A program made the position numbers and the translations under genes. Source: an uncultured Pseudomonadota bacterium (GTDB lineage: Bacteria; Desulfobacterota; Binatia; Binatales; Binataceae). Taken from it: a stretch of DNA of 64,000 bases. The DNA is taken from the NCBI GenBank assembly GCA_963824565.1, contig CAWGQB010000027.1:92548-156547 (forward strand). The letters are read 5' to 3'. This document shows positions 1 through 64,000 of the stretch, piece by piece (within the stretch, counting starts at the first letter, position 1; the number at the start of each line of letters is the position of its first letter). The notes under the pieces are model-generated. The model was not told the origin of the DNA. It did no database searches and saw only the letters and a program-made list of their open reading frames with translations.

Positions 1-399
1 GACGGCGTTATCGGGCTCCGAACCCGACCCGCCGCAGATCAGCCTTTCTTTAGCGATGTTTCGTAGCTTGTCTTCGACGTTGCGCGGTTTGAACTTGCGG
101 TACAGATCGATCAGCAGGCCCATGGTGTTGAAGTGCATGTTGATCGCCAAGGCGGTGGCGCCGCATCCTTGGGCCAGACGTTCCTGGGCCTTGATGCGCT
201 CGAGCAGGCTCGCGCCCAGGCCGCCCAATTCCTCGGGGATAGTCAGGACGCTGTAGCCGCTCTCTTTGAGCTTGGCGTAGTTTTCGTACGGGAACGAAGC
301 TTCCTCGTCGTGCTGGGCCGCGCGTGCCGCAAAGTCGTCAGCCAGTTCCGCCGCCAGATCAATAAAGCGTTGCTCACGCTCGGTATGAGTCTGTTCCAT
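1..399 (-). CDS. acyl-CoA dehydrogenase family protein, N-terminal part (gene runs off the left edge)
   Basis: Own minus-strand translation from ATG 399..397, with a GGAGGAGGG Shine-Dalgarno (SD) sequence just upstream: MEQTHTEREQRFIDLAAELADDFAARAAQHDEEASFPYENYAKLKESGYSVLTIPEELGGLGASLLERIKAQERLAQGCGATALAINMHFN... This is typical of the ACAD N-terminal domain. It is not in the ORF track because there is no stop codon in the window. Confidence 0.7.
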   Translation of the reverse strand, partial: MEQTHTEREQRFIDLAAELADDFAARAAQHDEEASFPYENYAKLKESGYSVLTIPEELGGLGASLLERIKAQERLAQGCGATALAINMHFNTMGLLIDLYRKFKPRNVEDKLRNIAKERLICGGSGSEPDNAV

Positions 400-686
400 T
401 GCCCTCCTCCTGCGGCGCCTGCTTCACGCAACCCCGGGAGCGCGCTCGTGATGAGATACGTCTCCCCGCCAGACCTAGCGCAACTGCGGGCGAGATAGAA
501 GGATTGGCGATGGTACGGTCTAGGCGTCCGCCAGTGGGCAGCGCCCCATGCAGTCCGCACGTCCCGAGGACGTGGAAAGGGGTAGCGGATGATCCGCTAC
601 CCCTGATCTATCGCCTACGCAAAAGGATGGATGCTGGCTTCGGCACTAACTTGGACCGAAAGTGCGGCCGAATCGGTCCGCCGGGC

Positions 687-2015
687 CTATTGCATTACCT
701 GCTGCATGCCGGCCGGCGTGCCCCAGCGGGTGAAGTCGTCAAAGCTCTTGGGCGCGTCCGAATTGATCAGCCCTCCGTCCTGTATATCGAGCGTCAGATG
801 GTTGTTCTGCACATCCCAAAAGGTGTAGATGCCGTCGCCGGGACCACCCGCGCCGGTCGAAACGTCGCCGTTGGTACCCGGAAGGGGCATTGGCCGGTAG
901 ACCGAAGGCCCGATCTTCCACAATTTCAGCCCGACGTCATAAAGATCCATCCAGATCGGCTGCCAGGTCTCTTTATCGATGAACGCCATGCGGCTGCCAT
1001 AGCAGTAACCGGCCTCCTTCGACGGCAACCGCCGCAGGTCGAGCAGGGCGACCGTCCTGACCTGCCACTTGACCGCATCCGGAGTGGGAAAGTACAGCGG
1101 CTTGTAATAGTTGGCGGTCTTGACATAACCGGCCTCGGGATAACCGACGAGGATCTTCTTGTATCCCAGAAACTTGGACTGAAAGATTGGCGGCTGAAGA
1201 TTCATCGAACGCTCGTCATCCTGAGTATAGTCACTACCGACCAACGGCGAGCATCGCGCCGCAGTGGTCAGACGGATCGAGCGGCGCAGCGACGGCACGA
1301 AAACGTAAGATTCCGGAAGGTCGCCTGGGTTGTCGTGGAAGATCTGCAGCGCGTTGACGTATTTGGACTGCTCGGGTTCCCAGATAACGTTGTTCTGAGT
1401 CAGGAATAGGTCCCCGGTATCCGGAATGTTCGTGGGTTTGCCCAGGTCGCTCAGGTGCTTGAGCTTGAAATTCACCTCGCGGACCTCAGTCTGGTACTTG
1501 TTGGCATACCGGTCCATCGAAAATCCCAGATGGCTATAAGTCGTAATAAGATACGGGATATACGCGTAATACTCGTTGTAGAGAACCTCAACTCCGGCGG
1601 CGGCTCCGCTCGGTTTCGGAAATGGTACACCGGCAACGTAGCCTTTGATGGAATAACCGCCATCCGAGTTTTGCACCAGCGACACCTGGCTGGCTAACTT
1701 CTCCGTATCCTCCTGATACTTCCTGGGCAGCGGAGTCGGAGCGGTCGGTTCCACTTCAACTACCGTTTCCGGCGGTAAACTCCAGGACAGCTTGCCGGCG
1801 AATAGTTGTTGCAATCCAGCCGGCATAAAGTTCTTGTACTGTTGCCAATTTTGGGGGGTGATCTTGGTACCCGGGGGAATGGTCGCCGAGGAATCGCCGG
1901 ACACCAGGGCGTCGTAACTCTCCTCACTCCAAGGGACCTGCGCTGCGGCGATGCTTGCGCAACACGACCAAATCAGTGCTGCTGCAATCAGAAAAATGGT
2001 GCTCCTTCCTTTCAT
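687..2015 (-). CDS. DUF1329 family secreted protein (LolA-like lipoprotein-sorting fold family)
   Basis: ORF track 687..2150, trimmed to M46 (ATG at 2015, SD GAGAGG). This gives the signal peptide MKGRSTIFLIAAALIWSCCASIAAAQ. The ~440-aa length and overall sequence character match my recollection of DUF1329. The gene ends in TAG. Confidence 0.7.
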   Translation of the reverse strand: MKGRSTIFLIAAALIWSCCASIAAAQVPWSEESYDALVSGDSSATIPPGTKITPQNWQQYKNFMPAGLQQLFAGKLSWSLPPETVVEVEPTAPTPLPRKYQEDTEKLASQVSLVQNSDGGYSIKGYVAGVPFPKPSGAAAGVEVLYNEYYAYIPYLITTYSHLGFSMDRYANKYQTEVREVNFKLKHLSDLGKPTNIPDTGDLFLTQNNVIWEPEQSKYVNALQIFHDNPGDLPESYVFVPSLRRSIRLTTAARCSPLVGSDYTQDDERSMNLQPPIFQSKFLGYKKILVGYPEAGYVKTANYYKPLYFPTPDAVKWQVRTVALLDLRRLPSKEAGYCYGSRMAFIDKETWQPIWMDLYDVGLKLWKIGPSVYRPMPLPGTNGDVSTGAGGPGDGIYTFWDVQNNHLTLDIQDGGLINSDAPKSFDDFTRWGTPAGMQQVMQ

Positions 2016-2266
2016 TCTAACCTCTCTAAAAATTGTATCTTGGTGGAACTTCTGACAGCCTTTGGCACGGAGTCGCACCAACCGCTCAGAGCGCGTGCAA
2101 TATTCCTGGCTTCCTGCTGTCATTCGGAGAGCGCGACTCGGCATAACCAAACATCAAGCAGCTTCAGCATCTCAAGCGTCCACGATCATAAGTTAGCCTT
2201 GTATCACGAAAGAGGCTAGTGCCAGTGGGCATTTTGCTGATCGTTACTGAACAAATGTTTCGAACT

Positions 2267-2281
2267 TTCGTTCCGAACGAA
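2267..2281. promoter_or_regulatory. candidate operator: perfect inverted repeat TTCGTTC-C-GAACGAA in the divergent DUF1329/amidohydrolase intergenic region
   Basis: Read directly from the sequence. It is flanked by a further TTCGAAC half-site at 2259-2265. No regulator gene is visible nearby. Confidence 0.3.
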
Positions 2282-2562
2282 CGTTTTAATTCGATCGGCA
2301 GGCGTCATCAAAATGGCGACACCGCTGCGTCCTCAAAGCCGGGAAAGAACACAGATCAAACCGGACCATGATCAGAGGGGATCAGAGCGCAGCCTCCATG
2401 GTTGGCCGTCTGGAAGGAGAATGCCTGCTCCGAATCTGCCGCGGACGGTGAGAGTCAGAAAATCAAAACCAAATTGCATCTGGTCTTCAGAAAAGTCTAT
2501 AAGGAGACGTTGATTCAACGCATCTGCCGCAGCGCCAGTTCTGCAAGGATGTAAGATGTGCC

Positions 2563-3696
2563 ATGGCTGATATTCCGAACCTTTACATCTCCGCCGACAG
2601 CCACGTGGTCGAGCCGAAGGAATTATGGCTTACGCGGATGGACCAGCGCTTCCGCGACCGCGCACCGCATATCGAAAGCCGTCCCGACGGCGACTACTTT
2701 GCTATCGAAGGAATCGAGCCTTTTTCCATCAGCCCCCTCGGCGCGATGATCCAGGACAAGATCGCCGGCAAGGAGATCAGCACGCGCGCGGGCAAGCGGG
2801 CCGAAGACGTCCGCGCCGGGGCCTGGCAGGCTGATGCCCGCCTGGCCGACCAGGAACTGGATCACATCCGCGCCGAAGTCCTGTACCCGGGCTACGGGCT
2901 CGTAATCTTCGGGGCACCAGACCCCGAATACCAACTCGCCTGTTTCCAATGCTACAATGATTGGCTTAGCGATTTCTGCGTCGAGCTGGACGGACGCGCG
3001 GCGGGCGCGGCGGTTCTTCCGGGCAACTGTCCGATCGAGGTGATGATCAAAGAGGCTCGGCGTATCGCCAAAAAACCCGGCCTGACATCCGTCATGCTGG
3101 TAAATAACCCCGTCGGACGTACCTATACATCACCCGAGTACGAGCCCTTCTGGACCGCGATTACGGACTTGAATCTGCCGATCGCCATCCACATGGGCAC
3201 CAGCACCCGCGAACAACTCAAGGATCGGATTGAACGGTTCGGCGGCGTTTACGGCGTGCACCTGGTGGACAACCGGATGGGCAACGCGATGCGCCTGCTC
3301 GCTCAGCTCACCTTCGGCGCCGTTACTCAGCGTTTTCCGAGGCTGCGCTTCGTGATGGTCGAGAGTGGCATCGGCTGGATTGCCGGGGTGCTGCACTTTT
3401 TGGATCACTGGTGGACCGACAACCGCCACTGGATGGAACCGCGCACCGACGAGAAGCCAAGCTTCTTCTTCAAGCGCAACTTCTGGGTTACCTTCGAAGA
3501 CGACCGCGCCGGAATCCTCACCCGCCATCTGCTCAACCTCGATCATCTGATGTGGGGGTCGGACTATCCGCACACGGAGGGCACCTTTCCGCACTCGCGC
3601 GAGCAGATCGCGCGCGATTTCGCCGATGTGCCACCCGATGAGGTGCGCAAACTGGTCTCCGGCAATGCCGCTGTCCTTTATGGTTTTGGTCAATGA
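2563..3696 (+). CDS. amidohydrolase-2 (ACMSD-like metal-dependent hydrolase) family protein
   Basis: 377-aa ORF. The N-terminal ISADSHVVEP motif (metal-binding His), internal HMGT and the C-terminal WGSDYPH motif are typical of PF04909-type amidohydrolases. Confidence 0.8.
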   Translation: MADIPNLYISADSHVVEPKELWLTRMDQRFRDRAPHIESRPDGDYFAIEGIEPFSISPLGAMIQDKIAGKEISTRAGKRAEDVRAGAWQADARLADQELDHIRAEVLYPGYGLVIFGAPDPEYQLACFQCYNDWLSDFCVELDGRAAGAAVLPGNCPIEVMIKEARRIAKKPGLTSVMLVNNPVGRTYTSPEYEPFWTAITDLNLPIAIHMGTSTREQLKDRIERFGGVYGVHLVDNRMGNAMRLLAQLTFGAVTQRFPRLRFVMVESGIGWIAGVLHFLDHWWTDNRHWMEPRTDEKPSFFFKRNFWVTFEDDRAGILTRHLLNLDHLMWGSDYPHTEGTFPHSREQIARDFADVPPDEVRKLVSGNAAVLYGFGQ

Positions 3697-3814
3697 TGGC
3701 AGCACTTCAAATCGCCGCGCGTGCGTTCTTCAAAGGCCAACAGTTCATCTCTCTAAAGGAGGGTGAGCCGCTTTAAGTTTGCTCTGGAGATCGATGAAGC
3801 GCACTGATCGGGCG

Positions 3815-4113
3815 TCAATGCACTAGTAACCACATCGCCACGGCGCCGACCGCTATCGCCGCCACAACCCATCCAACCGTGGCGTGGTTAACGCCGGCCT
3901 CGCGGTGCGCGGAATGGACTCCGGTGTGATACCCGGTCGACGATGTATAGTAAATTCCCGTGCCAGGGATACCGACGTGCGGCGGATACCGCGCCGGCCA
4001 ATAGTTACATGCGCGCCCCGCACACCGACGCTCAAGCTGGGTCCGGACTTCGAGACGTTAACCGTCAGGCCCGGGGAGATGTGAACGCGGCGATAAAAGC
4101 GGAAGCTACCCAT
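3815..4113 (-). pseudogene. DUF4236 domain protein with a 1-nt frame break near 3974-3980
   Basis: The N-terminus MGSFRFYRRVHISPGLTVNVSKSGPSLSVGVRGAHVTIGRRGIRRT is the DUF4236 signature. The expected continuation VGIPGTGIYYTSSTGYHTG...AAIAVGAVAMWLLVH* lies in another frame and ends at TGA 3817..3815. Confidence 0.55.
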
Positions 4114-4141
4114 CGCTGTTAGAAACCTTTTTTTAGAATTC

Positions 4142-4348
4142 TCAGCCCTCGCAGTTTTCCTTGGTCCAGCTGGCCGCCCACGGCGACAGGTGGCTCACGC
4201 AGTCTCTCACCGCGGCCTCATAGCTAACGCATGCAGCCTGGCTACCGCTTTGGCATTGGACGCGCAGTTCGGCATTATGGCTAGCCAAAACCGGCGTGCA
4301 GCCACTCAACATGACAGCGCCCACAAGGATCAGGTTGCGGCGTAACAT
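4142..4348 (-). CDS. small Cys-containing lipoprotein (hypothetical)
   Basis: ORF track 4142..4432, trimmed to ATG 4348 (SD GGGAGA). The lipobox is MLRRNLILVGAVMLSGC, and the mature part has four further Cys. No family recognised. Confidence 0.45.
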   Translation of the reverse strand: MLRRNLILVGAVMLSGCTPVLASHNAELRVQCQSGSQAACVSYEAAVRDCVSHLSPWAASWTKENCEG

Positions 4349-4764
4349 CTCAGGTCTCCCATTATTGTGGCCGTTTTCTCCCTTCGGCAACGACTGCGGC
4401 TGTTCAGTCTGGGCCGTTGGATTTCTGTACACGATCGGCCCGATGGGCCTGAGTCCGTCGATTGGAAACCATGCGGAGTCGCACGATCATACTGGAGGCC
4501 AACAACTATAGCCACATCGCGTGTGAGCTCCGCCGCCGAGGCCGTCACTTCGGGCGCTCCAGCCCTTCCTGACCTTTTGGTCCTTAAGGCGTACACCTTT
4601 ACCCGGCGATTCGGCCCGCCAATCCCGCTTGACCACCACGACGCTATGCTGCGGTGATCTGGTCTGATGGCCGCACCATGAAGCGCGCTCCGGCCAGATG
4701 TTTGAACTCCGCACAAACAAAGAGTCTTCCGGCGGGCCATAATCGACGATGATGAGCACTATGT

Positions 4765-5201
4765 TTACGCCATAGCCCTACCTTGAAGTGGAAGTTCAGT
4801 CGGGGCAATCAGAGACAGCTTGGGAAAATAAGTACGGTAGCGCGCCGCATCCCGTGTCATCAGCGGATATCCGGCAACGGCCGCATGGGCGCCAATGAAA
4901 AAATCCGGAAGCGGGGAGGCTTTGTTCCGCCTCGCCGCCGATAGGTAAAGAATGACTTTCCTGCGAGAAAGGCGGCTTCGTACGGGATTGCCTCACGGTC
5001 GAACATGGATTTCGGAAGCGCGGCGTCGAGCTCCTCGATCCGCGAATACCGAATCGAGACCTCGGCATAAATGACCGGATTGATGACAAGGCGATAGCGG
5101 TCGGCGGCATGCTCGAGGGCTTCCGCGGACCACGCGAGCCAACGCGCGTCTTCCGTCATGACGTCGAGAAGAACGTTGGCGTCAACCAGTATCGCCGTCA
5201 T
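4765..5201 (-). pseudogene. vapC: PIN-domain toxin VapC, frame break near 4913-4923
   Basis: The N-terminus MTAILVDANVLLDV... carries the PIN acidic residue. After ...YRRRGGTK the expected C-terminus [39 protein letters not shown] continues in another frame to TAA 4767..4765. The break sits at a GGGG run. Confidence 0.7.
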
Positions 5202-5435
5202 TCAGTCATCGCGGGTCAGCGCCATGATTGCGTCCGTGCTCATCGCAACATCGCCGCGGCCCCGCAAATGGGCGACAAGACGGGCGCCGCGACCATCGCT
5301 CTTACGGGCTTTGGCGCGAACGATGCGCACGACCTTGCCATCGAACTCGAATTCCACTTCTGTCTGTGGCAGCAGACCCGCCCGCTCGCGGATTTCAGCC
5401 GGAATGGTCACCTGACCTTTGGATGTGATGCGCAC
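5202..5435 (-). CDS. vapB: AbrB/SpoVT-fold antitoxin VapB
   Basis: MRITSKGQVTIPAEIRERAGL is the SpoVT/AbrB looped-hinge helix signature. GTG start at 5435 with SD AAGGAGG. The stop abuts the vapC ATG (TGAATG). Confidence 0.8.
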   Translation of the reverse strand: MRITSKGQVTIPAEIRERAGLLPQTEVEFEFDGKVVRIVRAKARKSDGRGARLVAHLRGRGDVAMSTDAIMALTRDD

Positions 5436-5440
5436 GGAGC

Positions 5441-5470
5441 CTCCTTACTCTTACATGTAAGAGTAAGGAG
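5441..5470. promoter_or_regulatory. 30-bp perfect palindrome overlapping the vapB SD (candidate VapB operator / RBS-sequestering hairpin)
   Basis: CTCCTTACTCTTACATGTAAGAGTAAGGAG equals its own reverse complement, checked base by base. It ends 5 nt upstream of the vapB GTG. Confidence 0.5.
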
Positions 5471-5601
5471 GTCGGCATCGATTTGCAAGGCTTGGCCACT
5501 CGGCGCCTGCGAACCAAGCGAGCATGGCTCCTCGAGCACAGCAGCAGGGCTGATCGCAAAGCCGGCCGCCGCGGAAGGCCACGGGGTGCTGTAGCGTAGG
5601 A

Positions 5602-5690
5602 TGGCGGAGGGGGTGGGATTCGAACCCACGGTGATCTCACGCCACGCCGGTTTTCAAGACCGGTGCCTTCAACCGCTCGGCCACCCCTCC
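5602..5690 (-). tRNA. tRNA-Ser (anticodon UGA), CCA encoded
   Basis: Reverse complement: GGAGGGGTGGCCGAGCGGTTGAAGGCACCGGTCTTGAAAACCGGCGTGGCGTGAGATCACCGTGGGTTCGAATCCCACCCCCTCCGCCA. It has a 7-bp acceptor stem GGAGGGG/CCCCTCC, anticodon loop CT-TGA-AA, a long variable arm and a GTTCGAATC T-loop. Confidence 0.9.
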
Positions 5691-6359
5691 AAGTCTTGTG
5701 CTCAAGCAATTATCGCATTCCCGAGCCTGGCGCTACGCTTTGAGTGCCCACTTAATGCCCACTTTTTCTCGGTTTCCGCCGCTGTGCCCACATTGCCCAG
5801 AATCATCTGGCTGAGCCGGCCAACCGCCCCGCTGTCCACCGTCTTGAACCAGTGGCGGTAGATGCGCAGCGCGTCCCACTGTCGCCAGGCTTCGACATAA
5901 ACGTTGTCCTGCATACCGAACGCCCCATCTGCGGATCACACAAGGCGCGTATGAGATTGCGTCTCGCTCGGCTTTTTTGGTTTTGACAAGTTTCCTGCCA
6001 TGGTACGTAACACAAGGCCGTCCTTTGCCATTGCGTCGAAGAGGGCGACTCCCCGGCGCGATAGCGAGTGTCAGTTGAAAACGGTAGGCGAGCCGATCAG
6101 CCTTTTTACTGGCTTGCCTGATTCCTGCGTTAAGAGGGCGCGAGCGGGCAAGGTAAATTCGGTGGCGACTACGGTTAGGCACGCCTCAACCAAAGCTCCA
6201 CGCCGCTATCGCGGGTTTAGTTCATGAAGCCGCGTGTGTTCTGAGGTATCTCTACGATAGCATCGAAAAACTTTGGGGGAGCTCGACGATTTTGAGTTTG
6301 GCCAGATAGATTATCGGGAGCCCCTGGAACCGCTGTGATTGGCCGCCGGTAACCGCCGC

Positions 6360-9300
6360 TCAGCGGTGGGCGCCGCTGGCTGCAGCCCGGGTTTCATCGC
6401 TTACCACACTGACCGGGCGAGCCGGCCGCTCGGCCGGAACTTCATGGGAGCCGGTAAACCAGCGAATCACGTTGTAGAACACGGGAGTCATGAAGACTCC
6501 GAAGAACGTCACGCCAATCATGCCGAAGAAAACCACGGTGCCCAGTGCCTGACGCATCTCGGCGCCGGCGCCGCCCGCGGTAATTAGCGGAATAACGCCG
6601 AAGATAAAGGCCAGGCTGGTCATGACGATTGGCCGCAAGCGGAGGTTGGCCGCTTCGACCACCGCGTCGACCGGTTTTATCCCGTGGTGCTGCTCCTCCT
6701 GCTGTTTGGCGAATTCGACGATCAGCACCGCGTTCTTGACGCTCATCCCGGCCAGCACGACAAACCCGATCTGCGTGAAGATGTTGTTATCCATTTGGTA
6801 GGCCCAGACCCCGGCGATCCCGCACAGCAGACACATCGGGACGATCAGAATGATTGCGGTGGAGAGCGCGAAGCTTTCGTATTCCGCGGAGTGGGTCAGC
6901 CAGACAAACAGAATACAGAGCGGAAAGACCAGAACCGCCAGGCCGCTGGCAGCCTTTTCCTGGTAGGCCAGATCGGTCCAGTCAAAGCCGAACTGCCGCG
7001 GCAATTGGGTCCGGGCCAGGTCCTCCATCGCCGCCAGGCTCTGGCCGCTGCTGTAGCCGGGCGCGGTGGTGCCATCGAGGTCGGCCGCTGTGTACAGATC
7101 GTAGCGTTGGATGCGGTCGGGACCGACGATATCCTTGATTTCGGATACCGCGCTCAGTGGAATCATCTGGCCGGTGGTGCTGCGGGTCTCCAGTCGGCCA
7201 ATCTGGGCGACGGTCGCGCGGAAGGGGGCGTCGGCCTGGGCGACCACATGCCAGGTGCGGCCGAGATAGTTGAAGTTGTTGATGTAGTAGCTGCCCAGAT
7301 AGACCTGTAGCGCCTGGAAGATATCGGTGACCGGCACGTTCTCGTCCTTGGCCTTGACCCGATCGACGTTGATGTAAAGCTGGGGAACATTGGCGCGGAA
7401 GGTGGTGAACGCCCGGCCAATCTCCGGTCGCTTGCGCGCCGCCGCGATCAGGTGTTCGGTCACCGCCTCCAGCTGCTGCGGGGTGGCGGCGCCGGAGCGA
7501 TCCTCTACCTCCATGGTGAAGCCGCCGGCATTGCCCAGTCCTCTGACCGGCGGGGGCATCAATACCAGCCCGAAGCCGCCCTGGATGCGGGCATACTTGC
7601 GATTGATCTGCGCCACGAGTGCGGCGGCGTCCATCCCGGGCTTGCCGGCGCGTTCGCTGAAGGGCAACAGGCGCAGGAACAGGAACCCTGCGGCGGAGGA
7701 GTTGGAGCGCGACAGAACCGAAAAGCCCGCCACCGCGAAGGTCCCATCGACCCCCTTGGTCTGCAACGCGGCCTGGGCCATTTGCGATACCACCGCGCTG
7801 GTGCGCGAGATCGACGATGCGTCGGGCATCTGCACATTGACCACCAGAAAGCCCTGGTCCTGGGTTGGAATATAACCGGTGGGCACAATCTTGAAGAGGT
7901 GGTAAGCGAGATAACCCAACCCGACGTAAACCAGCAGCACCAGGCCCGTGTAGCGCACGACGCGGCGCAAGGCCCGCAGGTAGCCGCGGTTAGTGGCCTC
8001 GAAACCCCAGTTGAACAGCCGGAAGAACCATCCAAACAAGAGGTCAAGAATGCGGCCCAACCAGTCCTGCTTGGCCCCGGGCGGCTTGAGCAGCAGGGCC
8101 GACAGCGAGGGGCTGAGGGTGAGCGAATTGAACGCCGACAGCAGGGTCGAAAACGCGATGGTCAAGGCGAACTGCTGGTAGAAGCGACCGGTGATGCCGG
8201 GAATGAAGGCGACGGGAATGAATACCGCCGACAGGCCGAAGGCGATGGCAATGACGGCCGGGGTAACCTCATCCATCGCGCGCCGGGCGGCCTCGCGCGG
8301 AGTCAGTCCCTGTTCCAGCCAGCGCTGGACGTTTTCGACCACCACGATCGCGTCATCCACCACGATGCCGATCGCCAGCACCAGGCCGAACAGCGACAGC
8401 ATATTGAGGGAGAAATGCATCAGCCACATCACCGCGAAGGTCCCGATCAGGGACACCGGAATGGCCAGGATCGGCACCAGCGCGGCGCGCCAGTTTTGCA
8501 GGAAGACCAGCACCACCAGCGCCACCAGCCCGACCGCGATCAGCAGGGTGCGGATGAGGTCGCGGATGCTCTCGCGCACGAACGGGGTGGTATCGTGAGC
8601 GATGGCATAGTCCAACCCGGGCGGAAATCGGCGCTTGAGTTCCCGCAACTTGGCGTAGATTGCATTGGCGGTATTGATGGCGTTGGTGCCCGGCAGCTGG
8701 AACACCGCCAGGCCCACCGCCGGATGGCCGTTGTAGCTCAGAGTAGTACTGTAGTCGGCCGCCCCCAGTTCGACCCGGGCGACGTCCTTGAGCCGGGTGA
8801 TGCGCCCACCGCTACCGACCTTGACCACGATATCTTCGAACTGCGCGGGATCGGTAAGCTGGCCCTGGGCATTCAGGGTGTACTGAAAGGCGGAACTTCT
8901 GAGCGGGGAGCGGCGGGCCGCCGACGATCCCGGCGGCAACCTGGACGTTCTGTTCCTGGATCGCGTTGATCACATCGCCCACGGTCATATTGCGGACCGA
9001 CAACTGGTCGGGGTTGAGCCACAACCGCATCGAGTAGTCGCGGACGCCGAAGATGTTGATGTCGCCCACTCCCGGCAGACGCGCGATCTGGTCTTTGATC
9101 TGGAGCGTAACGTAGTTGCTGACGAACAGGGCGTCGTGCGAGCTGTCGGGCGAGTAGAACGCGATCGCCAAGGTTATGTCGGGCGAAGCCTTCTTGACGA
9201 TTACTCCCTGCTGCTGCACCTCGATCGGGGAGCTGCGGAAGGGCAATCGCCACCCGGTTCTGAACCTGTACCTGGGCGACGTCAAGATTGGTGCCGACCT

Positions 9301-9589
9301 TGAAGGTAACGGTCAGAGTGAGATTGCCGGTGTTGGTCGACTGGCTCGACATGTAGAGCATGTTTTCCACGCCGTTGACCTGTTCTTCGATCGGCGTAGC
9401 GACCGTCTTGGCCACGGTTTCGGCATTGGCCCCGGGATAGGTCGCACTGACGGTCACGGTGGGCGGCACGATTTCCGGGTACTGCGACACCGGCAGCGTC
9501 ATGGCGGCGATCGAGCCCGCGATAATCGTGACGATCGAAATGACCATCGCGAAGACCGGACGATCGATAAAGAAATGCGCAATCTTCAC
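6360..9589 (-). pseudogene. RND (HAE1, AcrB/MexB-like) inner-membrane permease, two frame breaks (about 8905-8908 and 9227-9230)
   Basis: Three ORF-track pieces join into one RND protein. The pieces are (V)[18 protein letters not shown]...[11 protein letters not shown], then [19 protein letters not shown]...[11 protein letters not shown], then [14 protein letters not shown]...VVDDAIVVVENV... The GTG start at 9589 overlaps the adaptor stop (GTGA). Both breaks are at GGGG runs. Confidence 0.85.
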
Positions 9590-10853
9590 GGCCGGGCCTC
9601 CGTGGTCGGATGGGTTGCCGGGTTGGCCACCGGTTCTATCTGCGGCAGTTGCGCGGCCATTATCTGATGTTCGCCCATGCCGTCCAGGACCAGTTGAGAG
9701 GGGCCGGAAATTGGCACCTCCTGGGGCCTGACCCGGCTGCCGGGGAAGGCCATCTGCAGGCCGCTGACGATCACTTTTTCCCCGGTTTGAGCCCCTGGTC
9801 GATTGCCCGCAAGTCGCCAAACAGCACCCCGCGTGTGACCGGCCGCCGCTCGACGATGTCGTTGGGCCCGACTATCAGCAGGTAGCGTTCGTTCTGATCG
9901 GCGCTGAGCGCCGAATCCGGCACCAGCAGGGCACGGTAGCGTCCGCTGGCCGGAATGCGGGTGACGGCGAACAGCCCAGGGATCAAAAGCGCGGTGGGAT
10001 TGGGCACCACGCAGCGCATTTGCACAGTCCCGGTGTTGACGTCGACTTGATTGTCGATGAAATCAATCACGCCCTGGTGATCGTATTGGGTCTCGTCTTC
10101 CAGTTTGAGGAAACACGGGACTTTGGCTCCGGCAACAGTGCCCTCCTTGTTGCCCAGCGCCAGCTGCTGGTAACGCAGGGCGATGTCCTGAGGCACATTG
10201 ATGTAGGTGTAGAGCGGATCGATCGATACGATCGTGGTGAGGATGGTGGTGCCTTGCCCCGAGCCCCCGTTGACCAGGTTGCCAACCGTCACATCGATCC
10301 GGCTGATACGGCCGCTGATGGGTGCCCGCACGTCGGTCCATTCCAGGTTCAGGCGGGAAGTTTCCAGCGCGGCCTCGGCCGCGTTCAGCGAGGCGACCGC
10401 CTCCTCGTAAGCCGCCTTGGCGTTGTCGTGTTCTTCGGTCGATATCACGTGCAACCGGCTGAGCGTGATGTAGCGCTGGTAGTGCACCCGGGTTTGATCG
10501 ACCGTGGCTTTGGCTTGCGCCACCGCGGCCTTTTTGTTGTCGAGATCGGCCTGGAAGGGACGCGGGTCAATCTTGAACAACAGGTCGCCCTTGTGGATCA
10601 GCGCGCCTTCGCGGAAGGGGGCCTCTTCGATCAAGCCGCTGACCCGTGCTTTGACATTGACGGTTTCGGGCGAGGCAAGGTAGGAGCTGTAGTCGTTCCA
10701 ACGAATGACTTCGCGCTCGAGCGGCTGGCTGACAGTGACCGCCGGCGGCGGGGGCGGTGGGGGGGCAGTGGCGCGCTGGCAGCCCGCCGCCACCATCACG
10801 GCCACCACCAGCAGCAGCGCAGCAGAACCAAGGCTTTTTGAAATAGGCTTCAT
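9586..10853 (-). pseudogene. RND periplasmic adaptor (MFP) lipoprotein, frame break at the run tttttcccc (9775-9783)
   Basis: Lipobox MKPISKSLGSAALLLVVAVMVAAGC, followed by typical coiled-coil and beta-barrel MFP sequence. The C-terminus ...GLKPG then continues as (E)[21 protein letters not shown]... in the frame of ORF 9586..9774. Confidence 0.75.
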
Positions 10854-10962
10854 TCGGGGCTTGGGTTTAAGACGTTAGATAGATTGTTAAAATCGCGCGC
10901 GCGTGTTACGGGGTGAGGATAGTCGGGAAAGCCGAGGAAATACCAGCCGAATTTTTGGCCCC

Positions 10963-11093
10963 CGGTGTCTGATCGAGCGAAGCATCGGTGTCTGATGGTC
11001 CGATACTTTGGTGTCCGATAGACCGCTAATCGATGTTTGATGGACCAAAGTTAGGTAGTCCGATGGACCGATATAGTGGGTGATGGACCGAAG
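10963..11093. repeat. six imperfect direct repeats (consensus about GGTGTCYGATGGACCG) at 20-23-bp spacing; iteron-like
   Basis: The GAT core starts at 10971, 10994, 11017, 11039, 11062 and 11082. The units are cGGTGTCTGATCGAGCG, cGGTGTCTGATGGTCCG, tGGTGTCCGATAGACCG, cGATGTTTGATGGACCA, gGTAGTCCGATGGACCG and GGGTGATGGACCG. They lie next to or overlapping the 3' end of the Rep fragment. Confidence 0.6.
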
Positions 11094-11341
11094 CTTTCCA
11101 CGAGCCTTTTCCGGTCCTTGGTGTAGAATAACACCTGGTCGGCCTCGGGCTGGTAGCGCAGCCTGTAATCCGGCAGCACGTCGCTTTCCACGATCATCTT
11201 GACCTTGCGGCGAAACTCCTTGAGGGAGGCCGTTGAGCCGCTTTTCTTGTGCAGCAGCTCCATGCTGATGGTCCATCCCTCCTGATTACCACAATGCTTC
11301 CGGTCAAGCTCATAAAGGCGCCGCTCCAACCCCCCGGTCAA
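11051..11341 (-). pseudogene. replication initiator protein A (RPA/RepA-type, plasmid/ICE-like), C-terminal fragment only
   Basis: LERRLYELDRKHCGNQEGWTISMELLHKKSGSTASLKEFRRKVKMIVESDVLPDYRL matches the conserved C-terminal block I recall for the RPA family (..RRLYEL.RKHCG....W.I.LE.LHKKSGS.S.L..FR......LPDY..). The N-terminal two-thirds is absent, because the neighbouring sequence is an ALDH fragment. Confidence 0.6.
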
Positions 11342-11344
11342 GGC

Positions 11345-12017
11345 GGAAGTAATCCCGATTCAGGGTGAGGAGTTCGCGCGCCATCGTGATCGCGCGGCTG
11401 ATGTCCCGCGCCCAGATTCCCGCCGCGAGTCCGTAAACGGTGCCATTGCCCTGCAGAAGGCGATAAAGCCGACGTGGATGAGGCTGTTAAAGCGGCGCGC
11501 AAAGCTTTTGAGGACAGCAAAGTGGCCCAAAATCAGCCCCCATCAGCGTGCGCGCTACCTTCTGGCCATTGCCGATCTAATTGAGAAGCATGCGGACGAG
11601 TTGGCGATTCTCGAAACACTCAACAACGGTATGGCGATCTCGACGGCCCGTGGTCTGCTTCCGAGCGCTATCGATACGTTTAGATATTATGCGGGATGGG
11701 CTACCAAGATCTGCGGTGAAACCAATCCCTCTGAGCCCTCCATGTTCAACTATACGCTATGCGAGCCGGTCGGAGTCTGCGGCCAGATCCTGGAACGGGC
11801 CAAGCATGATGCTGGCATGGAAAATCGCGCCGGCCCTGGGTTGCGGAAACGTATCGATTCTGAAGCCCGCGGAATAAACTCCACTTACCGCACTCAGAAT
11901 TGGCGAGCTGACATTGGAGGCGGGTATCCGGACGGCGTCGTTAACATTATCACCGGATACGGAGAAACCGCCGACGCGGCGATCGCCTCACATCCAGATA
12001 TCGACAAAGTAGCATTT
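11345..12017 (+). pseudogene. aldehyde dehydrogenase fragment, truncated at both ends with at least 2 frame breaks
   Basis: The pieces are ...DVDEAVKAARKAFEDSK, then [39 protein letters not shown]...EPVGVCGQI, then [28 protein letters not shown], then [47 protein letters not shown]. These are classic ALDH motifs. The catalytic Cys/Glu region is missing. Confidence 0.75.
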
Positions 12018-12039
12018 CCCCTTGTTTGCCTGATTTGTC

Positions 12040-12700
12040 TTAAAAATTGATTCCTGAAACAGATCTTAAGAAGCAAGGTCTGGAAATAATGGCGGGGCAA
12101 GGCTGTGCGATCCGCAGGACAATCTTGCCGCGAACGTGGCCGGTCTGGCTTAGCTCGTGCGCCCGCCGAGCCTCGGCCAAGGGGACAATCGTATTGACGA
12201 TGCTCCTCAGTTTTCCCGGAATCAACCAGTCGCGCCGTTTCAGATAGCTGTTGCGGGTTTGCCTGGACTCCGACGCGTACCGCGCGCACCCCATGCGCGG
12301 TGGCCTCCTGCGCCGATGGCACATTGACGATCGAGATCAGGATTCCGCCCTTCTTGAGGGTCCGCCACGAGCGCTTCTGAGTATCTTCGCCGATCGCGTC
12401 CAATACGACGTCGGCGTCCCTGATCACATCTTCGAAACGCGTCTTTTCATAGTCGATAGGGTCATCGATGCCCAGTTCGCGCAGAAAGCCTTGGTTACGG
12501 CCCGAGGCCGTGCCGATGATGTGAGCACCCTTCCATTTCGCGAATTGAATCGCGAAAGTTCCGACACCGCCCGCGGCGGCGTGGATCAACACTGTCTGAC
12601 CCGCGCTGAGACCGCCAGCGTCGAAAAGCGCTTGCCAAGCGGTCAAAGCGGCGAGCGGGATGCCGGCGGCATGAAGGTGGTCGATGGACCTGGGCTTGAG
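12040..12700 (-). pseudogene. zinc-type alcohol dehydrogenase / NADPH:quinone oxidoreductase, C-terminal half only, frame break near 12211-12214
   Basis: ...IPLAALTAWQALFDAGGLSAGQTVLIHAAAGGVGTFAIQFAKWKGAHIIGTAS... is a Rossmann AxxGxxG motif. The C-terminus LRSIVNTIVPLAEARRAHELSQTGHVRGKIVLRIA is in another frame (T-run). The N-terminal catalytic domain is replaced by IS sequence. Confidence 0.7.
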
Positions 12701-13150
12701 CTGAGTCTGATCGCCTATAACCTCGGGAACCTGTGGCGGCGGCTGGCGCTGCCCGCGCCGATCGGGAAGTGGTCGCTAACCAGCTTGCAGCAGCGGCTGG
12801 TGAAACCGGCGGGCGCCTTAATAAAGCATGCACGTTACTACTGGCTGTTGCTGGCGGAGAGCCATCTGACGCGGCGGCTTTTCGGGAGCATGCTGCGGAG
12901 AATTGCGATGCTGCCGTCGCCAGCAGGATAGGCGGTTTGCAGAGCACAGCAAAATTTCGGTGACGGATAGGGAGCAAAGGGATAAGTATCTGATAACTCG
13001 GTCGGAAAAACGCCGGTTCAGGTGCTTTAGGCCAATGCGAGGCAGAGCTGCTCCGTTGAGGCGTAATGGAAGGGACCTTCGGGCACAAACTCGGGCTCGA
13101 ACTTCGCGTTTGCAAACCACTGGTGTCGGTGCGATGGTGAATCAGAATCG
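12700..13150 (+). mobile_element. IS1380-family remnant 1 (last ~75 codons of the transposase plus about 200 bp of the 3' end); right boundary approximate
   Basis: LSLIAYNLGNLWRRLALPAPIGKWSLTSLQQRLVKPAGALIKHARYYWLLLAESHLTRRLFGSMLRRIAMLPSPAG* is a paralog of the C-terminus at 25703..25930 (about 80% nt identity by eye). Post-stop DNA is also alignable between the two copies. Confidence 0.6.
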
Positions 13151-13286
13151 AAATTGGAAATACCTGTTTACTATTATACAATGGGCCCGAAAATCGAGGG
13201 GAGGGCGGCGCCAAAGTCTGCGTCGAGCCCAACGGCCAACACCCTCATAGCCCAAACCTTGCGGGATAACTGATTTCGTCCTAAGG

Positions 13287-14129
13287 GTGAGCTCGTCCAA
13301 ACGCGTTATGGAAAGCCCGGATAAAGTCATGCCTAACGAATCTGTGACGGCAACCGCCGCCGACCGCGCATGGCACAAGCTCCTGGTTGAAGGGCACAAG
13401 CCGATCCTCCTCGCGCATCGGTTCTTCCGCTATATGCCTGGTCCGCCGCGCTGCAAGCTTTGTCATAACCCCTTTGGAGGAATTGGGGGGAAGCTCGTGG
13501 GATTGTTCGGTTTCAGCCCGTCGCGCAAGAATCCCAATCTTTGCGCCCGCTGTTGTGACGCCCTTCCCCCAGGTGGCGCGGAGGTCGATATCGCTGTGCT
13601 TTTCGCGGACATACGGGGTTCGACGGAGTTGGGCGAGAGGCTGGGGCCTCGGGCGTTTGCCGCGACGCTCAACCGGTTCTACCACGCGGCGACCGAAACG
13701 CTCATCCAGCATGACGCAATCGTGGACAAGCTGATCGGCGATGAGGTGATGGCACTCTTTATTCCGGGAATCTGCGGCCCCGAATATTACCGCCATGCCG
13801 CCGAGGCCGCCGTCGCGCTTCTGCGAGCGGTAGGATATGAAGATCCAGAGGGGCCTTGGATCCCCATTGGGGCGGCGGTGAATTCTGGCCGCACTTACGT
13901 CGGCAATGTAGGCGGTCATGGAGTAGTCGACTTCACTGCGCTAGGCGACACGGTCAACACGGCTGCGCGCCTCGCCTCGAGCGCAGGAGCTGGCGAGGCT
14001 TTGCTCAGTGAATCGGTTTACGGCGCCGTGGCCGTGCGATTTCCCAACCTGAAGCAACGCACCCTTGCATTGCGCGGCAAGGAGGCGCCATTCACCGTGC
14101 GCGTATGTCTCCCCACGCGCCGCGGCTAA
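13287..14129 (+). CDS. class III adenylate/guanylate cyclase with N-terminal Cys4 zinc-ribbon
   Basis: CKLC...CARCC, then VLFADIRGSTELGE (metal Asp), VDKLIGDEVMALF (Lys + metal Asp) and ALGDTVNTAARLAS (Asn/Arg). The catalytic set is canonical. GTG at 13287 or ATG at 13308. Confidence 0.85.
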   Translation: MSSSKRVMESPDKVMPNESVTATAADRAWHKLLVEGHKPILLAHRFFRYMPGPPRCKLCHNPFGGIGGKLVGLFGFSPSRKNPNLCARCCDALPPGGAEVDIAVLFADIRGSTELGERLGPRAFAATLNRFYHAATETLIQHDAIVDKLIGDEVMALFIPGICGPEYYRHAAEAAVALLRAVGYEDPEGPWIPIGAAVNSGRTYVGNVGGHGVVDFTALGDTVNTAARLASSAGAGEALLSESVYGAVAVRFPNLKQRTLALRGKEAPFTVRVCLPTRRG

Positions 14130-14216
14130 TTTTCCGAGGTGCTTGCGTACGAGTCATCTCCCTGACAGTTATTCGACGCCATAGTACGCCTCGTACCCTC
14201 CTCTTTCGTGCTTTAT

Positions 14217-14231
14217 AGCACATAATGTGCT
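14217..14231. promoter_or_regulatory. 15-bp perfect palindrome AGCACAT-A-ATGTGCT (candidate operator) in the cyclase/methyltransferase intergenic region
   Basis: Read directly from the sequence. Function unknown. Confidence 0.25.
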
Positions 14232-14357
14232 TTACCTGCGGAGGTGGTCGAGAGGTGGAGGAGGGCAGGGAGCACGCAGAAAGTTCTAGACACCCTCCTT
14301 GTTGACGAGCTCTACGACAATTCGCGGTTTTTCGGGTTTAAACGGTCGCGCGATCGA

Positions 14358-14414
14358 CGCCGCAGATTTCAGGGGCGATAGAAGAGCCCGTCGCCAGCTA
14401 TCGTGACGCGATGA
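14358..14414. repeat. 57-bp relic of a TauD-type gene 3' end; direct repeat of 17499..17555
   Basis: cgccgcagatttcaggggcgatagaagagcccgtcgccagctatcgtgacgcgatga aligns with 17499-17555 at about 50/57 identity. On the minus strand it encodes HRVTIAGDGLFYRP*, compared with HRVTIAGDRPFYRP* in the intact TauD. Confidence 0.75.
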
Positions 14415-14466
14415 TGTCAACCTGGAAGCAGAAACCCCCGTCTTTATAGTCGAGAGGAGTGATTTG

Positions 14467-15273
14467 GTGGCGAACGTAAGTTTGGCTTTAGATACCCCAG
14501 CTCTTGCTGAAACCTATGAGCGCGTGAGCGCCGAGCGCCAGTTCAGGGCCGGGTAGCGATTGATTGAAGAACTCAATGTTACCTCCGGGGAAGCGGTCCT
14601 GGATATCGGCAGCGGAACCGGCCTGGTGGCGGAATATGTGGCCGATCTCGTGGGGCCGAACGGTTCCGTAGTCGGAATCGATCCCCTGCCTTTGAGAATC
14701 GCACTCGCGGAGCGCAAATCCCGGCCTAACCTTAGATTTAAGCTTGGCAACGCATATGACTTGAGCGGATTCTCCGCGGAGAGTTTTGACGTTGTATATC
14801 TGAACGCGGTGTTCCATTGGCTGCCTGAGAAGCTCGAACCTCTGCGCCAGATTCGCCGCGTGCTCAAAAGCGGAGGCCGGCTTGGAATCTCCACCGGGTC
14901 CAAGAATCATCCACATCAGCTTCAGGCGATTAAGCAGAAGATTCTCGCGCGCGAACTGTATCGCCGCTACCGTGAGGATTCAGTCGAGGTGGCGCGGCGG
15001 GTCAGCGTCGATGAACTCGAGCATCTATTCAGCCAAACCGGTTTCGGGGTAAAGAAAATCGAGTTGCGGCCGTTTGTGCGCACCGATCAAACGCCGGATG
15101 CCGCAATCATGTTCTCCGAGGCAAGTTCGTTCGGTAATTTCCTGGGCCATCTACCCCACGATTTGCGGATGGCCGCGCGTGAAGAGATCAGGCGTGAGCT
15201 CGAATGTCGCCTGACTCCGGAAGGCATAATCCGCACTGGGGCTCGCATCATCGCAGTCGCCGTCCGGCTCTGA
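14467..15273 (+). pseudogene. class I SAM-dependent methyltransferase with an in-frame TAG at 14554..14556 (or a shortened protein from TTG 14560)
   Basis: GTG at 14467 preceded by SD AGAGGAG. The translation VANVSLALDTPALAETYERVSAERQFRAG*RLIEELNVTSGEAVLDIGSGTG... shows homology running through the TAG. Motif I is VLDIGSGTG. Confidence 0.7.
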
Positions 15274-15414
15274 CTTGGGCGGGGATTTGCTTGAAGCCAG
15301 GGGATTTGCTTGAAACCAAAAGATCCCCCAGCCGAGCTTTGTTTTGAGGCCGACACCCCAACGAGGGCTTCCTTGCCTGAAGTGTATGGCGGTTGCGCGT
15401 GAGGCCGCGTGCGG

Positions 15415-16644
15415 TCAATCCAGCCGCAACGGCAGCTCGGCCAAGCCCCTACCGAAAGCTCCGCCCGAGTAGCGCGGCATCCAACCATCAAGCAAACGCA
15501 GGTGGGGAAACCGTTCGAGCAGCGTTTGGACTGCGACCTTGGCCTGGACGCGCGCCGGCGCGGCACCAACGCAAAAGTGAATACCTTCTCCCAGACCCAG
15601 GTGTTCGTTTAACTCGCGCATGATATCGAAGCGATCCGGATCCTTGAATGCAGCCGGATCGCGATTGGCCGCGCCCAGCACCACGTGAACCGGGGTACGC
15701 GCCTTGATCAGGGTGCCAGCCACATCAACATCCTCGGTCGTGACGCGAAGGACACAGTGAACTGGCCCATCGTAGCGCAGCGTTTCCTCAAGGGCCGCGG
15801 GAACCAGCGCCGGAGCCTGACGCACGCGGCCGAGCAATTCCGGCCGGCTGATCAATTGATAGACGCAGCCGCTGATCAAATCCGCAGTGGTGCCGATTCC
15901 GGCTACCACCAGCATCGACACCGTGCCGAATAATTCGAGCGCGTCGATTTTATCGCCGGCTTCATGGGCCGCGAGTGCCATGCTGATCAGATCCTCACCT
16001 CCGCTCTGGCGCCGGCGGCGCTCGATAAGTTCGCGGATGTACGCGTCGCGCGACCCGGCAAACCGTTCGGAGACAAAATCACCGGTTTCCGTGCCCGCGG
16101 CCAGGCTGCGAATCACGCCGTAGTCGGATTGCGGAATGTCGAGCAAATATCCGAGGACTCGGACCGGAAACTCGGTGGCCAAATGCAGCTTGACATCCAC
16201 CTCGCGCGATTCCTCCCATGTGCGCAAGATCGTGTCGCAGATCTTTCTGAATTGTGGTTCCAGCTCATTCATGCGGCGGACGGCGAGGGTGGGAGCAACG
16301 ACCCGGCGCAGGCGCGAGTGCAAGGGCGGATCGGAAAACGCCATCGCCGGGATTCCGTTGAACACATCGAAATCTTCGGTGCCGGGAAGCTGCGGATTCA
16401 TACTGGAAAAACGCCGGTGATCGCGCAACACTTCGACCGCGTCGCGATAGCGGGAGATCACCGCCCATGGGACACCACGCCGCTCGACTATCAGGGGTGG
16501 CGCTGCCAGTAATGCCCTGTAGTAGGGAAAAGGATCATCGCGCATCGCCGGATCAGAGGGGTCGTACTTAAGGCGCAGATCGGAGTTGAAATCGGCTGCT
16601 GAGGTGGAATTGGTTTGAGGCGCACGAGAGCTATCCGGCTCCAT
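15415..16644 (-). CDS. cytochrome P450
   Basis: 409 aa. Heme-binding loop HLGLGEGIHFCVGAAPAR (FxxGxHxCxG), an EETLR (ExxR) K-helix motif and the I-helix AGIGTT. Confidence 0.9.
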   Translation of the reverse strand: MEPDSSRAPQTNSTSAADFNSDLRLKYDPSDPAMRDDPFPYYRALLAAPPLIVERRGVPWAVISRYRDAVEVLRDHRRFSSMNPQLPGTEDFDVFNGIPAMAFSDPPLHSRLRRVVAPTLAVRRMNELEPQFRKICDTILRTWEESREVDVKLHLATEFPVRVLGYLLDIPQSDYGVIRSLAAGTETGDFVSERFAGSRDAYIRELIERRRRQSGGEDLISMALAAHEAGDKIDALELFGTVSMLVVAGIGTTADLISGCVYQLISRPELLGRVRQAPALVPAALEETLRYDGPVHCVLRVTTEDVDVAGTLIKARTPVHVVLGAANRDPAAFKDPDRFDIMRELNEHLGLGEGIHFCVGAAPARVQAKVAVQTLLERFPHLRLLDGWMPRYSGGAFGRGLAELPLRLD

Positions 16645-16808
16645 CGTTGTACCCTTTACTTGCAGTTTGGCGTTACTTATACGACAAGGGCGTAGAGGTC
16701 AGCCAGCGATTGCGCCTGGAGGAAGCATGGATCTCGCGGCCTCCGCCCGAGTCGCGGCGATCATATTTCCGGCAAGGCTTGGATGAACGGTCTCAAGGGA
16801 GGTCAGGG

Positions 16809-17450
16809 ATGCTTCGCTGTCATTATTTTCTTGGCCGCAAACGGTCACTCTCGCTCGACGAATTCTTCCGCTACTGGCGCGAGCGCCACGCGTATGCCGG
16901 CGAACGGAACCCGTTGACCAGGCGCTACGTTCAAAGCCATCGAATATCGGAAGTCCAGGGCGACGATTTTTTTGACGGTGTCGCCGAAGTCTGGTGGGAG
17001 AACGAGGCGGCGGCCCAGGACAGCTTGCGTATGAGCGGAAATAAGTTCATCGCCGATGAAGCCAATTTCGTCGATCCTGGCCGGCGTGAGTTTCTGGCCA
17101 CCGCCGAACACGAGATCCTCAAGCCCCAGGGGAAAGATCTGATCAAGGGCGTGTTCCTGATTCGGCGCCATCCGGGCCTGACCATTGCCGAATTTCACAA
17201 ATATTGGTTCGAGGTCCACTCGCCGCAGGTGTTGAAGGTCCCCGGCATGCGCGGTTATGTCGTGTGTCCCACGGTTGACTCGGCTTACACCTGGGCCGAA
17301 CCGCGATGGGATGGTGTATCGCACGTATACTGGGACAACCTGGAATCCATGGCCAAGGCCTTTGCTTCGCCGGAGGCGAAACCGGTGGGCGAAAAGGCCA
17401 TCTCGGCGGGCAGCAAATTTTTCTTCACTCGCGAGCATTTGATCTATTAG
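16809..17450 (+). CDS. tandem EthD-domain protein
   Basis: ORF track 16647..17450, trimmed to ATG 16809 (SD AAGGGAGG). It has two ~100-aa repeats of the EthD type (...LSLDEFFRYWRERHA... and ...LTIAEFHKYWFEVHS...). The gene ends in TAG. Confidence 0.65.
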   Translation: MLRCHYFLGRKRSLSLDEFFRYWRERHAYAGERNPLTRRYVQSHRISEVQGDDFFDGVAEVWWENEAAAQDSLRMSGNKFIADEANFVDPGRREFLATAEHEILKPQGKDLIKGVFLIRRHPGLTIAEFHKYWFEVHSPQVLKVPGMRGYVVCPTVDSAYTWAEPRWDGVSHVYWDNLESMAKAFASPEAKPVGEKAISAGSKFFFTREHLIY

Positions 17451-17509
17451 CCCAAGCAGACAGATCGCGCGGTTGGCGATTTCCCAAGCGGCTCGCACCG
17501 CCGCAGATT

Positions 17510-18340
17510 TCAGGGGCGATAGAAAGGCCTGTCACCAGCTATCGTAACGCGATGACCATAACGCCGATGAGGGTGGTAGTCCCACAACGCGAGGTGCTGA
17601 GTGCAGCGGTTGTCCCAGAAGGCCACCGAGTTCGGCTGCCAACGGAATCGACATTGAAATTCGGGACGCTCAATGTGGCCGAAGAGCATTTGAAGCATGG
17701 CATCGCTCTCGCCCTCGTTGAACTGGACAATTCGCGTCGTGAACATACGATTGACGAACAAGGTTCTGCGCCCAGTCTCCGGATGGGTTCGCACCACCGG
17801 ATGCTCCGCCCGGGGAAATACGTCGGCGCGCTCTTTGGCTGCGGTTCGTCCGGAGTAATTGCGTGTGCCGTCATGTATCGCGCTTAACGTACATAGAAAA
17901 TGCCGCATCCGCTCCGAAAGCGCATCGTATGCTGCGTACATGTTGGCGAAGAGCGTATCGCCTCCCAGCGGCGGCACTTCGCTTAGATGGAGCACTGAAC
18001 CCATCGGCGTCTGCTCATCGCACGACACATCGGAGTGCCATTGTTCACCGGCAATACGAGTGGAGTCGCGGTCCGTCTTGACGATGATGATCTCAGGGTC
18101 GCCGTCGAGAATACCCAGTGGTGCGGGATGAATGTGGAGCTCGCCGAAGCGAAGGCCGAAGGCCTTGTGCTGAGCCGGAGTCAGATGCTGATCCCGGAAG
18201 AAGATTACGAGATTTTCCAACAGCGCGTCGTGGATGTAGCGAAGCTGATCATCATCCAAGGGACGCGAAAGATCAAAGCCGTCGAGTTCGGCTCCGATCA
18301 ACGGCGTCAATTTACGCACCGAGAAGGTCTTTTCTTTCAT
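17510..18340 (-). CDS. TauD/TfdA-family Fe(II)/2-oxoglutarate dioxygenase
   Basis: WHSDVS (HxD iron ligands), GGDTLFANMYAAYDALS and the distal His region RVTIAGDRP. The 276-aa length is typical. Confidence 0.9.
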   Translation of the reverse strand: MKEKTFSVRKLTPLIGAELDGFDLSRPLDDDQLRYIHDALLENLVIFFRDQHLTPAQHKAFGLRFGELHIHPAPLGILDGDPEIIIVKTDRDSTRIAGEQWHSDVSCDEQTPMGSVLHLSEVPPLGGDTLFANMYAAYDALSERMRHFLCTLSAIHDGTRNYSGRTAAKERADVFPRAEHPVVRTHPETGRRTLFVNRMFTTRIVQFNEGESDAMLQMLFGHIERPEFQCRFRWQPNSVAFWDNRCTQHLALWDYHPHRRYGHRVTIAGDRPFYRP

Positions 18341-18357
18341 TGCCTACCGTGTGCGAC

Positions 18358-19248
18358 TTAGCGGACACCATCCGGCTCAGCCGCGTTGGCGCGACCGGCG
18401 CTTGGCCGCGGTCCGAAGAACACTAGCGCTCGGAGTTCGATGCTTTCACGCGGCGGCGCGCTCGGCGGACTGGTTGGATCGTCGAATGCCGTATGAGCGG
18501 TAAAGCGCGCCCGTCCGTCTTTTTCCGAATCGAAGCACTTGATCAACAACGCCTCCTCGCTCTGCATCTGCGGGAAGTAGTACCAACGGTGTCCAGGAGC
18601 ATAGGTAAGGGCGTAGGTCTCGCCGATTCTGTGAACGTATCTTAGTTCCGATACGACGAGGTCCGATTCAGCAATGCTGCCCGCGTCGCAGACCGAAAGC
18701 GGCGCCTCCCGGACTGGACCACTAATCGGCTTCCACAAGTTGATAATGGCAACGCGGTTCTTGAGCAACTCATCGGCTTCTTCAGGAAAGAGATCGCGCA
18801 CACGCTTGAAGCCGGAGTATTCCGTGTAGTCGTTGTGCACGCTTTTCGCGGGTTGCTTTGCACCGTCCTCGTTTCGATGTGCCTTCGGGGCGTATCTCAC
18901 AATGTGATCAAAGACAAACACGCGCGGCGCGCCGGTGACTTTACGCAGGAGCCGCTCGACCTCGGGATAAACAATCGTCTGAACTTCTTTCTCATCGTAG
19001 AAATTGGCTGGTTGAGATGTGAAACGGATAAGTTTGAATCCCTCTTTGTCCAGCGACAATCGATCCGCAATCGGGCGAGCGCTACGGATTGCCACAGTAT
19101 GCGACGAGTAGGTGCCGGTCCGCCATGGAACTCCCGGCGGAGGTTCATACCGATAGGACACCGGTTTCTCCGAGTTCCCGGACAGATAATTGAGTTTGGC
19201 TTCTACAAAATCAACTGCCGCTGATGGGTTTGATTCGGTGGTGCTCAT
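18358..19248 (-). CDS. CmcJ/NvfI-like (AsaB-type) hydroxylase family protein
   Basis: ORF track 18358..19344, trimmed to ATG 19248 (SD GAGGAG). Blocks such as FVFDHIVR, SVHNDYT, INLWKPI and FPQMQSEEALLIKCFDS resemble the 7-alpha-cephem methoxylase CmcJ-related family as I recall it. Confidence 0.55.
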   Translation of the reverse strand: MSTTESNPSAAVDFVEAKLNYLSGNSEKPVSYRYEPPPGVPWRTGTYSSHTVAIRSARPIADRLSLDKEGFKLIRFTSQPANFYDEKEVQTIVYPEVERLLRKVTGAPRVFVFDHIVRYAPKAHRNEDGAKQPAKSVHNDYTEYSGFKRVRDLFPEEADELLKNRVAIINLWKPISGPVREAPLSVCDAGSIAESDLVVSELRYVHRIGETYALTYAPGHRWYYFPQMQSEEALLIKCFDSEKDGRARFTAHTAFDDPTSPPSAPPRESIELRALVFFGPRPSAGRANAAEPDGVR

Positions 19249-19686
19249 CGTGGTGAATCTCCTCTGGTTAGCCATAGTGGCTAGGGTCGCAAGCTCAAAA
19301 GCGTCCGGGCAATCGCTTGTGCGCCATTTTGCCAAGTAAATCAATCATTTAAATAGACTATTTTCATCAACCAGTGGAGGCAACGATAATGTACGAAAGA
19401 CCAACTTCACTGCGAGCTTGCTTGAGGCGGTTGAAGACTGCAAGGCCCAACGCGAAGTGCTCGAGCGCGGCGATGGAATTGGTCGCGTTGGAGCGATTGA
19501 TGGCCAATTTGTGCCGTTTGTGGTAACCAAACCCGCGCACGACATGATTGAGTTATCGTCGGCAGGTCTTTAACCGGAAATGACCGATTGATGAACGCGA
19601 TCCCGTCCTTGGCGTGCGAGGGGTGGGACCGGAAATAACCACCGGATCGGCTTCGACCTGAACCGGGAAAGATACGGAGGCTCACG

Positions 19687-20400
19687 ATGTCCAAATCACT
19701 GGCTGGTATCCTTTTTGCGCTGCTGACGTTGGGGTTGATACTCAACCAGCCCTCGTTTGCACAGCAAGCTTCGAGTTCAGCGCAACCCGCACCCTCTCCA
19801 GCGGCGGCGGCGCCCGCGCCGGCCGCGGCGCAGCCGGCGCCTTCAGCGGCTGCCGCACAACCTCCCGCCGGGGCATCATCACCGCCGCCGGAGGCAGCCG
19901 CGTCACCAGTCCCGCATGGCCACGGAATCGGTGCAGCCTCGATTCTAACCGTCCACGGCAAGATCGAGTCGGTGAACCGGGCCAAACGACTGGTGACCCT
20001 GGTGGGACCGGAGGGCAACAAGGTTACTTTTAAGGTCGCAAAATCCGTCAGCCTCACGTCAGTGAAGGCGGGAGATCCATTCGTCGCCCACTTTTTTGAA
20101 AGCGTGCACATCCGGCGCAAGCGGCCCGGTGAAGTGCTGCCCGCGGTATCTATCAAGGAAGGAATCAGTGCCGCGCAACCGGGCCAAACCCCGGGCGGTG
20201 TCGTCCACACCAAGAGCAAGGTCGTGCTGAGCGTCACTGCGGTTGATTCCAAGGACCGGACGGTAACGGTTAAAGCTCCCGATGGCACTGAGGAAACCGT
20301 AAAGGTCGGGAATTCCAGGTACCTCAGGCATGTCAAGGTCGGCGATGATTTGGTGGTCACGGTGCGGCAGGCGGTCGCGATCTCGCTCGATAAAGAGTAA
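19687..20400 (+). CDS. secreted hypothetical protein (signal peptide, Ala/Pro-rich linker, two beta-rich repeats)
   Basis: MSKSLAGILFALLTLGLILNQPSFAQQ, then an AP-rich low-complexity stretch, then two similar modules (...VHGKIESVNRAKRLVTLVGPEGNKVTFKV... and ...VVLSVTAVDSKDRTVTVKAPDGTEETVKV...). SD GGAGG at -8. Confidence 0.6.
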   Translation: MSKSLAGILFALLTLGLILNQPSFAQQASSSAQPAPSPAAAAPAPAAAQPAPSAAAAQPPAGASSPPPEAAASPVPHGHGIGAASILTVHGKIESVNRAKRLVTLVGPEGNKVTFKVAKSVSLTSVKAGDPFVAHFFESVHIRRKRPGEVLPAVSIKEGISAAQPGQTPGGVVHTKSKVVLSVTAVDSKDRTVTVKAPDGTEETVKVGNSRYLRHVKVGDDLVVTVRQAVAISLDKE

Positions 20401-20521
20401 TCGCCACTCAGCGCTTCGATTCAGGGCGCATGGCGAAAATAATTCGCGGCAGTTTTTTCGCGAAACTGCACTCGATGCGGGCGAATGGCGCTGATGCCGT
20501 CGCCACGCCGCGCGATGGTTT

Positions 20522-20568
20522 CGATCGGGTCGGGTGACGGGGCGCAATCCCCGTTACCGACCCGATCG
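20522..20568 (+). terminator. long near-perfect hairpin (21-bp arms, 6-nt loop) downstream of the secreted-protein gene
   Basis: cgatcgggtcgggtgacgggg-cgcaat-ccccgttaccgacccgatcg. There is no U-tract, so this may be a stability or attenuation element rather than a canonical intrinsic terminator. Confidence 0.4.
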
Positions 20569-20653
20569 GAAGAGCCGAAGCCAGCCCTGAAATAAACCAA
20601 GCGATTCCCTTGGCGCTTATTTTCAGGCTGGTCATATTCACGAGCACCGCTTT

Positions 20654-21596
20654 ATGGATCGCATGGTCACACTCGACGGAGTGCGGAAAGTCTACCACGC
20701 AAAAGCGCGCGTCGTCGCGCTGGATTCGATCAGCCTGGGCGTCAGGCGCGGCGAGTTGTTTGGACTCTTGGGACCCAATGGAGCGGGCAAGAGTACCACC
20801 ATTGGAATTTGCACGACGCGTACTCTACCGACCGCGGGCGAGGTGTTGATCGCCGATATCGACGTCCTCAAAGAGCCCGCCCGGGCGCGGCGTTGCATGG
20901 GCGTGGTTCCGCAGTACCGGACCCTCGATCGCGCCTGTACGGTTTGGGAGAACCTCTATTTTCATTGCCGCTATTACGGCTTCAAACATTCCGCCGCACG
21001 GCAACGCACCCAGGAGCTGTTGGAGCGGTTCCGCCTTGGCCGAAAGAATCAAGGCTTTCCCGGGCGAACTCTCCGGCGGCCTGGCGCAACGGCTGGAAAT
21101 TGCGCGGGCGATCTCACATCGGCCCGAGGTGCTGTTTTTGGACGAGCCGACGGCCAGCCTGGATCCTCAAACCCGGTTGGCAATATGGGACATCATTCGC
21201 GAACTGCGCGCGAGCGGACTTACCGTGGTGCTCACCACCCACAACATGGAAGAAGCCGATGCGCTATGCGAGCGCGTGGCGATCATCGATCACGGCAAAA
21301 TCCTGGTGTGCGACACTCCGGAGAATTTGAAGAACAGACTCGGCGCGCAGACGATTTTTGACCTCGACCTCAACGGCGCGCCGCCCGAAATCGCGCAACT
21401 CCTGCGCGAGTTGCCGGAGGTGAGCGCGGTCGAGCCGACCGCTACTGGATTTCGGGTCAGCGCCGAAGCTCGTGACGGTCTGCTGCCACGAATCGTCCAG
21501 CTCACCAGCGGACACCATTTGCGCGACATCTCGGTGATCGAGCCGAGCCTCGAAACCGTGTTCATCGCGCTCACTGGAAGAGAGTTGCGTGAGTAG
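20654..21596 (+). pseudogene. ABC-2-type exporter ATP-binding protein, frame break near 21035-21040
   Basis: Walker A GPNGAGKST is in frame 1 (ORF 20654..). The signature LSGGLAQRL, Walker B VLFLDEPT and the H-loop are in ORF 21036..21596. The join is ...ELLERFRL / AERIKAFPGELSGG. Confidence 0.8.
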
Positions 21597-22404
21597 CGAT
21601 ACCCCGGCCGCTTCCTTGATTTATTTGCGCTCCTTCACGGGCCTGATGCTGCGCGATTTTCGCGTCCTGCGGCGCGAGTTCATCGCCTTCCTAATCCGAA
21701 CCGTGATGAACCCGCTGTTGTTCGTGTTTGTGTTCACTTATCTGTTTCCGAAAATCGGTCAAGGAGTGAAAGGCGTCCAGGGTGTCAGCTTCGGCACTAT
21801 TCTGCTTCCCGGTTTGATCGCGGTCGGCATCTTCTTCCAGGGCATTATGGCGGTTGCGCTCCCGCTATCGCAGGAACTTGGGGCGACCCGTGAAATCCAT
21901 GACCGCGTGATGGCGCCCTTGCCGGTCGTCCTGGTGGCGGTTGAGAAGATTGTGTTCAGTGCGCTGCAAAGCGTGCTCGCGGCGATTGTCATATTCCCGC
22001 TGGTCGATCTAATCCCGCTTAATCCCGTACAGGTACACATTTATAGCTGGCCGCTGCTGGTAATTATGGTGCTGCTGGCGGGTCTGGTGTCGGGTGCGGT
22101 CGGACTTACCATCGGAACGATCGTAAAGCCGCAACAGATCGGATTGATCTTTGGCGTGGTGGTGGTGCCGGTGACCTTTCTCGGATGCGTCTATTATCCA
22201 TGGGCGGTGCTGTCGCACGTGCCTTGGCTGCAGATCCTGGTTCTGGTCAACCCGATCGTTTATATGAGCGAAGGATTGCGCGCCGCGCTCACCGCTCAGG
22301 TCCAGCACATGCCTGTGGCGGCGATCCTGACCGCCCTGTCGGCCGCGTTGGCGCTGATCGGCTTTATCGGGATCCGCGGCTTCATGCGCCGGGTCGTGGA
22401 TTAG
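21589..22404 (+). CDS. ABC-2 family transporter permease
   Basis: 271 aa with 6 predicted TM segments. The GTG start overlaps the ATPase stop. Sequence is ABC-2 like (..LRDFRVLRREFIAFLIRT..). Confidence 0.8.
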   Translation: MSSDTPAASLIYLRSFTGLMLRDFRVLRREFIAFLIRTVMNPLLFVFVFTYLFPKIGQGVKGVQGVSFGTILLPGLIAVGIFFQGIMAVALPLSQELGATREIHDRVMAPLPVVLVAVEKIVFSALQSVLAAIVIFPLVDLIPLNPVQVHIYSWPLLVIMVLLAGLVSGAVGLTIGTIVKPQQIGLIFGVVVVPVTFLGCVYYPWAVLSHVPWLQILVLVNPIVYMSEGLRAALTAQVQHMPVAAILTALSAALALIGFIGIRGFMRRVVD

Positions 22405-22466
22405 ACCAGGAAAGCAACAAGTGGCCTGGAGTGGGGCCGGTTTTACCTTCGTCCGACGGATAGTCA

Positions 22467-22916
22467 TCAGATGCGCGGTATCCGAGAGCCGACCTCGCTC
22501 GCGATATTCGACGCGAGCCAAAATACTCCAGTGGCGTAGCCGGCCCATTTGTGGGCAGCTCGCAGAACGGCTGACCTTCGCCATCCAAGCCTCATTGCCA
22601 CCATCAACGATCCACCCAGAACCGGCATCACCGCCATCAAGCCGAAGTAGATGAGTCCCACGTTTTGGTGAAACTCCATAAAGCGAATATGCCAGGGATT
22701 CGTAATCGGCGCTCGCGGTTGGTTGAGAACCGTTACGGTGTTCATATAGACCACGAACACGCTGAGAAAGAACGCCGCAGCCCAGCGCATGACGTGCCCC
22801 AAGGTGCCCTTGACGCCGAGGTATTGCCACAAGAGCAGGACCCCGGTGAGGAGAGTGAGCGAGAACGAAATCGGGTAATTCCAGAATCGAAGCAAAAGCG
22901 TCGAAATGAATTCCAT
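22467..22916 (-). CDS. hypothetical 4-TM membrane protein
   Basis: ORF track 22467..23042, trimmed to ATG 22916 (MEFISTLLLRFWNYPISFSLTLLTGVLLLW...). No family recognised. Confidence 0.4.
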   Translation of the reverse strand: MEFISTLLLRFWNYPISFSLTLLTGVLLLWQYLGVKGTLGHVMRWAAAFFLSVFVVYMNTVTVLNQPRAPITNPWHIRFMEFHQNVGLIYFGLMAVMPVLGGSLMVAMRLGWRRSAVLRAAHKWAGYATGVFWLASNIASEVGSRIPRI

Positions 22917-22941
22917 GGTGTTGGCCGTGAGCGAATTTCGA

Positions 22942-23399
22942 TTAATGGACCCAGGTGGCGATCGCTTCGGCTGCCACCAGAAACATGACCGCAGTGGAAA
23001 TCCATCCGACCACCTTTTGCCGCAATGGGAGCCTGAGCACACCCGTCACTTTCGGATTGGCGGTCATCAGCATCATTACGACCATGATCGGACACCGCGG
23101 CGATGCCATTGATCACCGCGCTCCAAAACAGTGCCTTGATCGGATCGATGGAAGTGAAGTTCAATGCCACACCCATACCCAGCAGCGTGGCGACGCCTAA
23201 AGTTCCATGGAAGCCCCTTGCTTTAGCGTGCCTCCGCTCGAGCCCTGTAGGCCACTTGAGGGCCTCGGTGTTGGAGCGCGAAATCGACCAGAACATCGCG
23301 CCGCGGAGGTCGAGCATCTCAATCAGCTCCGCGCCGCTTACCAGCAGGCCATCGATGGCAAGTGGCCGGAAGGCCTGATGTGGGAGCGGTCCATCGCTA
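22942..23399 (-). pseudogene. Nramp-family divalent-metal transporter, C-terminal fragment (frame break near 23090; TAG at 23399..23397 at its upstream limit)
   Basis: ...EALKWPTGLERRHAKARGFHGTLGVATLLGMGVALNFTSIDPIKALFWSAVINGIAAV, then PIMVVMMLMTANPKVTGVLRLPLRQKVVGWISTAVMFLVAAEAIATWVH*. This matches the conserved C-terminus I recall for this Nramp subfamily (..DPIKAL.WSAVINGV.A.P.M..MM.....). Confidence 0.55.
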
Positions 23400-23458
23400 T
23401 CGCGTTGCGATCATCGCCAGCCGTGAGAAGGCTGCCCGGCTGCGGTAATCCCTCTCTG

Positions 23459-25396
23459 TCAGGGAAGTGGCTTGCGAGCGTTCAAATGGCACTCCTCTTC
23501 CGCCGCCGTCCCCCACGAGCCGTACTCGGCAACGTATCCGGATCGGCGGTCGAGGACCCACGTCTCGTTCATGATGTGCATGTTGCTGTCGACGGTGCCG
23601 AACGCGAACTGGAGCTTCGCCCCGTCCGGGATCGCGTCCGCAGGCATGATGTCGTACAAGTTCCCCCTGAACATGTTCCGAGCCTTGGGCTCCACCAACT
23701 TACCCTCGTACAGGATGCATGCGATGGCGCTGAACGCCCCCTCCTGATTCAGCCTGAAATAGGCGATCGTGTTGTCTTCTGCCATGTAACTCGGATTGCG
23801 CGGATCGTCTGCGAACCAAAACCGCTTGAATGTCCCGGCCGGGAAGTACGTGTCGCTCGTATCATTGCGCGCCTTGAGGTTTCGCCCTATCCAGTCAACG
23901 ACGAGTTCGGTTCCGGTGAATTGGTCGTAGTTTCGTGTGGGTACTTTGAAATTGTCGTACGAGGACGCCCAGTCCGTCACCCCGGTCACGCCGGGCGAGA
24001 TCCAAGCGTCCGTCAAATCTCTCACGATCGCCAGGGACTTCCCGGATTTGTACATCTTGCGCATCCCGTTCATGCGACGCAGAATGCACCAGTTTGTCTG
24101 CCCACCGACGTAGATTATGTTCGGTCTGTTGCTAGTGAGGGCAAGCACTTCCTCGTAAGAGTTACCATTGTTGTCGCCTGCAACACCATCAGCGGAAACT
24201 GCATCAGTTGAATAGATTATGATTTGTGCGTTCTGTCGGGAAGGAGTGCCTCCGCTGACAATCCCACGCATTCGTCCAGCGGGTGAATCGATGCCGTTAT
24301 TGGGGTCAATGTTATTGACAATAAAATCGAAATCCTCTTCGATTAATCTACCGACTGGGTCTGAGCGGTCGCCAATGAGCCCAATGTAGTAATACCCGTT
24401 GCGGACCCAAATCTCTACCGGTGCACCCGAAGGAAATCGCGCGTTGATCGCATTTTGTCGCGCTTGCCGCTCCTCGGGGGTCGATCCGTTCGTGGTTGTG
24501 GTGGGATCATATCGGCCCTTGATTGTCCCCCGCATGTCAGAGGGTGAGCCCGTACTTGGCGAATGTATGATGAGTGCACCCGCATTGCGTGCGGCTGTTA
24601 CGAACTTGTTGATTTGCGGTGCCACTTCGCCGACGCGCGAGGCTGTACCTTGGCTCGGGTGGGTATTCCACATATCCATGATCAGCACCGCAGTCTCCGC
24701 CCAATCCTTCGGGGTCAAGACACCATTTGGAAACGGACGATTGACAAGTTTGCAAACATGGCGGAACGGGTCGCCTTCATCGTGGTAATTGTTGATGGAT
24801 TTTCCAGGCTGGAATTCAATCGTCTGAGTCTTCTCTTTGACAAATACATTGACGCCGTCGATCCGCCCATCTACATGCGTGTTATTGTCGAGGCGGCCTG
24901 AAAACGGCGGCTTGGAATTCCATGCGACCACCTCTTCGGTGCTTTTGACCCAAACACAATTCGTGCCGTCGGCATGGCATGAGTCACCAACGGGGCTTGC
25001 AGCCCAGTTGTGCCAGCACACTCTGGTCATGTCGCCAAAAATAATTGGCGCGCCTGTGGGGACGGCGGTAGCGGGCCGGGGTACTGCAGTTCCTGCTTTT
25101 GGGACTATCTTGACGTTGGAGCCGTCGACCGAAGTACAGTTGCAATTCGGATTGCTGGGGCGACCAAAATCGGTGAAATTCTGGTGATGACACACGACCC
25201 TCTCAGAGTTATTCAGTATTATGCAATGTGACCCGTCGATTCGACATTTGTTCGGCTGGTCGCATGGCTGTCGGAAGCCCGTATGCCAGCACACGACACT
25301 CTGGAAGTCTTCGACCATCGCGCAATTGCTGCCATCCGGACTACAGGTGTCGCCTGCCGGGCTAGCTGCCCAATTGTGCCAACATACTTTTCTCAT
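23459..25396 (-). CDS. orphan 645-aa protein: N-terminal Cys/Trp/His-rich repeats + isochorismatase-like (cysteine-hydrolase-fold) core with a large insert + beta-rich C-terminal domain
   Basis: Intact ORF with ATG 25396 (SD AAGGA) and no signal peptide. There are four or five ~30-aa repeats (RKVCWHNWAASPAGDTCSPDGSNC, VVCWHTGFRQPCDQPNKCRIDGSHC, VVCHHQNFTDFGRPSNPNCNCTSVDGSN, TRVCWHNWAASPVGDSCHADGTNC). The blocks AVLIMDMWNTHPSQGTASRVGEVAPQINKFVTAARNAGALIIHSPS and IIYVGGQTNWCILRRMNGMRKMYKSGKSLAIVRDLTDAW resemble an isochorismatase-like family. G+C is visibly low. Confidence 0.7.
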   Translation of the reverse strand: MRKVCWHNWAASPAGDTCSPDGSNCAMVEDFQSVVCWHTGFRQPCDQPNKCRIDGSHCIILNNSERVVCHHQNFTDFGRPSNPNCNCTSVDGSNVKIVPKAGTAVPRPATAVPTGAPIIFGDMTRVCWHNWAASPVGDSCHADGTNCVWVKSTEEVVAWNSKPPFSGRLDNNTHVDGRIDGVNVFVKEKTQTIEFQPGKSINNYHDEGDPFRHVCKLVNRPFPNGVLTPKDWAETAVLIMDMWNTHPSQGTASRVGEVAPQINKFVTAARNAGALIIHSPSTGSPSDMRGTIKGRYDPTTTTNGSTPEERQARQNAINARFPSGAPVEIWVRNGYYYIGLIGDRSDPVGRLIEEDFDFIVNNIDPNNGIDSPAGRMRGIVSGGTPSRQNAQIIIYSTDAVSADGVAGDNNGNSYEEVLALTSNRPNIIYVGGQTNWCILRRMNGMRKMYKSGKSLAIVRDLTDAWISPGVTGVTDWASSYDNFKVPTRNYDQFTGTELVVDWIGRNLKARNDTSDTYFPAGTFKRFWFADDPRNPSYMAEDNTIAYFRLNQEGAFSAIACILYEGKLVEPKARNMFRGNLYDIMPADAIPDGAKLQFAFGTVDSNMHIMNETWVLDRRSGYVAEYGSWGTAAEEECHLNARKPLP

Positions 25397-25479
25397 GAAA
25401 TGTTTCCTTCAATTCGGAGAGAATAGTCTGGAAGAAACGTCTGCGGTACGAACTTAAACCGGAATTTCCGTTTTGCCTC

Positions 25480-26425
25480 TCCGATTTCAACTCCGCATAT
25501 AGACCAACCGGCTTCCCTCGGCAAGGTTTTGGCCCATTTGGCCCAGTTTTGGTCCACGGTGCCGCCAGCCGCGCCCGGATGGGTCGGTTTAGCGTCTCGC
25601 GGCCACGCAACCCCCAGAAATGCCGTTCGTCCAATCGATTCCGGCAACCACTTCTCCCTCCCCCCATCTCGTCATCAAAATCTGCTGCGCTCCGCGGGCC
25701 GCCTATCCGGCTGGCACCGGCAGCGTCACAATACTCTGCAGCATGCCGCCAAACAGCCGCCGCGTCAGGTGGCTCTCCGCCAGCAGCAACCAGTAGTAGC
25801 GGGCGTGTTTAATCAGACGGCCCCCGGTTTTCACCAGCCGCTGCTGCAAGCTGGTGAGCGACCAGTTGGCGACCGCTGCCCGCAGCGCCAGCCGCCGCCA
25901 CAGATTGCCCAGATTGTAGGCAATAACACTGAGCCACAGCCGCACTTCATTGGCCCGAAAGCGGTGGCCGCTAAGCCGCGTCATCGCGACCGCCTGCTTG
26001 CCTTCCTTTATCCATTGTTCCGCCGTGCCGCGCTTGTTGTAGAACGTCACCACCGCTCGGCTTGAAACGGTAAGGTTGGTCACGATGAACCCGACCCGCG
26101 GGAACAACTCCCCGAAGTGGAACTCCACCTTCGCCACCACCCGCCGCGCCCTGGTCCAGCTCGCTGCCTGATAGTGAAAGCTCTTGTAGCGCACCACCGG
26201 CTTGTAGCTGGGCCTTCCCACCGGGCGGGTCAACAATTGAGCAACCTTGCGCTCCAGGTTGTCGTTGGCCGGAAGGCGGATCGCGTACTTTGCCTCCCGC
26301 TCCTCGACCGCTCGCAGACCTCCGGCTTGGCGAAGGCGGCGTCACCGCGGAAGGCCACCTCCTAGCCCTGCGCCTGCTGCCGGTCGATCTCGGGCAACAG
26401 CAGTTCCTCCCAGCCCTCACTCGGC
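25480..26425 (-). mobile_element. IS1380-family remnant 2 (C-terminal ~2/3 of the transposase with one frame break and one in-frame TAG, plus the 3' end); boundaries approximate
   Basis: ...GWEELLLPEIDRQQAQG*EVAFRGDAAFAKPE, then LRAVEEREAKYAIRLPANDNLERKVAQLLTRPVGRPSYKPVVRYKSFHYQAASW...YNKRGTAEQWIKEGK...WSLTSLQQRLVKTGGRLIKHARYYWLLLAE...PVPAG*. The TAG is at 26364..26362 and the frame break is near 26330. The N-terminal third is absent. Confidence 0.7.
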
Positions 26426-26611
26426 GATCCACGCGCCGATCTCCTGAATTCCCGCCATGAGCGGATAGGAAAAAAGCATCGTCCAGAGCATCGCAAAGCC
26501 GAATTGAGCACCGACTTGGGAGTATGTCGCGATACCACTCGGGTCGTCGTCGGCGGCCCCGGTGACAATGCCGGGACCCAGCTTTCCCATGCCGCGCAAG
26601 GCCTTCGACAC
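26426..26611 (-). pseudogene. Nramp-family transporter, N-terminal ~60 codons (interrupted by IS remnant 2)
   Basis: (V)SKALRGMGKLGPGIVTGAADDDPSGIATYSQVGAQFGFAMLWTMLFSYPLMAGIQEIGA contains the hallmark GPG..TGA.DDDPSGIATYSQ.GAQFG motif. Homology stops abruptly where transposase-like sequence begins. Confidence 0.65.
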
Positions 26612-27060
26612 TATTGAGGAGGAAGACCCCGATTTCGATGCCGGAGACTCGGTGCGAACTGCGCGGTCACGGCCAGGCCTTCACGCCATCTGGTCATCCA
26701 CCTTTATCCATCGCGTCGTCACTATCGTATGCAGTTATCGATAAGTCTCCGATTCCGGTTTCGTTTCCGTCTTTTGAGCAGACGGTCCCCTCGGACGGTC
26801 GGAACTGGCGTTGGCCATAGTGCGGTTCTATCATGAAACGGTAGGCGCTGACCGGCCAGGAACGTTGTGGTCTTTGCACCGAGGCGCTCCAAAACACTCG
26901 ACAGACGGCAGTTACAGCCTGGCGCGTGCCGCACCGTGGAGACCGAGCTTTTTTCCTTATTACATTTCCGAAGCGCCGGTGACTGGTATTGTCTCAGATG
27001 CCAATACAGAGGCCAACAGCTTCTTATGCTAACCTTGAACATAGATCATAATGTGCGCGA

Positions 27061-27754
27061 TTGGGCCCCCCTGGAGCGGCATACATTCACGCCGGCCGTA
27101 GGCTCCCATACGAAGACGACGGCATCCAAGCGACGCTTATTCAAGATGCCGGCAAGTCAGCCCGGCTGGACAGCAGTGCTTGCGAGAGGATCCGGATTGC
27201 CGAACATTCAAAGCTTCGCGCCGCCTCCAACCTGGGATTCGTGGTCTGGGTTGTCTACGGGATCTTATAGGGGCTCGGTGATTTGACTGCCGCCGCAGTG
27301 GCCGGGCTTGTGATCATGCTCGCGGTAGTTGCAAGTGAGAAACGCACTGACAATTTGAAGATAATCGACTTAACATCGCTCGGTTTCTTTGTTCTTGTCC
27401 TGATTATGTCGGCGATCAAGTTTTCTACCGCTACCACATCATTCTCGTATGGAGCGGGTTCGCGGTGGTCGCCTGGGCAACGATACTTTTCGGCTTTCCG
27501 TTCACCCTCCAGTACGCGCGCAAAGGGGTGCCGGACGAGGTCCGCAACAACCAGCTGTTTTATCGGGTAAATCTCCGGATTACCACAGTTTGGCCCTCAT
27601 CTTTACGCTCGACACGGTCCTGGCGATCGTCGCCCTCGGAGCAACCTATGTCAGGACATTGTCGTTAATTATCCCGGGCGCGAGCATGATTGTCGGCTAC
27701 GCATTCAACCGACTTTACCTCGCGCCTAACCGAAGTAAATTCGGTCTTATATGA
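27061..27754 (+). pseudogene. multi-pass membrane protein of unknown family, disrupted (in-frame TAG 27268..27270 plus two frame breaks); start uncertain
   Basis: ...NLGFVVWVVYGIL*GLGDLTAAAVAGLVIMLAVVASEKR...LGFFVLVLIMSAIKF, then VVAWATILFGFPFTLQYARKGVPDEVRNNQLFYRVNLRITTVW, then LIFTLDTVLAIVALGATYVRTLSLIIPGASMIVGYAFNRLY...*. Assembled from three ORF-track pieces. Confidence 0.4.
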
Positions 27755-28060
27755 AACCCTTTTTTGGCAGTCCCAAAGCGACAATAAATAGCGCACGGAG
27801 GGTGGAAAACCCTCACCCTACCCTGTCCCTTGAGTAAATGTAGAAGGCATCAAACACACCTCACCAGCACATTCTGTGCCCTTTCCCTTATGTGACGAAA
27901 CGCTAAAGCATGTCGGTGTCGATGTCGTCATAGTCGTGGCGGAAAACCCTGCCAAGTTGACCGATTTTTGCGAATGCCACTTCCAAGTGCTTGTCGTTAA
28001 GGGTGTCGCCGTGCTTTCGTGACCGATAACACCGCCCCGAGAGTGAGGACGAATCAAACA

Positions 28061-28438
28061 ATGACGGAAAGCCGCAGCTCAGCTCCCAGTGACTACCTGG
28101 CCGCGGAACGAACCTTCCTCGCCTGGATCCGCACCGGACTCGCCTTGATGGGATTCGGCTTCGTCGTCGCGCGCTTCGGCCTGTTTTTGCGTGAGATCGC
28201 GGTTACCACTCACACCCGCTCATTTGAATCCACCGGCGTCTCACTCTGGATTGGAACCGTGCTCCTGCTGATGGGCGTATTCGTGAACGTTGCCGCATCG
28301 ATCCATCACATAGGCCTAATCGGTAAGCTCAACCGTGGCGAAGCGATCGGGCAGCCGTCCGCCGTCGCGATTGCTGTGGCGCTGACGCTGGCGACCCTCG
28401 GTTTGGCGCTAGCCGTGTACTTCGTGCTGATGAGATGA
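28061..28438 (+). CDS. DUF202 (YidH-like) membrane protein
   Basis: SDYLAAERTFLAWIRTGLALMGFGFVVARF is the DUF202 signature. There are three TM segments. I prefer ATG 28061 over GTG 28019. Confidence 0.75.
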   Translation: MTESRSSAPSDYLAAERTFLAWIRTGLALMGFGFVVARFGLFLREIAVTTHTRSFESTGVSLWIGTVLLLMGVFVNVAASIHHIGLIGKLNRGEAIGQPSAVAIAVALTLATLGLALAVYFVLMR

Positions 28439-28534
28439 TGAACCCGATGATCTAATTGCCTTGACATCGATCCATCGACGACTGGTCAAGCACGATCGCC
28501 TGGATCGCAAACAGCTCCGGTAAACGACTTACTA

Positions 28535-28975
28535 CTAAAAGACGACTGGGAAAGTGAGGACGTCAAAAAACTTAAAGGCCTCCAGGCCAAGCCCATCCGA
28601 TTCCTTGCGGAGCATCCCCGTATATTGAGTGTCCGCGGGAAAATAGGTAACTACCCATCCGCGACGAATACGATTGCTACGATTCGGAAGGCTACCATGC
28701 ACCAAGAGACCGTCATGCACGATTGCTTCGCCCACGCGCAACGACATGCACGCTACATCTCCCACGATTTCCCAGTCGTAATCGCGGAGCATATGCTCCA
28801 GATCGCCCTGGGTGGGCTTCGGCGTTTGCGGTCCGCGCCAGCGCGAAACGTCGTAGTAGGCACCCCTTCCCAGCCGTCAGGAGAAGTCTGGCGGAAGTTT
28901 TGGCCGCCGAAACCATCAGCGCTGACGATGAGATGACAATGCGGCTCCTTCAGCAGTGTAAGGTTGAAGGACACC
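28535..28975 (-). pseudogene. phytanoyl-CoA dioxygenase (PhyH)-like fragment, N-terminally truncated, frame break at the CCCC run 28863-28866
   Basis: ...LLKEPHCHLIVSADGFGGQNFRQTSPDGWEG, then AYYDVSRWRGPQ...MLRDYDWEIVGDVACMSLRVGEAIVHDGLLVHGSLPNRSNRIRRGWVVTYF (the distal His of the 2OG-oxygenase fold). It overlaps the 3' tail of the multicopper oxidase ORF. Confidence 0.45.
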
Positions 28976-30813
28976 CTCGTTGCTCGCGAGGATGTTTAAC
29001 CGCCGCGCGAAACCGGCGGCACGGGCCGAGACAGTCCTGCCTCTGACGCACCAACTCGGCACGCTTCGCACAGAAGCCCGTCCCCCGATAGCCCATTCAA
29101 GGGACGCAAAGTAAAGCTGAAGCCGTTCGATCGTGGCTGCGACAGGCGACGATGGCAAAACTCGAATAATCGCCATCATGCCGCCGTCTTCGTGTTCGGC
29201 GATATGGCAATGATAGACAAAGTCACCAATATCAGCCCCTCGAAAGTCTGTGCGAACGGTAACACTGGGGTAAGGGTGGCTTGGGTCTCCGTCCCAAAAG
29301 GGGACCTGAATCGTGTCGATGACCTGTCCCTGGATACTGGGATCGGCTTGGCTGCCATTGATTTCGAAGTTGTTCTGCGAGAGCACCAGAAAGTGGATCT
29401 GATGCAAGTGAAACTCATGATTTTCCAGCGTCCGGTTCTGGATTGTCCAGTCCTCTACCGAACCTTGCGTGGTGGTGATGGCCGGCGGATCATTGGGGTC
29501 GAACAGCGTGGGGGTCGCATCGCCCGCCGTGATAAAGAACTCCGATAGTGGGTTCTTCTCGGAGAAATAGAGTGCACGGACCGCTGTCGGCGTAGCGCTT
29601 GCCAGGTTCGCAAAGCGCTGTTTCCACCTGGAACCAACAGTAGCTGCTACGGCGCTCTCAGCATGGGTTGCGGTCTCGGTAGTGCCCGAAACTGTCTGGA
29701 TCGTAGCCAATGTCCGTTGCGGGTCATTGTCTCCGTCAGGCCCGGTATTGATACCCAACGTCACCAAGCTAGCGCTCTTTACGCTTGACGGTGGCGCGGT
29801 GACGATGAATTCGACGCGGCCGGCGGTGGGAAGCAAAATGTCGCTTGCGTTAACGATTGCCCCTTGTCCGCTGCCGTCCTGAGACCCGGTGGGAACGCCA
29901 TCCAACCCTACTATCTGCAAATTCTGGGGCACGCCATCGAATTGCACCTGAAGATCCAGGATGCTATCGGAACTCGAGTTTGAAACCCTCCACAGCTGAC
30001 TGTCGCCGGGTCCCATCTGTATGATCGCGGGAATCTCTTCCGGATAAGCGATGGGAATGTTATTTACCGTCAGATCCCAGGAAGGAATATTACCGCCGGG
30101 CGTAGGGTTCCCTGCCACGTTCTGGTCGCGAATGATCAGGATCTGCTGGTTAAGACCCGCAACCGCCGGCTGAAGGTTCTGGATTCCTTCCACGACGATT
30201 GCTCCTGATGCACCACCCTGTAAAGCTGCCTCGGTCAGCATGTGAGCGTGCGGATGCCACCAGTACAGACCGGGCGGTTCGTCGGTCGGAAACACTACAT
30301 CGTAGACAAAGGTCTTGCCGGAATTGATCAGCGTATGGACCACCTGATCCTGTTGGCAGGTCGGCGAAGTGTTGGTGCCGTGAAAGTGAATATTGAGCGA
30401 CGACCCAGTCAATTCGGATTGCGCGCAGTTGGGCGGGTTGATTCGCATTACTACGGGCTTGGCCGGCGTGTTGTTCGTCACCTTGATAACCAGATGGTCG
30501 CCCGGATTCACATTCAAAGTTGGGTTCTCAAGCCCGTCGGGGGTCATAAAGCAGAACAAAGTCCTGCCCTCGGCGTCAGTAGTGGTCTGGTACGACAACT
30601 TGACGTTTAGAACTCCACCCTCGCTGAACAGAGCGGGAGGATTGCTCACAATGCTGCCTGCGGCCGGACGAGTACAGGCTTCGCAACGGGTGCAACGGGC
30701 ACCAGTGCAGGGCTTGGGCCGGAGGAGCTGCCACAACCTGCCAACGTCTGAACGCCGACGACAATAAGGACAAACAGAAGCGTGCGACCGCGCGTGGACT
30801 TGTAGGACCTCAT
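28916..30813 (-). pseudogene. multicopper oxidase (three-domain laccase/CueO-like); the lipoprotein signal peptide is in a different frame from the mature enzyme (break near 30655-30670)
   Basis: Copper sites are HFHG, WWHPHAH and HCHIAEHEDGGMM. ATG 30813 (SD AAGGAAGAG) encodes MRSYKSTRGRTLLFVLIVVGVQTLAGCGSSSGPSPALVPVAPVAKPVLVRP.., which must shift frame to reach AAGSIVSNPPALFSEGG... The last ~70 codons before 28916 are of doubtful authenticity. Confidence 0.8.
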
Positions 30814-31112
30814 AACTCTTCCTTTCAGGGTGTTCTTGCAAATAAGGGACTTGTGCGGCGGGTTTGCAGCTTGCGCAGACCCGCGCCCATCGCTCGCAAG
30901 TGCGCTCCAGGCGACAAATCACTGCGAAACGTCAAGCCTCGATCATCGGACAACAATCCACCACGCTTGCGCCGCGATATTGAAGCTCTCGCGTGCGCGA
31001 TCATTCGCCGCTCAGATTTGCCACCCACGACCGCTGACTCGGGGGCAATTGTACTTAATATTTATCTACGAACCTGAGGCGGCGATCCTCCTCGACCTGG
31101 GTACCGCGGCCT

Positions 31113-33594
31113 TTAGTTCAAGGCAGGGAGCGGAATTGTCAAAGTGTCGTAGACGGTAATTCTCGGACCATAAGCGGCTTGAAAGATCCCGATACCCTCG
31201 GCAGGCCTGATCAGGTTGGTTCGATCGAAGATGTTCAGCAGCGTAATCCGGTCTGTCACTTTGCCGATGTGCGGCACATCGAAACTTCTCTGTCCGCTCA
31301 GATCGACCTGGAGCCACGTGCGGTAGCGATTCCACAAATCGGCAAAGCCTCCCCGCAACCCGCTGCTGTAAAGCGCATCGCATGCTGAAAGCGTATGGTT
31401 TCCAGTGTATAGGTAATGCCGCCTGAGGCGCCATAAAGCGGCTGATGATCGAGCACGATATAGTGCCGGTTGATGTAGCCTAGCTCGATCAGGATCGAAG
31501 TTGAACTGCCCGGTCGCCACACCTTTTTGCATGTTCCTGCCGATGGTGGTGCTGGCATGAATCGAGAGATTGTCGGCATTGTAGGTAACCGCGGTTTCCG
31601 TGCCCCAGATGTAACCGTGCTTGTAATTGAAAGGCGCGAAAATCGGCACCACCCCAAACTGTCCGGTATCGAGGTAGTGTTTCGTTGTATTCATAAAAGG
31701 CATCTTCCGAGACGGTGATGCGTTTCATCAGTTGATGAACTACACCGACATCCCACTCGTAGTCGTCTTCGGTTTCAGGCGTGACCGTCCCGGTTCCCGC
31801 CAAGCCGGTGGTGCCGGCAAACGCCGCCGGAGCGCCGGGCGAGATTCCCTGAAAGCTCGGCACCTGCATATAGCGGGCGAACCCGCGCATGGAGGGTAGT
31901 GTCGGGCCGCGGCAGATAGACCAAATTGATCGTCGGATCGATCTGGTTGTTGTAGGTAAAGCCGCTCAAACGATCCCAGCGCACGCCCACATTGACGCGC
32001 AATTTCTCGGTAATTTGCCAGGTGTCATTTAGATAGATCCCGGACAGCAGATTGATCTTGTTGGCATTGTTTATTACGCGGACGGGAAAGAAGGGAGGCT
32101 CCTGATCGCCCATCGAATCCACTTTGAACACCAGCGAGTTATCGTCCGCTTCCACCCCATATTCACCAAGGTAGAAACCCGCAGCTTAGCTGTGGTGGCC
32201 AAGCTGATAGGTCAGGTCGCCTTCCAGGGTATTGTCGAGATCGCTGTGAAACGCGGTGGACGCCACCCCTTGATACAGGAGCTCGCCAACACGGATCGGG
32301 CTCGAAGCTTTGCGAGATGTAGTGGGCCGAATATGCGAGCTGATAAGTGAGTCCGGGCGCAGGCGCTCCATTCAGAGCCAGGATTCCGAGATAGTCCCGA
32401 AAGTTGAGATAGGAATTGATATCGGCCGATGGACGGTACAAAAATCACCGCCGCCCGTAAGTTGGAACTGGGGCGTCAGATCATTCTGGTTGGGCAGTTG
32501 GTTGTCGCTCGCGGCCACCGAGGTGATGAGGCTCAGCCGCGTGGTGGGATTTAAATTGTACGCGAAGAAACCAAATCCCTGACCCTGATTGGTATGATCA
32601 TGGATCGCATCCGGCGCCGGCGTGGCGGAGCTGAACGCGGTGTTGCTTTGGCTGTATAGTGCCGCTGACGTAGTAGCTGAAGTGCCCGTCGCAACCGCCG
32701 TACTGAAAGCTCGGCTGAACCGTATTGCGCTGCCCGCCGTACATGCTGACACTGCCGCCGGGTTGTTCGCATCCGTCTTTGGTCTGGATGTTCAGCACGC
32801 CGCCGGTGGCATAGCTGTAGCGCGACGGCAAAATGCCATCCAGCAGACTCATCTGCTTGATGAACATCGGATTTATCATCGAGATGAAGGGCGGATTGGT
32901 ATTGATGTCGAGCGGCACCATCACCCCGTTGATCTGATACTGAAATTGCGGGCCTTCGGTGTTGCGGATGTGGATCTGCTGATTTTGATCGATCGCGACG
33001 CCCGGCATCTGCGCCAGTACGTCGGTGATAGTGGTGTTTTCGCCGCGCGGCAGGTTGGAAATGTCCTGTGCGGTCATGGTGTATTTGTTCGCGCCGGTAG
33101 TGGAGACGCCATTCTGTGCGCGAATCAGACTGGCCTGAACCGGGAGCGACAGCGCGGTCTTTGCTTCAAGCGTCATCGAGATCGTCTCCCCGGCGCTGCG
33201 CGGAAAGCGGACAATTTTGTTTGCGGGGTTGAATCCGGGCTTCACCGCCACGAGCGAATAAACGCCAGGCTTTGCGGGAGCGATTTTGAACCGTCCGGCG
33301 CGGTCGGTGGTCGCGTGGGCGATCGTCGCGCCATTTCGGTCGCGCAATTCCAGCTTTACCTGGGTCAGCGGCCGGCCGAGTCGCATCGGTGACGGTCCCG
33401 GATATGGGTTGAGCGCCGGCGACACAGGGAGACACCAAGCCAAGGGCGAGTAAGAATGCGATCGCGGCCACGCACCATATCGTCGCGGGGCGGCCCACTC
33501 GTAGAAGCGCCGGGAGGTTATCGCGGCGCGAGCGTGTGGCCGATGCATCGCCGCCGTCAGGGCGCTTATTTGACCAGAAATGTGAAACCTTCAT
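31113..33594 (-). pseudogene. TonB-dependent receptor (CarboxypepD_reg + plug + barrel), at least 5 frame breaks
   Basis: The signal peptide piece ...IWCVAAIAFLLALGLVSPCVAGAQPISGTVTDA is from ORF 33166..33594. The next piece carries GRPLTQVKLELRDRNGATIAHATTDRAGRFKI, then the plug (NTTITDVLAQMPGVAIDQNQQIHIRNTEG...) and YATGGVLNIQTK. Barrel segments are scattered over ORFs ending at 32752, 32441, 32155, 31890 and 31703, in different frames. Confidence 0.85.
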
Positions 33595-33695
33595 CGCGTG
33601 TCTCGAGAATCCTCAACCGGCTTAGTTAGCCCGCCTGGCCGCGATCTGCGCCCTGGTGGACGATTTGCATGATAGTCGCCGCGCAACATGAAAAT

Positions 33696-33714
33696 AAGAA
33701 TGATTCTCAATATC
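33696..33714. promoter_or_regulatory. Fur-box-like sequence upstream of the TonB receptor
   Basis: AAGAATGATTCTCAATATC matches GATAATGATAATCATTATC at 13 of 19 positions (hand alignment). It lies about 100 nt upstream of the receptor ATG (33594). Confidence 0.3.
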
Positions 33715-34009
33715 GCTCAGGACGGAGCTTGTCAACCGGTCGAAGTGTCAAACGCACGGCTGACTTGATGAAGCCATCCAAGATTGAATAACGACGCCAA
33801 CAGAGCCGGCCCCGTTGCCGGCGGCCCGCAACGCGCTCGCCACCCACCCGTGGCTTGAATCCTGGAAGGCGAAGTTCCAGTGAGCCGCCCGATTGGCGCA
33901 AGCTCCCGATGAAGTCGTGATGTGGAAACTGGCGAGGCCGCAACCCTAAACGGGTGCGAAGGTCACCTGCTCTTGACCCTGATTGATTCTGAAACTAAGT
34001 TTCAACACG

Positions 34010-35765
34010 ATGGCGGTGTGGCGATGGCTTGATCGGCGTGAATTTATTCGACAGGCACTTTTGGCGGGCGTGTCAGTACCTTTCGGAATCCGCGAGTACT
34101 GCCGGAGCGGTCAGTTAGTGGAGATAGCGTTCGAGGCCCCGCGAACTCGTCATCTTATACCACACGTCTACAGCCGTCCGGTCCTGGACCCGAATCGGCT
34201 TGCACCATTTGTCGACCCATTGCTAATGATGCCGCGGGCGCGGCCTTCTGGTTCACAGCGCGACCCGGAGGGGTCTATTGCGCAACTTTACCAGATGCGG
34301 ATGAGCGAGTTTTACCATCAGGTGCATCGTGACCTGCCACCGACCCGCGTCTGGGGGTTCAACGGGTCGGTGCCTGGACCCACGTTTGAAGTGCGCAGCG
34401 GCTCGCCGGTGCTGGTGGATTGGATCAACGCGCTACCGGCAAAGCATTTTTTGCCAATCGATCACACTATTCATGGTGCGCGAACGGATACTCCCGAGGT
34501 GCGCACGGTGATCCATCTGCACGGCGCCAAAGCGCCGGCCGAGAGTGACGGCTATCCGGAAGCATGGTACACGCCCGGTAACTCGGCGCTCTATTTTTAT
34601 CCCAACCGGCAACGCGCGGCGATGTTGTGGTATCACGATCACGCTTTGGGAATCGTGCGGCTGAACAATCTCGCGGGATTATCCGGCGTTTATATCATCC
34701 GCGATGCAATCGAGCGGCGGCTCAGACTGCCCCGTGGGAAATACGAAATTCCACTGGTGATTCAAGACCGGACGTTCGATACCGATGGTCAGTTCAATTA
34801 TCCCACTTCAGGCAGACCCAATCGGATCTGGATACCGGATTTCTTTGGCAACACCGTGTTGGTAAACGGTATTGCATATCCGTACCTGACGGTCGAGCCG
34901 CGCAAGTATAGATTTCGGATCCTCAATGCGTCGAACGCGCGCTTTTACGCGCTCACGCTTTCTTCCGGACAGCAATTGTACCAGATTGGTTCGGACCAGG
35001 GCTTGCTGCCGGCTCCGGTGACTATCAGTAAGCTGCTGATCGCGCCGGCCGAACGAGCCGACATCATTGTCGATTTCGCCCCGTACGCCGGCAAGCAAAT
35101 CGTGCTGAACAACGATGCCGCGGCGCCGTATCCGGGCGGCGGGATGGTGGTTCCCTCGCAGTTGATGCAATTTCGCGTCGGCACGCGGGTTACGGATAAA
35201 GATACCAGCATCATTCCCTCGAAGCTGGCGACGGTTGAAAGGATTGATCCTGCTTTAGGCGGTGAAGACTCGGAATCTCAAGCTAGTGGAATTGGCAGAT
35301 TCCTATGGCCGTACGCTCATCAATCTGCTCAATTACTTGCATTGGAGCCAAGGTATTACTGAGAAACCCGTAATCGATACGGTCGAAATCTGGAACCTGA
35401 TTAACAATACCATGGATACACATCCGATCCACATCCATCTGATCTCGTTTCAGATTATTGGACGCCGTCCGTTCGATCCGGTGAAACTCGATCGGGGCCT
35501 GATGGTTTATACGGGACCGCTGGAGCCACCACCGCCCAATGAGGCTGGATGGAAAGACACCGTGCGCGCCGATCCCGGTTACGAAACAAGCATTATCGCG
35601 AGATTCGAGGGCTATACCGGGCGTTACGTGTGGCACTGCCATATTCTAGAGCACGAGGACAACGAAATGATGCGTCCGCTCGAAGTGGTGGCGGCATCGC
35701 CCACAAGCGGCGGTACTACACTTAATCCCGGCGTGAGACCGCGTCCGAAAGCTGTCGGCGGCTAG
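34010..35765 (+). pseudogene. Tat-exported multicopper oxidase (CotA/bilirubin-oxidase-like), frame break near 35258-35261
   Basis: MAVWRWLDRREFIRQALLAG is a twin-arginine signal. Copper motifs are HLHG, WYHDHA, HPIHIHL and HCHILEHEDNEMM. The join is ...ERIDPAL / VKTRNLKLVELADSYG... The gene ends in TAG. Confidence 0.8.
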
Positions 35766-35885
35766 CGGGTAGGTTATCCGCCAAGTTATTCAAGAGTTAT
35801 TCAAGCTCGTTGGACCCGGCCAGTTTCAGATCACCGAGAGCAATGGCGCAGAGAATTTCCCGGAAGTGCGCAATACCAGACTGAC

Positions 35886-37388
35886 ATGAGACCGGCAGTG
35901 ACTGCACCGCGCGATGTGCAACACCTGCAAACGCGGTATTTTGTGGCGCATGGTGCGGGTCGCCGTTACCTTGCGGTTGCCGCAGCCGCACTTGCCGTCG
36001 CGCTGTTAACCGGGTGCAAGAGACCAATCGGAGGCAGTCCAGTTGCGGCGAGGCCGACCGAGACCGCCACTGCGGCGGCCACGCTGCCAGTTGCGATCCG
36101 CACACCAATAAATCCACCGACACTTTTTCCGCAAGCCTGTTCTCCACGAACGCTGATTGGAATCGATCCCTACAATAACGTCGGCTATGTCCCGGTATAT
36201 TCCCTGGACCATCAAGGCAACGCGCAGGTGGCAGTGGTAGACCTGACGGTTGGCGTCCCGAATCCGGTACGTAAGCTTATTTCCCTGACGGGTTCCGTCC
36301 AGCCTATGGCCCTCGCCTACAATCCGTCGAATCGGACGATGCTGGCTGACGCTCGCGCGGCAAATAACCACGTTCTCATCTACGAGATAGATACCGCAAC
36401 GGCATCGGTGGCCAACGTAGTGGAGGCGACGGGCCTGGTGCAAAAAATTGAGGGGCCCGCCAAAAACATTTGGGGCCCGGTTCGCATCCAGCCCACGGCC
36501 GGGGGTATCGTCGAAAACTTGCTGACCAATCAGGCGATTGTTGCCGGTACCACCACCATCGGACTGCTGGATGCGGCCCACAGTCCACCGGTGTGGGATT
36601 CCAAGTCAGTCATAACTTTGGACCTCAATGCGGAGTCGTTTGCGCTTAATTCCAACACCGGGCTGTTGTTCATTTCCAATCTTGGCACCGACGCCCTGAT
36701 TGACACGAACCGCCGACCGCTAAAAGAGATCCCATTCGGGCGCGTACCCGACCAGGGTGTCACCGATGCGGTCGCGTTCGATATTTCCACCAATATCGTT
36801 GTGCATACGGAGTTTGACGGTTCCGACCAGAGCTACGCGCTTAACTTTGCCACCCTGAATCTCGGTCAAAGGCCGGCCACCGCTGACGCGGTCGCGGTGC
36901 CAGGGCTGGGATTCATCCAGACGGTCGGCCCGGTTCCCGGCGGGCAGACCGCGATCAACTGCGCCACTCATCAAGCTGTGGTTGCCGATGGATTCGGACC
37001 CAATTTCCGAATCATCCAGCTACCCACCGAGCCGGTCGCGGGACCGCTTAATAACCGCGGTCAACCCGGATCGGGAACTATGCCCGACGCGGCTTCAGTC
37101 TATACTATCGCGGCGGCAGCGATTCCGCCAGGCAAATTTGGCGCTCCCCATGCGCTATTGGGAATCGTTGGCGATCCGAGTTCGTTGACTGTCGATCCAC
37201 TTCACAATTTAGCCTACATGCTGGCGGATGATGGCATCTTCTATCATCGATGGATTCCGGGGACCACACGGCCCTTGTTACTGGTGCGGATAGACCTCGC
37301 CAAGCCGGTCTTTGGCGCTGGTCCCCTGAGTAGTGCGGACCACAAGACGTTCTGGTATCCGTCCATAGAAACAATTCGGATGCCGTAG
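35886..37388 (+). CDS. lipoprotein, probable beta-propeller (YVTN/LVIVD-like repeats), hypothetical
   Basis: Lipobox AVALLTGC followed by repetitive beta-strand-rich sequence (..VAVVDL.., ..VLIYEID.., ..LLFISNLG..). No confident family call. Confidence 0.5.
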   Translation: MRPAVTAPRDVQHLQTRYFVAHGAGRRYLAVAAAALAVALLTGCKRPIGGSPVAARPTETATAAATLPVAIRTPINPPTLFPQACSPRTLIGIDPYNNVGYVPVYSLDHQGNAQVAVVDLTVGVPNPVRKLISLTGSVQPMALAYNPSNRTMLADARAANNHVLIYEIDTATASVANVVEATGLVQKIEGPAKNIWGPVRIQPTAGGIVENLLTNQAIVAGTTTIGLLDAAHSPPVWDSKSVITLDLNAESFALNSNTGLLFISNLGTDALIDTNRRPLKEIPFGRVPDQGVTDAVAFDISTNIVVHTEFDGSDQSYALNFATLNLGQRPATADAVAVPGLGFIQTVGPVPGGQTAINCATHQAVVADGFGPNFRIIQLPTEPVAGPLNNRGQPGSGTMPDAASVYTIAAAAIPPGKFGAPHALLGIVGDPSSLTVDPLHNLAYMLADDGIFYHRWIPGTTRPLLLVRIDLAKPVFGAGPLSSADHKTFWYPSIETIRMP

Positions 37389-37454
37389 CGCTTGACCCTT
37401 CGCTCACTGCGCCTTGGGGCTGATTTGCGTGCGCGTTGCCGCACCCTTGTGGCA

Positions 37455-38693
37455 CTAGTCAGCCGGGTATGCGGCGATTTCAAACCGTCCTCGACCGGAG
37501 CCTGTCTCAGGAAGGAAATACATCGCGGCGATTGGTAGAAACTCGAAAACGATGAACCCCAGCATCACCGCGCGCAATCCGATTATTGAAGCGAGAACGC
37601 CGCCAACGAATGGCGCCAGAAACGCTGCCGCGTACGCCGAGGACCATACCAGGGCGAAGCAACCGGCGATTTTTGCCGGCGTCATCCAGGGCAGTTCCAT
37701 GAACAGGGTTACGACCGCAGGCAACGGAGCGGCCATACCAATCCCTATGAGCGCCAGCGAAACCCGCAGGACGGTCGGGTCGGTGCTCAGGATCGCGCCG
37801 GCGCATCCGAGGAGCGGACAACATGCCATCGGCCAGGTAAACGGTTTGCGCAACCGCGCTACGGCGGTGCCGATTCCTCCGCCGATGGAAGCGAAGATTC
37901 CGGTGAGCGGCAAGACTGCGGTTAGCGTTGATGCCTCGGTCAGACTCATCCCGCGAACCTGGTGAAAGTATTGCGGCAGGAATGCGGTGTAGAGCTGGAA
38001 AACCCACATCGCGCCGAACACCGTTGCCGCGGTCAGCCGCACCTCACGCCGGCCAATCAGTTCGCTGATCACCGAGCCCGGGCGGAGCGCCCCCGGGAGC
38101 TCGCGAACAGGACGGCGTTCCCGGCCGAAAATCGACATGGCCAGAGCCACACCCCCAGTACCAATTCCGTACCAAAAGAACACCCTCTGCCACGACGCTC
38201 CGAGCGCCAGGAAAATCGGCGCTGTTATCGCGAATGCCACCAAAAAGCCGATATACGAGCACAGCGAGTTGATCATGTTGATGTAGGGCAGCTCGTGCTC
38301 GCCAAACCATTCCATTACCATGCTGGCGGGTGGCGCGATCATCACGCCGGAGCCCACGCCCTCGGCCAGGCGGCAGGCGAGCAGCGCGCCAAAGGTCGTC
38401 GTGTAGCCGCTCAGAATCTGTCCGATTGCCATCAGCCACATTCCGCACAACAGGGCGCGCAGTGAGCCCACGCGCTGGGCGATGACCGCTCCCAGCAGGG
38501 AGAACACGGAGATACACAGCGCGATAATCGATATAATCAGACCGGCTGGACCGAGCCCGATGCCGAGCGATTTGATCATCGGCGCGAGGATCGGCGCTGG
38601 CGCGAGCCAGGTCAGAGCCTGACTGAAAAGCGCCAGGAACAGCAACAGCTCGATCACCCACCGATACGCTGAAAGCTTCGCTACGTTTTCCAT
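37455..38693 (-). CDS. MFS transporter
   Basis: ORF track 37455..38741, trimmed to ATG 38693 (SD AGGAG). About 12 TM segments and a motif-A-like GAVIAQRVGSLRAL sequence. Confidence 0.75.
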   Translation of the reverse strand: MENVAKLSAYRWVIELLLFLALFSQALTWLAPAPILAPMIKSLGIGLGPAGLIISIIALCISVFSLLGAVIAQRVGSLRALLCGMWLMAIGQILSGYTTTFGALLACRLAEGVGSGVMIAPPASMVMEWFGEHELPYINMINSLCSYIGFLVAFAITAPIFLALGASWQRVFFWYGIGTGGVALAMSIFGRERRPVRELPGALRPGSVISELIGRREVRLTAATVFGAMWVFQLYTAFLPQYFHQVRGMSLTEASTLTAVLPLTGIFASIGGGIGTAVARLRKPFTWPMACCPLLGCAGAILSTDPTVLRVSLALIGIGMAAPLPAVVTLFMELPWMTPAKIAGCFALVWSSAYAAAFLAPFVGGVLASIIGLRAVMLGFIVFEFLPIAAMYFLPETGSGRGRFEIAAYPAD

Positions 38694-38870
38694 CGGACCG
38701 ACTCCTGGTATACGGATAGCTCCTTTCTGAAGGCTCCACAAATTCTAAATGCCCGCGGAGCGCGGCCTGATGCGCGGCATGGCCGCGCCGGAACGGCAGC
38801 CCGCTCCAAGCTGTACATACCGGGTTTTTCTCCGCTGTTGGATAACATTACACGAAGAATCGCTGTTTAA

Positions 38871-39040
38871 AAACAAGTTGACATACACTATGCACGGCTG
38901 TAGGGTCTAAGCCACAAAAACGATGTAAGCGTGAGGACTGGATATGGCAGCGTAAAACAATCAGATTCCGATTAGATCGGAATGAGACCCGGCGACTAAG
39001 GGCAATAGAAATGCCGCCGCCCTCCGAAGTGGCGGCATTT
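38871..39040 (+). promoter_or_regulatory. conserved promoter (TTGACA-17-TAGGGT) plus conserved leader ending in a 10-bp hairpin; paralog of 56803..56979
   Basis: AAACAAGTTGACATACACT...GCTGTAGGGT has its -35 at 38878-83 and -10 at 38901-06. Shared blocks with copy B are ATATGGCAGC (38942-51), ATTCCG/CCGATT, and AGAAATGCCGCCGCCCTCCGAAGTGGCGG. The hairpin is AAATGCCGCC (39009-18) paired with GGCGGCATTT (39031-40). Confidence 0.5.
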
Positions 39041-39399
39041 CGCCGCAGGCGTTAGCATGCATTTGCAACCGCGCGGTTGAAGTTTGCGTAGCGAAATGGC
39101 GATGCAGCCAGGATGTGTAATTCTTCTCGGTCTTGTTAATTCTGGCGGACCTCTGCAAGATGTAGGCGATAATGCCGGTCCGAAGCGCAGCCGCCCACGT
39201 CACAGACTGATAGCCGCTGCGCCAGTCATTTACCTCGCGCTCGCGGTACCCTCGAAATCAAAGGCATCGCGGCCACAAAAGCCGCCGGTGCCGGCACGGG
39301 AACTTAGAGCAATCCATGCGGCAAACCGGGCAATCAGCGACTGAAAATAGCCCCTGCGATCGTCCCGGTCGCAGCCTCGTGACCGGGAGGTGTACGCGC

Positions 39400-40527
39400 G
39401 TGCAACTTCGTATCTCATTATTGTTGCTTAGTTTCGGCACGATTATCGGCGCATTGGGATGCGGTCCTGCTCCCGATCCCAGGCCACCTCGTATCGCGGT
39501 GACGGTGCTCACGGTCAGTGAGGCACAGCAATCCCAATCCGGCGCCTACACCGCGAGTTTTCAGCCATATCAGCAGGTTTCAGTCGCTGCCCAGGTTGGC
39601 GGCTATGTCGAATCGATCAAACAGATGCGCGGTGCCGACGGTCACCTGCGCGACATCCAGGGCGGTGACCCGGTCAGGGCGCAGGAACTGCTCGCCACCG
39701 TCAAGTCCGATACCTATCAGGCTCAAGTCAATCAGTTCGAGTCCGCACTCGCCGGAGCGCGAGCCGCTTACACCAAAGCCCAGCGCGACTTCGATCGCGA
39801 CTCGCAACTAGCAAAAGAGCAAGTCATCGCCAAGTCTGAGTACGACCAGACCCGTCAGGAATATGAGTCGGCCCAATCCCAGGTCGAACAAGCCGAAGCA
39901 ACCCTGAATGAGGCGCAAATCAACCTCGGTCATTGTAAGCTCACCTCCCCAATGAACGGCGTGATGCTCGACCGGCGCGCCGAAGTCGGCTCGCTCGTCG
40001 AGCCGGGCACGGTCGCCTTTAAGGTCGCCGATACGAGCGAAATGAAGGCGATCTTCGGCGTCTCGGATATCCAGGTGGAGCAACTCAAGCAGGGCGAGCC
40101 CCAAACCCTTGCGTCCGAAGCCATTCCAGGGGTTCAGCTCACCGGCACAATCACCAAGATCGCACCCAACGCGGACCCGACGACGCGGATTTTTGACGTC
40201 GAAGTCACGGTGCCGAACAAGGACGGCAGGCTGCGCGCAGGCATGATTGCCTCGCTGCAACTGGATCAGGCCGACGCGCCGCGGGTCGCCGAAGCCACGC
40301 TGCCGCTGAACGCAATCGTGCGGCCGCCACATGATCAGAAAGACTTCGCCGTCTATCTGGTCGAAGAACGTGGGGACAGAAGCTTCGCCCGGCTGCACGA
40401 GGTGCGCCTGGGTGGAATCGTGGGCAATGACATCATGGTCTCCTCAGGGGTGAACATCGGCGACCGCGTGATCGTACGCGGGGCGACGATGGTATCCGAA
40501 GGAGCGGAAGTCAGGATCATCCCCTGA
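39400..40527 (+). CDS. RND periplasmic adaptor (MFP) lipoprotein
   Basis: ORF track 39316.., trimmed to GTG 39400 (SD GGGAGG). The lipobox is LLLLSFGTIIGALGC, followed by a typical MFP coiled-coil and barrel-sandwich region. Confidence 0.85.
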   Translation: MQLRISLLLLSFGTIIGALGCGPAPDPRPPRIAVTVLTVSEAQQSQSGAYTASFQPYQQVSVAAQVGGYVESIKQMRGADGHLRDIQGGDPVRAQELLATVKSDTYQAQVNQFESALAGARAAYTKAQRDFDRDSQLAKEQVIAKSEYDQTRQEYESAQSQVEQAEATLNEAQINLGHCKLTSPMNGVMLDRRAEVGSLVEPGTVAFKVADTSEMKAIFGVSDIQVEQLKQGEPQTLASEAIPGVQLTGTITKIAPNADPTTRIFDVEVTVPNKDGRLRAGMIASLQLDQADAPRVAEATLPLNAIVRPPHDQKDFAVYLVEERGDRSFARLHEVRLGGIVGNDIMVSSGVNIGDRVIVRGATMVSEGAEVRIIP

Positions 40528-40528
40528 G

Positions 40529-43500
40529 ATGGCACATCGCACCGACTCCGAAATAATCCACTCGACCCACAATACGGCACGCTTTTGCGTCGAGAACCGC
40601 GCGGTCTCATGGATGCTGCTGGTGGGCGTTTTGTTCTGGGGTATTTTGGGCTACTGGCAAATGCCCAAGCGCAAAGACCCGGACATCCCGGTTCGCGAGG
40701 CTGTCGCGGTCTGTCCCTGGCCCGGCGTGAGCGCCGATAAAATCGAGCAGATGGTAACGCGGAAAATCGAGGCTAAGATCGCCCAGAATTCCTTCATCCA
40801 TCCGGCTGGGGCGAGCACGAACTATGGCATCCGCTCGGTCACGCTCGACGGTGTAGCGATCATCTACGTTCAGTTAAGCGAAAAGACTGCCGACGACGTA
40901 AAGCAATTCAACGACATCAATCTCAAGCTCAACAGCATTGACGATCTTCCGAGCGGAGCGGGCCCGATCGAATTTGAAAGCGACTTCAGCGACACGGCCG
41001 CGCTGATGCTTACGGTCGCCAGTCCCAAAGAAGGCGAAGTGGCGCTCGCTTTACGCGCGCGGGACATTCGTTCGGCGATCGAGCGCGCGCGCGAAGCCTC
41101 CGGCGCCAACGCTGGAATGAGACGCGTCTCGCTGGTGATTTTGTTTCCGCAGTCCATCGGCACAGACAACGTACTGCGCGCGCGCAATGGGCTGATGTTG
41201 TTTCTGAGCGCCCGTAATCTCGCCCACGATATACGTCCGCTCGACGGCAGCGGGTTCGCGGGACTCGACGCCGCGATTGTCCCGGGTGTCGACCTCCAGG
41301 ATGTCACTAAAAAGTTCATCACCGACCACGTCGGAACTTCGGTGTTCCCGGCGGTGCATCCTGATGCATGGCCGCCGGTGCTGATCGGTGACCCGGCGAG
41401 TACCGAAGCGGTATTGATGGCATCGGCGGAAGCCAAGTACACGTATCGGCAACTGGACCGCTACACCGACCTCGTGCAACGCACCTTGGAAACCCTTCCG
41501 AACGTGGAAAAAGTTTCGCGCTCCGGGGTCCTGCCCGAGTGGATCCAGCTTGCATACTCGCAAAGGCGGCTCGCCTCTTATGGGGTCTCGCCGTCGAGAC
41601 TCGCGCAGATAATTTCGGAACGTAATACGATCCGAACCGGTGGAGTGATCGACGCGGGCGGCACCGATGTTACGGTGCATCCAGACGGAGAGTTTACCGA
41701 CCCCTCGCAAATCGGCGATGTGATCATCCAGCAGACGGCGCATTCAGGAACGCCGCTTTACCTGCGCGACCTGGCTGATATCCTGCCCGGCTATCAAAAT
41801 CCACCGCACCTGCTGAATTTCTACACCTGGCGCGGCGCGGACGGCCGCTGGAATCGCAGCCGTGCGATTACGCTGGGCGTCTTCATGCGCCCTGGCGAAC
41901 AGATTGATAAGTTCGGCCGCGATGTCGACGCGGCGCTGGAAGCAATCGAAAGCCAGTTGCCCGAGGATCTCGTCATCGCCCGCACCTCCGACCAGCCGCG
42001 CCAGGTTCATGAGAATCTCGATCTCCTGATGCGCGCCCTTTACGAGGCGATAGTGCTGGTCGTACTGGTCGCCTGGTTGGGCTTCTGGGACTGGCGTTCC
42101 GCGCTGCTGATAGCGCTGTCGATTCCGATCACCTTGGCGATGACCTTTGGCATGATGTACGTGCTGGGAATCGACCTTCAGCAAGTGTCTATTGCGGCGC
42201 TCATCATCGCACTTGGTCTGCTGGTCGACGACCCGGTGGTCGCGGGCGACGCGATCAAGCATGAACTGGCGATCGGACAACCCCAGGCGATTGCCGCCTG
42301 GCTTGGGCCGACCAAACTTGGGCGTGCAATTCTGTTCGCGACAATCACCAATGTAGTGGCTTATCTGCCCTTTCTGATGATAAGCGGCGACACCGGAAAA
42401 TTCCTCTACAGCCTGCCGGTGGTGATGACGTGCGCCCTGGTCGCGTCGCGTATCGTTTCGATGACCTTCGTACCCCAACTCGGCTATTACTTGATGCGCC
42501 CGGGCAAACCGCTTCCGCCCATCGAGTATCGGCGGACGCACGGGATTACAGGCATATACTACAAGTTAGGTCATTACGCTCTGGTGCATCGCAAGATCCT
42601 GGTTTTAGGCTCGTTCCTTTTTCTCGCGGCCGGATTTTTAATCGGCAAACAGCTCCGCAGTGCCTTCTTTCCCGAGGATGTTCAGTACCTGGCCTACGTC
42701 GACGTATGGCTGCGCAATGGCGCATCGATTTCCGAAACCAATAGCGTCGCCCATGAGGCTGAAAAATCGATCCGCCTGGCCGCCGAGCAGTACGGCCGCG
42801 AACACCCGGCGCCCGACGGCAAACCGAGGCAAATCCTGAAGTCGGTCACCACCTTTGTGGGCGGCGGCGGTCCGCGTTTCTGGTTCTCCGCGCCCTCGGA
42901 GGTGGAACAGCGCAATTACGCGCAGATCATCCTCGAGATCTACGACAAGGAGGACATGCCGAAGTTTGTCGGTCCGTTGCAGAACGCACTCTCGGATTCG
43001 GTGCCGGGCGCCTACTTCGATGTGCGCCAGTTACTAACCAATCCGGTGCAAAGCCCGATCGAGATTCATGTGTTCGGCCAGGCCGACGTCGATCCTTCCA
43101 GGGAGGCTGACGATATTGAAACGCTGCGCGACATCAGCGGACGCATTGAGGAGATCCTTCGTTCAACGCCGGGGGCTTTGCGTATTCGCACCGACTGGAT
43201 GGAGCAAAGCGCCGAGCGTGCAGCTCCCGATCAACGCCGACCGCGCAAATTTCGCCGGCGTTAGCAATGCGGACATCGCAAGGTCCGCCGCCGGCGGCCT
43301 CACTGGCTGGGAGGTTGGAACTCTGCTTGACGGCGATTCACACATACCGATCATAGCGCGCCTGAGACAGGAAGAGCGCGCGCGGCTCGCCGACGTTGCC
43401 AACCTATACGTCTATTCTCTCAATGGAACCAGCCGGGTACCGATCGAGTCGCTGGTGCCCCTGGTTTTCCAGATGAAGCAGGAGCGAATCGTACGCCGCG

Positions 43501-44180
43501 ACCATTTTCGCACCATGACGGTCATTGCCTTTCCCGCCCCAGGCGTGTTGCCCTCTGAAGTTATGAAATCGGCGCGCCCAAAGATCGAGGCGTTGCGCAG
43601 CGAACTTCCTCCGAGCTACCGCATCGTGTTCGGCGGCGAGCAGGCGAAGCAGGATGAAGGCTTTGGGGAACTGGCGATCGTGCTTGCCATCTCGGCCGCG
43701 GCGATCTTTCTCGCACTCGTCATACAGTTCAACAATCTCATCAAACCGTGGCTGGTATTCTCCGCCGTGCCCTATGGGGCGGTCGGAGCGCTGGCCGCTC
43801 TGTGGCTGACCGGCACGCCCTTCGGTTTCATGGCGTTTCTCGGGATTGCCAGCCTCATTGGGGTAATCGTAAGTCACGTCATCGTGCTGTTCGAGTTTAT
43901 CGAAGAACGCCAGCAACTCGGCGGCGAACTTATCGACGGCTTGCTCGACGCGGGGATCGAACGGCTTCGTCCGGTGATGGTGACGGTTGGCGCAACACTT
44001 CTCGCGCTGTTTCCGCTCGCGCTGCATGGCGGGCCGTTATGGCGGCCGCTGTGCTTCGCACAAATCGGCGGACTCAGCCTCGCAACTATCATCGAGTTGG
44101 TGTTGGTGAAGTCATTCTATGCCATCTTTGTGGCGGACCTGGGTATCCTGAAATGGGGACCCACGGAAAACCCGCGATGA
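40529..44180 (+). pseudogene. RND permease (about 1216 codons, longer than typical AcrB), one frame break near 43205-43210
   Basis: ORFs 40529..43264 and 43068..44180 join as ...LRIRTDWMEQ(S/K) / APSVQLPINADRANFAGVSNADIA... The LLVDDPVVAGDAI motif is present. No outer-membrane factor gene is adjacent. Confidence 0.85.
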
Positions 44181-44201
44181 GTATCGTCGAGGTTGGAAAG
44201 A

Positions 44202-46043
44202 ATGCTCCGTCAAATAAATGATCTAAGAGTAAAGCTGCGCGGGGGGAAGAATGCTCCCGTCCACCCAGCCGTCGCCCTGGTGGCCAAGCTCGCACATCTT
44301 CCATTGCTGGAAAGCCTTGGCCCGCGGCTGTTGGAAGCAATCGCAACGGAATTCGACTGGTTTAGCCTGCCGGGAGGTCAGATTCTTTTTAACCATGGCG
44401 ACCGCGACAACTCTCTTTATGTAGTACTATCAGGACGGTTGGGGGCCTTTCTTCCCAATGACGAGGGTACGGAGATACTGATTCGGCAGATGGGTTCGGG
44501 CGAGACGGTGGGCGAGATGGCGTTGCTGTCGGGCGAACGGCGTTCCGCGACCGTACTTGCACTGCGCGACACGGAGCTTGCGCGCCTGTCAAAAAGCTCT
44601 TTTGAGAAGCTGATAGACCATCATCCCAAAGCGCTTCGCTTCATCACCGACCTGCTCGTTCAGCGCTTGCGAGAGCCCCCGCGGCTTGACGGTCCCAAGC
44701 TGGCTCCCCGGACCATCGCCATCTTTCCACTCGATCCCGAGCTGGCTTCCCCTGATTTCGCACGCTCTCTCGGCAAAGCGTTTGAAGAAATGGGGCTTAG
44801 GGCAGCCATTCTCGACCACAGTCGCGTGCAGCAGCCGATCGAGTGGTTCAACCAACTTGAAGAAGCCCATGACATAGTTTTGTATCAGGCCGATTTTGAA
44901 TCGTCGCCGTGGACCAGACTTTGCCTGCGCCAAGCTGATCGCCTGCTACTTTTGGCAGACGCCGCGCGGCCCCCATCGACCGCTTCATCCGCGATCGACA
45001 AAGTGATCAACAATCCGCGCAGGACTCCCGTGGAGCTGGTCATCCTCGAAAATGACCAATCCGCGCGTCCGCCTCAGACCACGTCTTTACTCACGGCGTT
45101 CACTGCAGTGATGCACCATCATGTCCGCCGGGGTGTGCCGCGCGACCTGCGACGCGTTGGCCGTCTGATCACCGGACGAGCCATCGGAATAGTGCTGTCG
45201 GGCGGTGGCGCGCGCGGCTTCGCACATATTGGCGTAATTCGCGCGCTCCGCGAAGCCGGGATCGAGTTGGATCTCTTCGGCGGATCCAGCATGGGCGCGA
45301 TCGTCGCCGCCGGCGCCGCGATGGATTGGGACGATCAGAGTCTGAGCGCGCACATGCGCGCCGCATTCTCCGACGCCAATCCCGTCAGTGACTATACCAT
45401 TCCAGTGATCGCGTTGGTGAGGGGACGCAAGGCCTCGCGCGCCTTCCGCGAACACTTTGGCGACCAACAAATAGAAGATACTCCCTATCCGTTCTTTTGT
45501 TTGTCGGTCAATCTTACAACTTCGCGCATCAAGGTGCATCGCACTGGTCCCTTATGGCTCGCCCTACGCGCGAGTACATCCATTCCTGGCGTGCTTCCCC
45601 CGGTGGTCGACGGAACGCAAATACTCATCGACGGGGGCATCATGAACAACCTGCCGATCGATGTAATGAGCGAAATGAAACGCGGGCCGATCATAGCCGT
45701 GGATGTTACACATGAATACGGCCTTGAGGCCACGATCGACAATATTGACCAACGCTCGATCTGGCAGCTTTTCGGCCACGCGCGCCACGGCACTCCCAAC
45801 ATACTTACGGTTTTGATGGCCGCCGGAACCGTGAGTAGCTCCGCTCAGGTTCGGACGCTACGCAACCGGGTCGACTTGCTAATCGAGCCGCAACTCGATG
45901 GGATCAGCATGCTTGATTGGAAGGCTTTCGATCGCACCATCGAAGCCGGGTACCGGCACACCATCGAAGCATTGGAAAAGCATGCGGGAACGCTGTTTCA
46001 GAAGCCGGGGCTGTCGCGGCCTACGGCGACTTTGAAGCGATAG
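44202..46043 (+). CDS. cyclic-nucleotide-binding domain + patatin-like phospholipase
   Basis: The CNB domain carries the phosphate-binding cassette GETVGEMALLSGERRSATVLA. The patatin part has GIVLSGGGARGFAHIGV (oxyanion hole), GGSSMGA (GxSxG) and DGGIMNNLP (catalytic Asp). ATG 44202 lies 22 nt after the RND stop. Confidence 0.9.
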   Translation: MLRQINDLRVKLRGGKNAPVHPAVALVAKLAHLPLLESLGPRLLEAIATEFDWFSLPGGQILFNHGDRDNSLYVVLSGRLGAFLPNDEGTEILIRQMGSGETVGEMALLSGERRSATVLALRDTELARLSKSSFEKLIDHHPKALRFITDLLVQRLREPPRLDGPKLAPRTIAIFPLDPELASPDFARSLGKAFEEMGLRAAILDHSRVQQPIEWFNQLEEAHDIVLYQADFESSPWTRLCLRQADRLLLLADAARPPSTASSAIDKVINNPRRTPVELVILENDQSARPPQTTSLLTAFTAVMHHHVRRGVPRDLRRVGRLITGRAIGIVLSGGGARGFAHIGVIRALREAGIELDLFGGSSMGAIVAAGAAMDWDDQSLSAHMRAAFSDANPVSDYTIPVIALVRGRKASRAFREHFGDQQIEDTPYPFFCLSVNLTTSRIKVHRTGPLWLALRASTSIPGVLPPVVDGTQILIDGGIMNNLPIDVMSEMKRGPIIAVDVTHEYGLEATIDNIDQRSIWQLFGHARHGTPNILTVLMAAGTVSSSAQVRTLRNRVDLLIEPQLDGISMLDWKAFDRTIEAGYRHTIEALEKHAGTLFQKPGLSRPTATLKR

Positions 46044-46114
46044 GATTGCGCCGAACGCCGTCGAGTCACACTATAAACAAAGGCGGCAATCCCCTCGCAA
46101 GATATAATAGGCAA

Positions 46115-47113
46115 ATGCAGAGTTCAGCTTCGGATAGTCATGATCTAAGCATCATGACCCATAATGTATATTTCGGCGCCGATCTTGAGCCAGTGTACGC
46201 TGCCAGGTCTCCGTCTGAATTGATCGAAGCGAGCCAGCATGTATGGACAGAGGTTCAGGCGAGCAATATCCCTGACCGGGCGGCACGGCTCGCGCACGAG
46301 ATCGCCATGGCCAAGCCCGATCTGGTCGGCCTACAGGAAATAGCTCAATGGTCTACGGGAAGGTTCGGTGCAATGTCCGTCAGATATGATTTCCTGGAAT
46401 CTATTCTTCGATCGCTGCGGGACGAGGGGTCCTTTTATGTGCCGATCGCGATCAAAGCGGACTCGACTCATGCCGAGCCAATGGATTCAGCCGGAAATCT
46501 GCTTCAGTTCACTGATCGCCACGCAGTTCTGCTGAGAATCGACCCCGATTTGGCGCGCGTCCAACCCTACAACGCCCAGGCTGAAACATTTTCGAGGCTC
46601 ATTCAAGTCTCGACCCCCGTGGCCGGATCGATAAGTGTCATGCGCAGTTGGATTGCGGTGGATGCGATTATCGGCGACAGCAAATTTCGCTTGATCGAAA
46701 CCCACGTCGAGTCGCTGGATGAAACGGTGCAGCTAGCGCAGGCACGGGAATTGGCTGCCGGACCCGCCAATACTACCCTGCCGGTGATCATGGTGGGAGA
46801 TTTCAACTCGAACGCGAACCGACAGCCTAGCGTTCGGGACTACACATCGGCCTACCCCGAACTGATTGCCGCAGGTTTCCACGACGTTTGGGCAATCGCG
46901 AATCCAGATCATCCCGGCAACACCTGCTGCCATGCGCGCGACCTGCTGAATTCCACCTCGGAACTGAACCGTAGGATAGATTTGTTGCTTATACGTGGCT
47001 CAATCATGCCAATCTCAGCGGCGTTGGTGGGAGACAATCCTGCCTTTCGTCTGAGCTCGGGGCGGTGGGCATCAGACCATGTCGGGGTGGTCGCGAAGCT
47101 GTGGATCCAGTGA
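46115..47113 (+). CDS. endonuclease/exonuclease/phosphatase (EEP) family protein
   Basis: ORF track 45917.., trimmed to ATG 46115. Motifs are MTHNVYFG, GLQEIA (catalytic Glu), VGDFNS and a C-terminal SDHVGV. TATAAT at 46103-08 lies 6 nt upstream of the ATG, so the mRNA may be leaderless. Confidence 0.8.
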   Translation: MQSSASDSHDLSIMTHNVYFGADLEPVYAARSPSELIEASQHVWTEVQASNIPDRAARLAHEIAMAKPDLVGLQEIAQWSTGRFGAMSVRYDFLESILRSLRDEGSFYVPIAIKADSTHAEPMDSAGNLLQFTDRHAVLLRIDPDLARVQPYNAQAETFSRLIQVSTPVAGSISVMRSWIAVDAIIGDSKFRLIETHVESLDETVQLAQARELAAGPANTTLPVIMVGDFNSNANRQPSVRDYTSAYPELIAAGFHDVWAIANPDHPGNTCCHARDLLNSTSELNRRIDLLLIRGSIMPISAALVGDNPAFRLSSGRWASDHVGVVAKLWIQ

Positions 47114-47342
47114 TTGAGCGGCATACCGTGGGCTTCCGTATCACGTTTGCCGAGCGTTTTTTTGTCGGACCGCAAATCGATTTTCGGCACCTGGAGGGGC
47201 AGTTCGAAGTCTGGACGCTCGGGGAAAACCTGTTGGCATTCGGTGACTTCGATGCGCCGCCGCCTTGGGCGCCGAGGTGAAAGTCATCCTTTCGTCACCC
47301 AGCTTGGATCTCTCTGTCATGCAAGTCGTGATAATAGCGTTT

Positions 47343-50300
47343 TTAGAGTCCGATCTGTTGTCCAACCAGGTGCGAATATAAACCGCCCATCTTAAGCAGA
47401 GACGCGTGAGTCCCCGCCTCCACCAGTGCGCCGCGGTCGATGACGAAAATTCGGTCCGCATTTTGCACCGTTGATAAGCGATGAGCAATGATAATGGTGC
47501 TGCGGCCGCGGCATGCTCCCTCCAGGTTCGCTTGGATCGCGCGTTCGGATTCAGTGTCAAGTGCGCTCGTCGCTTCGTCCAGAATCAGCAGGCTCGGATC
47601 GCGAAACAGCGCACGGGCGAGAGCAACTCGCTGACGCTGCCCGCCCGACAGGCTCATTCCACGCTCTCCCACCTTGGTGTCGTAACCCAGCGCCATGTCG
47701 TTCACAAAATCACTAACACCCGCGACTTGGGCCGCCGCGACTATCCGCTCGAACGGAGTGTCAGGATCGCCAAAGGCGATGTTCTCGCGGATTGTTCCGC
47801 TGAACAAAAAGACATCTTGCGGTACAACGCCGATCCTTCGGCGCAGATCGCGCCGTGAGAGCGTCCGGATGTCGTGCCCGTCAATAAATACTCTACCTTC
47901 CGATGGCAGGTACAGACCTACGATCAGTTTAGCCAACGTCGACTTTCCGGACCCGGACCGGCCCACGACGGCAATCTTTTCACCCGGGTTGATCTCGAAG
48001 GATACGTCGGCGAGCGTTGGCCGGTCCTGCCCCGGGGTATAACGAAACGAAACGCTTTCGAACCTGATGCTCCCTTCAACCCGAGGCAATGAGACAAGTG
48101 AACGGGATGGGCTTTCTTCCGGCGTCGCGTCAAAAATGTCGTTGAGCCGTTGAACCGCGTTTCTTACATCCTGCAGACTAGCCCATGAGTCGCTGAGCCG
48201 CAGCACCGGCTGAATCAGGTTCCCGGCAAGCGCGGTGAAAGCGATTAGCTCACCGACGGACATTTGGTTTTCCAGAACCTGGCGGGCTCCGTACCAAAGC
48301 ATCAGGACGGACGCCAAGGTTGAGAGGAAGCTCGCGCTGATCGAATACGCGGTCTCCAGGTGAGCTTCACGACGGCCAAGGATCGCGGAATCCACGAAAA
48401 GGTTCTCCCATTTCCACCGGACCGAGGTCTCGACAGCCATGGTTTTGATGGTCGCGATTCCGGTGATTGACTCGATTAGGTAGGACCATTGCTCCGCATT
48501 CTTTGCAAACCACTCCTTGCGGTTTTTCCGCACCGCCGGGGTAAAACCCAGCGTCAAGGAAACGAAAAACGGGATGAAAATCACAATTAGCAGTGTTAAT
48601 CGCAAATTGTAGTAGGCAAGGAAGCTCAGATAGCCCAGCGCCAGAAAGATGTCCAACACCAGTCCCGGAAGCGTTCCGACCATCGCCTCGCGAATCTTCT
48701 CATTCTCACCAACCCGGGAGACCACGTCGCCAACCCGGCGAAGGTCAAAAAAACGCATGGGCAGGCTCATCACATGGCGAAAGAAATCGGCTAGCAACCC
48801 AACATCGGCATGCGTAGCGATGTGGATCAAAAGCAAACGGCGAACGGCGGCGGTGGCGGTCTGCAGCACCACTACCAGGAGCATCCCGGCCAGCAAGGTA
48901 TCGAGCAGGTCCGCGGCATGCAGACCAACCACGCGATCAATTATTACCTGGGTGAACAGCGGCAACGCCAGGCCGAAAAGGTTAAGCAGAAGAGAAGCCA
49001 CCATCACTTCGGCCAGTATTGTCCGGAAGGGGATTAGCACCGCGCTGAATCGCGCATAGGAACCGCGAATTGGCCGATTGCTCCTGAGACGAATGGTGGG
49101 AATTAATTCGAGCGCGCGGCCGCTCCAACCTTTACGAAATTCGTCGGCTGGGAGCTTGCGGATGCCAATGCCCGGGTCACCGACAACTACATACTTTTTC
49201 TCGGCCTCGTAGAGAACGATATAATGGAAGCCTTCCCAGTGCACGATGGCGGGCGTGTTGATGTGCATGAGGGCGTCATAGGAGAGACGAAGACCTCGCG
49301 AGCGCAAACCGATCGCTTCCGCGGCCTGAGCCACGGACCACATGGATGCGCCGTCCTGGTCCGTGTTTGCCAGATCGCGCAATCGCGCGACACCTGCAGG
49401 TACACCGTAGTACGCCGTGATCATTGCCAGACACGCCGCGCCGCAATCGGTCTCGTCGTGTTGTGCCACGAACGGATAGGCCCTGAAGAATCGCCGCCAG
49501 TAAGGATTCGGGGAGGATAGGCGAACCTCGGCTTCATCCCCGGATGGGCGATCGTCCGAAGGAAACTGGATAGTATTCGGAGGAGACGGTTCCGGACGTG
49601 CGCCATGGAGGGTATAAGATGCCGCCACTTGTTCCAGACGGCGGCGGAACTCGGCAGATGCGTCGACAATTTTAGAGAAAGCCTCACGGGACAGGGAGTA
49701 CAGCTCAACGCCTGTCCGGGCGACAACGGTGGCAGTGCGTCGCCCATCGTTCAAGAGCGCCAGTTCGCCAAAGAATTCGCCGGGTCCGATAGAGTTCAGC
49801 AATCGCTCCGTGCCATCCTCGAGCTTGAAAACATCGAGCGTTCCCTGGCGCACAACATAGAATCGGTCTCCAGGATCGCCTTCGTGGAAAATGATCGTTC
49901 CGGCGGTGACCGATTGTTCTGCCAACTGCTCTAGTATTTCTCGCAGCAGCGGCGCCGGAACCGCGCCAAGCGCCGTGAAGCGCTTTAGAAAGTCGCGAAT
50001 CGTAAATTCCTTGAGATACCGTTCCAAAGCGATTCGCGCCTCGGGGTGATCAGCGACGAAGTCGTTGAAGTCCTTACGATCAAGCCGCAGCAGCACGAGA
50101 TCTTCCGCGGCTCGAACGGTCGAGCTGCGCGGCACGTCCAGGATCAGCGCAACTTCCCCGAAGTGATCGCCACGCTTTAATACGGCCAGCGAAACTTCCC
50201 GATTCGCGGAGTCCTTTCCAACTACGCGCGCCCGCCCCGAAGCCACCACAAAGAACGCATCTCCATCTTCTCCTTGTTCGAATACGGTATCGCCGGTCCG

Positions 50301-50408
50301 GAAAAAACACTCGATCATCCGGGCGGCCAGCCGCTCGTGCTCGCTTCGACCGAGCAGCGCAAACAGCCCTGCGGACTCCAGGATCAAGCACCGCTGATCA
50401 GTGTCCAT
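47343..50408 (-). CDS. ABC exporter with two N-terminal cNMP-binding domains + C39 peptidase + TMD + NBD
   Basis: CNB1 is FGEVALILDVPRSSTVRA and CNB2 is FGELALLNDGRRTATVVA. The C39 domain has the catalytic Cys in HDETDCGAACLAMI and His in VHWEGFHYIVLYE. NBD motifs are GRSGSGKSTL, LSGGQRQRVALARAL and LILDEATSALD. SD GGAGGA precedes ATG 50408. Confidence 0.9.
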   Translation of the reverse strand: MDTDQRCLILESAGLFALLGRSEHERLAARMIECFFRTGDTVFEQGEDGDAFFVVASGRARVVGKDSANREVSLAVLKRGDHFGEVALILDVPRSSTVRAAEDLVLLRLDRKDFNDFVADHPEARIALERYLKEFTIRDFLKRFTALGAVPAPLLREILEQLAEQSVTAGTIIFHEGDPGDRFYVVRQGTLDVFKLEDGTERLLNSIGPGEFFGELALLNDGRRTATVVARTGVELYSLSREAFSKIVDASAEFRRRLEQVAASYTLHGARPEPSPPNTIQFPSDDRPSGDEAEVRLSSPNPYWRRFFRAYPFVAQHDETDCGAACLAMITAYYGVPAGVARLRDLANTDQDGASMWSVAQAAEAIGLRSRGLRLSYDALMHINTPAIVHWEGFHYIVLYEAEKKYVVVGDPGIGIRKLPADEFRKGWSGRALELIPTIRLRSNRPIRGSYARFSAVLIPFRTILAEVMVASLLLNLFGLALPLFTQVIIDRVVGLHAADLLDTLLAGMLLVVVLQTATAAVRRLLLIHIATHADVGLLADFFRHVMSLPMRFFDLRRVGDVVSRVGENEKIREAMVGTLPGLVLDIFLALGYLSFLAYYNLRLTLLIVIFIPFFVSLTLGFTPAVRKNRKEWFAKNAEQWSYLIESITGIATIKTMAVETSVRWKWENLFVDSAILGRREAHLETAYSISASFLSTLASVLMLWYGARQVLENQMSVGELIAFTALAGNLIQPVLRLSDSWASLQDVRNAVQRLNDIFDATPEESPSRSLVSLPRVEGSIRFESVSFRYTPGQDRPTLADVSFEINPGEKIAVVGRSGSGKSTLAKLIVGLYLPSEGRVFIDGHDIRTLSRRDLRRRIGVVPQDVFLFSGTIRENIAFGDPDTPFERIVAAAQVAGVSDFVNDMALGYDTKVGERGMSLSGGQRQRVALARALFRDPSLLILDEATSALDTESERAIQANLEGACRGRSTIIIAHRLSTVQNADRIFVIDRGALVEAGTHASLLKMGGLYSHLVGQQIGL

Positions 50409-50529
50409 CGCACCATTCCTCCATGCCTTGTACGCTCATGTTCGTTAGATTACTTTTAGTCGGGTATTCTTTTCTAATGAAATCGTCCCTTGGAAAAGCT
50501 CGCGGCGAAGCGAGTACGGAAATATCCGA

Positions 50530-51264
50530 TTGAGCAGCGAAACAGACAGTTCGGCGCGGGTGGAATGGTTAAAGGCGGGGGGCACTGTGGTCACCGGCGC
50601 GGCAGTCCTGGTTGAGCTGAAGCTCGGGGCGAGCGCCCAACTGTTGGAGGATCTGACGCTTCGACGAGTTGCCAAAGCGATGGCCGAGCGGCGCAGCATT
50701 GTGCACTCCGAAGAGGAGTTAGACCAGGCGCTGGCCGCCTTTTACATGGAGCGTAATCTGCTTGACCACCAGCAAATTTCCGATTGGCGTCGATCGCTGC
50801 GCCTGGAGGAAGCAACGCTGCGCGAATACGTGGGTGAGACGGTACTGTTCAGGCGCTTGCGAGAGAGTCTGATCTCCGATCAGTCGGTGGAGAACCGTTT
50901 CAGGATGAACCCGCACGAGTATGCACGGGCAGAGGTTGCTATCTTCACTTTTTCGAGCGAAGGGGCAGGCAAGGAATTCGTTTTGGCGGTCCGTGAGAAG
51001 GAGATCGAGCCGATCCATGGCGCTCGGCAGTGGATGATTCGGCGGGAGACGCCGGACGAGGCGGCGGCGCTGATCTTCTCTGCGCAACCGGGAGACATCG
51101 TGGGACCCGCCGAGACGAATTACCAATGTTACGAGGTGTACCGGCTACTGCGCCGTGAAAGCGGAGTCCTGGATGCACGATTGAAGAAGCAGCTTCGCAA
51201 CGAACTGTTCGATGAACTCCTCAAGGCGGAACTCTCGCGCGACCCGATCAAGTTCCTCTTATAG
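50530..51264 (+). CDS. SurA-N/PpiC (parvulin)-like accessory protein; start uncertain
   Basis: 244-aa ORF. The layout resembles the PPIase-like proteins I recall next to HlyD/C39-ABC peptide exporters (helical N-terminal part ...EELDQALAAFYMERNL...SDWRRSLRLEEATLREYV..., then a degenerate parvulin-like part ...QPGDIVGPAETNYQCYEVYRL..). Confidence 0.45.
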   Translation: MSSETDSSARVEWLKAGGTVVTGAAVLVELKLGASAQLLEDLTLRRVAKAMAERRSIVHSEEELDQALAAFYMERNLLDHQQISDWRRSLRLEEATLREYVGETVLFRRLRESLISDQSVENRFRMNPHEYARAEVAIFTFSSEGAGKEFVLAVREKEIEPIHGARQWMIRRETPDEAAALIFSAQPGDIVGPAETNYQCYEVYRLLRRESGVLDARLKKQLRNELFDELLKAELSRDPIKFLL

Positions 51265-51318
51265 CTCGATGCGGCGGTCCGATGGAGTTCGGTAACATCG
51301 GCAGCGCGAAACGCCGCC

Positions 51319-52485
51319 TCATTCCGAGAATCGGAAATTGCGCCGCAGGCGCAGGAAAGGGTCGAGCATCACACTGATAACAGTGCGCCGATCAACCTCT
51401 ATTTCAGCCGTTAGGGCAAGACCCGTGCGCACGGCTTCGGTACCGTGAGAGTCGTCCAGCGTCAGGCGGTCGGGCATGATCCACGCGCGATACGCGCCGG
51501 ATTGATCAGCGTCCGGGTCTATTGAAACCAATGTGCCGGGCAGTAGACCGAACCGCTGATACGGATACGCGTCCAACTTCATCCGCGTTCGCAGCCGGGG
51601 CTTCACCCGCCGCATGGATTCGTTGGGGATCCAGACTTCCGCCAGTAACGGCTCGTCGCTGGGATCGATTGTCGCCGCCACATCGTTTGCGGCGAGATAC
51701 CGTCCGGGGCGCAGCGAGCTGACGTAACTTACCGTTCCAGCGATAGGAGCTACCAAGACTGTCCTTTGCTGAACTTGAATATCCCGGCCAAGCTCGATTT
51801 CCAACGCCTCGATCTTTTGGGATGTTCCAATCGCTAGCCCTCGATCCTTTCGGCCTTCGGCGTCTGAATGGTTCAGATCCGATTGAAGCTGAGCGACGTG
51901 CGTTTGAGCCTCCGCAACGGCCGCTTCTCTCTCCTGTAAGTCGAAAAGCGATACTGCTTCAGCCTGGTAGGCTTCGTGCATCGCACGAGCTTGTTGAGCC
52001 GTTAGTTCGAGCAGCTTCTGAGCGCCCACGAGCTCTTGCTTGATATGACCCGAAGCGCTCGCCAGAATATCCGCGCTATCCTTATAAGCGTCGCCCTCGG
52101 CCTTCGTCTCCGCCAGTTCGTGACGAACGCGCGCAACCTCGGCTTCCTCACGAAAGGAATCGATCTCGAGGATCGGCTCGCCTGCGCGCACCTTTGCGCC
52201 TACCTGGACCAGCACCGCGGAAACAACTCCCCCAGCTGGAATAGAAAGACGCTCGGGTTCGGCGCGAGGCACCAACCGACCCTTGGCAGTTACTACGACA
52301 TTTACTCTGGCAATCGACGCCCAGGTGAGACCGGCAAACACGGTAAGGCTAATGAGATAAATCATTCCGCGGGAGAGCAGGATGCTCAATTGCGGTAGGA
52401 CCCGATCTGTTGGCGCGATCTCCACGGTGTCATTCAAACTGTAGTTCGTTGTGGCAGCTGCAATCTCGAAGGCGGCATAGCAAAC
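51319..52485 (-). CDS. HlyD-family (type I secretion / bacteriocin export) membrane fusion protein
   Basis: An N-terminal TM segment (MIYLISLTVFAGLTWASIA), a long coiled coil, and C-terminal lipoyl/beta-barrel blocks. The start is ATG 52485 or 52533. Confidence 0.85.
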   Translation of the reverse strand, partial: VCYAAFEIAAATTNYSLNDTVEIAPTDRVLPQLSILLSRGMIYLISLTVFAGLTWASIARVNVVVTAKGRLVPRAEPERLSIPAGGVVSAVLVQVGAKVRAGEPILEIDSFREEAEVARVRHELAETKAEGDAYKDSADILASASGHIKQELVGAQKLLELTAQQARAMHEAYQAEAVSLFDLQEREAAVAEAQTHVAQLQSDLNHSDAEGRKDRGLAIGTSQKIEALEIELGRDIQVQQRTVLVAPIAGTVSYVSSLRPGRYLAANDVAATIDPSDEPLLAEVWIPNESMRRVKPRLRTRMKLDAYPYQRFGLLPGTLVSIDPDADQSGAYRAWIMPDRLTLDDSHGTEAVRTGLALTAEIEVDRRTVISVMLDPFLRLRRNFRFSE

Positions 52486-52608
52486 CATAGGCTCCCGGAC
52501 GCTGCAGATGCAAACAGCAGACAGCTCACACAAACAGCGAGCTAGATTATCTTCTCATAAAGAAAAGTTTTACAAGCACAATCTTTTTACGACGATAAGT
52601 TTTATTTG

Positions 52609-52638
52609 GTTGCACGATTCTGTCGCGTATGCATAAAT
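52609..52638 (+). promoter_or_regulatory. candidate promoter of the peptide gene (TTGCAC ... extended -10 TGCATAAAT)
   Basis: TTGCAC at 52609-14 and TGCATAAAT at 52630-38. The surrounding stretch is AT-rich. A paralogous version lies at 53105-53133. Confidence 0.4.
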
Positions 52639-52678
52639 TAAGAGAGTCTCGGTCAGTAGAACTAAAAAGGAGGCAGCA

Positions 52679-52840
52679 ATGGACAAGCGTAATGAATCGG
52701 AGAGCGAAGAGCTCAGCAAGAAGGAGATGAAGAACACCAAGGGTGGAGCAGCAATCGCCGTAGCCAAGGAGCCGAAGCTCAAGATAGACGCACCTGCCGA
52801 ATCCTTGGTTGAAGCACCCAAACGGGTGCTCGATCGCTAA
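52679..52840 (+). CDS. 53-aa double-glycine (GG) leader peptide precursor, not in the ORF track (<60 aa)
   Basis: Own translation: MDKRNESESEELSKKEMKNTKGG|AAIAVAKEPKLKIDAPAESLVEAPKRVLDR*. A strong SD (AAAAAGGAGG) lies 6 nt upstream. The leader fits the C39 consensus (L-12, E-8, M-7, T-4, G-2, G-1). It sits next to the HlyD/C39-ABC genes. Confidence 0.75.
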   Translation: MDKRNESESEELSKKEMKNTKGGAAIAVAKEPKLKIDAPAESLVEAPKRVLDR

Positions 52841-52901
52841 AGCCTAACCAGCTCTGCGCCCGTGGCGCGCGCCACCGGCAACTTAAGCGATCAACACTTG
52901 T

Positions 52902-52932
52902 GCAGCTCTGGGTCACTCGGGCTCAGAGCTGC
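52902..52932 (+). terminator. stem-loop after the peptide gene (9-bp perfect stem GCAGCTCTG / CAGAGCTGC)
   Basis: Read directly from the sequence. It is preceded by the GC palindrome GTGGCGCGCGCCAC (52862-75). The U-tract is weak (ctttc). Confidence 0.4.
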
Positions 52933-53087
52933 GCAAGGCTTTCGCGTCATCTTTAGGCACCGGGCCCTGTGACTGTGCCCAGCGGGAAGTGTGCGAGGAA
53001 CGCCCCCAAATAAAGCGCAATTAACTGAGCGTGGTCTCGGGTTTTGTGGCCGCGGCTAGCTGGTCTAGAAACATAATCTGTTTCCAA

Positions 53088-53227
53088 CGCTAAGTTTGAT
53101 TTTATTGCAGAGTGTTATCTGGTATGCGATAAGGAAACGAATTTCGATCGACGCAACTGCCAAAGAGAAAGCCATGGGCAAGCGCAATGAACCGGAGCAC
53201 TCCAGGCGTTACCCGAAGGTCGACTGA
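53088..53227 (+). pseudogene. decayed paralog of the GG-peptide gene (promoter + first 8 codons conserved, then a 17-aa ORF)
   Basis: cgctaagtttgattttattgcagagtgttatctggtatgcgataag aligns with 52594-52640. ATG 53174 encodes MGKRNEPEHSRRYPKVD*, versus MDKRNESESEELSKK... in the intact copy. No GG motif remains in any frame. Confidence 0.45.
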
Positions 53228-53407
53228 ATCCGGTTCTGAGCGATGAATGTCTGCGTAAGGGCAGCGAACTCGGAGATTGATCCTGCGATATCTATGTCAG
53301 CGTCATGAGGTGCAAAATTCCGGCCGCTCTCTGGAAAAAACGGCCCGTAACTTTCTGCATTCAGGAGGTCCCTTGCAAATGTCCCGCAGGCGCGCAGTAG
53401 GCCGGCC

Positions 53408-56400
53408 ATGGCACAATCAGGGACTGTAACACTGCTATTTACCGACCTGGTCAATTCGACCGATCAGTTGCAACAGGCGGGCGACGAAGCCGAGCGGTGG
53501 TTTCGAGTTCATCACAAGCTGATGACCGATGCGGTCACGGCCGGCGGCGGAGAGGAGCTGCAATGGCTGGGCGACGGGATGCTGGCGGCGTTCTCGTCGA
53601 TCGCCGACGCGGTGCGTTGCGCCATCAATGTGCAGCAGACCGCGCGCCGCCCGATGGCCGGCGCGCGTTTCGAGATTCGCATCGGCATTCATTTGGGCGA
53701 GGTCCTGCGCCGCGACGGCGGCTACTTCGGTATGCCGGTGGTCACCGCGCGCCGGCTGTGCGACCGTGCCGAGGCCGGGCAAATCCTGTGCAGCAAACTG
53801 ATCGCGGAGTTGCTGGCGGCGCGCCAGACTTTCAGCTTCCGCGATCTGGGCGAATTTAGCTTGAAAGGCCTCGCGGCGCCGGTGGGGATTTGCGAGGTAG
53901 TTTATCCGGCTAACGACCCCGCCGCGATGCTTAACCGGACCCCGTTCGTGGGCCGTGGCGGGCAACTGCAGCGGCTGTCAGCCAAGCTCGAAGAGGCCTG
54001 CAACGGCCGCGGCTCGATTGCGATGGTGCGCGGTGAACCGGGGATCGGCAAGACCCGGACGCTCGAAGAGTTCGCCGACCAGACCCGCCAACGCGGCGCG
54101 GTGGCGATTCGCGGCGCTTGTTACGACGGCGAATGGCAGGCGCCCTACGGCCCGTTCGCGGAAGCAATCATGGAGTATGCTCGCGATGCCAACCGCGCCG
54201 AGCTTGGCACCCTGCTGGGCAAGCGGGCGCCGATTCTCGCGCGCATCGCGCCGGCGCTGCACGAGTTGCTCGGCGACATCCCCGAACCGGTGCCGCTGGA
54301 CAAGGAAGAAGAACGCTTCCGCCTGTTCGACGCGGTCGCGCAGTTTTTGATCAGCGCCGCGCAGTATGCGCCGCTAGTGCTGATCCTCGACGACCTGCAC
54401 TGGGCGGACCGCGGCACGGTAGCGATGTTAAGCCATGTGGCGCATTTCGTTTCCGCCAATCCGATCGTGCTCATTGGCGCCTATCGCGACGCTGAAGTCG
54501 ACCGCAAGCATCATCTGGCGGGGGCTCTGGCCGGCATCAGCCGGCTGCACAATTTCGACAGCCTGGCGCTCAAAGGGCTCGAAGGTGAGGAGGTCGCGGA
54601 CTTGCTCGGGTTAATCGGCGACGGGCAGCCACCTGACGCCCTGGTCAAGGCGCTGGGGGGCGCCACCGAAGGCAACCCGCTGTTTCTGCGCGAGGTGTTG
54701 CTGCACTTGGTAGAAGAGGGAAAAATCCTGCGCGAAGGCCACGGCTGGATTTCCAAGTTCAGCGTCGACGAACTCGGTATCCCCGAAGGCGTGCGCCAGG
54801 TAGTCAGCCGGCGACTGCTGAGGCTGTCCGATGACGCCAACCGTCTGCTCGGGGTCGCTTCGGCGTTCAACGGCGCATTCTCGTTTGAGGTGGCAGCCTC
54901 GGCGGCGGGACTCCACGAGAACACCGCGCTCAGCGCGATTGACGAAGCCCTGGAGGCTCAGCTTTTACAGCCGGGGCCAAGCCCGGAGAGTTTCGACTTC
55001 ACCCACGCGATGATCCGGCACACACTCTATAATGATCTCCATCCGGCCCGCCGGGTGCGGCTGCATCGCAAGATCGCCGAAGAAATGGAGCGCGCCTGGG
55101 GCGAGCGCGCGGCGCATCACGCCGCGGAAGTGGCGTTTCAGTTCTGGCGCGGCGCCGCGGCGTCCTCGGGCACCGAGCGCGGCGTCGATTACGCACTGGC
55201 CGCGGCCGATAATTCCGAAGCCGCCTACGCGCATGACGAAGTGGCGGCGTTCCTGCGCATCGCCTTGGAGTTGCTCCCGGCCAACGACTCCAGACGCCCG
55301 CGTCTGCTCGCGCGTTTGGGCACCGCACTGATCTGGACGCTTGATGCCGACGACGGGGTCAAGGTCGCGCTCGAAGCGGGATCCATGATTGCCGCCACCG
55401 AGGGAGCCGATCCTGCGGCCGACTTCTTTGAAGCCACCGCGCGCGGAATGCTGCGCGCTGGCCTGATGCGTCACGCATGGGATTTGGCCCGGGAAGGCCT
55501 GCGCAACATCGGCAAGCGCCGTGACATTGTGTGGGCGAGCCTCGACGAGATCGATACGTATCGCGCTGATGCTGAAGATCCCGACAGCCCGGCCATAACT
55601 GTCGATTCCCAACGACTGCGCCAACGGCGCGCGGTACTCAAGCAAATGTCATCCGAGCGGGCCAAAGCCCGGAGAATTGACGAATATCCCTACGACTCAA
55701 GAGAGGAAATCATTCGCGACCCCAACTGCGACAATCTGGCGATGGTTTTTCTCGCCGGCGATTGCCGGCGCAGTCTGCCGTTGTGGCAGCAGCGCTCCGC
55801 CGACGCTGAGCGCTGCGGCCGGATTGCGTTGGCGATGGAGTCCTGGGCATACGTCGCCCGATGTCACAATGCGCTCGGCGATTTCATTGCCGCGCGGGCC
55901 GCGTATGATCGGTCGATCGCATTTGCCGCGCGCTTCAATCGCCCTTCGTTTCAACTCCTTAATCTCATGTCCGTTAGATATGATTTCCTCATAGCCCTTG
56001 ACCACGGCTGGGATGAAACCATCAGCGTTCCCGGAGCAGCGGAGCTGTTCAAAAATCCGCTCCCGGAATTGAAATGGGCCTATGCCGCCGCTTGCGCGAC
56101 CACGGCTCACACTCTGGCGTTACAGAACCGCGCCGATCAGGCGTTACAGGTGCTTAGCATCGTACCCGATGCGCTGCGTCGTGGAGCGCCCTTTGGACTG
56201 GTGTACAGCTTGACCGCCTGTGATGCCGCGTCGGTGCTGTGGCTACTCAATCGCACTGATCATATGGAGGTTATCGAGAGTAGCATCCGGGAGAAGGTTC
56301 TGGCCCCCGATTTCCGTTTTCCGATGCGCGACGGCCGGTTATCGATGGCGCGTCTGTCCGCGCTTGCGGGCCGCTACGATGAGGCGGCGGACTGGTTCGC

Positions 56401-56614
56401 CAAGGCGCGCGAGATCCTCGATGAGCAGGGTTGGCGGCCGCTGCGTGCAATCTGTGACTACGATGAAGCGGTAATGTATATACGGTGCGGCGCGGCAACG
56501 GGCATCTCAAACGCGCAGCCTCTGCTCGACGCGGCTGCGCGCCAATTCCAGTCCCTCGGCATGCCCGGCTGGATCAAGCGCGCCGAGCAAACCTCTGCCG
56601 CCATCCGCAATTAG
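53408..56614 (+). CDS. class III cyclase domain + AAA/STAND P-loop ATPase + TPR-like C-terminal region (1068 aa), paralog 1
   Basis: Cyclase blocks are VTLLFTDLVNST, ELQWLGDGMLAAF, FEIRIGIHLGEV and GGYFGMPVVTARRL. Walker A is GEPGIGKTR and Walker B is LVLILDDLHWAD. The long helical-repeat C-terminus has no LuxR-type HTH recognisable. Confidence 0.9.
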   Translation: MAQSGTVTLLFTDLVNSTDQLQQAGDEAERWFRVHHKLMTDAVTAGGGEELQWLGDGMLAAFSSIADAVRCAINVQQTARRPMAGARFEIRIGIHLGEVLRRDGGYFGMPVVTARRLCDRAEAGQILCSKLIAELLAARQTFSFRDLGEFSLKGLAAPVGICEVVYPANDPAAMLNRTPFVGRGGQLQRLSAKLEEACNGRGSIAMVRGEPGIGKTRTLEEFADQTRQRGAVAIRGACYDGEWQAPYGPFAEAIMEYARDANRAELGTLLGKRAPILARIAPALHELLGDIPEPVPLDKEEERFRLFDAVAQFLISAAQYAPLVLILDDLHWADRGTVAMLSHVAHFVSANPIVLIGAYRDAEVDRKHHLAGALAGISRLHNFDSLALKGLEGEEVADLLGLIGDGQPPDALVKALGGATEGNPLFLREVLLHLVEEGKILREGHGWISKFSVDELGIPEGVRQVVSRRLLRLSDDANRLLGVASAFNGAFSFEVAASAAGLHENTALSAIDEALEAQLLQPGPSPESFDFTHAMIRHTLYNDLHPARRVRLHRKIAEEMERAWGERAAHHAAEVAFQFWRGAAASSGTERGVDYALAAADNSEAAYAHDEVAAFLRIALELLPANDSRRPRLLARLGTALIWTLDADDGVKVALEAGSMIAATEGADPAADFFEATARGMLRAGLMRHAWDLAREGLRNIGKRRDIVWASLDEIDTYRADAEDPDSPAITVDSQRLRQRRAVLKQMSSERAKARRIDEYPYDSREEIIRDPNCDNLAMVFLAGDCRRSLPLWQQRSADAERCGRIALAMESWAYVARCHNALGDFIAARAAYDRSIAFAARFNRPSFQLLNLMSVRYDFLIALDHGWDETISVPGAAELFKNPLPELKWAYAAACATTAHTLALQNRADQALQVLSIVPDALRRGAPFGLVYSLTACDAASVLWLLNRTDHMEVIESSIREKVLAPDFRFPMRDGRLSMARLSALAGRYDEAADWFAKAREILDEQGWRPLRAICDYDEAVMYIRCGAATGISNAQPLLDAAARQFQSLGMPGWIKRAEQTSAAIRN

Positions 56615-56802
56615 CCAAGTCGGACTGCTCCCTTATGCGCGGTATGGCCTTTAGCGAACTGCATGAACGGGGGTACACGCCGCACCCTCGAGTTTTCTAA
56701 GAGACCCTAATGCCCTTTGCGCCGGCCAAACTGAGCTATCCAGAAACATTCAGCGTTCCCTCGGGATGCAAACGAGACCTACACAAACGATCTCTAGTTA
56801 GA

Positions 56803-56979
56803 AACAAGTTGACATAGACTTTTAACGCTTGTAGGTTCAAAATCATGCAGCGGCAGCACTTCGAGACCCCATATGGCAGCTTAAGAACCACACCGGCGTC
56901 TCCGCATTCCGTTCCGATTGGGATGGATCTCGGCGAGTAGCAGTTCGACAGAAATACCACCGTCTCCGAAGCGGAGGTA
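56803..56979 (+). promoter_or_regulatory. conserved promoter (TTGACA-17-TAGGTT) plus conserved leader hairpin; paralog of 38871..39040
   Basis: AAACAAGTTGACATAGACT...GCTTGTAGGTT has its -35 at 56809-14 and -10 at 56832-37. It carries ATATGGCAGC (56871-80) and AGAAATACCACCGTCTCCGAAGCGGAGG. The hairpin is TACCACCG (56955-62) paired with CGGAGGTA (56972-79), with one mismatch. Confidence 0.5.
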
Positions 56980-57137
56980 GAGCTATCTTTTGAAGGTTTC
57001 GATGCGACAATTGCGCAGCCTTGGACACCCCGGGTTGCGGGACCGGCGGGCAAAATCGCCGGCCGGCGCGCAAACGCGCGGCGTCGGAGGCTCGGAGGGC
57101 GCCGTCCTGATCGAGGTGGCGCGGCGGTAGGTCTGCG

Positions 57138-60100
57138 ATGGCGGAATCCGGAACCGTTACGCTGCTGCTCACCGATCTGGTCAATTCGAGCCTACTGTTG
57201 GAGCGCGCCGGCGACGAAGCCGGCCAGCGGTTGTTCCGTGCCCACCACAAGCTGATGACCGATGCGATCACCAGCAACGGCGGAGAGGAATTGCAATGGC
57301 TGGGAGACGGCGTGCTGGCGGCGTTTTCATCAACCGCCGACGCGGTGCGTTGCGCGATCATTATCCAGCAAACCGCACGGCGGCCCGTGGAGGGAGCGCG
57401 GTTCGAGATCCGCATCGGGGTCCATATCGGCGAGGCGTTGCGGCGCGAGGACGGCTACTTCGGCACACCTTTGGTGATGGTGCGCCGGCTGTGCGAGCGC
57501 GCCGCGGCCGGACAGATCCTTTGCAGCAGGCTGATCGCGCAGATATTGGCCTCGCGCCAGTCGTTCACGTTCCGCGCGCTTGATAACGTCGAACTCAAAG
57601 GTTTCGCGGCGCCAATCGCCATCAGCGAAGTCGTCTACCAGCGCAACGATCCGGCAGCACTGCTCAATCGCACTCCGTTCGTGGGCCGCTCAGAGCAACT
57701 CAAACGTCTGTCGGTTAAGCTTGAAGAGGCCTGCAACGGCCACGGGGCGGTTGCGATGCTTCAGGGCGAGCCCGGCATCGGCAAGACCCGCACCCTGGCC
57801 GAGTTTGCCGACATGGCCCGCCAACGCGGAGCGCTGGTGCTGCGCGGCGCTTGCTACGACGGTGAATGGCAACGGCCCTATGGTCCGTTCGCGGAAGCGA
57901 TCGTCGAATACACGCGGCATGCCCAACCCGCGCAACTCGCCGCTGCATTGGGCAAGAGCGCGTCAATTATCGCACGCATCGCGCCGGCGCTCCGCGAACG
58001 GCTGGGCGACATTCCGGAACCCACAGCGTTGGACAAGGACGAGGAGCGCTTCCGGCTGTTGGACGCGGTTTCACAGTTTCTCATCGCCATCGCCCAGCAC
58101 ACGCCCCTGGTATTGGTGCTCGACGATCTGCATTGGGCGGACCGCGGGACGACGGGACTGCTCGGCCACGTGGCGCATAGTGTTCCCGCGAATCCGATGC
58201 TGTTAATCGGCGCCTACCGCGACGCCGAGGTTGACCGGATGCACCCGCTCTCCAGAGCCGTCGTCACGATTCGAAGGCTGCCGAACTTTGAAATCATTTC
58301 GTTGAAGGGTCTCGGAGGCGAAGAGGTAGCTGAGTTGCTCGAGATCGTCGCCGACCACGACGCGCCCCAGGCTCTGGTCCAGACGCTCAGCGCGGAGACC
58401 GAAGGCAACCCGCTATTTATCCGCGAGGTGCTCTTGCACCTGCTGGAAGAGGGAAAGATTCTGCGTGACGGCCAGGGCTGGATATCGAAATTCGACGTAT
58501 CGGAGCTCGGTATCCCAGAGGGAGTACGCAGTGTAATCGGCAGGCGCCTGGAGAAGCTGTCCGCTGAAGCCAATCGCCTGTTGACGGTCGGGGCGTGCTT
58601 TAAAGGTTCGTTCTCTTTCGAAGTGGCTGCCGCTGTTGCCGAACTGGACGAAGACGTTGCACTCAACGCGGTCGACGAGGCACTCGATGTGCAACTGCTG
58701 CGTCCTGGCGCCAATGCTGAGAGCTTCGATTTCAACCATGCGCTCATCCGCCACACGCTTTACTCAGAGCTCAACCCCGCTCGCCGGGTACGGCTGCATC
58801 GCCGCATCGCGGAAGCGATGGAACGTACGTGGGGCGAGAAGGCGTCGGAACACGCTGCCGAAGTGGCCTACCAGTTCTGGCGCGGCGCCACCGCTTCCGG
58901 CACCGAACGCGGTGCGGACTACGCGATCGCGGCCGCGGACTATGCCGAAGCTGCCTATGCGCACGACGAGGTAGTCGCCTTTTTACGCATCGCCTTGGAA
59001 CTCCTGGCGCGAAACGACTCGCGCCGAACCCGGCTGCTCGCCCGCCTGGGGCTGGCCCTCACGTGGACACTTAACGAGGAAGAGGCGGTAAGGGTCGCCC
59101 ACGAAGCGGGTGACTTGATCGCACCTGCCGAGAGCCCTGCCGCAGCGGCAGACTACCTCAGGATCGCGGCGCGCGCGATGTATTCCGCGGGACTGTTGCG
59201 TGGCGCCTGGGAACTGGCCAAGGATGGGCTCCGTCATGCGGGTGACCGCCACGACGTCACCTGGGCCAGCCTTAACGAGATTGATTTGATGCGCCAGGGC
59301 GCCGAGGATCCCGCAAATCCGGGTATCCGTTCCGACACCCCGAACGAACGCGAACATCGTGCCATATTGAGGCAGCTGCCGCCCGAACAATTGCGCGCCG
59401 CCGGTCTGGATCGGCCATTTGATTCCAGGAATGAGATCCTGCAATCCAATGACCCCTCGCCAATTGCATTGTTGTTCCTTGCGGGCGAATACCGGCGCAG
59501 TCTGCCCATTTGGCAACGAGAGGCGGCCGAAGCAGAGCGCGCAGGCCGAATCATGTGGGCGATGCACGCGTGGGCCAGCGTGGCACGCTGCCATATCGCG
59601 CTTGGTGACCTGACTGTCGCGCAGGCAGCATGCGACCGTGCCGCGGTGTTGTCCGGACGTTCGGTCGGGTCATCGCCCTGGCTGCTGAACCTGCTCTCGG
59701 CGAGACACGACCGGCGCGTCATGCTCGATGAGGGATGGGAAGAAGTATTCAGCGATCCCTTAGTCCAAACCCTGATGCAGGAGCAGCGCGCGGAGAACAA
59801 ATGGGCAGCGGCGCCAGTCCATGCTGCATCGGCTTACCTGTTTAGCCGAATCAACCAGCCGGAGATGGCTGTGCAGCGGCTCGAATCGCTGACCGCCGCG
59901 CTCGAATACGGAGCCGGATGGGCCAATGTTTACAGCGGCATGGCCTGTGACGCAGCTGCGACGCTATGGTTTCTCAATCGTACGGACTCGATCGGCGTCA
60001 TTGAACGAAACCTCCGTGAAAAAGTCATTGCTCCCGACTTCCGCTATCCGATGCGCGACGGACGTCTCTCTCTCGCGCGTCTGTGCGCTCTCCAGGGGCG

Positions 60101-60338
60101 TTACGATGAAGCCTCGCAATGGTTCGCCGACGCGCGCGAAGTCCTCCACGAACAGGGGGCTCGCCCATTGCGCGCTATCACTGATTTCGATCAGGCCATC
60201 ATGTATCACCGTCGCGCCGGCCAGGGAGATATCGAACGTGCGGCTCCATTTTTGGAAGCCGCTTGCGAACAGTTCCGTCAGCTCGGCATGACGGGCTGGA
60301 TACGCCGCGCTGAGGCGGCTGCCAAAGCCGGTACGTGA
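57138..60338 (+). CDS. class III cyclase domain + AAA/STAND ATPase + TPR-like region (1066 aa), paralog 2
   Basis: Collinear with paralog 1 (roughly two-thirds identical by eye): VTLLLTDLVNSS, ELQWLGDGVLAAF, GYFGTPLVMVRRL, GEPGIGKTR and LVLVLDDLHWAD. Confidence 0.9.
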   Translation: MAESGTVTLLLTDLVNSSLLLERAGDEAGQRLFRAHHKLMTDAITSNGGEELQWLGDGVLAAFSSTADAVRCAIIIQQTARRPVEGARFEIRIGVHIGEALRREDGYFGTPLVMVRRLCERAAAGQILCSRLIAQILASRQSFTFRALDNVELKGFAAPIAISEVVYQRNDPAALLNRTPFVGRSEQLKRLSVKLEEACNGHGAVAMLQGEPGIGKTRTLAEFADMARQRGALVLRGACYDGEWQRPYGPFAEAIVEYTRHAQPAQLAAALGKSASIIARIAPALRERLGDIPEPTALDKDEERFRLLDAVSQFLIAIAQHTPLVLVLDDLHWADRGTTGLLGHVAHSVPANPMLLIGAYRDAEVDRMHPLSRAVVTIRRLPNFEIISLKGLGGEEVAELLEIVADHDAPQALVQTLSAETEGNPLFIREVLLHLLEEGKILRDGQGWISKFDVSELGIPEGVRSVIGRRLEKLSAEANRLLTVGACFKGSFSFEVAAAVAELDEDVALNAVDEALDVQLLRPGANAESFDFNHALIRHTLYSELNPARRVRLHRRIAEAMERTWGEKASEHAAEVAYQFWRGATASGTERGADYAIAAADYAEAAYAHDEVVAFLRIALELLARNDSRRTRLLARLGLALTWTLNEEEAVRVAHEAGDLIAPAESPAAAADYLRIAARAMYSAGLLRGAWELAKDGLRHAGDRHDVTWASLNEIDLMRQGAEDPANPGIRSDTPNEREHRAILRQLPPEQLRAAGLDRPFDSRNEILQSNDPSPIALLFLAGEYRRSLPIWQREAAEAERAGRIMWAMHAWASVARCHIALGDLTVAQAACDRAAVLSGRSVGSSPWLLNLLSARHDRRVMLDEGWEEVFSDPLVQTLMQEQRAENKWAAAPVHAASAYLFSRINQPEMAVQRLESLTAALEYGAGWANVYSGMACDAAATLWFLNRTDSIGVIERNLREKVIAPDFRYPMRDGRLSLARLCALQGRYDEASQWFADAREVLHEQGARPLRAITDFDQAIMYHRRAGQGDIERAAPFLEAACEQFRQLGMTGWIRRAEAAAKAGT

Positions 60339-60381
60339 AGTAAGTGCGCGGCTTCCCCTTGTACTGACCGGGTTTGCTCAA

Positions 60382-60402
60382 GGCCGATCGCGAAAATCGG
60401 CC
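60382..60402. terminator. small hairpin between convergent genes (GGCCGAT-cgcgaaa-ATCGGCC)
   Basis: Read directly from the sequence. It lies between the stop of cyclase 2 (60338) and the stop of DUF1330 (60414). Confidence 0.3.
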
Positions 60403-60413
60403 CTCGCGTGCCC

Positions 60414-60707
60414 TTATTCCTGGAAGACCGTGATCTCCAGATCCTGGTAACCCTGAGTCCGCAATGGAATCAGCTTCTGATACTCCGGGTCGTTGTGCCA
60501 GGCATGCACCGCGGCCAAGTCTGGGAAACGGAGCACCGCGCCGATGGTCCATTTGTGATGACCGGCTAGGGCCTCTAGGCCGCTGCCGCGCGCGACCAAT
60601 TGACCGCCGTGGCGCGCCACGATCGGCCCTGCGCCCGTCTGATACTGCTTCATCTGCTCGGCGCGCTCAGGATTGGGAGTCCCTTGAACGATTACCAGTA
60701 CGCTCAT
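60414..60707 (-). CDS. DUF1330 domain protein
   Basis: 97 aa, MSVLVIVQGTPNPERAEQMKQYQ...VLRFPDLAAVHAWHNDPEYQKL. This is the typical DUF1330 size and motif. Confidence 0.8.
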   Translation of the reverse strand: MSVLVIVQGTPNPERAEQMKQYQTGAGPIVARHGGQLVARGSGLEALAGHHKWTIGAVLRFPDLAAVHAWHNDPEYQKLIPLRTQGYQDLEITVFQE

Positions 60708-60921
60708 TGTTCTTCCTCGCTCTGACCGTTGTTTTGTTTCGGCACGTCAAACCTTAACTGAAGTCTCCGCCGAGGTCATCAGTGAGGAGAGGGCCCCAAT
60801 CTGAGAGTTCGCAAAAACTGTCAAACTGATTTCGGCTGCTTCTGGTTTAAATAATCTTGTCCAAAACCGGTGTAAATATTGCCCAAAGGTGGCCATCTGA
60901 TGTATTTGACTACATCGGGAG

Positions 60922-61200
60922 GTGAATAAGAAAATTCCGATTAATTTGCCAACGCATACCCCAAGTTTTCCTGTATGGGCAGCGGCGCGGTGGATTGAGT
61001 CAGTGGAACGACGGCGGTCACGATTAGCGATAAGTCTCGGTTTTGCAGCTTTGCTGCTTGGTCTGCCGCTCTTGGCGTTCGGCGACTTCACCACATTGAC
61101 CATCTCCAACGCTAACGTCACGTGACCAGTTCATCGCGACCACGATGAACTTCACGGTTAACCGTACCGGCGACACCAGTTACGACACATTCACTCAGCC
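60922..61200 (+). pseudogene. N-terminal remnant of a secreted repeat (Calx-beta/adhesin-like) protein, frame-broken and truncated
   Basis: The signal anchor is RRRSRLAISLGFAALLLGLPLLAFG, followed by DFTTLTISNANVT* and, in another frame, ...TTMNFTVNRTGDTSYDTFTQPG*. This resembles the first Calx-beta-type repeat (..ISIxDAxVTEG...FTVTLSG). It is cut off by the ACAD gene end. Confidence 0.3.
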
Positions 61201-61257
61201 AGGTTGACGCGCCTGCAAACGCGATGCTGTGTAAAAAAATCTGGTCGCGAATTACTA

Positions 61258-62376
61258 TTACAACCCGATAGCCTTGGCCACCCTTCATGATGCATCGCGG
61301 TGCTGCCCAGGCTGAGCTCAAAGGCTTTGGCGCGGCGGGTGAACAGTTGCAGGTCGTACTCGGCGGAGAACCCGATCGCGCCATGCACTTGATGGGCGTT
61401 GACGAACACGCGCCGGACCGCATCGTTGATGTAGGCCTTGGCTGACGCAACATCGAGGTCCGCGTCACCGCCCTGGTCGAGTCGCCAGGCCGCCTGCAGC
61501 GCCAGAAACCGGCAGGCGTCGATTTCGATGCGCATGTCGGAGCATCGATGGGCCACGGCCTGGAACGATCCGATTGGCCGCCCGAACTGCTCGCGGGTGC
61601 TGACGTGGGCCACCGCCAGCGCGAGGGCGCGCTCGCTTAGGCCGACCGCGTATGCGGCGTGCAAGACCGCAGCATGATCCAAAGACCGATTGAGTATCGC
61701 GCGCGCGTTGCCGGCGGTGTCGAGCACCTGCGCCGGAGTAACGGTCACGTTTTCGAAGGTGACGGTGTACAGCGGATCGCCGCCGATCGCGCGATGACGT
61801 TCGCATTTGACGCCCGCCGCGTCCCGCTCCAAGGCGATCAATGACAAGCCCCGCCCCTCGAGCACGGCGGCCACCAATAGCAGATGGGCAGTGGCCGCGT
61901 ACGGCACCAGAATCTTGACCCCCGAAATCCGCCAGTCGGCGCCCTGCTTGCGGCCGGCCAGGCGCACTTCGCTCCACTCATCGCCGCCGCCCTGCTCCAC
62001 CAACGCCATCGTGCCGATCACGTCGCCCTTGGCCAACTCCGGTAGCCATCGCCGGCGCTGATCCTCGGTGCCGGCCCACACTAGCGGTAACGCCCCGAGA
62101 GCGACCGACGTCAGCAGCGGTGAGGGAAACGCCACGCGGCCCAGTTCTTCGGCCAGGATCGAGAGATCCAGCATCTTGCCGCCGCTCCCGCCGTAACCCT
62201 CGGGCAGGGCAATGCCGGGGTAGCCGAGCTCGCAGAGCTTGGCCCACAAATCAGCCGAAAACCCGCTTTCGCTCGCCTCGACCTCACGCACCAACGTTGT
62301 GGAGCACACCTGTTCGCGCGAAATGGCGCGCGGCCTCGCTAAGTAAACGCTGCTCATCGGTGAAAGTCAGATCCAT
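61258..62376 (-). pseudogene. acyl-CoA dehydrogenase, frame breaks near both ends (about 62313-62325 and 61276-61283)
   Basis: ATG 62376 (SD GAGGTG) encodes MDLTFTDEQRLLSEAARHF.., which must shift frame to reach REQVCSTTLVREVEASESGF...(ORF 61191..62357). The C-terminus ...STAMHHEG must then shift at a G-run to give (V)AKAIGL* ending at TAA 61260..61258. Confidence 0.8.
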
Positions 62377-62505
62377 AGTCACCTCACGAGCCGACGCATA
62401 ACATTCCGCCCAACGCCGAACAAGGACGTAACATTAGTGCGGTGATGCCGGCACCCGCACCGCCACGCGACTGGCCGGCGCAAGTCGCGCACCGGCCTCT
62501 TCCGG

Positions 62506-63285
62506 CTATTCCTCCCATTCAAAGCTTCTCGAAAACGCCACCAGGCCATATTCATTGTCGCTGCCGTATCCGCCCTGTATGTCCATCCTCAGCTTCCAGG
62601 CCCGGAAGTAAAATCCCACATCGGGTCCGCCCTGGACTTGCAGACCTGCGTTGCCTCCCTCGCCCCAGATGGTTGCCCCCGCGCCCGCCATGACCATCAA
62701 CTGCGCGGTGGACAGCGCAATGACCCTCACGTCGATCAAAGCGTTGGTAAGGTCATTCTCAAAGTAGTGGCTGGAGTTGATCGACAGGTTTATGGGGTGC
62801 GCGTTATGGATATTCATCCAGCTCGAGAAGCTTCCCTCGATTACCTGGGAGTGGCTGTCGCCGATGTCGTTTCCGCCGACAACTGTCAGATGGGTGCCGT
62901 CGATCGGGGTCAGATCGATGCCGCCCTCGAACCGCCCGTAGAAAAATGGCCCATTGGTTGCCGGCGATATCGGGCTGTCGTAGCCGGTGCCTTTATACAG
63001 TTGATACGCGCTAAAACGCGCTACCAAGCCTAATCCGCGCGTAACGCTCTGCTCCAATTCGAATCCACCATGGGTGGTGCCATAAGATTCGCTGCCGTAA
63101 CCCGTGCCGAACAAGGTGAGGCTCAGATTGCCGGGCTGCTCCGCCGAGAGCATATTGGCCAACACATCGGCGCCCGCACGGCTCGCGAAGCCCAGAACCA
63201 GGGTTAAGGCCAAAATCACCGTCCGCGCAACGGGCGGCGGTAACAACCGCGTCTCTTCGTCCCTAAAGCTTCGACCGCGGCTCAT
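62506..63285 (-). CDS. putative outer-membrane beta-barrel protein (hypothetical)
   Basis: Signal peptide ...VILALTLVLGFASRAGA, followed by an alternating Gly/aromatic beta-strand pattern. No family recognised. Confidence 0.45.
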   Translation of the reverse strand: MSRGRSFRDEETRLLPPPVARTVILALTLVLGFASRAGADVLANMLSAEQPGNLSLTLFGTGYGSESYGTTHGGFELEQSVTRGLGLVARFSAYQLYKGTGYDSPISPATNGPFFYGRFEGGIDLTPIDGTHLTVVGGNDIGDSHSQVIEGSFSSWMNIHNAHPINLSINSSHYFENDLTNALIDVRVIALSTAQLMVMAGAGATIWGEGGNAGLQVQGGPDVGFYFRAWKLRMDIQGGYGSDNEYGLVAFSRSFEWEE

Positions 63286-63293
63286 TGTGCCTG

Positions 63294-63989
63294 CTACCTG
63301 TAGGCCGGAGAGAGCATCTCATTCATTCCCAGCGGAGACGGGGTGGCAGGCGGTTCCTCACAAGGCACCGTGGTTTCATAACCTGCCGTGGCGAGCACCG
63401 GTGCAGCTTTGGGATTGAGCGGATTGCTTACTTCCACGCGGCCCTTGTAAACCCCCACATCGGTATAGCGTAGACAATCGGGAAAGCCTGGACAGGGTGT
63501 GCCGGCGATATAGGCAACCTCGAACTCGGTACCGCGCACACCCATGAGTGCGTTCGGGGTACGGACCTCGAAACCATGACCGGCACTGCGCAAACCCAAG
63601 GTAACGATCGAGCGTAATCGCCCACCCAGGAGCCCTACCCTGCTGATACTGGAGCTTGTGCCGCTCACTCCATCGTTGATGACTACGGTCGTCGATGGTC
63701 CCACCACAAGGCGGCTATTGTCGCCGAAGGTCACTGTCAAACGCCCTTCGCGCTCGGTCACCAGTTTGTCGTTGGTCTCGACCGCCATCGCCATCGTCAC
63801 CTTCGAAGTATGACCATTGCGTAACAGCTCGGCGTCGCCGTCAATCGCGGTCACCAATCCCACCGAATTCTGCGCCCCTGCGGCGGACCATGCCTGGGAG
63901 AGGACAAGCAGCACTGTGATTATCGCCGTCAGGCGACGGTTTTGCGTTTGTTCTACCAACGGCACTGAGTTTCTCGTTTGCAGCACCAC
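63294..63989 (-). CDS. FecR-domain secreted protein
   Basis: Signal peptide LTAIITVLLVLSQAWSAAGA. FecR-like blocks are GRLTVTFGDNSRLVVGPSTTVVI and FEVRTPNALMGVRGTEFEV. Confidence 0.65.
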   Translation of the reverse strand: MVLQTRNSVPLVEQTQNRRLTAIITVLLVLSQAWSAAGAQNSVGLVTAIDGDAELLRNGHTSKVTMAMAVETNDKLVTEREGRLTVTFGDNSRLVVGPSTTVVINDGVSGTSSSISRVGLLGGRLRSIVTLGLRSAGHGFEVRTPNALMGVRGTEFEVAYIAGTPCPGFPDCLRYTDVGVYKGRVEVSNPLNPKAAPVLATAGYETTVPCEEPPATPSPLGMNEMLSPAYR

Positions 63990-64000
63990 TGGATTAGGCG

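What the first reader, a model, noticed from the sequence alone, without database searches (positions are those of the whole stretch)
23459..25396. Low-G+C orphan 645-aa protein with CWH-type Cys-rich repeats fused to an isochorismatase-like core
SEEN:
- The ORF is intact in a sea of broken genes.
- Hand counts give 27/60 G+C for 24181-24240 and 23/60 for 24301-24360, versus 40/60 for 7501-7560 in the RND gene.
- The N-terminal 150 aa contain 13 Cys in four or five ~30-aa repeats, with a near-identical pair (VCWHNWAASP(A/V)GD(T/S)C..DG(S/T)NC at aa 4 and 126).
- There is no signal peptide.
- Central blocks resemble isochorismatase-like hydrolases, but the usual HWC motif reads HPS, and about 170 aa are inserted between the two conserved halves.
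- The C-terminal ~170 aa are beta-rich and of unknown type.

INFERENCE: this is a horizontally acquired gene of novel domain composition. The repeats could be a metal- or glycan-binding module.
Basis: partly seen in the sequence, partly recalled or inferred. Interest (0 to 1): 0.65.

Follow-up and report, generated by a model that had tools for sequence, protein, structure and literature searches.

The report
Modular hydrolase with Cys-His repeat module
This intact gene encodes an uncharacterised three-part protein: new cysteine/histidine-rich repeats, a divergent isochorismatase-like hydrolase core that lacks the usual catalytic lysine, and a small add-on domain; it is not an orphan, and it has recently moved between soil bacteria.

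Summary
Three of its conclusions need correcting.

- **Not an orphan.** A 90%-identity cluster holds 32 proteins. There are 20 representative clusters at E<1e-30, mostly in peat and bog Alphaproteobacteria. None has a known function.
- **Low G+C is weak evidence.** G+C is 55.2% against 58.9% for the window. The deficit lies in codon position 1, so it reflects amino-acid composition. GC3 and codon usage are ordinary.
- **Transfer is supported by other evidence.** Copies 91-98% identical sit in unrelated contexts. In this window the gene and a truncated IS1380-like transposase replace the middle of an Nramp gene.

Anatomy:
- Five ~30-aa repeats. Four carry a C-x-H plus at least two further Cys. 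They have no Pfam, PDB or Foldseek relative, and I infer they bind zinc.
- An isochorismatase-like fold that keeps Asp241 and Cys437 but has no conserved Lys.
- A separable ~105-aa C-terminal domain.

Relatives fuse these modules to lectins, a phospholipase-C-like phosphoesterase, an aerolysin-type toxin, fucosidase and sulfatase. This points to a glycan- or surface-targeted hydrolase. It is a new variant of a known kind, of moderate interest.

The parts
23459..25396 (-). Intact 645-aa ORF (stop codon 23459-23461).
   Evidence: dN/dS against the 93%-identical L001 copy is 0.27 overall. The exact protein is on record on a 232,146-bp NCBI/ENA contig.
25403..25411 (-). Upstream signals. In-frame TGA at 25409-25411 excludes any N-terminal extension. 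GAAGGAAA (25403-25410) is a plausible ribosome-binding site, with AGGA ending 8 nt before the ATG.
   Evidence: Read from the sequence and from the frame translation '...N*RKHF|M'. The ribosome-binding role is inferred.
25301..25390 (-). Repeat R1 (aa 3-32), type A: KVC-W-H...GDTC..DGSNC. Putative ligands C5, H7, C18, C25.
   Evidence: Repeat HMM E 5.5e-14. Ligand table.
25202..25297 (-). Repeat R2 (aa 34-65), type B: VVC-W-H...C45...C51..DGSHC58.
   Evidence: Repeat HMM E 2.3e-16. It also matches an HMM built only from the P0044 phosphoesterase repeats, E 1.1e-6.
25094..25198 (-). Repeat R3 (aa 67-101), type C: VVC-H-H...C85-N-C87..DGSNV. The post-DG Cys is absent and a second mid Cys is present.
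   Evidence: Repeat HMM E 5.3e-10. Compensation pattern.
25025..25093 (-). Pro/Ala-rich linker (aa 102-124).
   Evidence: pLDDT below 50 in both models. Most divergent segment against L001.
24935..25024 (-). Repeat R4 (aa 125-154), type A, paralogue of R1. This is the first unit found in every family member.
   Evidence: Repeat HMM E 1e-12. 17/22 aa identical to R1 but 70% in DNA. Aligned across the family.
24824..24934 (-). Repeat R5 (aa 155-191), degenerate type B with no Cys: VVAWNS...IDGVNVFVKE.
   Evidence: Weak HMM match, E 0.007. The equivalent unit keeps C-x-H and Cys in P0011-P0015.
23789..24754 (-). Divergent isochorismatase-like hydrolase core (aa ~215-536). Codons of conserved residues: D241 24674-24676, H246 24659-24661, H278 24563-24565, D398 24203-24205, C437 24086-24088.
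   Evidence: Pfam PF00857 23.3 bits at aa 235-289. AF2 pLDDT is mostly 80-97. Foldseek to TrtA, RutB and BiuH. Residues conserved across 60 sequences.
23462..23779 (-). Separable C-terminal domain (aa 540-645) of unknown fold.
   Evidence: Stand-alone 100-118-aa homologues P0035, P0062 and P0112. dN/dS 0.18. Absent or split off in 536/541-aa variants. The AF2 model is unreliable here.
23267..25601 (-). Segment shared at 96.4% DNA identity with metagenome contig L003. The shorter stretch 23437-25456 is shared at 93% with L001.
25703..26236 (-). Truncated IS1380-like transposase: only the C-terminal part of DDE_Tnp_1_4 (profile 273-433 of 435).
   Evidence: A second partial copy lies at 12695-12928.
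26432..26590 (-). Nramp transporter remnant, N-terminal (aa 24-76 of a 432-aa homologue).
   Evidence: Pfam Nramp hit. tblastn at 70% identity.
22972..23263 (-). Nramp transporter remnant, C-terminal (aa 331-425), with an internal frameshift near 23092. It starts about 4 bp from the end of the L003-homologous segment.

Best explanation
The ORF is a functional gene for a modular enzyme of an uncharacterised family. All three parts are under purifying selection.

**Shown**
- The core (aa ~215-536) has the isochorismatase-like hydrolase fold. It keeps the catalytic Asp (D241) and the nucleophile Cys (C437, in G-x-x-T-N-x-C).
- It belongs to a distinct clade with no conserved catalytic Lys. That clade has its own conserved set instead: D241, W243, H246, R254, R270, H278, P280, S281, R313, D398, N435, C437, R441, R446, R459, D460, T462, D463.
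- The N-terminus is five ~30-aa beta-hairpin repeats. The C-terminus is a separable ~105-aa domain.
- The gene lies in an IS-scrambled patch, and near-identical copies occur in unrelated contexts.

**Inferred**
- The core is a thiol-dependent amidase or esterase. C437 attacks a carbonyl, D241 acts as base and substrate anchor, and an Arg/His, or a metal held by H246/H278/D398, supplies the charge normally given by Lys.
- Each C-x-H repeat folds around one Zn(Cys3His) site. C and H sit two residues apart on one strand and so face the same side.
- The repeat array and the C-terminal domain are swappable targeting modules. They hold the enzyme on a glycan or glycoconjugate substrate, probably at a cell surface.
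- The gene travels as a small cargo unit, ancestrally paired with a phospholipase-C-like phosphoesterase, among acid peat and soil bacteria.
For: **A real, constrained gene**
- dN/dS against L001 is 0.27 overall, 0.38 for R1-R3, 0.25 for the core and 0.18 for the C-terminal domain. No Cys or His ligand differs in the 91%-identical homologue.
- The 90% cluster has 32 members.

**Fold and active site**
- Pfam and Foldseek place the core in the isochorismatase-like fold.
- Conservation was measured over 18 family and 42 Planctomycetota/Verrucomicrobiota-type sequences. No Lys is conserved between D241 and C437.
- The canonical triad is D24/K129/C162, with Lys 33 residues before Cys (PMC7948467).

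**Repeats**
- The HMM finds 108 units in 36 proteins.
- C3 and H5 co-occur: 58 units have both and 15 have neither, against 4 mixed. All 58 C-x-H units have at least 4 potential ligands.
- Units with one mid Cys always keep the post-DG Cys (16/16). Units without the post-DG Cys always have at least two mid Cys (17/17).
- 'VCWH' is predicted as a beta-strand in every unit.
- The query has no signal peptide.

**Targeting role, from domain neighbours**
- The repeats are fused to a PF04185 phosphoesterase (P0044, 12 units) and to an ETX/MTX2 aerolysin-type toxin (P0166).
- Aerolysin modules usually carry N-terminal lectins (PMC9468336 and PMC3110756, from the titles and abstracts listed).
- Family members carry an H-type lectin (P0024) or a ricin-like trefoil (L009/L010, 25.0 bits against a cut-off of 25.6).
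- The wider clade is fused to fucosidase+CBM35, sulfatase, GDSL esterase, ThuA and NPCBM_assoc.
- Several family members have Tat-like signal peptides.

**Mobility**.
Against: - There is no biochemical evidence for any member, and no conserved operon to hint at a substrate.
- The Pfam score is below its threshold.
- Loss of the catalytic Lys could mean a different chemistry or none. One homologue (P0014) has Ser at the Cys position.
- P0044-type repeats have only 2 Cys and no His. Zinc therefore cannot be universal to the repeat family, and disulfides remain possible.
- The repeat units counted are phylogenetically related, so the contingency statistics overstate independence.
- The query lacks a signal peptide, which fits poorly with a surface-glycan role unless export is unconventional.
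- The phosphoesterase partner is missing from this window.
Confidence: 0.5

Rival explanations
1. The repeats are disulfide-knotted extracellular lectin-like units, not zinc sites. The protein is exported by a non-classical route and acts outside the cell.
For: - P0044-type units keep only the two Cys that could form one disulfide, and have no His.
- R1+R2+R3 hold 10 Cys, an even number.
- Close family members carry Tat-like signals, and Planctomycetota/Verrucomicrobiota-type relatives carry N-terminal hydrophobic leaders that look like Sec signals by eye.
- The fusion partners (toxin, phosphoesterase, lectins) are typically extracellular.
Against: - The query and most C-x-H-bearing members have no signal peptide.
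- R4 has 3 Cys.
- The tight C3/H5 co-occurrence and the constant count of at least 4 ligands are hard to explain by disulfides alone.
- The Tat-exported members are the ones that have lost most repeat Cys.
Confidence: 0.22
2. The core is a pseudoenzyme or a pure binding scaffold. Without the catalytic Lys it no longer hydrolyses anything, and the protein works as an adhesin or lectin.
For: - No conserved Lys lies between D241 and C437.
- P0014 has Ser in place of Cys.
- The Pfam score is sub-threshold.
- The protein has many binding-type modules.
Against: - D241 and C437 are conserved in 59 of 60 sequences across two deeply diverged groups. About 18 other polar residues cluster in the motifs that line the active site in this fold.
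- That pattern, together with fusion to other hydrolases, is typical of an active enzyme.
Confidence: 0.13
3. It is a toxin or effector aimed at other cells (bacteria, fungi or protists). It is carried on mobile DNA, with the repeats acting as the receptor-binding part.
For: - The repeats are shared with an ETX/MTX2 pore-forming toxin and a phospholipase-C-like enzyme.
- The closest copies are adjacent to a phospholipase-C-like gene.
- The gene is mobile, lies next to IS remnants and has a patchy distribution.
- Unconventionally secreted isochorismatase effectors exist in filamentous plant pathogens (PMC4348438, from the abstract listed).
Against: - No immunity gene, secretion-system gene or conserved partner lies nearby.
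- No PADLOC or PHROG hit.
- Tat-signal family members look like ordinary periplasmic or secreted enzymes.
Confidence: 0.15

Closest known systems
Isochorismatase-like (cysteine) hydrolases with solved structures: triuret hydrolase TrtA (6XJ4/6XIX), RutB (8BLL), biuret hydrolase BiuH (6AZS)
   Same: - Same alpha/beta fold by Foldseek: E 6e-5 to 1e-3, probability 1.0, target TM 0.45-0.65.
- An Asp at the end of the first strand.
- A Cys in the G-x-x-T-x-x-C turn.
   Different: - Only 10-15% identity, and Pfam PF00857 is below its threshold.
- The Lys of the Asp-Lys-Cys triad (K129 in TrtA, 33 residues before Cys; PMC7948467) has no counterpart. An invariant Asp (D398) lies next to that position.
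- About 58 extra residues lie between Asp and Cys.
- The core is embedded between repeat and accessory domains, whereas these enzymes are single-domain proteins of about 220 aa.
Unnamed 'DMW..HWC / IH(A/S)PS' isochorismatase-domain clade of Planctomycetota and Verrucomicrobiota, often fused to ThuA (PF06283)
   Same: Twenty conserved positions are shared, including D241, H246, H278, D398, C437 and RD-x-TD. The canonical Lys is likewise absent. E-values to the query are 1e-23 to 1e-9.
   Different: - These proteins have N-terminal hydrophobic leaders that look like signal peptides by eye, and H-W-C where the query has H-P-S.
- Their Asp-to-Cys spacing is shorter, 149 against 196 aa.
- Their partners are ThuA, fucosidase, sulfatase or GDSL domains, not Cys-His repeats.
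- They too are uncharacterised; no paper was found.
Lectin-plus-effector modular proteins, such as beta-trefoil, jacalin or amaranthin lectins fused to aerolysin-like pore formers (SaroL-1, natterins, LSL)
   Same: The architecture logic is the same: a repeated N-terminal module precedes a catalytic or toxic domain. The same repeat family sits in front of an ETX/MTX2 domain in P0166.
   Different: - The repeat is not a known lectin fold. Nothing was found in Pfam, PDB sequences or Foldseek.
- No binding has been shown.
- It is rich in Cys and His, unlike trefoil or jacalin lectins.
Small zinc-knuckle or zinc-ribbon modules (general class)
   Same: Short units of about 30 aa with four conserved Cys/His ligands on beta-hairpins, with compensating ligand positions.
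   Different: - The first ligand pair is C-x-H on a strand, not the usual C-x-x-C/H knuckle.
- There is no detectable similarity to any solved zinc fold.
- Metal binding is untested.

Membership tests
Isochorismatase-like hydrolase superfamily (Pfam PF00857) | Matches the Pfam model above its gathering score. | tested here: not met
   23.3 bits against a cut-off of 27, covering only aa 235-289 and profile positions 1-57. Homologues hit the Cys-bearing half separately, also below the cut-off.
Isochorismatase-like hydrolase superfamily (Pfam PF00857) | Three-layer alpha/beta fold superposable on solved members. | tested here: met
   The AF2 core has pLDDT of 80-97. The top 50 Foldseek PDB hits are all isochorismatase-family proteins, with E down to 5.9e-5.
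Isochorismatase-like hydrolase superfamily (Pfam PF00857) | Catalytic Asp after strand 1 and nucleophilic Cys in the G-x-x-T-x-x-C turn. | tested here: met
   D241 is conserved in 60/60 sequences and C437 in 59/60.
Isochorismatase-like hydrolase superfamily (Pfam PF00857) | Catalytic Lys about 33 residues before the Cys (K129 in TrtA). | tested here: not met
   No Lys column is conserved between D241 and C437 in either group. The equivalent stretch reads S-T-D398-A-V-S-A. Triad reference: PMC7948467.
Isochorismatase-like hydrolase superfamily (Pfam PF00857) | Cis-peptide bond just before the Cys, and hydrolase activity. | not testable with these tools
   Model coordinates are not exposed, and no biochemistry is available.
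Planctomycetota/Verrucomicrobiota-type 'DMW..HWC' isochorismatase-domain clade (unnamed) | Shared motif set: DMW..H, IH(S/A)PS, D(A/G)(I/V), TN.C, RD.TD. | tested here: met
   Twenty shared positions at 85% conservation or more in both groups.
Planctomycetota/Verrucomicrobiota-type 'DMW..HWC' isochorismatase-domain clade (unnamed) | H-(W/H)-C motif and an N-terminal signal peptide. | tested here: not met
   The query has H-P-S, and the family has P in 15/18 sequences with no Cys there. There is no hydrophobic N-terminus.
Zinc-binding Cys/His mini-domains | Four conserved Cys/His ligands per unit. | tested here: met
   58/58 C-x-H units have at least 4 candidate ligands, with compensation between the mid and post-DG Cys.
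Zinc-binding Cys/His mini-domains | Tetrahedral ligand geometry and bound metal. | not testable with these tools
   No coordinates are exposed, and no metal analysis is possible.
Known lectin or carbohydrate-binding families | Sequence or fold similarity of the repeats or the C-terminal domain to a known lectin or CBM. | tested here: not met
   Pfam, NCBIfam and PDB profile searches found nothing. Foldseek gave E above 3. Only paralogous family members carry recognisable lectin domains.
Recently transferred or mobile gene | Composition or codon usage deviates from the host. | tested here: inconclusive
   G+C has z -1.8, GC3 z -0.7 and codon score z -1.3 against 22 long ORFs of the window. Family genes are 54-57% G+C in every host, whatever the flanks. 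Only 64 kb of host sequence was available.
Recently transferred or mobile gene | Near-identical copies in unrelated contexts, next to mobile-element remnants, disrupting a host gene. | tested here: met
   - DNA identity of 93-98% is confined to the gene plus at most 200 bp.
- The flanks point to different taxa.
- A truncated IS1380-like transposase lies upstream.
- Nramp residues 77-330 are replaced.

The most novel reading that the evidence does not exclude
Two linked novelties remain open.

1. The ~30-aa 'V-C-(W/H)-H ... C ... DG-x-N-C' unit may be a new family of tandem Zn(Cys3His) beta-hairpin repeats. It would serve as a portable ligand-binding (lectin-like) module for enzymes and pore-forming toxins.
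2. The core may represent a lysine-less branch of the isochorismatase-like hydrolases. It would use an Asp/His/His/Asp/Cys constellation, possibly metal-assisted, on glycan substrates. That would make it a new carbohydrate-active deacylase or amidase family, shared with the fucosidase- and sulfatase-fused proteins of Planctomycetota and Verrucomicrobiota.
Probability: 0.3. Interest if true: 0.65.

Novelty: new variant of a known kind. Interest (0 to 1): 0.45.

Why it matters
- It would define a previously undescribed Cys/His repeat module that recurs in hydrolases, a phospholipase-C-like enzyme and aerolysin-type toxins.
- It would flag a sizeable, uncharacterised, lysine-less branch of the isochorismatase-like hydrolases: 671 representative clusters at E<1e-3 for the full-length query. 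Its fusion partners point to polysaccharide breakdown in soil and aquatic bacteria.
- It gives a clear example of recent gene sharing between unrelated peat and soil lineages.
- None of this answers a long-standing question, and function remains inferred. The value lies in a well-delimited target for structural and enzymological follow-up.

Tried and rejected
**Searches that found nothing**
- NCBIfam, PADLOC and PHROGs for the whole protein.
- PDB sequence or profile searches for the whole protein, core, repeats and C-terminal domain: no significant hit. The best were chance-level, with SET-domain ASH1L at E 0.33 and oligogalacturonate lyase at E 0.017.
- Foldseek of the N-terminal model against PDB and BFVD: E above 3.
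- Literature searches for isochorismatase with ThuA, H-type lectin or fucosidase: no papers.

**Analyses that were uninformative**
- Conserved gene neighbourhood across 10 loci: none beyond the phosphoesterase in the three closest copies.
- Terminal inverted or direct repeats around the gene that would define a transposon: none convincing.
- Sigma-70 promoter and intrinsic terminator scan: none, uninformative for this taxon.

- The search for related loci could not use the repeat alignment.
- The second homologue search with the N-terminal 195 aa returned only 2 hits, because of the word index.

**Ideas rejected**
- 'Low G+C proves transfer'.
- 'The repeat region is untranslated': rejected on dN/dS, conserved ligands and the upstream stop.
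- 'R1/R4 is a recent DNA duplication': the pair is only 70% identical in DNA.
Full report
**Observation**

The ORF 23459-25396 on the minus strand is present and encodes 645 aa.

The start is well defined. An in-frame TGA lies four codons upstream of the ATG at 25396, and GAAGGAAA precedes it. No signal peptide can therefore be hidden upstream. The protein has no hydrophobic segment, with a maximum 19-residue hydropathy of 0.99.

**Composition**

The 'low G+C' label is only modestly true.
- The ORF is 55.2% G+C against 58.9% for the window, the 3rd percentile of equal-sized windows. It is the lowest of 23 long ORFs (z -1.8).
- GC3 is 0.652 (z -0.7), and a leave-one-out codon-usage score is within range (z -1.3).
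- The deficit is in first codon positions (z -2.8). This reflects an Asn-rich (7.9%) and Leu-poor (3.6%) protein.
- Family members are 54-57% G+C in every host, whatever the flanks.

Composition is therefore a family trait. It is not evidence of recent arrival.

**Not an orphan**

- A 645-aa protein 91% identical exists in soil metagenomes (P0001). About 15 further proteins share 37-65% identity over the core.
- An exhaustive search of 1.84 billion representatives gives 671 hits at E<1e-3 and 20 at E<1e-30.
- The 90% cluster has 32 members. The exact window protein is on record on a 232-kb NCBI/ENA contig.
- In reference genomes the family sits mainly in Methylocystaceae, Methylocella, Methylocapsa and other alphaproteobacterial MAGs from bogs. 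More distant relatives (25-31%) are in Verrucomicrobiota and Planctomycetota.
- All are annotated as hypothetical.

**Anatomy: the repeats**

A repeat HMM finds five units in the query: aa 3-32, 34-65, 67-101, 125-154 and a degenerate 170-191. It finds 108 units in 36 proteins.

It is only 70% identical in DNA, with 7 of 17 third positions conserved. This is an old duplication held by selection.

The units fall into three types:
- Type A: VC(W/H)HNW..(D)xC..DGxNC.
- Type B: two mid Cys plus the post-DG Cys.
- Type C: C-x-C, with no post-DG Cys.

The last A-B pair (R4-R5) is part of every family member. The extra A-B-C triplet (R1-R3) is an N-terminal extension found in the query subgroup, and it is duplicated in P0009.

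Across 77 distinct units, Cys at position 3 and His at position 5 occur together (58 units) or are both absent (15 units), with only 4 mixed cases.
- Every C-x-H unit has at least four candidate ligands.
- Units with one mid Cys always keep the post-DG Cys (16/16).
- Units lacking the post-DG Cys always have at least two mid Cys (17/17).

The units are related, so these are not independent counts. Even so, the compensation is what a Zn(Cys3His) site would require.

'VCWH' is predicted as a beta-strand in each unit, which puts C and H on the same face. The R1-R3 model is fairly confident, with pLDDT of 80-90. It matches nothing in the PDB or BFVD, and no Pfam, NCBIfam or PDB sequence profile matches.

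**Anatomy: the core**

- Pfam gives a sub-threshold isochorismatase hit at aa 235-289. Homologues hit the Cys-bearing half of the model.
- The AF2 model of the core is good. Its 50 best Foldseek hits are all isochorismatase-family structures: TrtA, RutB, BiuH, YecD and EntB.
- D241 and C437 align with the catalytic Asp and Cys.
- The canonical triad is Asp-Lys-Cys, with Lys 33 residues before Cys (D24/K129/C162 in TrtA; PMC7948467). In an alignment of 18 family and 42 Planctomycetota/Verrucomicrobiota-type sequences, no Lys is conserved anywhere between D241 and C437.
- Both groups instead share D241, W243, H246, R254, R270, H278, P280, S281, R313, Q388, D398, G431, N435, C437, R441, R446, R459, D460, T462 and D463.
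- The 'insertion' is about 47 aa relative to that clade and about 58 aa relative to TrtA, not 170.

**Anatomy: the C-terminal domain**

The family core ends near aa 536. Residues 540-645 form a separate module.
- Stand-alone proteins of 100-118 aa match it at 43-68% identity. They lie in unrelated, often mobile, contexts.
- It is under the strongest constraint of the three parts, with dN/dS of 0.18.
- Several members of the 90% cluster end at ...DDPRNPS. In L031 a 7-bp deletion at the junction separates the domain into another frame.
- Its fold is unknown, because the model is unreliable there.

**Clues to function from domain partners**

- The repeats occur after a PF04185 phosphoesterase (phospholipase C/acid phosphatase family) in P0044, as twelve 30-aa units. 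They occur before an ETX/MTX2 aerolysin-type module in P0166.
- In the three closest genomic copies, a 557-aa PF04185 gene follows the query's homologue on the same strand. Metagenome annotators call it phospholipase C.
- Other family members end in an H-type lectin (P0024) or a ricin-like trefoil. The trefoil members also have a stand-alone copy of that domain just upstream (L009/L010).
- The wider lysine-less clade is fused to alpha-L-fucosidase+CBM35, sulfatase, GDSL esterase, ThuA, NPCBM_assoc and FGE-sulfatase domains.
- Several family members have Tat-like leaders.

Together these partners point to an enzyme that works on glycans or glycoconjugates, with interchangeable targeting modules. 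This is inference from association. No substrate is known, and there is no conserved operon.

**Context and mobility**

Upstream of the gene lies the C-terminal half of an IS1380-like transposase. Beyond it is the N-terminus of an Nramp transporter, residues 24-76. Downstream lie Nramp residues 331-425. About 3.2 kb, made up of the IS remnant and this gene, has therefore replaced the middle of the Nramp gene.

- DNA identity to contig L003 (96.4%) runs from 25601 to 23267 and stops within 4 bp of the Nramp junction.
- Identity to L001 and L002 (93%) covers only the gene plus about 60 bp upstream and 22 bp downstream.
- L001 carries a protein identical to one from a Xanthobacteraceae MAG. The window's ABC-2 permease clusters at 90% or more with Binataceae MAG proteins.

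These points support recent transfer or transposition, with loss of the phosphoesterase partner here.

The 'sea of broken genes' is local: a frameshifted ABC ATPase, the Nramp remnants and the IS remnants. Single-base frameshifts in short homopolymers are seen here and in L003. They could be assembly errors.

**Verdict**

'Orphan' is refuted, and 'low G+C, therefore transfer' is not supported. 'Novel domain composition' and 'metal- or glycan-binding repeats' survive and are sharpened.

The best reading, at about 0.5 confidence, is a modular, surface- or glycan-targeted thiol hydrolase. It belongs to a lysine-less branch of the isochorismatase-like superfamily, carries a new and probably zinc-stabilised repeat module, and is mobile among peat and soil bacteria. 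The rivals are disulfide-bonded lectin repeats, a pseudoenzyme and a toxin or effector.

It is a new variant of a known kind, of moderate interest.

Noticed in passing
window 22972-23263 and 26432-26590 (- strand): An Nramp-family metal transporter gene is split. Residues 24-76 and 331-425 remain, the latter with a frameshift near 23092. The middle ~255 residues are replaced by about 3.2 kb carrying an IS remnant and the studied gene.
   Followed up: yes
window 25703-26236 (-) and 12695-12928 (+): Two partial copies of an IS1380-like (DDE_Tnp_1_4) transposase. Only C-terminal portions remain, and they are 79% identical in protein over 78 aa. This suggests repeated IS activity and decay in this genome.
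   Followed up: partly
window 20654-21596 (+): An ABC transporter ATPase is split into two overlapping ORFs by what looks like one extra G near 21036. This is either a pseudogene or an assembly error. The ABC-2 permease that follows it (21589-22404) is intact.
   Followed up: partly
L031 2236-2243 (equivalent to window ~23786-23792): A 97.7%-identical copy has a 7-bp deletion (CATGGCA) exactly at the core/C-terminal-domain junction. This gives a 536-aa protein and strands the C-terminal domain in another frame. Several cluster members share the 536-aa form.
   Followed up: yes
L001 11039-12712; L002 2228-3901; L003 12195-13868: A 557-aa PF04185 phosphoesterase ('phospholipase C') gene lies directly downstream of the closest homologues. 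It is missing from the window. The same enzyme family is fused to 12 copies of the repeat in P0044.
   Followed up: partly
L003 14154-14205: A 53-bp fragment 96% identical to an internal part of the studied gene (window 24667-24719) lies about 2 kb downstream of the gene in L003. It looks like a stray remnant of another copy.
   Followed up: no
L009 7317-7976 and L010 443-1120: A stand-alone gene for a ricin-like trefoil domain sits immediately upstream of family members that carry the same domain at their C-terminus. This may be a duplication or a domain-shuffling intermediate.
   Followed up: partly
window 53408-56614 and 57138-60338 (+): Two adjacent ORFs of about 1,067 aa. Their 90% clusters carry the names 'class 3 adenylate cyclase' and 'TPR repeat protein' respectively. 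They may be large signalling proteins, and I did not test whether they are paralogues.
   Followed up: no
window 23207-24211 (+): A 334-aa ORF lies antisense to the studied gene. It is probably a by-product of G+C-rich sequence rather than a gene. The selection signal follows the minus-strand frame.
   Followed up: partly

What the first reader, a model, noticed from the sequence alone, without database searches (positions are those of the whole stretch)
44202..60338. Intact cyclic-nucleotide island: twin STAND cyclases + GG-leader peptide + cNMP-domain C39 exporter/HlyD + cNMP-patatin + EEP
SEEN:
- In 16 kb there are two class III cyclase domains (53408, 57138) and three cNMP-binding (CNB) domains, one on a patatin lipase (44202) and two on a C39-peptidase ABC exporter (47343-50408).
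- All three CNB domains have plausible phosphate-binding cassettes (RSA / RSS / RTA).
- The same block holds a HlyD protein, a PPIase-like protein, an EEP enzyme and a 53-aa GG-leader peptide gene (52679).
- This block has no frame breaks, whereas most of the rest of the window is riddled with them.
- The same promoter/leader element precedes both cyclase 2 and the RND-2 operon that runs into patatin/EEP.

ESTABLISHED:
- C39-ABC/HlyD pairs cleave and export GG-leader peptides, as ComAB does for the competence-stimulating peptide (CSP) and as bacteriocin exporters do.
- Cyclase plus cNMP-activated effector is the logic of Pycsar. Cyclic-oligonucleotide-activated patatin (CapV) is the logic of CBASS.
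- TPR domains are common peptide receptors (RRNPP family), and STAND ATPases couple ligand sensing to effector oligomerisation.
- Each individual architecture (Rv0386-like cyclase-ATPase, CNB-patatin, CNB-C39-ABC) exists in databases but, to my knowledge, is functionally uncharacterised.

INFERENCE: this could be a circuit in which the TPR-STAND cyclases sense a signal, possibly the exported peptide or an invader. They would then make a cNMP that gates peptide export and switches on a phospholipase and EEP effector. That would make it either a peptide/cNMP quorum-type loop or an abortive-infection-like defence module. The link rests on adjacency only.
Basis: partly seen in the sequence, partly recalled or inferred. 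Interest (0 to 1): 0.85.

Follow-up and report, generated by a model that had tools for sequence, protein, structure and literature searches.

The report
Cyclic-nucleotide-gated peptide exporter with dedicated cyclases
This is an intact gene cluster from an uncultured soil bacterium (Binataceae): a peptide-cleaving export pump with cyclic-nucleotide sensor domains sits beside its small peptide substrate, two sensor-coupled cyclases and a cyclic-nucleotide-sensing lipase, a layout that recurs in relatives and suggests peptide secretion switched by a second messenger, not an antiviral system.

Summary
Every stated domain is at the stated coordinates, the catalytic and ligand-binding motifs are intact, and the 53-aa GG-leader peptide belongs to a conserved family.

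The conserved core is a HetC-like exporter (CNB-CNB-C39-ABC), a HlyD adaptor, a TIGR04500-like PpiC-related protein and hypervariable GG peptides. The 80 best genome loci, from many phyla, carry this exporter architecture.

A class III cyclase lies within 10 kb in 8 of 10 exporter-anchored Binataceae loci. Gene order is shuffled and cyclase types differ. Cyclases with four other sensor architectures abut the cassette in four other lineages.

The CNB-patatin (NTE type), the MFP-RND operon and the EEP enzyme recur with the same cyclase family only in Binataceae.

Best reading: the STAND cyclases make a cNMP (possibly cGMP) that licenses peptide processing and export and also acts on the lipase.

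The Pycsar/CBASS-like defence reading has no positive support. The peptide-sensing quorum loop is not excluded.

Verdict: a new variant of a known kind; only HetC has been characterised. The link rests on genomic context, and no biochemistry exists.

The parts
38853..39041 (+). Promoter (TTGACA, 17 nt, TAGGGT) plus a conserved 5' leader upstream of the MFP-RND-patatin-EEP operon. This is copy 1 of the shared element.
   Evidence: It is 67% identical to 56784-57000. The core motif has only two copies in the window, with 0 expected by chance. There is no Rfam match.
39316..40527 (+). Membrane-fusion protein of RND-2. First gene of the operon that ends in patatin and EEP.
   Evidence: Pfam HlyD_D23 5.6e-24. 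Orthologues lie next to patatin and cyclase in L087, L088, L102, L108 and L113.
40529..44180 (+). RND-2 transporter, with one frame break near 43194-43210.
   Evidence: ACR_tran is split over two ORFs. tblastn with the intact 1217-aa L108 orthologue shows a switch from frame 2 to frame 3.
44202..46043 (+). NTE-type lipase: CNB domain, NTE P-loop-like domain and patatin domain.
   Evidence: Pfam. Motifs GGGARG, GSSMG, DGG and the cassette GE...RSA. NCBIfam best hit is RssA at 2e-32; CBASS_lipase scores only 25 bits against a cutoff of 200. Orthologues of 60-67% identity are in L087, L088, L102, L108 and L113.
46115..47113 (+). EEP-family, Mg-dependent phosphodiesterase of unknown substrate. No CNB domain.
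   Evidence: Pfam 5e-11. P0241 is 100% identical at 332 aa. AlphaFold pLDDT 92.7. The best fold match is TDP2, with a TM-score of 0.58-0.63 relative to the query and 18-19% identity. Homologues lie beside the cyclase in L087 and L102.
47343..50408 (-). Peptidase-containing ABC exporter with two N-terminal cyclic-nucleotide-binding domains (CNB-CNB-C39-TMD-NBD).
   Evidence: Pfam. Catalytic Q316, C322, H395, D411. Cassette residues E85/R94 and E215/R224. Across 87 homologues the two Arg are each conserved in 78/87 and C322 and H395 in 87/87. P0001 is 100% identical.
50530..51264 (+). PpiC/SurA-related accessory protein (TIGR04500-like). No signal peptide is evident by eye in the translation.
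   Evidence: Rotamase_2 8.5e-5. TIGR04500 2.7e-14, 53 bits against a cutoff of 180. A homologue is found in 43 of 86 cassettes. TIGR04500 was the top NCBIfam hit for all eight PpiC-like proteins tested from other loci.
51319..52533 (-). HlyD-type periplasmic adaptor of the exporter.
   Evidence: HlyD_3 6.8e-18. type_I_hlyD 1.8e-38. A homologue is present in 70 of 86 loci.
52679..52840 (+). Precursor peptide: a 23-aa GG leader (…LSKKEMKNTKGG) followed by a 30-aa Cys-free core.
   Evidence: An AGGAGG ribosome-binding site is present. The leader is shared with peptides in L001, L007, L008, L106, L108, L109, L111, L112 and L113, and the cores are hypervariable.
53174..53227 (+). Decayed second copy of the peptide gene, truncated after 17 codons, with a duplicated upstream region.
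   Evidence: Alignment to 52540-52860 conserves the promoter region and the first 11 codons. Sequence read.
53408..56614 (+). Cyclase 1: class III cyclase domain, STAND NTPase (AAA_16) and a helical-repeat sensor.
   Evidence: Pfam. Ma1120 is the best PDB relative at 4.9e-23. AlphaFold and Foldseek place it with STAND-TPR proteins. Orthologues of 65-74% identity lie beside CNB genes in L001, L087, L108, L111, L112 and L113.
56784..57000 (+). Copy 2 of the shared promoter/leader element, upstream of cyclase 2.
57138..60338 (+). Cyclase 2: a paralogue of cyclase 1. They are 64% identical overall, 70-78% in the N-terminal 300 aa and 45-58% in the last 370 aa.
   Evidence: Pfam, including weak TPR_12 and TPR_MalT hits. 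Regional identities.

Best explanation
The block is a second-messenger-controlled peptide secretion locus. It has three parts.

1. Export cassette. A HetC-like peptidase-containing ABC transporter carries two PKA/PKG-like cyclic-nucleotide-binding (CNB) domains in front of an active C39 protease. With it are a HlyD adaptor, a TIGR04500-like PpiC-related accessory protein and a GG-leader precursor. The precursor would be cut after G23 and exported as a 30-aa linear peptide.

2. Two paralogous cyclase-STAND-helical-repeat proteins. Inferred mechanism: a ligand bound by the C-terminal repeat sensor drives NTP-dependent oligomerisation of the STAND module. This brings the N-terminal class III cyclase domains into active dimers, which make a cNMP. 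The specificity residues are Gln/Glu plus Gly, so cGMP or a mixed product is plausible.

3. Receivers. The cNMP binds the tandem CNB domains of the exporter and licenses leader cleavage and export. It also binds the CNB domain of the NTE-type patatin lipase, which is encoded at the end of the neighbouring MFP-RND operon. In relatives a CNB-MaoC dehydratase takes this place.

Shown: domain content, intact catalytic and ligand-binding residues, membership of the peptide family, and conserved, rearranged gene neighbourhoods.

Inferred: the identity of the nucleotide, the direction of regulation (activation rather than inhibition), the ligand of the sensor and the role of the exported peptide.

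The EEP phosphodiesterase is only loosely attached, and its substrate is unknown.
For: Exporter family.
- All domains and motifs are present.
- Across 87 CNB-PCAT homologues from many phyla, the phosphate-binding Arg is kept in 78/87 in each CNB domain and the Glu in 81/87 and 78/87. The C39 residues Q, C and H are kept in 87/87.
- The tandem CNBs are most similar to PKG and PKA regulatory modules, at 1e-32 to 1e-27.
- The cassette partners are conserved: HlyD in 70/86 loci and the PpiC-like protein in 43/86.

Peptides.
- GG peptides with the leader (L/M)(S/T)xK(Q/E/A)MKxTKGG and hypervariable cores occur in 1-5 copies beside the cassette.

Cyclase linkage in Binataceae.
- A class III cyclase lies within 10 kb in 8 of 10 exporter-anchored loci: the window, L001, L007, L106, L108, L109, L111 and L112.
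- Its position varies: upstream and divergent, downstream, or on both sides.
- Its type varies: a STAND form of about 1070 aa, a 429-aa form and a CHASE2 form.
- One of the two exceptions, L002, has a truncated HlyD gene and a fragmented PpiC-like gene.
- A locus anchored on a cyclase orthologue (L113) leads back to the same island.

Cyclase linkage outside Binataceae.
- Four loci have a cyclase next to the cassette or within two genes of it, each with a different sensor: STAND-TPR in L019, in one operon with HlyD and the PpiC-like gene; CHASE2 in L023; dCache-HAMP in L074; histidine kinase plus REC-cyclase in L083, together with two CNB-patatins.

Cyclase 1 orthologues.
- Each one sits beside a CNB-domain gene: patatin, MaoC or the PCAT.

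Peptide-cyclase order.
- Peptide genes lie directly upstream of the cyclase, on the same strand, in the window, L108, L112 and L113.

Cyclase domain.
- The family keeps the two metal Asp (109 and 116 of 121 sequences) and the transition-state Arg (109/121), and shows strongly conserved non-canonical positions.
Against: - There is no biochemistry for any protein of this family.
- The only characterised CNB-PCAT, HetC, bound ppGpp (Kd about 59 uM), GTP and GDP, but not cAMP or cCMP. cGMP is not in the paper's list of tested ligands (PMC10986499).
- The cyclase domains lack the canonical transition-state Asn. They have Pro110 and Val112 where Ma1120 or the canonical enzymes have Asn, and Gln/Gly replace the Lys/Asp specificity pair. 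They could therefore be weak or inactive.
- The cyclase domain has low confidence in the AlphaFold model.
- The cyclase-STAND family is highly expanded in Binataceae, with 4051 hits and several per contig. Some adjacency is therefore expected by chance, and the Binataceae loci are not phylogenetically independent.
- 76 of the 86 surveyed loci are from outside Binataceae, and 72 of those 76 have no cyclase within 10 kb.
- Consensus promoter and terminator scans were no better than chance.
Confidence: 0.5

Rival explanations
1. Independent neighbours. The CNB-PCAT cassette, the RND-patatin-EEP operon and the cyclase-STAND genes are separate functions. Their proximity in Binataceae reflects inherited synteny and the high copy number of the cyclase family. 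The CNB domains respond to a global pool of cAMP or cGMP, or to another nucleotide such as ppGpp, as reported for HetC.
For: - HetC binds ppGpp, not cAMP or cCMP.
- 72 of 76 non-Binataceae cassettes have no cyclase within 10 kb.
- The cyclase family is hugely paralogous.
- The window itself holds a third, canonical small cyclase at 13287-14129.
- The cyclase active site is non-canonical.
Against: - Gene order is rearranged repeatedly while proximity is kept.
- In all four non-Binataceae cases the cyclase lies next to the cassette or within two genes of it, not scattered across the 10-kb flanks.
- Cyclases of five different sensor architectures have been recruited.
- The cassette that lost its cyclase (L002) has a truncated HlyD gene and a fragmented PpiC-like gene.
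Confidence: 0.25
2. Peptide/cNMP autoinduction loop (quorum or kin signalling). The exported hypervariable peptide, or the unexported precursor, is the ligand of the helical-repeat sensor of the STAND cyclase. Peptide level would then feed back through cNMP onto its own export and onto the lipase.
For: - Peptide genes are directly upstream of the cyclase on the same strand in the window, L108, L112 and L113.
- Peptide cores diverge strongly between loci whose exporters are 81-83% identical.
- The sensor end of the cyclase is its fastest-evolving part: 45-58% identity between the twins, against 70-78% at the N-terminus.
- TPR sensors bind peptides in RRNPP regulators (established knowledge).
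Against: - No peptide importer is encoded in the locus.
- Peptide and cyclase copy numbers do not track each other. L007 has 5 peptides and 1 cyclase; L111 has 2 peptides and 3 cyclases.
- In L007, L109, L111 and L106 the peptides lie downstream of the exporter, not with the cyclase.
- The closest fold matches are generic STAND-TPR proteins, not RRNPP receptors.
Confidence: 0.15
3. NLR-like, abortive-infection-type defence. The STAND-repeat cyclases detect an invader protein and make a cNMP. That cNMP activates the CNB-patatin to damage membranes, following Pycsar/CBASS/Avs logic.
For: - The layout of an effector domain, a STAND NTPase and a repeat sensor is that of Avs and NLR-like proteins. 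Avs3 is among the fold hits.
- The family shows paralogue expansion with fast-evolving sensor ends.
- A CNB-phospholipase is a neighbour.
- PADLOC gives domain-level hits to Pycsar CNB effectors.
Against: - PADLOC finds no system-level match, and cyclase 1 has no hit at all.
- There is no CD-NTase.
- The patatin is NTE/RssA-type and carries an NTE P-loop domain. It scores 25 bits against a cutoff of 200 for CBASS_lipase.
- The other CNB partners are a peptide exporter and a MaoC dehydratase, which are not suicide effectors.
- The locus is syntenic within one bacterial family rather than patchy. No adjacent integrase, phage or defence genes were seen.
Confidence: 0.08

Closest known systems
HetC of Nostoc sp. 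PCC 7120 (a peptidase-containing ABC transporter with an N-terminal cNMP-binding domain; PMC10986499)
   Same: It has the same architecture class: CNB domain, C39 protease, transmembrane domain and ATPase. In HetC the protease Cys, the ATPase and the CNB domain are all required for function.
   Different: - Pfam annotates one CNB domain in HetC; the window protein has two, both with the canonical Glu and Arg.
- The HetC N-terminal domain bound ppGpp, GTP and GDP, not cAMP or cCMP.
- According to the paper, no membrane-fusion gene and no identified substrate lie near hetC.
- Here the HlyD adaptor, the PpiC-like protein, GG peptides and cyclases are all adjacent.
- Sequence relatedness to HetC itself was not measured.
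ComA/ComB, PCAT1 and LahT (GG-leader peptide cleavage and export systems)
   Same: They share the C39 catalytic Gln, Cys, His and Asp, the ABC core and a leader consensus ending in GG. The C39 domain matches PCAT1, LahT and ComA at 1e-21 to 1e-15. An accessory adaptor is present.
   Different: - The window protein has about 300 extra N-terminal residues forming two CNB domains.
- It has a PpiC-related accessory protein.
- The cargo peptides are Ala/Ser/Thr/Pro-rich, Cys-free and hypervariable, and their function is unknown.
Mycobacterial class III cyclases Ma1120 and Rv0386, and STAND-TPR proteins (PH0952/6MFV, MalT/AfsR type)
   Same: Ma1120 is the closest solved cyclase, at 4.9e-23. Gln replaces the specificity Lys, as I recall for Rv0386 (own knowledge). 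The cyclase is followed by an AAA_16/STAND ATPase. The best fold match of the full-length model is the STAND-TPR protein 6MFV.
   Different: - No C-terminal DNA-binding domain was detected; the C-terminus is a helical-repeat sensor of about 480 aa.
- The canonical Asn is absent in the whole family.
- The genes are linked to genes for CNB-domain proteins.
Neuropathy target esterase family (PNPLA6/SWS, PNPLA7) and bacterial RssA-like patatins
   Same: The order CNB domain, NTE P-loop-like domain (PF24179, 2.7e-22) and patatin domain with GxSxG and DGG is shared. In SWS the CNB sites are needed for catalysis, according to the title of PMC12710771.
   Different: - The window protein has one CNB domain, whereas NTE has three by my recollection.
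- It is encoded at the end of an MFP-RND operon, next to cyclase genes.
- It has not been tested biochemically.
Pycsar and CBASS (cyclase plus nucleotide-activated effector defence systems)
   Same: The abstract logic is the same: a nucleotide cyclase next to effectors with nucleotide-sensing domains, one of them a phospholipase.
   Different: - The cyclase is a STAND-fused class III enzyme, not PycC or a CD-NTase.
- The patatin is not CapV-type.
- PADLOC matches are only at domain level.
- The genomic context is a conserved chromosomal neighbourhood with a secretion system.
NCBIfam TIGR04500 (PpiC_rel_mature), TIGR04510 (mod_pep_cyc), TIGR03903 (TOMM kinase/cyclase) and TIGR03896 (cyc_nuc_ocin)
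   Same: The names of these curated families show that annotators had already noticed PpiC-like proteins, cyclases and cNMP-binding proteins beside peptide maturation and bacteriocin-type export genes. The window proteins hit them as best or near-best matches.
   Different: All scores are far below the family cutoffs: 53 against 180, 33 against 400, 171 against 706 and 29 against 161. The window proteins are therefore relatives, not members. To my knowledge none of these families has been tested experimentally.

Membership tests
Peptidase-containing ABC transporter (PCAT/AMS) system | C39 domain with catalytic Cys and His (plus the oxyanion Gln and an Asp) | tested here: met
   Q316, C322, H395 and D411 are present. 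Pfam C39 7e-35. The residues are invariant in 86-87 of 87 homologues.
Peptidase-containing ABC transporter (PCAT/AMS) system | ABC exporter core: six-helix transmembrane domain plus an ATPase domain with Walker A, signature, Walker B and H-loop motifs | tested here: met
   ABC_membrane 2.6e-42 and ABC_tran 7.6e-38. The motifs GRSGSGKST, LSGGQ, LLILDE and AHRLS are present.
Peptidase-containing ABC transporter (PCAT/AMS) system | A cognate substrate with a double-glycine leader is encoded nearby | tested here: met
   52679-52840 encodes ...LSKKEMKNTKGG|AAIAV. Homologous leaders occur in 10 related loci. Cleavage itself is not testable here.
Peptidase-containing ABC transporter (PCAT/AMS) system | HlyD-type adaptor for export across a diderm envelope | tested here: met
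   51319-52533: HlyD_3 6.8e-18 and type_I_hlyD 1.8e-38. No outer-membrane factor gene is in the block.
HetC-type CNB-PCAT | A cNMP-binding-fold domain N-terminal to the C39 domain | tested here: met
   Two PF00027 stretches lie before the C39 domain.
HetC-type CNB-PCAT | Ligand of the N-terminal domain (ppGpp in HetC) | not testable with these tools
   Only sequence is available. The canonical Glu and Arg are present in both domains.
Class III nucleotidyl cyclase (catalytically competent) | Two metal-binding Asp residues | tested here: met
   D13 and D56 are present in both cyclases. They are conserved in 109 and 116 of 121 family members.
Class III nucleotidyl cyclase (catalytically competent) | Transition-state Asn and Arg | tested here: inconclusive
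   The Arg (R116) is present. The Asn is absent: Pro110 and Val112 stand at the Ma1120 and canonical positions, and this holds across the family.
Class III nucleotidyl cyclase (catalytically competent) | Substrate-specifying pair (Lys/Asp for ATP, Glu/Cys or Glu/Gly for GTP) | tested here: inconclusive
   The window cyclases have Gln52 and Gly105. In the family this position is Gln in 68, Glu in 42 and Lys in 8 sequences, and position 105 is Gly in 112. The product cannot be assigned.
STAND NTPase with repeat sensor | P-loop NTPase of the STAND/AAA_16 type followed by a helical-repeat (TPR-like) domain | tested here: met
   AAA_16 2.3e-28. Motifs GEPGIGKT and LILDDLHWAD. The AlphaFold model is helical over 589-1067. 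Foldseek top hits are 6MFV, Avs3 and Apaf-1.
Pycsar | A PycC cyclase and a CNB-effector pair recognised by defence-system models | tested here: not met
   In PADLOC, cyclase 1 has no hit and cyclase 2 hits PycC only at 9e-7 to 5e-4 over about 75 residues. The CNB hits are generic. The nucleotide product is not testable.
CBASS | CD-NTase plus a CapV-type patatin effector | tested here: not met
   No CD-NTase hit. CBASS_lipase scores 25.4 bits against a cutoff of 200. The patatin carries an NTE_Ploop domain.
NTE/PNPLA6-type patatin | CNB domain(s), an NTE P-loop-like domain and a patatin domain with a Ser-Asp dyad | tested here: met
   PF00027 3.6e-22, PF24179 2.7e-22 and PF01734 4.3e-32. Motifs GSSMG and DGG.
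TIGR04500 / TIGR04510 peptide maturation system | Score above the curated NCBIfam cutoff | tested here: not met
   The PpiC-like protein scores 53 bits against 180. Cyclase 2 scores 33.5 bits against 400. PpiC-like proteins of other cassettes score 27-130 bits against 180.

The most novel reading that the evidence does not exclude
The locus is a previously undescribed kind of peptide signalling circuit in diderm bacteria. Strain-specific linear GG peptides would be the ligands of cytoplasmic STAND-repeat receptors. The output of those receptors would be a cyclic nucleotide, probably cGMP, rather than transcription. That nucleotide would gate the peptide's own exporter and an NTE-type lipase. 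This would be a quorum or kin-recognition loop with a second-messenger relay.
Probability: 0.15. Interest if true: 0.85.

Novelty: new variant of a known kind. Interest (0 to 1): 0.58.

Why it matters
Peptidase-containing ABC exporters are the standard route for bacteriocins and peptide pheromones. How their activity is switched on after translation is largely unknown.

- Scale. The form carrying cyclic-nucleotide-binding domains is widespread in soil phyla. The scan matched 589 genome stretches, and the 80 loci examined all carry the full architecture. Only HetC has been studied, and its physiological ligand and substrate remain unsettled.
- What this locus offers. In Binataceae the exporter, its peptides, candidate nucleotide-producing enzymes and a second CNB-regulated enzyme lie together. 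That gives a concrete, testable system for asking whether a cNMP gates peptide secretion.
- A lead for HetC. The HetC N-terminal domain bound guanine nucleotides, and cGMP is not among the ligands listed in that paper. The guanylyl-cyclase-like specificity residues found here suggest testing cGMP.
- Other uses. The locus is a bacterial model for cNMP control of NTE-type lipases. It also extends the known outputs of STAND sensors to second-messenger synthesis.

Tried and rejected
- Retrieving the window's own contig through its proteins failed. The organism is therefore inferred only from relatives named Candidatus Binataceae.
- A GC3 frame plot meant to count frame breaks was too noisy. It switches phase inside intact genes and was abandoned in favour of Pfam profile coordinates.
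- Consensus promoter and terminator scans of 52.4-57.2 kb gave no more sites than shuffled sequence. No operon boundaries are claimed from them.
- Rfam found no known RNA in the shared leader. The leader core is absent from all 86 loci fetched up to that point, so its conservation could not be tested.
- The idea that cyclase 2 belongs to the RND/patatin module and cyclase 1 to the exporter module was rejected. The patatin-adjacent cyclase of L087 is closest to cyclase 1 (74%), and cyclase 2 has no close orthologue.
- I suspected a CHASE2 cyclase just beyond the right end of the window, because the FecR + 259-aa pair resembles that of L106. In L106 the cyclase lies on the other side of the pair, so this was dropped.
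- The 256-aa gene between the exporter and patatin in L108 and the 331-aa gene in L113 are not EEP homologues.
- A weak hit to my cyclase HMM in L012 turned out to be an HD-GAF-GGDEF protein.
- Literature searches for the TIGR families and for NHLP plus cyclase returned nothing relevant. The main text of PMC2447327 is not held, so statements about Rv0386 rest on my own knowledge.
- The EEP fold search did not identify a substrate class beyond TDP2-like phosphodiesterase.

Full report
**1. What is in the sequence**

- 44202-46043 (+): CNB domain, NTE P-loop-like domain and patatin domain.
- 46115-47113 (+): an EEP enzyme. A 100% identical 332-aa public protein fixes the start at the ATG.
- 47343-50408 (-): a 1021-aa protein with two CNB domains, a C39 peptidase, an ABC transmembrane domain and an ATPase domain.
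- 50530-51264 (+): a weak PpiC/SurA-like protein.
- 51319-52533 (-): a HlyD adaptor.
- 52679-52840 (+): a 53-aa peptide with a strong ribosome-binding site.
- 53408-56614 and 57138-60338 (+): two proteins of about 1067 aa, each with an N-terminal class III cyclase domain and an AAA_16 NTPase.

The translations show the functional residues.
- Both the Glu and the Arg of the phosphate-binding cassette are present in all three CNB domains.
- The C39 Gln, Cys, His and Asp are present.
- The patatin oxyanion loop, GxSxG and DGG motifs are present.
- All ABC and STAND nucleotide-binding motifs are present.

An AlphaFold model of cyclase 1 shows that residues 589-1067 form a confident all-helical repeat. 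Foldseek places the protein with STAND-TPR proteins: 6MFV, Avs3 and Apaf-1. The cyclase domain itself is modelled poorly.

The EEP protein models at pLDDT 92.7. It is a generic EEP fold closest to TDP2, so its substrate remains unknown.

**2.

*Shared promoter/leader.* The element is real and extends over about 190-220 nt. The stretch 38853-39041 is 67% identical to 56784-57000, against 43-48% in the flanking aligned stretches. The core is TTGACA, then 17 nt, then TAGG(G/T)T. It has no Rfam match and was not found in related loci.

*Frame breaks outside the block.* These are real.
- RND-1 is split into at least three pieces.
- An ABC ATPase is split at about 21.0-21.4 kb.
- There are aldehyde dehydrogenase and transposase fragments.
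- RND-2, the gene just upstream of the patatin, has one break near 43.2 kb. Its orthologues are intact at 1217-1224 aa.

*Intactness of the block.* Every gene has the length of its orthologues. The only decayed element is a duplicated peptide gene truncated after 17 codons, at 53174-53227. I cannot tell whether the breaks elsewhere are pseudogenes or assembly errors.

**3. Organism and family sizes**

The closest relatives of the exporter, the cyclases and the EEP protein are annotated as Candidatus Binataceae metagenome-assembled genomes.

The exporter architecture is common. Nearly all of the 120 best protein hits carry PF00027. A scan of one genome per species matched 589 stretches, and the 80 best loci all cover the CNB-CNB-C39 region. 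These loci come from Verrucomicrobiota, Acidobacteriota, Latescibacterota, Armatimonadota, Planctomycetota, Gemmatimonadota, Actinomycetota and other phyla.

The cyclase-STAND family is strongly expanded in Binataceae. There are 4051 hits, and several contigs carry two.

**4. What is conserved with what**

I searched the window proteins against six-frame ORFs of 86 exporter loci.

| Window protein | Loci with a homologue (of 86) |
|---|---|
| HlyD | 70 |
| PpiC-like | 43 |
| Patatin | 1 |
| EEP | 0 |

For the eight PpiC-like proteins tested from other loci, TIGR04500 was always the top NCBIfam hit, and always below its cutoff.

A regular-expression search, followed by reading the small genes called in the loci, uncovered a peptide family.
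- The leader is (L/M)(S/T)xK(Q/E/A)MKxTKGG.
- Cores are 18-52 aa, rich in Ala, Ser, Thr, Pro and Val, and Cys-free.
- There are one to five copies per locus.
- Cores differ almost completely even between loci whose exporters are 81-83% identical (window, L112, L113).
- No modification enzymes are nearby.

The widely conserved unit is therefore the CNB-PCAT, HlyD, the PpiC-like protein and linear GG peptides. Across 87 homologues the cassette Arg is kept in 78 in each CNB domain, and the C39 triad is essentially invariant.

**5. The cyclase link**

*In Binataceae.* Of ten exporter-anchored loci, eight have a class III cyclase within 10 kb.

| Locus | Cyclase arrangement |
|---|---|
| Window, L108, L112 | STAND cyclase(s) on the opposite strand to HlyD, directly downstream of the peptide gene(s) |
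| L001 | STAND cyclase downstream of the exporter, separated from it by a CNB-MaoC dehydratase |
| L111 | Three STAND cyclases on both sides, plus a CNB-MaoC |
| L007 | STAND cyclase between an RND gene and HlyD |
| L109 | A 429-aa cyclase directly upstream of HlyD |
| L106 | A CHASE2 cyclase 7 kb away |

The two exceptions are L008 and L002. In L002 the HlyD gene is truncated and the PpiC-like gene is fragmented. Anchoring on a cyclase orthologue (P0125) led back to the same island in L113.

*Outside Binataceae.* A more sensitive cyclase HMM plus Pfam found four further cases. In each the cyclase lies next to the cassette or within two genes of it.
- L019: a 29%-identical cyclase-STAND-TPR, in one operon with HlyD and the PpiC-like gene.
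- L023: a CHASE2 cyclase 0.4 kb upstream.
- L074: a dCache-HAMP cyclase in the divergent operon.
- L083: a histidine kinase plus REC-cyclase pair, together with two CNB-patatin genes, one of them fused to an MFS transporter.

So cyclases with different sensors have been recruited repeatedly, and they sit close to the cassette rather than scattered across the flanks. Gene order in Binataceae is also shuffled while proximity is kept. Together these are the main arguments that the CNB domains of these exporters listen to a class III cyclase product.

The caveats are three: the high copy number of the cyclase family, the relatedness of the Binataceae loci, and the 72 of 76 non-Binataceae loci that have no neighbouring cyclase.

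**6. Patatin, RND and EEP**

A metagenome scan with the patatin, followed by the same search panel, gave three close relatives.
- L087: RND and MFP in the divergent direction, then patatin, cyclase-STAND and EEP.
- L102: patatin, MFP, RND, cyclase-STAND and EEP.
- L088: MFP, RND, patatin and exporter.

L108 and L113 repeat the window order but lack the EEP gene. Patatin homologues at 33-47% identity show none of these neighbours.

EEP homologues share contigs with cyclase homologues in five further cases, judged by matching contig lengths.

The orthologues of cyclase 1 (65-74% identity) always lie beside a gene for a CNB protein: patatin, MaoC or the exporter. Cyclase 2 has no close orthologue. 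The twins differ most in the last 370 residues, at 45-58% identity.

**7. Are the cyclases active?**

The best solved relative is Ma1120. In an alignment of 121 family members:
- the two metal Asp and the transition-state Arg are conserved;
- the specificity Lys is Gln in 68, Glu in 42 and Lys in 8 sequences;
- the specificity Asp is Gly in 112;
- the Asn is replaced by conserved Pro and Val.

Strong conservation argues for a functional site. Glu or Gln with Gly resembles guanylyl-cyclase determinants (own knowledge). Activity and product remain open.

**8. Comparison with known systems**

*HetC.* The nearest characterised protein is HetC of Nostoc (PMC10986499). Its protease, ATPase and cNMP-fold domain are all needed for heterocyst maturation. 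Its N-terminal domain bound ppGpp (59 uM), GTP and GDP, but not cAMP or cCMP. cGMP is not among the ligands the paper lists. The paper reports no adaptor gene and no identified substrate near hetC.

*ComAB, PCAT1 and LahT.* The export chemistry follows these systems.

*NTE family.* The patatin is NTE/PNPLA6-type.

*Pycsar and CBASS.* Membership fails on the tested criteria.

*Curated NCBIfam families.* TIGR04500, TIGR04510, TIGR03903 and TIGR03896 show that annotators had already noticed similar associations. The window proteins score far below those cutoffs.

**9. Verdict**

The most likely mechanism is cNMP licensing of peptide processing and export by sensor-coupled cyclases, with an NTE-type lipase as a second receiver (confidence about 0.5).

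Alternatives:
- independent neighbours, or a non-cNMP ligand (0.25);
- a peptide-sensing autoinduction loop (0.15);
- NLR-like defence (0.08).

This is a new variant of a known kind. Its interest is moderate to high, because it offers a tractable handle on how CNB-bearing peptide exporters are regulated.

Noticed in passing
window 13287-14129 (+): This is a complete 280-aa class III cyclase with all canonical residues: FADIRGST, KLIGDE and GDTVNTAARL. Its N-terminal region is Cys-rich (CKLCHNPF...CARCC). It lies next to a transposase fragment at 12251-12931. It is a third cyclase in the window, outside the reported block.
   Followed up: partly
window 6360-9820 (-), 20654-21596 (+), 11478-12050 (+), 40529-44180 (+): Several genes are split or truncated: RND-1 in at least three pieces, an ABC ATPase in two frames, an aldehyde dehydrogenase fragment, and RND-2 with one frameshift near 43194-43210. 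Pseudogenes and assembly errors cannot be told apart without the reads.
   Followed up: partly
window 38853-39041 and 56784-57000 (+): The two stretches share a promoter plus a leader of about 150 nt, at 67% identity, with possible hairpins (for example ATTCCGAT...ATCGGAAT). There is no Rfam family, and the element was not found in the 86 related loci searched. It could be a regulatory leader or an operator shared by the RND operon and cyclase 2.
   Followed up: partly
L083 129-9966 (Solirubrobacterales MAG): This locus has an MFS-CNB-patatin fusion (1110 aa), a second CNB-patatin, a MASE1-PAS histidine kinase and a REC-cyclase, all directly beside a CNB-PCAT. It is an independent assembly, in an actinobacterium, of the same parts seen in the window.
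   Followed up: partly
L001 13088-14497 (-); L111 4594-5973 (-): A protein combining a CNB domain with a MaoC-like dehydratase lies between the exporter cassette and the cyclase 1 orthologue. This architecture suggests cNMP control of fatty-acid or acyl-CoA metabolism.
   Followed up: no
L007 7389-7907 (+); L087 about 931 (-): Truncated cyclase-domain ORFs lie next to full-length STAND cyclases. Together with the twin cyclases seen on short contigs, they point to frequent tandem duplication and decay in this family.
   Followed up: no
window 62506-63989 (-); L106 2972-4454 (-): A FecR-domain protein and a protein of about 258 aa form a conserved pair (33-37% identity between the two loci). In L106 the pair abuts a CHASE2 cyclase. 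In the window it abuts an acyl-CoA dehydrogenase.
   Followed up: partly
L007 15714-20746; L109 14206-23075: Downstream of the exporter and peptides, two Binataceae loci share an MFS transporter, a WYL-domain regulator and a very large GH94 glycosyl hydrolase/phosphorylase. The window has an MFS gene at 37455-38741 (-) upstream of the RND operon.
   Followed up: no
window 5605-5690 (-): A tRNA gene. It is the only Rfam match in the window (63 bits).
   Followed up: no
L002 8325-9809: L002 is one of the two Binataceae exporter loci without a nearby cyclase. Its HlyD gene is truncated (243 aa), its PpiC-like gene is fragmented, and my leader search found no GG peptide. The cassette appears to be decaying.
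   Followed up: partly

Follow-up and report, generated by a model that had tools for sequence, protein, structure and literature searches.

A double-glycine leader peptide gene in a conserved Binataceae locus for a predicted cNMP-binding C39-ABC exporter

What is the small open reading frame that lies between the genes of an HlyD-family adaptor and a class III cyclase in a Binataceae genome, and where would its product go? An earlier note on this DNA described an unannotated 53-aa peptide with a double-glycine leader, preceded by a near-perfect Shine-Dalgarno sequence. In the window (the whole stretch of DNA analysed, 64 kb) both the ORF and the ribosome-binding site were found as described. 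The word "unannotated" needs correction, since an identical 53-aa product is already public (NCBI/ENA record); it was, however, deposited without a name. The gene is made up as follows.

52679-52840, forward strand: precursor peptide gene (translation, homologues, conserved synteny, pS much higher than pN in the leader, core pN/pS)
52667-52673, forward strand: Shine-Dalgarno sequence AAGGAGG, 5 nt before the ATG, with AGGAGG kept in relatives
52679-52747, forward strand: leader, codons 1-23, ending in GG
52748-52837, forward strand: core of 30 aa (from the sequence)
52838-52840, forward strand: stop codon (from the sequence)

The translated precursor is MDKRNESESEELSKKEMKNTKGGAAIAVAKEPKLKIDAPAESLVEAPKRVLDR, followed by the stop. 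Its surroundings are indeed AT-rich, with a local GC content of 0.46-0.49 compared to about 0.58 in the flanks, and the gene diverges from hlyD (51319-52533, reverse strand), both as noted before. The antisense ORF of 83 aa that had been reported is also present, at 52570-52821 on the reverse strand. We ruled it out as a true gene: it is only 48 aa long in the closest relative, and the substitutions on the sense strand are of the coding type.

The first searches gave ten close-to-moderate homologues of the peptide (P0001-P0010). A representative-protein search, which covered 1.84 billion proteins, returned 17 matches, 14 of them new (further homologues are labelled P0034-P0047), and all had the same leader. 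The peptide has about 25 relatives, from metagenomes and from Candidatus Binataceae MAGs, in which the leader (E)(E/V)L(S/T)xxEMKxTKGG is nearly invariant. The homologues come from bog and forest soils. The small ORFs beside CNB-C39-ABC genes that the earlier note had proposed to look for in related genomes do exist in related loci. Among curated families (Pfam and NCBIfam profiles) the peptide reached no family threshold.

We observed that the leader and the core evolve differently. In the leader pS was 0.18-0.88 compared to a pN of 0.02-0.28, with pN/pS of 0.10-0.29, while the core showed a faster evolution with pN/pS of 0.35-0.95. The leader sequence was kept through many synonymous changes, and what is conserved is the protein and not merely the DNA. 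These ratios place the leader under strong purifying selection. The ORF did not arise by chance, because many independent loci have a homologous ORF in this position and the codon substitutions are of the coding type; it is a genuine gene, translated judging by the codon substitution pattern.

The position of the gene is conserved as well. In loci L002, L009, L012 and L013 the peptide is encoded between hlyD and the cyclase gene, which stands beside it. In L008 the peptide gene also diverges from hlyD, with the cyclase gene within the locus but beyond the gene of the peptidase-containing ABC exporter (PCAT); in L011 the peptides are encoded downstream of PCAT, detached from the cyclase gene, which is still within the locus. 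The copy number of the peptide varies, and some loci have tandem paralogues. One further copy lies in the window itself.

53174-53227, forward strand: decayed second peptide-gene copy, MGKRNEPEHSRRYPKVD and a stop (an intact 61-aa paralogue is found at this place in relatives)

A sequencing frameshift was ruled out for this copy: substitutions and indels are numerous in the alignment, and it is therefore a decayed paralogue.

Double-glycine leaders have about 15-30 residues, end in GG, GA or GS, and are hydrophobic at positions -4, -7 and -12 and acidic at -8. The leader read here has 23 residues, ends in KGG, and places L at -12, E at -8, M at -7, T at -4 and G at -2 and -1. The earlier claim that this spacing fits the C39 cleavage consensus holds for L-12, E-8, M-7 and GG; T-4, where a hydrophobic residue is expected, is atypical and makes a mild departure. 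The GG pair was invariant across all aligned homologues, as were L-12, E-8 and M-7. Position -4 was Thr in every Binataceae member seen and Val in the analogues from Acidobacteriota. Of the profile models, TIGR01847 (bacteriocin_sig, a 15-position model) was a near miss on the leader with 14.1 bits against a cut-off of 15.7, and TIGR04149 matched the leader only, with 18.5 bits against a cut-off of 25.

The 30-aa core, AAIAVAKEPKLKIDAPAESLVEAPKRVLDR, is the predicted mature peptide. Its make-up is as had been counted: six K/R, five D/E, three Pro and no Cys, with a single Ser or Thr. It contains no Gly, its GRAVY is -0.07 and its net charge is +1. Cores of the family are 30-57 aa long, with a net charge from -1 to +3 and a GRAVY of about 0; they stay Cys-free and rich in Ala, Val, Glu, Leu, Lys and Pro, and usually end in K or R. 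We found that this composition is better conserved than the sequence. Among 11 aligned members only Glu41 is invariant in the core, besides Ala24 at the cleavage site.

The genes around the peptide gene suggest how such a precursor might be exported.

47343-50408, reverse strand: PCAT of 1021 aa; its domains are cNMP-binding (two), C39 peptidase, ABC membrane and ATPase (Pfam)
51319-52533, reverse strand: HlyD-family periplasmic adaptor (HlyD_3, 65.8 bits; TIGR01843, 132.6 bits, sub-threshold for the subfamily; synteny)
50530-51264, forward strand: SurA/PpiC-like protein (weak profile matches, fold search, synteny)
53408-56614, forward strand: class III cyclase, AAA_16 (STAND ATPase) and TPR protein, downstream of the peptide gene and co-directional with it (Pfam)
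57138-60338, forward strand: second, paralogous cyclase-AAA_16-TPR protein (Pfam)
44193-46043, forward strand: cNMP-binding patatin-like phospholipase, a looser member of the neighbourhood (Pfam)

In Pfam terms the PCAT has cNMP_binding twice (172.6 bits in total), Peptidase_C39, ABC_membrane and ABC_tran. The phosphate-binding motifs of both cNMP-binding (CNB) domains, read from the translation, are intact (FGEVAL..PRSSTV and FGELAL..RRTATV). The C39 domain takes in about residues 300-445 of the protein, with the predicted catalytic Cys in a TDCGAACL motif. The Gln, Cys, His and Asp of this domain align with residues of PCAT1 that we take to be the catalytic set of that protein, and the C39 domains of ComA and LahT were significant matches as well. 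From these residues, the exporter looks catalytically competent. The true start of the HlyD adaptor is probably the ATG near 52488.

The public SurA/PpiC-like product (P0012) has 225 aa, which corresponds to the 3' 92% of the ORF with a start near 50587. Its matches to Rotamase_2 (23.8 bits, cut-off 27) and SurA_N (16.7 bits) were both sub-threshold, and TIGR04500 matched with 53.2 bits against a cut-off of 180, at profile positions 116-327 only. An AF2 model had a pLDDT of 64, with a confident helical part and a parvulin part below 50. The top 12 Foldseek matches of this model were all SurA or SurA-like chaperones, at weak E values of at least 0.05. The equivalent genes in loci L021 and L023 have clear Rotamase matches, and the SurA-like gene is kept beside PCAT in other phyla. 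Inspection of the N-terminus by eye revealed no signal-peptide-like stretch. The protein probably acts in the cytoplasm as a chaperone of the precursor.

The cyclase-STAND-TPR genes are Rv0386-like, and the closest solved relative of the cyclase is Ma1120. Compared to Ma1120, the cyclase domains have Gln in place of the substrate Lys and Pro in place of the transition-state Asn; therefore, their cyclase activity is uncertain. Both proteins start straight at the cyclase domain, which lies within residues 1-175, no signal sequence was seen in them, and they are probably cytoplasmic. Sensing of an exported peptide by these proteins would therefore require its re-import. As support for signalling, the conserved linkage of the peptide gene to cyclic-nucleotide genes is circumstantial. 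The patatin-like gene adjoins PCAT in L009 and is about 7 kb off in L013.

The PCAT, HlyD, SurA/PpiC-like and cyclase-STAND-TPR genes form a module conserved across Binataceae. Besides this family, we found the arrangement of PCAT, HlyD, SurA-like protein and GG peptide in Acidobacteriota (Blastocatellia), Planctomycetota and Elusimicrobia. The cyclase linkage, on the other hand, was seen only in Binataceae and is absent at the loci of those three phyla. No RiPP maturase (LanM, radical-SAM, YcaO or ATP-grasp) was present among the 38 Pfam-scanned ORFs of the window, nor in the syntenic loci or the conserved module. No immunity-like ORF is conserved between hlyD, the peptide gene and the cyclase gene, and the spacer that runs from the peptide gene to the cyclase gene contains only the hairpins and the decayed paralogue. 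A receptor gene was not evident, and no histidine kinase/response regulator pair adjoins.

The non-coding DNA on either side of the peptide gene also bears conserved elements.

52549-52604, no strand assigned: two 24-nt direct repeats, 75% identical and 32 nt apart, in the control region from which hlyD and the peptide gene diverge
52608-52641, forward strand: candidate promoter, TTGCAC (52610-52615), a 16-18 nt spacer, then CATAAATT (conservation)
52858-52879, forward strand: hairpin 1, GC-rich, 3' of the stop (fold)
52897-52937, forward strand: hairpin 2, with an 18-bp stem and no U-tract (folds, covariation)

The block at 52608-52641 is invariant in alignments of close relatives, and distant ones retain TTGCAA...TAAT. 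A consensus promoter scan of the forward strand gave nothing convincing and did not call this block; therefore, we infer the promoter from conservation only. The direct repeats, retained in L002 and L008, may be the binding site of a regulator.

The two hairpins that had been pointed out 3' of the stop are present. The region folds with a minimum free energy of -59.8 kcal/mol (z = -5.2), and none of 200 shuffles was as stable. Every Binataceae locus has kept hairpin 2 downstream of the peptide gene. In the covariation analysis 94% of its cells were paired and five pairs had changed on both sides, compared to 22-47% for slid controls. Hairpin 2 probably terminates transcription in part or stabilises the mRNA at its 3' end. 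Other identities were rejected: the hairpin region had no Rfam match at E <= 1, the hairpin 2 motif occurs once in the window, at this site only, unlike a dispersed REP-like repeat, and a canonical terminator would have a U-tract, which both hairpins lack.

Taken together, these elements suggest the following route, which we regard as probable, the extracellular role apart. Ribosomal synthesis would yield the 53-aa precursor. The C39 cysteine-peptidase domain of the adjacent CNB-CNB-C39-ABC transporter would recognise the 23-residue GG leader and cleave it off after Gly23. The 30-residue hydrophilic, Cys-free core would then pass the transporter and the HlyD adaptor and leave by an outer-membrane channel of the TolC type, whose gene lies elsewhere. 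The core would be exported without enzymatic modification; an unmodified peptide is the most likely product. The SurA-like protein could have a holdase or presentation role in the cytoplasm. Export would be gated by the binding of a cyclic nucleotide, or of a related one, to the tandem CNB domains, and this nucleotide may come from the cyclase-STAND-TPR proteins encoded next door. Owing to the conserved hairpin, the precursor transcript would be short and abundant, and read-through to the cyclase gene would be limited.

The mature peptide would act extracellularly, most likely as a lineage-specific signal. This signalling role is a tentative assignment, to which we give rather less than an even chance. 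A wider proposal is more speculative, and we hold it doubtful: the peptide would be the diffusible output of a cNMP-gated "secrete-and-sense" circuit of Binataceae, within a general CNB-PCAT/HlyD/SurA-like export route for unmodified hydrophilic peptides. In such a circuit the cyclase-STAND-TPR proteins would set cNMP levels, at which the tandem-CNB PCAT opens and the CNB-patatin lipase is activated, and the fast-diversifying cores would be lineage-specific signals.

Could the peptide kill competitors instead, as a class II microcin or bacteriocin-like antimicrobial exported by the PCAT and HlyD? A GG leader with a C39-ABC transporter and HlyD is the classical microcin export architecture, and the bacteriocin-exporter models TIGR01193 and TIGR03796 gave strong, though sub-threshold, matches. 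A conserved leader with a fast-evolving core, as bacteriocins typically show, and the tandem paralogues point in the same direction. However, the hallmarks of class II bacteriocins are a membrane-active hydrophobic, Gly-rich or cationic core, often with Cys pairs, and an adjoining immunity gene. The core described above (no Cys, no Gly, slightly negative GRAVY, a single net positive charge) is Pro-rich and neither hydrophobic nor strongly cationic, and the module has no conserved immunity-like ORF; the earlier note had likewise seen no hydrophobic class II bacteriocin here. Moreover, the nearest characterised transporter with HetC-like organisation ships non-antibiotic proteins (PMC4997328), and we consider an antimicrobial unlikely. 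Those proteins, EbfG1-4 of Synechococcus elongatus, are the cargo of PteB, whose domain organisation is HetC-like, and enable biofilm formation (PMC4997328). A comparable place in the extracellular matrix or at the cell surface would suit the low-complexity cores rich in Ala, Pro, Val, Glu and Lys, in which composition is kept over sequence, and the variable copy number. Still, the likeness to EbfG is one of literature description and not of sequence, self-assembly of peptides as short as 30-57 aa is conjectural, and a structural role alone leaves the linkage to cyclic-nucleotide genes unexplained. We see a matrix role as a minor possibility.

A modified peptide seems less probable. Lanthipeptides are recognised by Cys together with Ser/Thr in the core and by a LanM, LanBC, LanKC or LanL enzyme. 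The core has no Cys, and no lanthipeptide synthetase occurs among the scanned window ORFs, in agreement with the earlier reading; the two downstream genes of about 1,067 aa would fit LanM by size, but their Pfam domains are cyclase, AAA_16 and TPR. Another RiPP, for example a graspetide with Lys-Glu/Asp cross-links, would need a maturase encoded elsewhere, with the PpiC/SurA-like protein as partner in the manner of MirC in rosaritide. The weak match of this protein to TIGR04500 (MirC), the Lys/Glu/Asp-rich core and a leader faintly like the TIGR04149 leaders of radical-SAM RiPPs would be consistent with that. Conversely, the maturases are missing from the 38 scanned window ORFs and from the syntenic loci, the TIGR04500 match is confined to the SurA-like C-terminal part without the MirC N-domain, Glu41 is the sole invariant core residue beyond Ala24, and Ser/Thr are scarce. 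A radical-SAM RiPP was rejected, given a leader-only sub-threshold match and no radical-SAM enzyme. A graspetide proper was rejected too, with no TIGR04187-type ATP-grasp synthetase and TIGR04500 below cut-off; it is kept within the RiPP reading, which we judge quite improbable. Finally, strong hairpins behind a small ORF, with a cyclase gene downstream in the same direction, might suggest that the ORF arose by chance, or that it is a regulatory leader ORF which controls the cyclase gene by way of attenuator hairpins. However, the leader amino acids are conserved through synonymous changes, the conserved motif is exactly the C39 cleavage motif, the peptides of L011 are encoded away from the cyclase gene, behind PCAT, and cyclase-less CNB-PCAT loci carry analogous GG peptides. 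A role of this kind is extremely unlikely, and an exported, unmodified peptide stays our preferred reading.

Long-type CNB PCATs are widespread, in cyanobacteria and at the loci of Binatota, Acidobacteriota, Planctomycetota and Elusimicrobia found here, and their cargo is mostly obscure. The Binataceae locus is a convenient minimal system for studying whether nucleotide second messengers gate export and what job the SurA-like partner has, because the cargo gene adjoins the machinery, the leader is clean and no maturase is needed. It also gives a first handle on secreted peptides of Binataceae, of which we know of no cultured representative. If the general export route through CNB-PCAT/HlyD/SurA-like systems is real, then its cargo has mostly escaped detection in cyanobacteria. 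Should the peptide turn out to be an ordinary bacteriocin, a nameless small gene would still be annotated correctly and a new family of GG peptides added.

Several known systems resemble this locus in part. The GG pheromones and class II bacteriocins of Gram-positive bacteria (ComC/ComA, BlpC, LagD and PCAT1 substrates) share L-12, E-8, a hydrophobic residue at -7 and GG. Compared to them, the Binataceae peptide has Thr at -4, a hydrophilic, Pro-rich and Cys-free core, a diderm three-component export route with a CNB-bearing transporter, and neither a kinase/regulator pair nor an immunity gene adjoining. The mir cluster of rosaritide encodes MirA, the ATP-grasp protein MirB, MirC (TIGR04500), which is required together with MirB, and the PCAT MirD (PMC13097080). 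It likewise encodes a PpiC/SurA-like protein with a PCAT and a small precursor, whereas the Binataceae locus has no ATP-grasp ligase, no MirC N-domain and no conserved donor/acceptor pattern in the core.

HetC of Nostoc PCC 7120 is, like the PCAT studied here, a cNMP-domain-C39-ABC exporter. Its peptidase, ATPase and cNMP domains are all needed in vivo, its CNB domain bound ppGpp and not cAMP in vitro, and it was proposed to export a signalling peptide (PMC10986499). HetC has no adjacent HlyD gene (PMC10986499), whereas the Binataceae locus has one; in Binataceae, moreover, the phosphate-binding cassette is canonical in each of the two CNB domains, and there is an obvious cargo. The EbfG1-4 proteins of S. 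elongatus PCC 7942 carry GG motifs and are secreted by PteB in dependence on its catalytic Cys (PMC4997328). The two systems are alike in passing small GG-motif proteins through a C39 transporter, and the function of EbfG, in biofilm, is non-antibiotic; compared by description only, EbfG proteins are larger than the Binataceae peptide, and the fragments detected suggest that they are Tyr/Pro/Ser-rich (PMC4997328).

The closest likeness in gene content is to cyanobacterial group I. Wang, Fewer and Sivonen (2011) described group I and II bacteriocin-like clusters bioinformatically, with long-type transporters in nearly every cyanobacterium they analysed and only 0.35 precursors found per group I cluster (PMC3140520). 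The "novel cargo class" suggested earlier for the Binataceae peptide must accordingly be divided: the peptide family is new, small and found in the poorly studied Binataceae, but the system is of a known kind, as the arrangement of long-type PCAT, HlyD, SurA-like protein and GG peptide is known from cyanobacteria (PMC3140520). As far as profile tests reach, the peptide falls outside the NHLP, N11P, HetP and DUF37 classes. Both group I and the Binataceae locus combine a CAP_ED/cNMP-C39-ABC transporter, HlyD and small GG precursors with a SurA/rotamase protein, a putative one in Binataceae. In contrast to group I, the Binataceae locus has two CNB domains and a cyclase-STAND-TPR linkage, and its cargo genes are adjacent and unambiguous.

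The ORF at 52679-52840 (+) starts with ATG, and its conceptual translation gives a 53-aa precursor made of the leader MDKRNESESEELSKKEMKNTKGG (residues 1-23, ending in GG) and the 30-aa core AAIAVAKEPKLKIDAPAESLVEAPKRVLDR. The motif AAGGAGG is located 5 nt 5' of the ATG, the GC content dips at the ORF to about 46-49% compared to about 58% regionally, and the HlyD gene is divergent from it. The ORF, ribosome-binding site, low-GC stretch and divergent hlyD described in an earlier note, made from the sequence alone, were all recovered, and its core composition was correct as well (six Lys or Arg, five Asp or Glu, three Pro, no Cys). The antisense 83-aa ORF that it mentioned does exist opposite the peptide but is shortened to only 48 aa in the closest relative. 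The term "unannotated" was only partly right, because public protein collections already contain the identical product from an NCBI/ENA record, though without a name. The surrounding features are as follows.

44193-46043 (+): cNMP-binding patatin lipase, NTE-like (Pfam)
47343-50408 (-): exporter, 1021 aa, with two cNMP-binding domains, Peptidase_C39, ABC_membrane and ABC_tran (Pfam)
50530-51264 (+): SurA/PpiC-like protein, 244-aa ORF, public product 225 aa
51319-52533 (-): HlyD adaptor (Pfam/NCBIfam)
52858-52879 (+): first hairpin after the peptide stop codon (fold)
52897-52937 (+): second hairpin, 18-bp stem (fold)
53174-53227 (+): decayed second peptide copy, MGKRNEPEHSRRYPKVD and a stop, with SD and start region retained
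53408-56614 and 57138-60338 (+): two paralogous class III cyclase, AAA_16, TPR proteins (Pfam)

Protein searches detected 10 homologs of the peptide with 42-98% identity, and an exhaustive profile search among 1.84 billion representative proteins (E <= 0.001) produced 17 matches, 14 of them new, which makes for a small, narrow family. By contig look-up and genome scanning, the peptide genes were assigned to Candidatus Binataceae MAGs, some of which are labelled 'uncultured delta proteobacterium'. The peptide had no Pfam match, while its NCBIfam matches were sub-threshold and confined to the leader. The family is new and restricted to a lineage about which little is known.

All family members share the leader (E)(E/V)L(S/T)xxEMKxTKGG. 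We observed that synonymous differences in the last 21 leader codons far exceeded non-synonymous ones in nearly all of 36 pairwise comparisons; for example, pN was 0.11 and pS 0.74 between the window and L007, a more distant, Binataceae-like locus. Thus, the peptide itself is conserved, and not only the DNA; conservation of the DNA alone would, according to the earlier note, have refuted its reading. Judged from sequence, the gene appears to be real and translated. The pN/pS ratios, based on small counts, were 0.10-0.29 for the leader and 0.35-0.95 for the core, and the core is far less constrained than the leader. Its composition is maintained (Ala 23%, Val 10%, Glu, Leu, Lys and Pro 9% each), with a net charge from -1 to +3 and K/R at the C-terminal end in most members. 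Cys was absent from all intact cores and was seen in the homologs P0034, the frameshifted second copy in locus L008, and P0044, at the C-terminus.

Tandem pairs of peptide paralogs are frequent in relatives, and loci L002, L003 and L004 carry an intact 61-aa paralog (P0005) at the position of the decayed copy. The second peptide of L008 (9446-9619) continues into an out-of-frame Cys-rich tail, and the exporter of this locus (3420-6484) is split into a CNB (cyclic-nucleotide-binding) piece and a C39-ABC piece; both are probably indel errors of long-read assembly and not biology.

The two hairpins reported 3' of the peptide were confirmed by folding. The hairpin region had an MFE of -59.8 kcal/mol (z = -5.2), which none of 200 shuffled sequences matched. 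The 18-bp hairpin, with the core motif GCAGCTCTGGG...CCCAGAGCTGC, follows the peptide genes in every Binataceae locus examined (besides the window, L002, L007, L008, L009, L012 and L013), and the motif occurs once in the window, here only. Across seven sequences, 94% of cells were paired, compared to 22-47% in slid-register controls, and five pairs had changes on both sides. The hairpin matched no Rfam family and is without a U-tract. Structural genes of bacteriocins and RiPPs are commonly followed by such hairpins; this one probably terminates transcription in part or stabilises the 3' end, giving an abundant precursor transcript. On the upstream side, the block TTGCAC-N16-18-CATAAATT does not vary among close relatives and can still be recognised in distant ones. 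The control region between the divergent hlyD and peptide genes contains two 24-nt direct repeats (52549-52572 and 52581-52604; 75% identity, 32 nt apart), which close relatives conserve and which could serve as an operator.

The C39 domain of the exporter, a peptidase-containing ABC exporter (PCAT), kept the Gln, Cys (TDCGAACL), His (FHYIVLY) and Asp (GDPG) in alignment with PCAT1, and the translation of both CNB domains contains a canonical phosphate-binding cassette (FGEVAL...PRSSTV and FGELAL...RRTATV). The SurA/PpiC-like protein fell below Pfam cut-offs; its AlphaFold model has a confident helical part and a non-confident parvulin part, and the top PDB matches were all SurA, with probability about 1, yet E >= 0.05. 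Inspection of its N-terminus by eye revealed no signal-peptide likeness. It scored 53 bits against TIGR04500 (cut-off 180), matching only the SurA-like C-terminal part of the profile. A graspetide was suspected because TIGR04500 is MirC, which partners the ATP-grasp enzyme in rosaritide biosynthesis (PMC13097080); with the match so limited and no ATP-grasp among the 38 window ORFs scanned or in the conserved module, this reading is unsupported.

Gene order in loci fetched for comparison was mapped by tblastn with the module proteins. In the Binataceae loci L009, L012 and L013 (PCAT identity 78-83%), the cyclase is followed by the peptide(s), HlyD, the SurA-like protein and PCAT, in this order; the shorter L002 has cyclase, peptides, HlyD, SurA-like protein and the PCAT start. 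L008 keeps the order from peptide to PCAT, with the cyclase beyond PCAT on its other side; in the rearranged L011, two peptides lie downstream of a 71% identical PCAT. At L007 (2954-9224), the place of the cyclase after the two GG peptides is taken by a beta-helix/NosD-like protein and by Tad/TadE pilus genes. Among the loci compared, cyclase linkage to the peptide module was restricted to Binataceae.

Aligned with Ma1120, the cyclase domain of the 53408-56614 protein keeps both metal-binding Asp residues, but the substrate-specifying Lys is replaced by Gln and the transition-state Asn by Pro; the Gln is reminiscent of M. tuberculosis Rv0386. By eye, the 57138-60338 paralog has the same motifs (LQWLGDG; FGTPLVMVRRL). 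From these residues, catalytic activity of both domains is uncertain. Cyclic-nucleotide genes are unusually dense in the window, with three cyclases (the third, stand-alone and class III, at 13287-14129), the patatin lipase and the two PCAT CNB domains.

Elsewhere in the window, two AcrB-type RND transporter genes each appear as two overlapping ORFs (40529-43264 / 43068-44180; 6360-8939 / 8873-9820), either true frameshifts (pseudogenes) or long-read MAG assembly errors. At 12251-12931, a truncated zinc-dependent dehydrogenase ORF is overlapped on the opposite strand by part of a DDE transposase (DDE_Tnp_1_4), probably an insertion scar.

Homologous small ORFs next to CNB-C39-ABC genes, as the earlier note proposed to seek, were found in Binataceae, and the same kind of module occurs in further phyla. 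When related CNB-PCAT loci were scanned with a leader HMM, arrays of one to four small ORFs emerged, each with a GG leader and a hydrophilic core poor in Cys; these loci belong to Pyrinomonadaceae (L017-L019), Blastocatellia (L021, with four copies), Elusimicrobia (L020) and Planctomycetota (L023). In L021 (11375-13566), the four tandem peptides lie immediately 3' of PCAT, followed by a 400-aa ORF with no Pfam match, HlyD, a clear SurA_N and Rotamase protein, and HlyD; in L023, a Rotamase protein is divergent from PCAT.

The precursor would be translated and recognised by the adjacent PCAT via its GG leader, with predicted cleavage after Gly23 and export via HlyD and an outer-membrane channel; these steps are well supported. 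The core would be left unmodified, the SurA-like protein may act as a cytoplasmic holdase, and the CNB domains could render export nucleotide-dependent, their input possibly fed by the neighbouring cyclases. The locus would make a clean test case, without a maturase, for nucleotide-gated peptide export.

As for the extracellular role, we tentatively favour a lineage-specific signal, because the core is hydrophilic and fast-diverging beside a fixed leader, and because the paralogs form arrays, signalling genes are linked to the locus and no immunity gene is present. An antimicrobial role is unlikely, and so is a matrix or surface role of the kind suggested by the GG-motif EbfG1-4 biofilm proteins, which are exported by PteB (PMC4997328). 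A RiPP with its maturase encoded at a distance is quite improbable; of 38 ORFs across the 64-kb window that were scanned against Pfam, none was an ATP-grasp, radical-SAM, LanM/LanC, YcaO or other known RiPP enzyme, and the conserved module held no RiPP maturase in the syntenic loci compared.

The system type, a GG-leader cargo of a CNB-PCAT/HlyD/SurA-like exporter, is already known. The module, as seen in the other phyla, has the cyanobacterial group I/II architecture of Wang et al., with a long-type CAP_ED-C39-ABC transporter, HlyD and SurA; in group I only 0.35 precursors per cluster were found (PMC3140520). The conserved pairing of the peptide family with cyclase-STAND-TPR genes is not described in the cited literature on such exporters. 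Two characterised transporters of this kind are PteB and HetC. The domain organisation of PteB was likened to that of HetC, the CNB domain being unmentioned (PMC4997328), while the CNB domain of HetC is required in vivo and binds ppGpp in vitro (PMC10986499).
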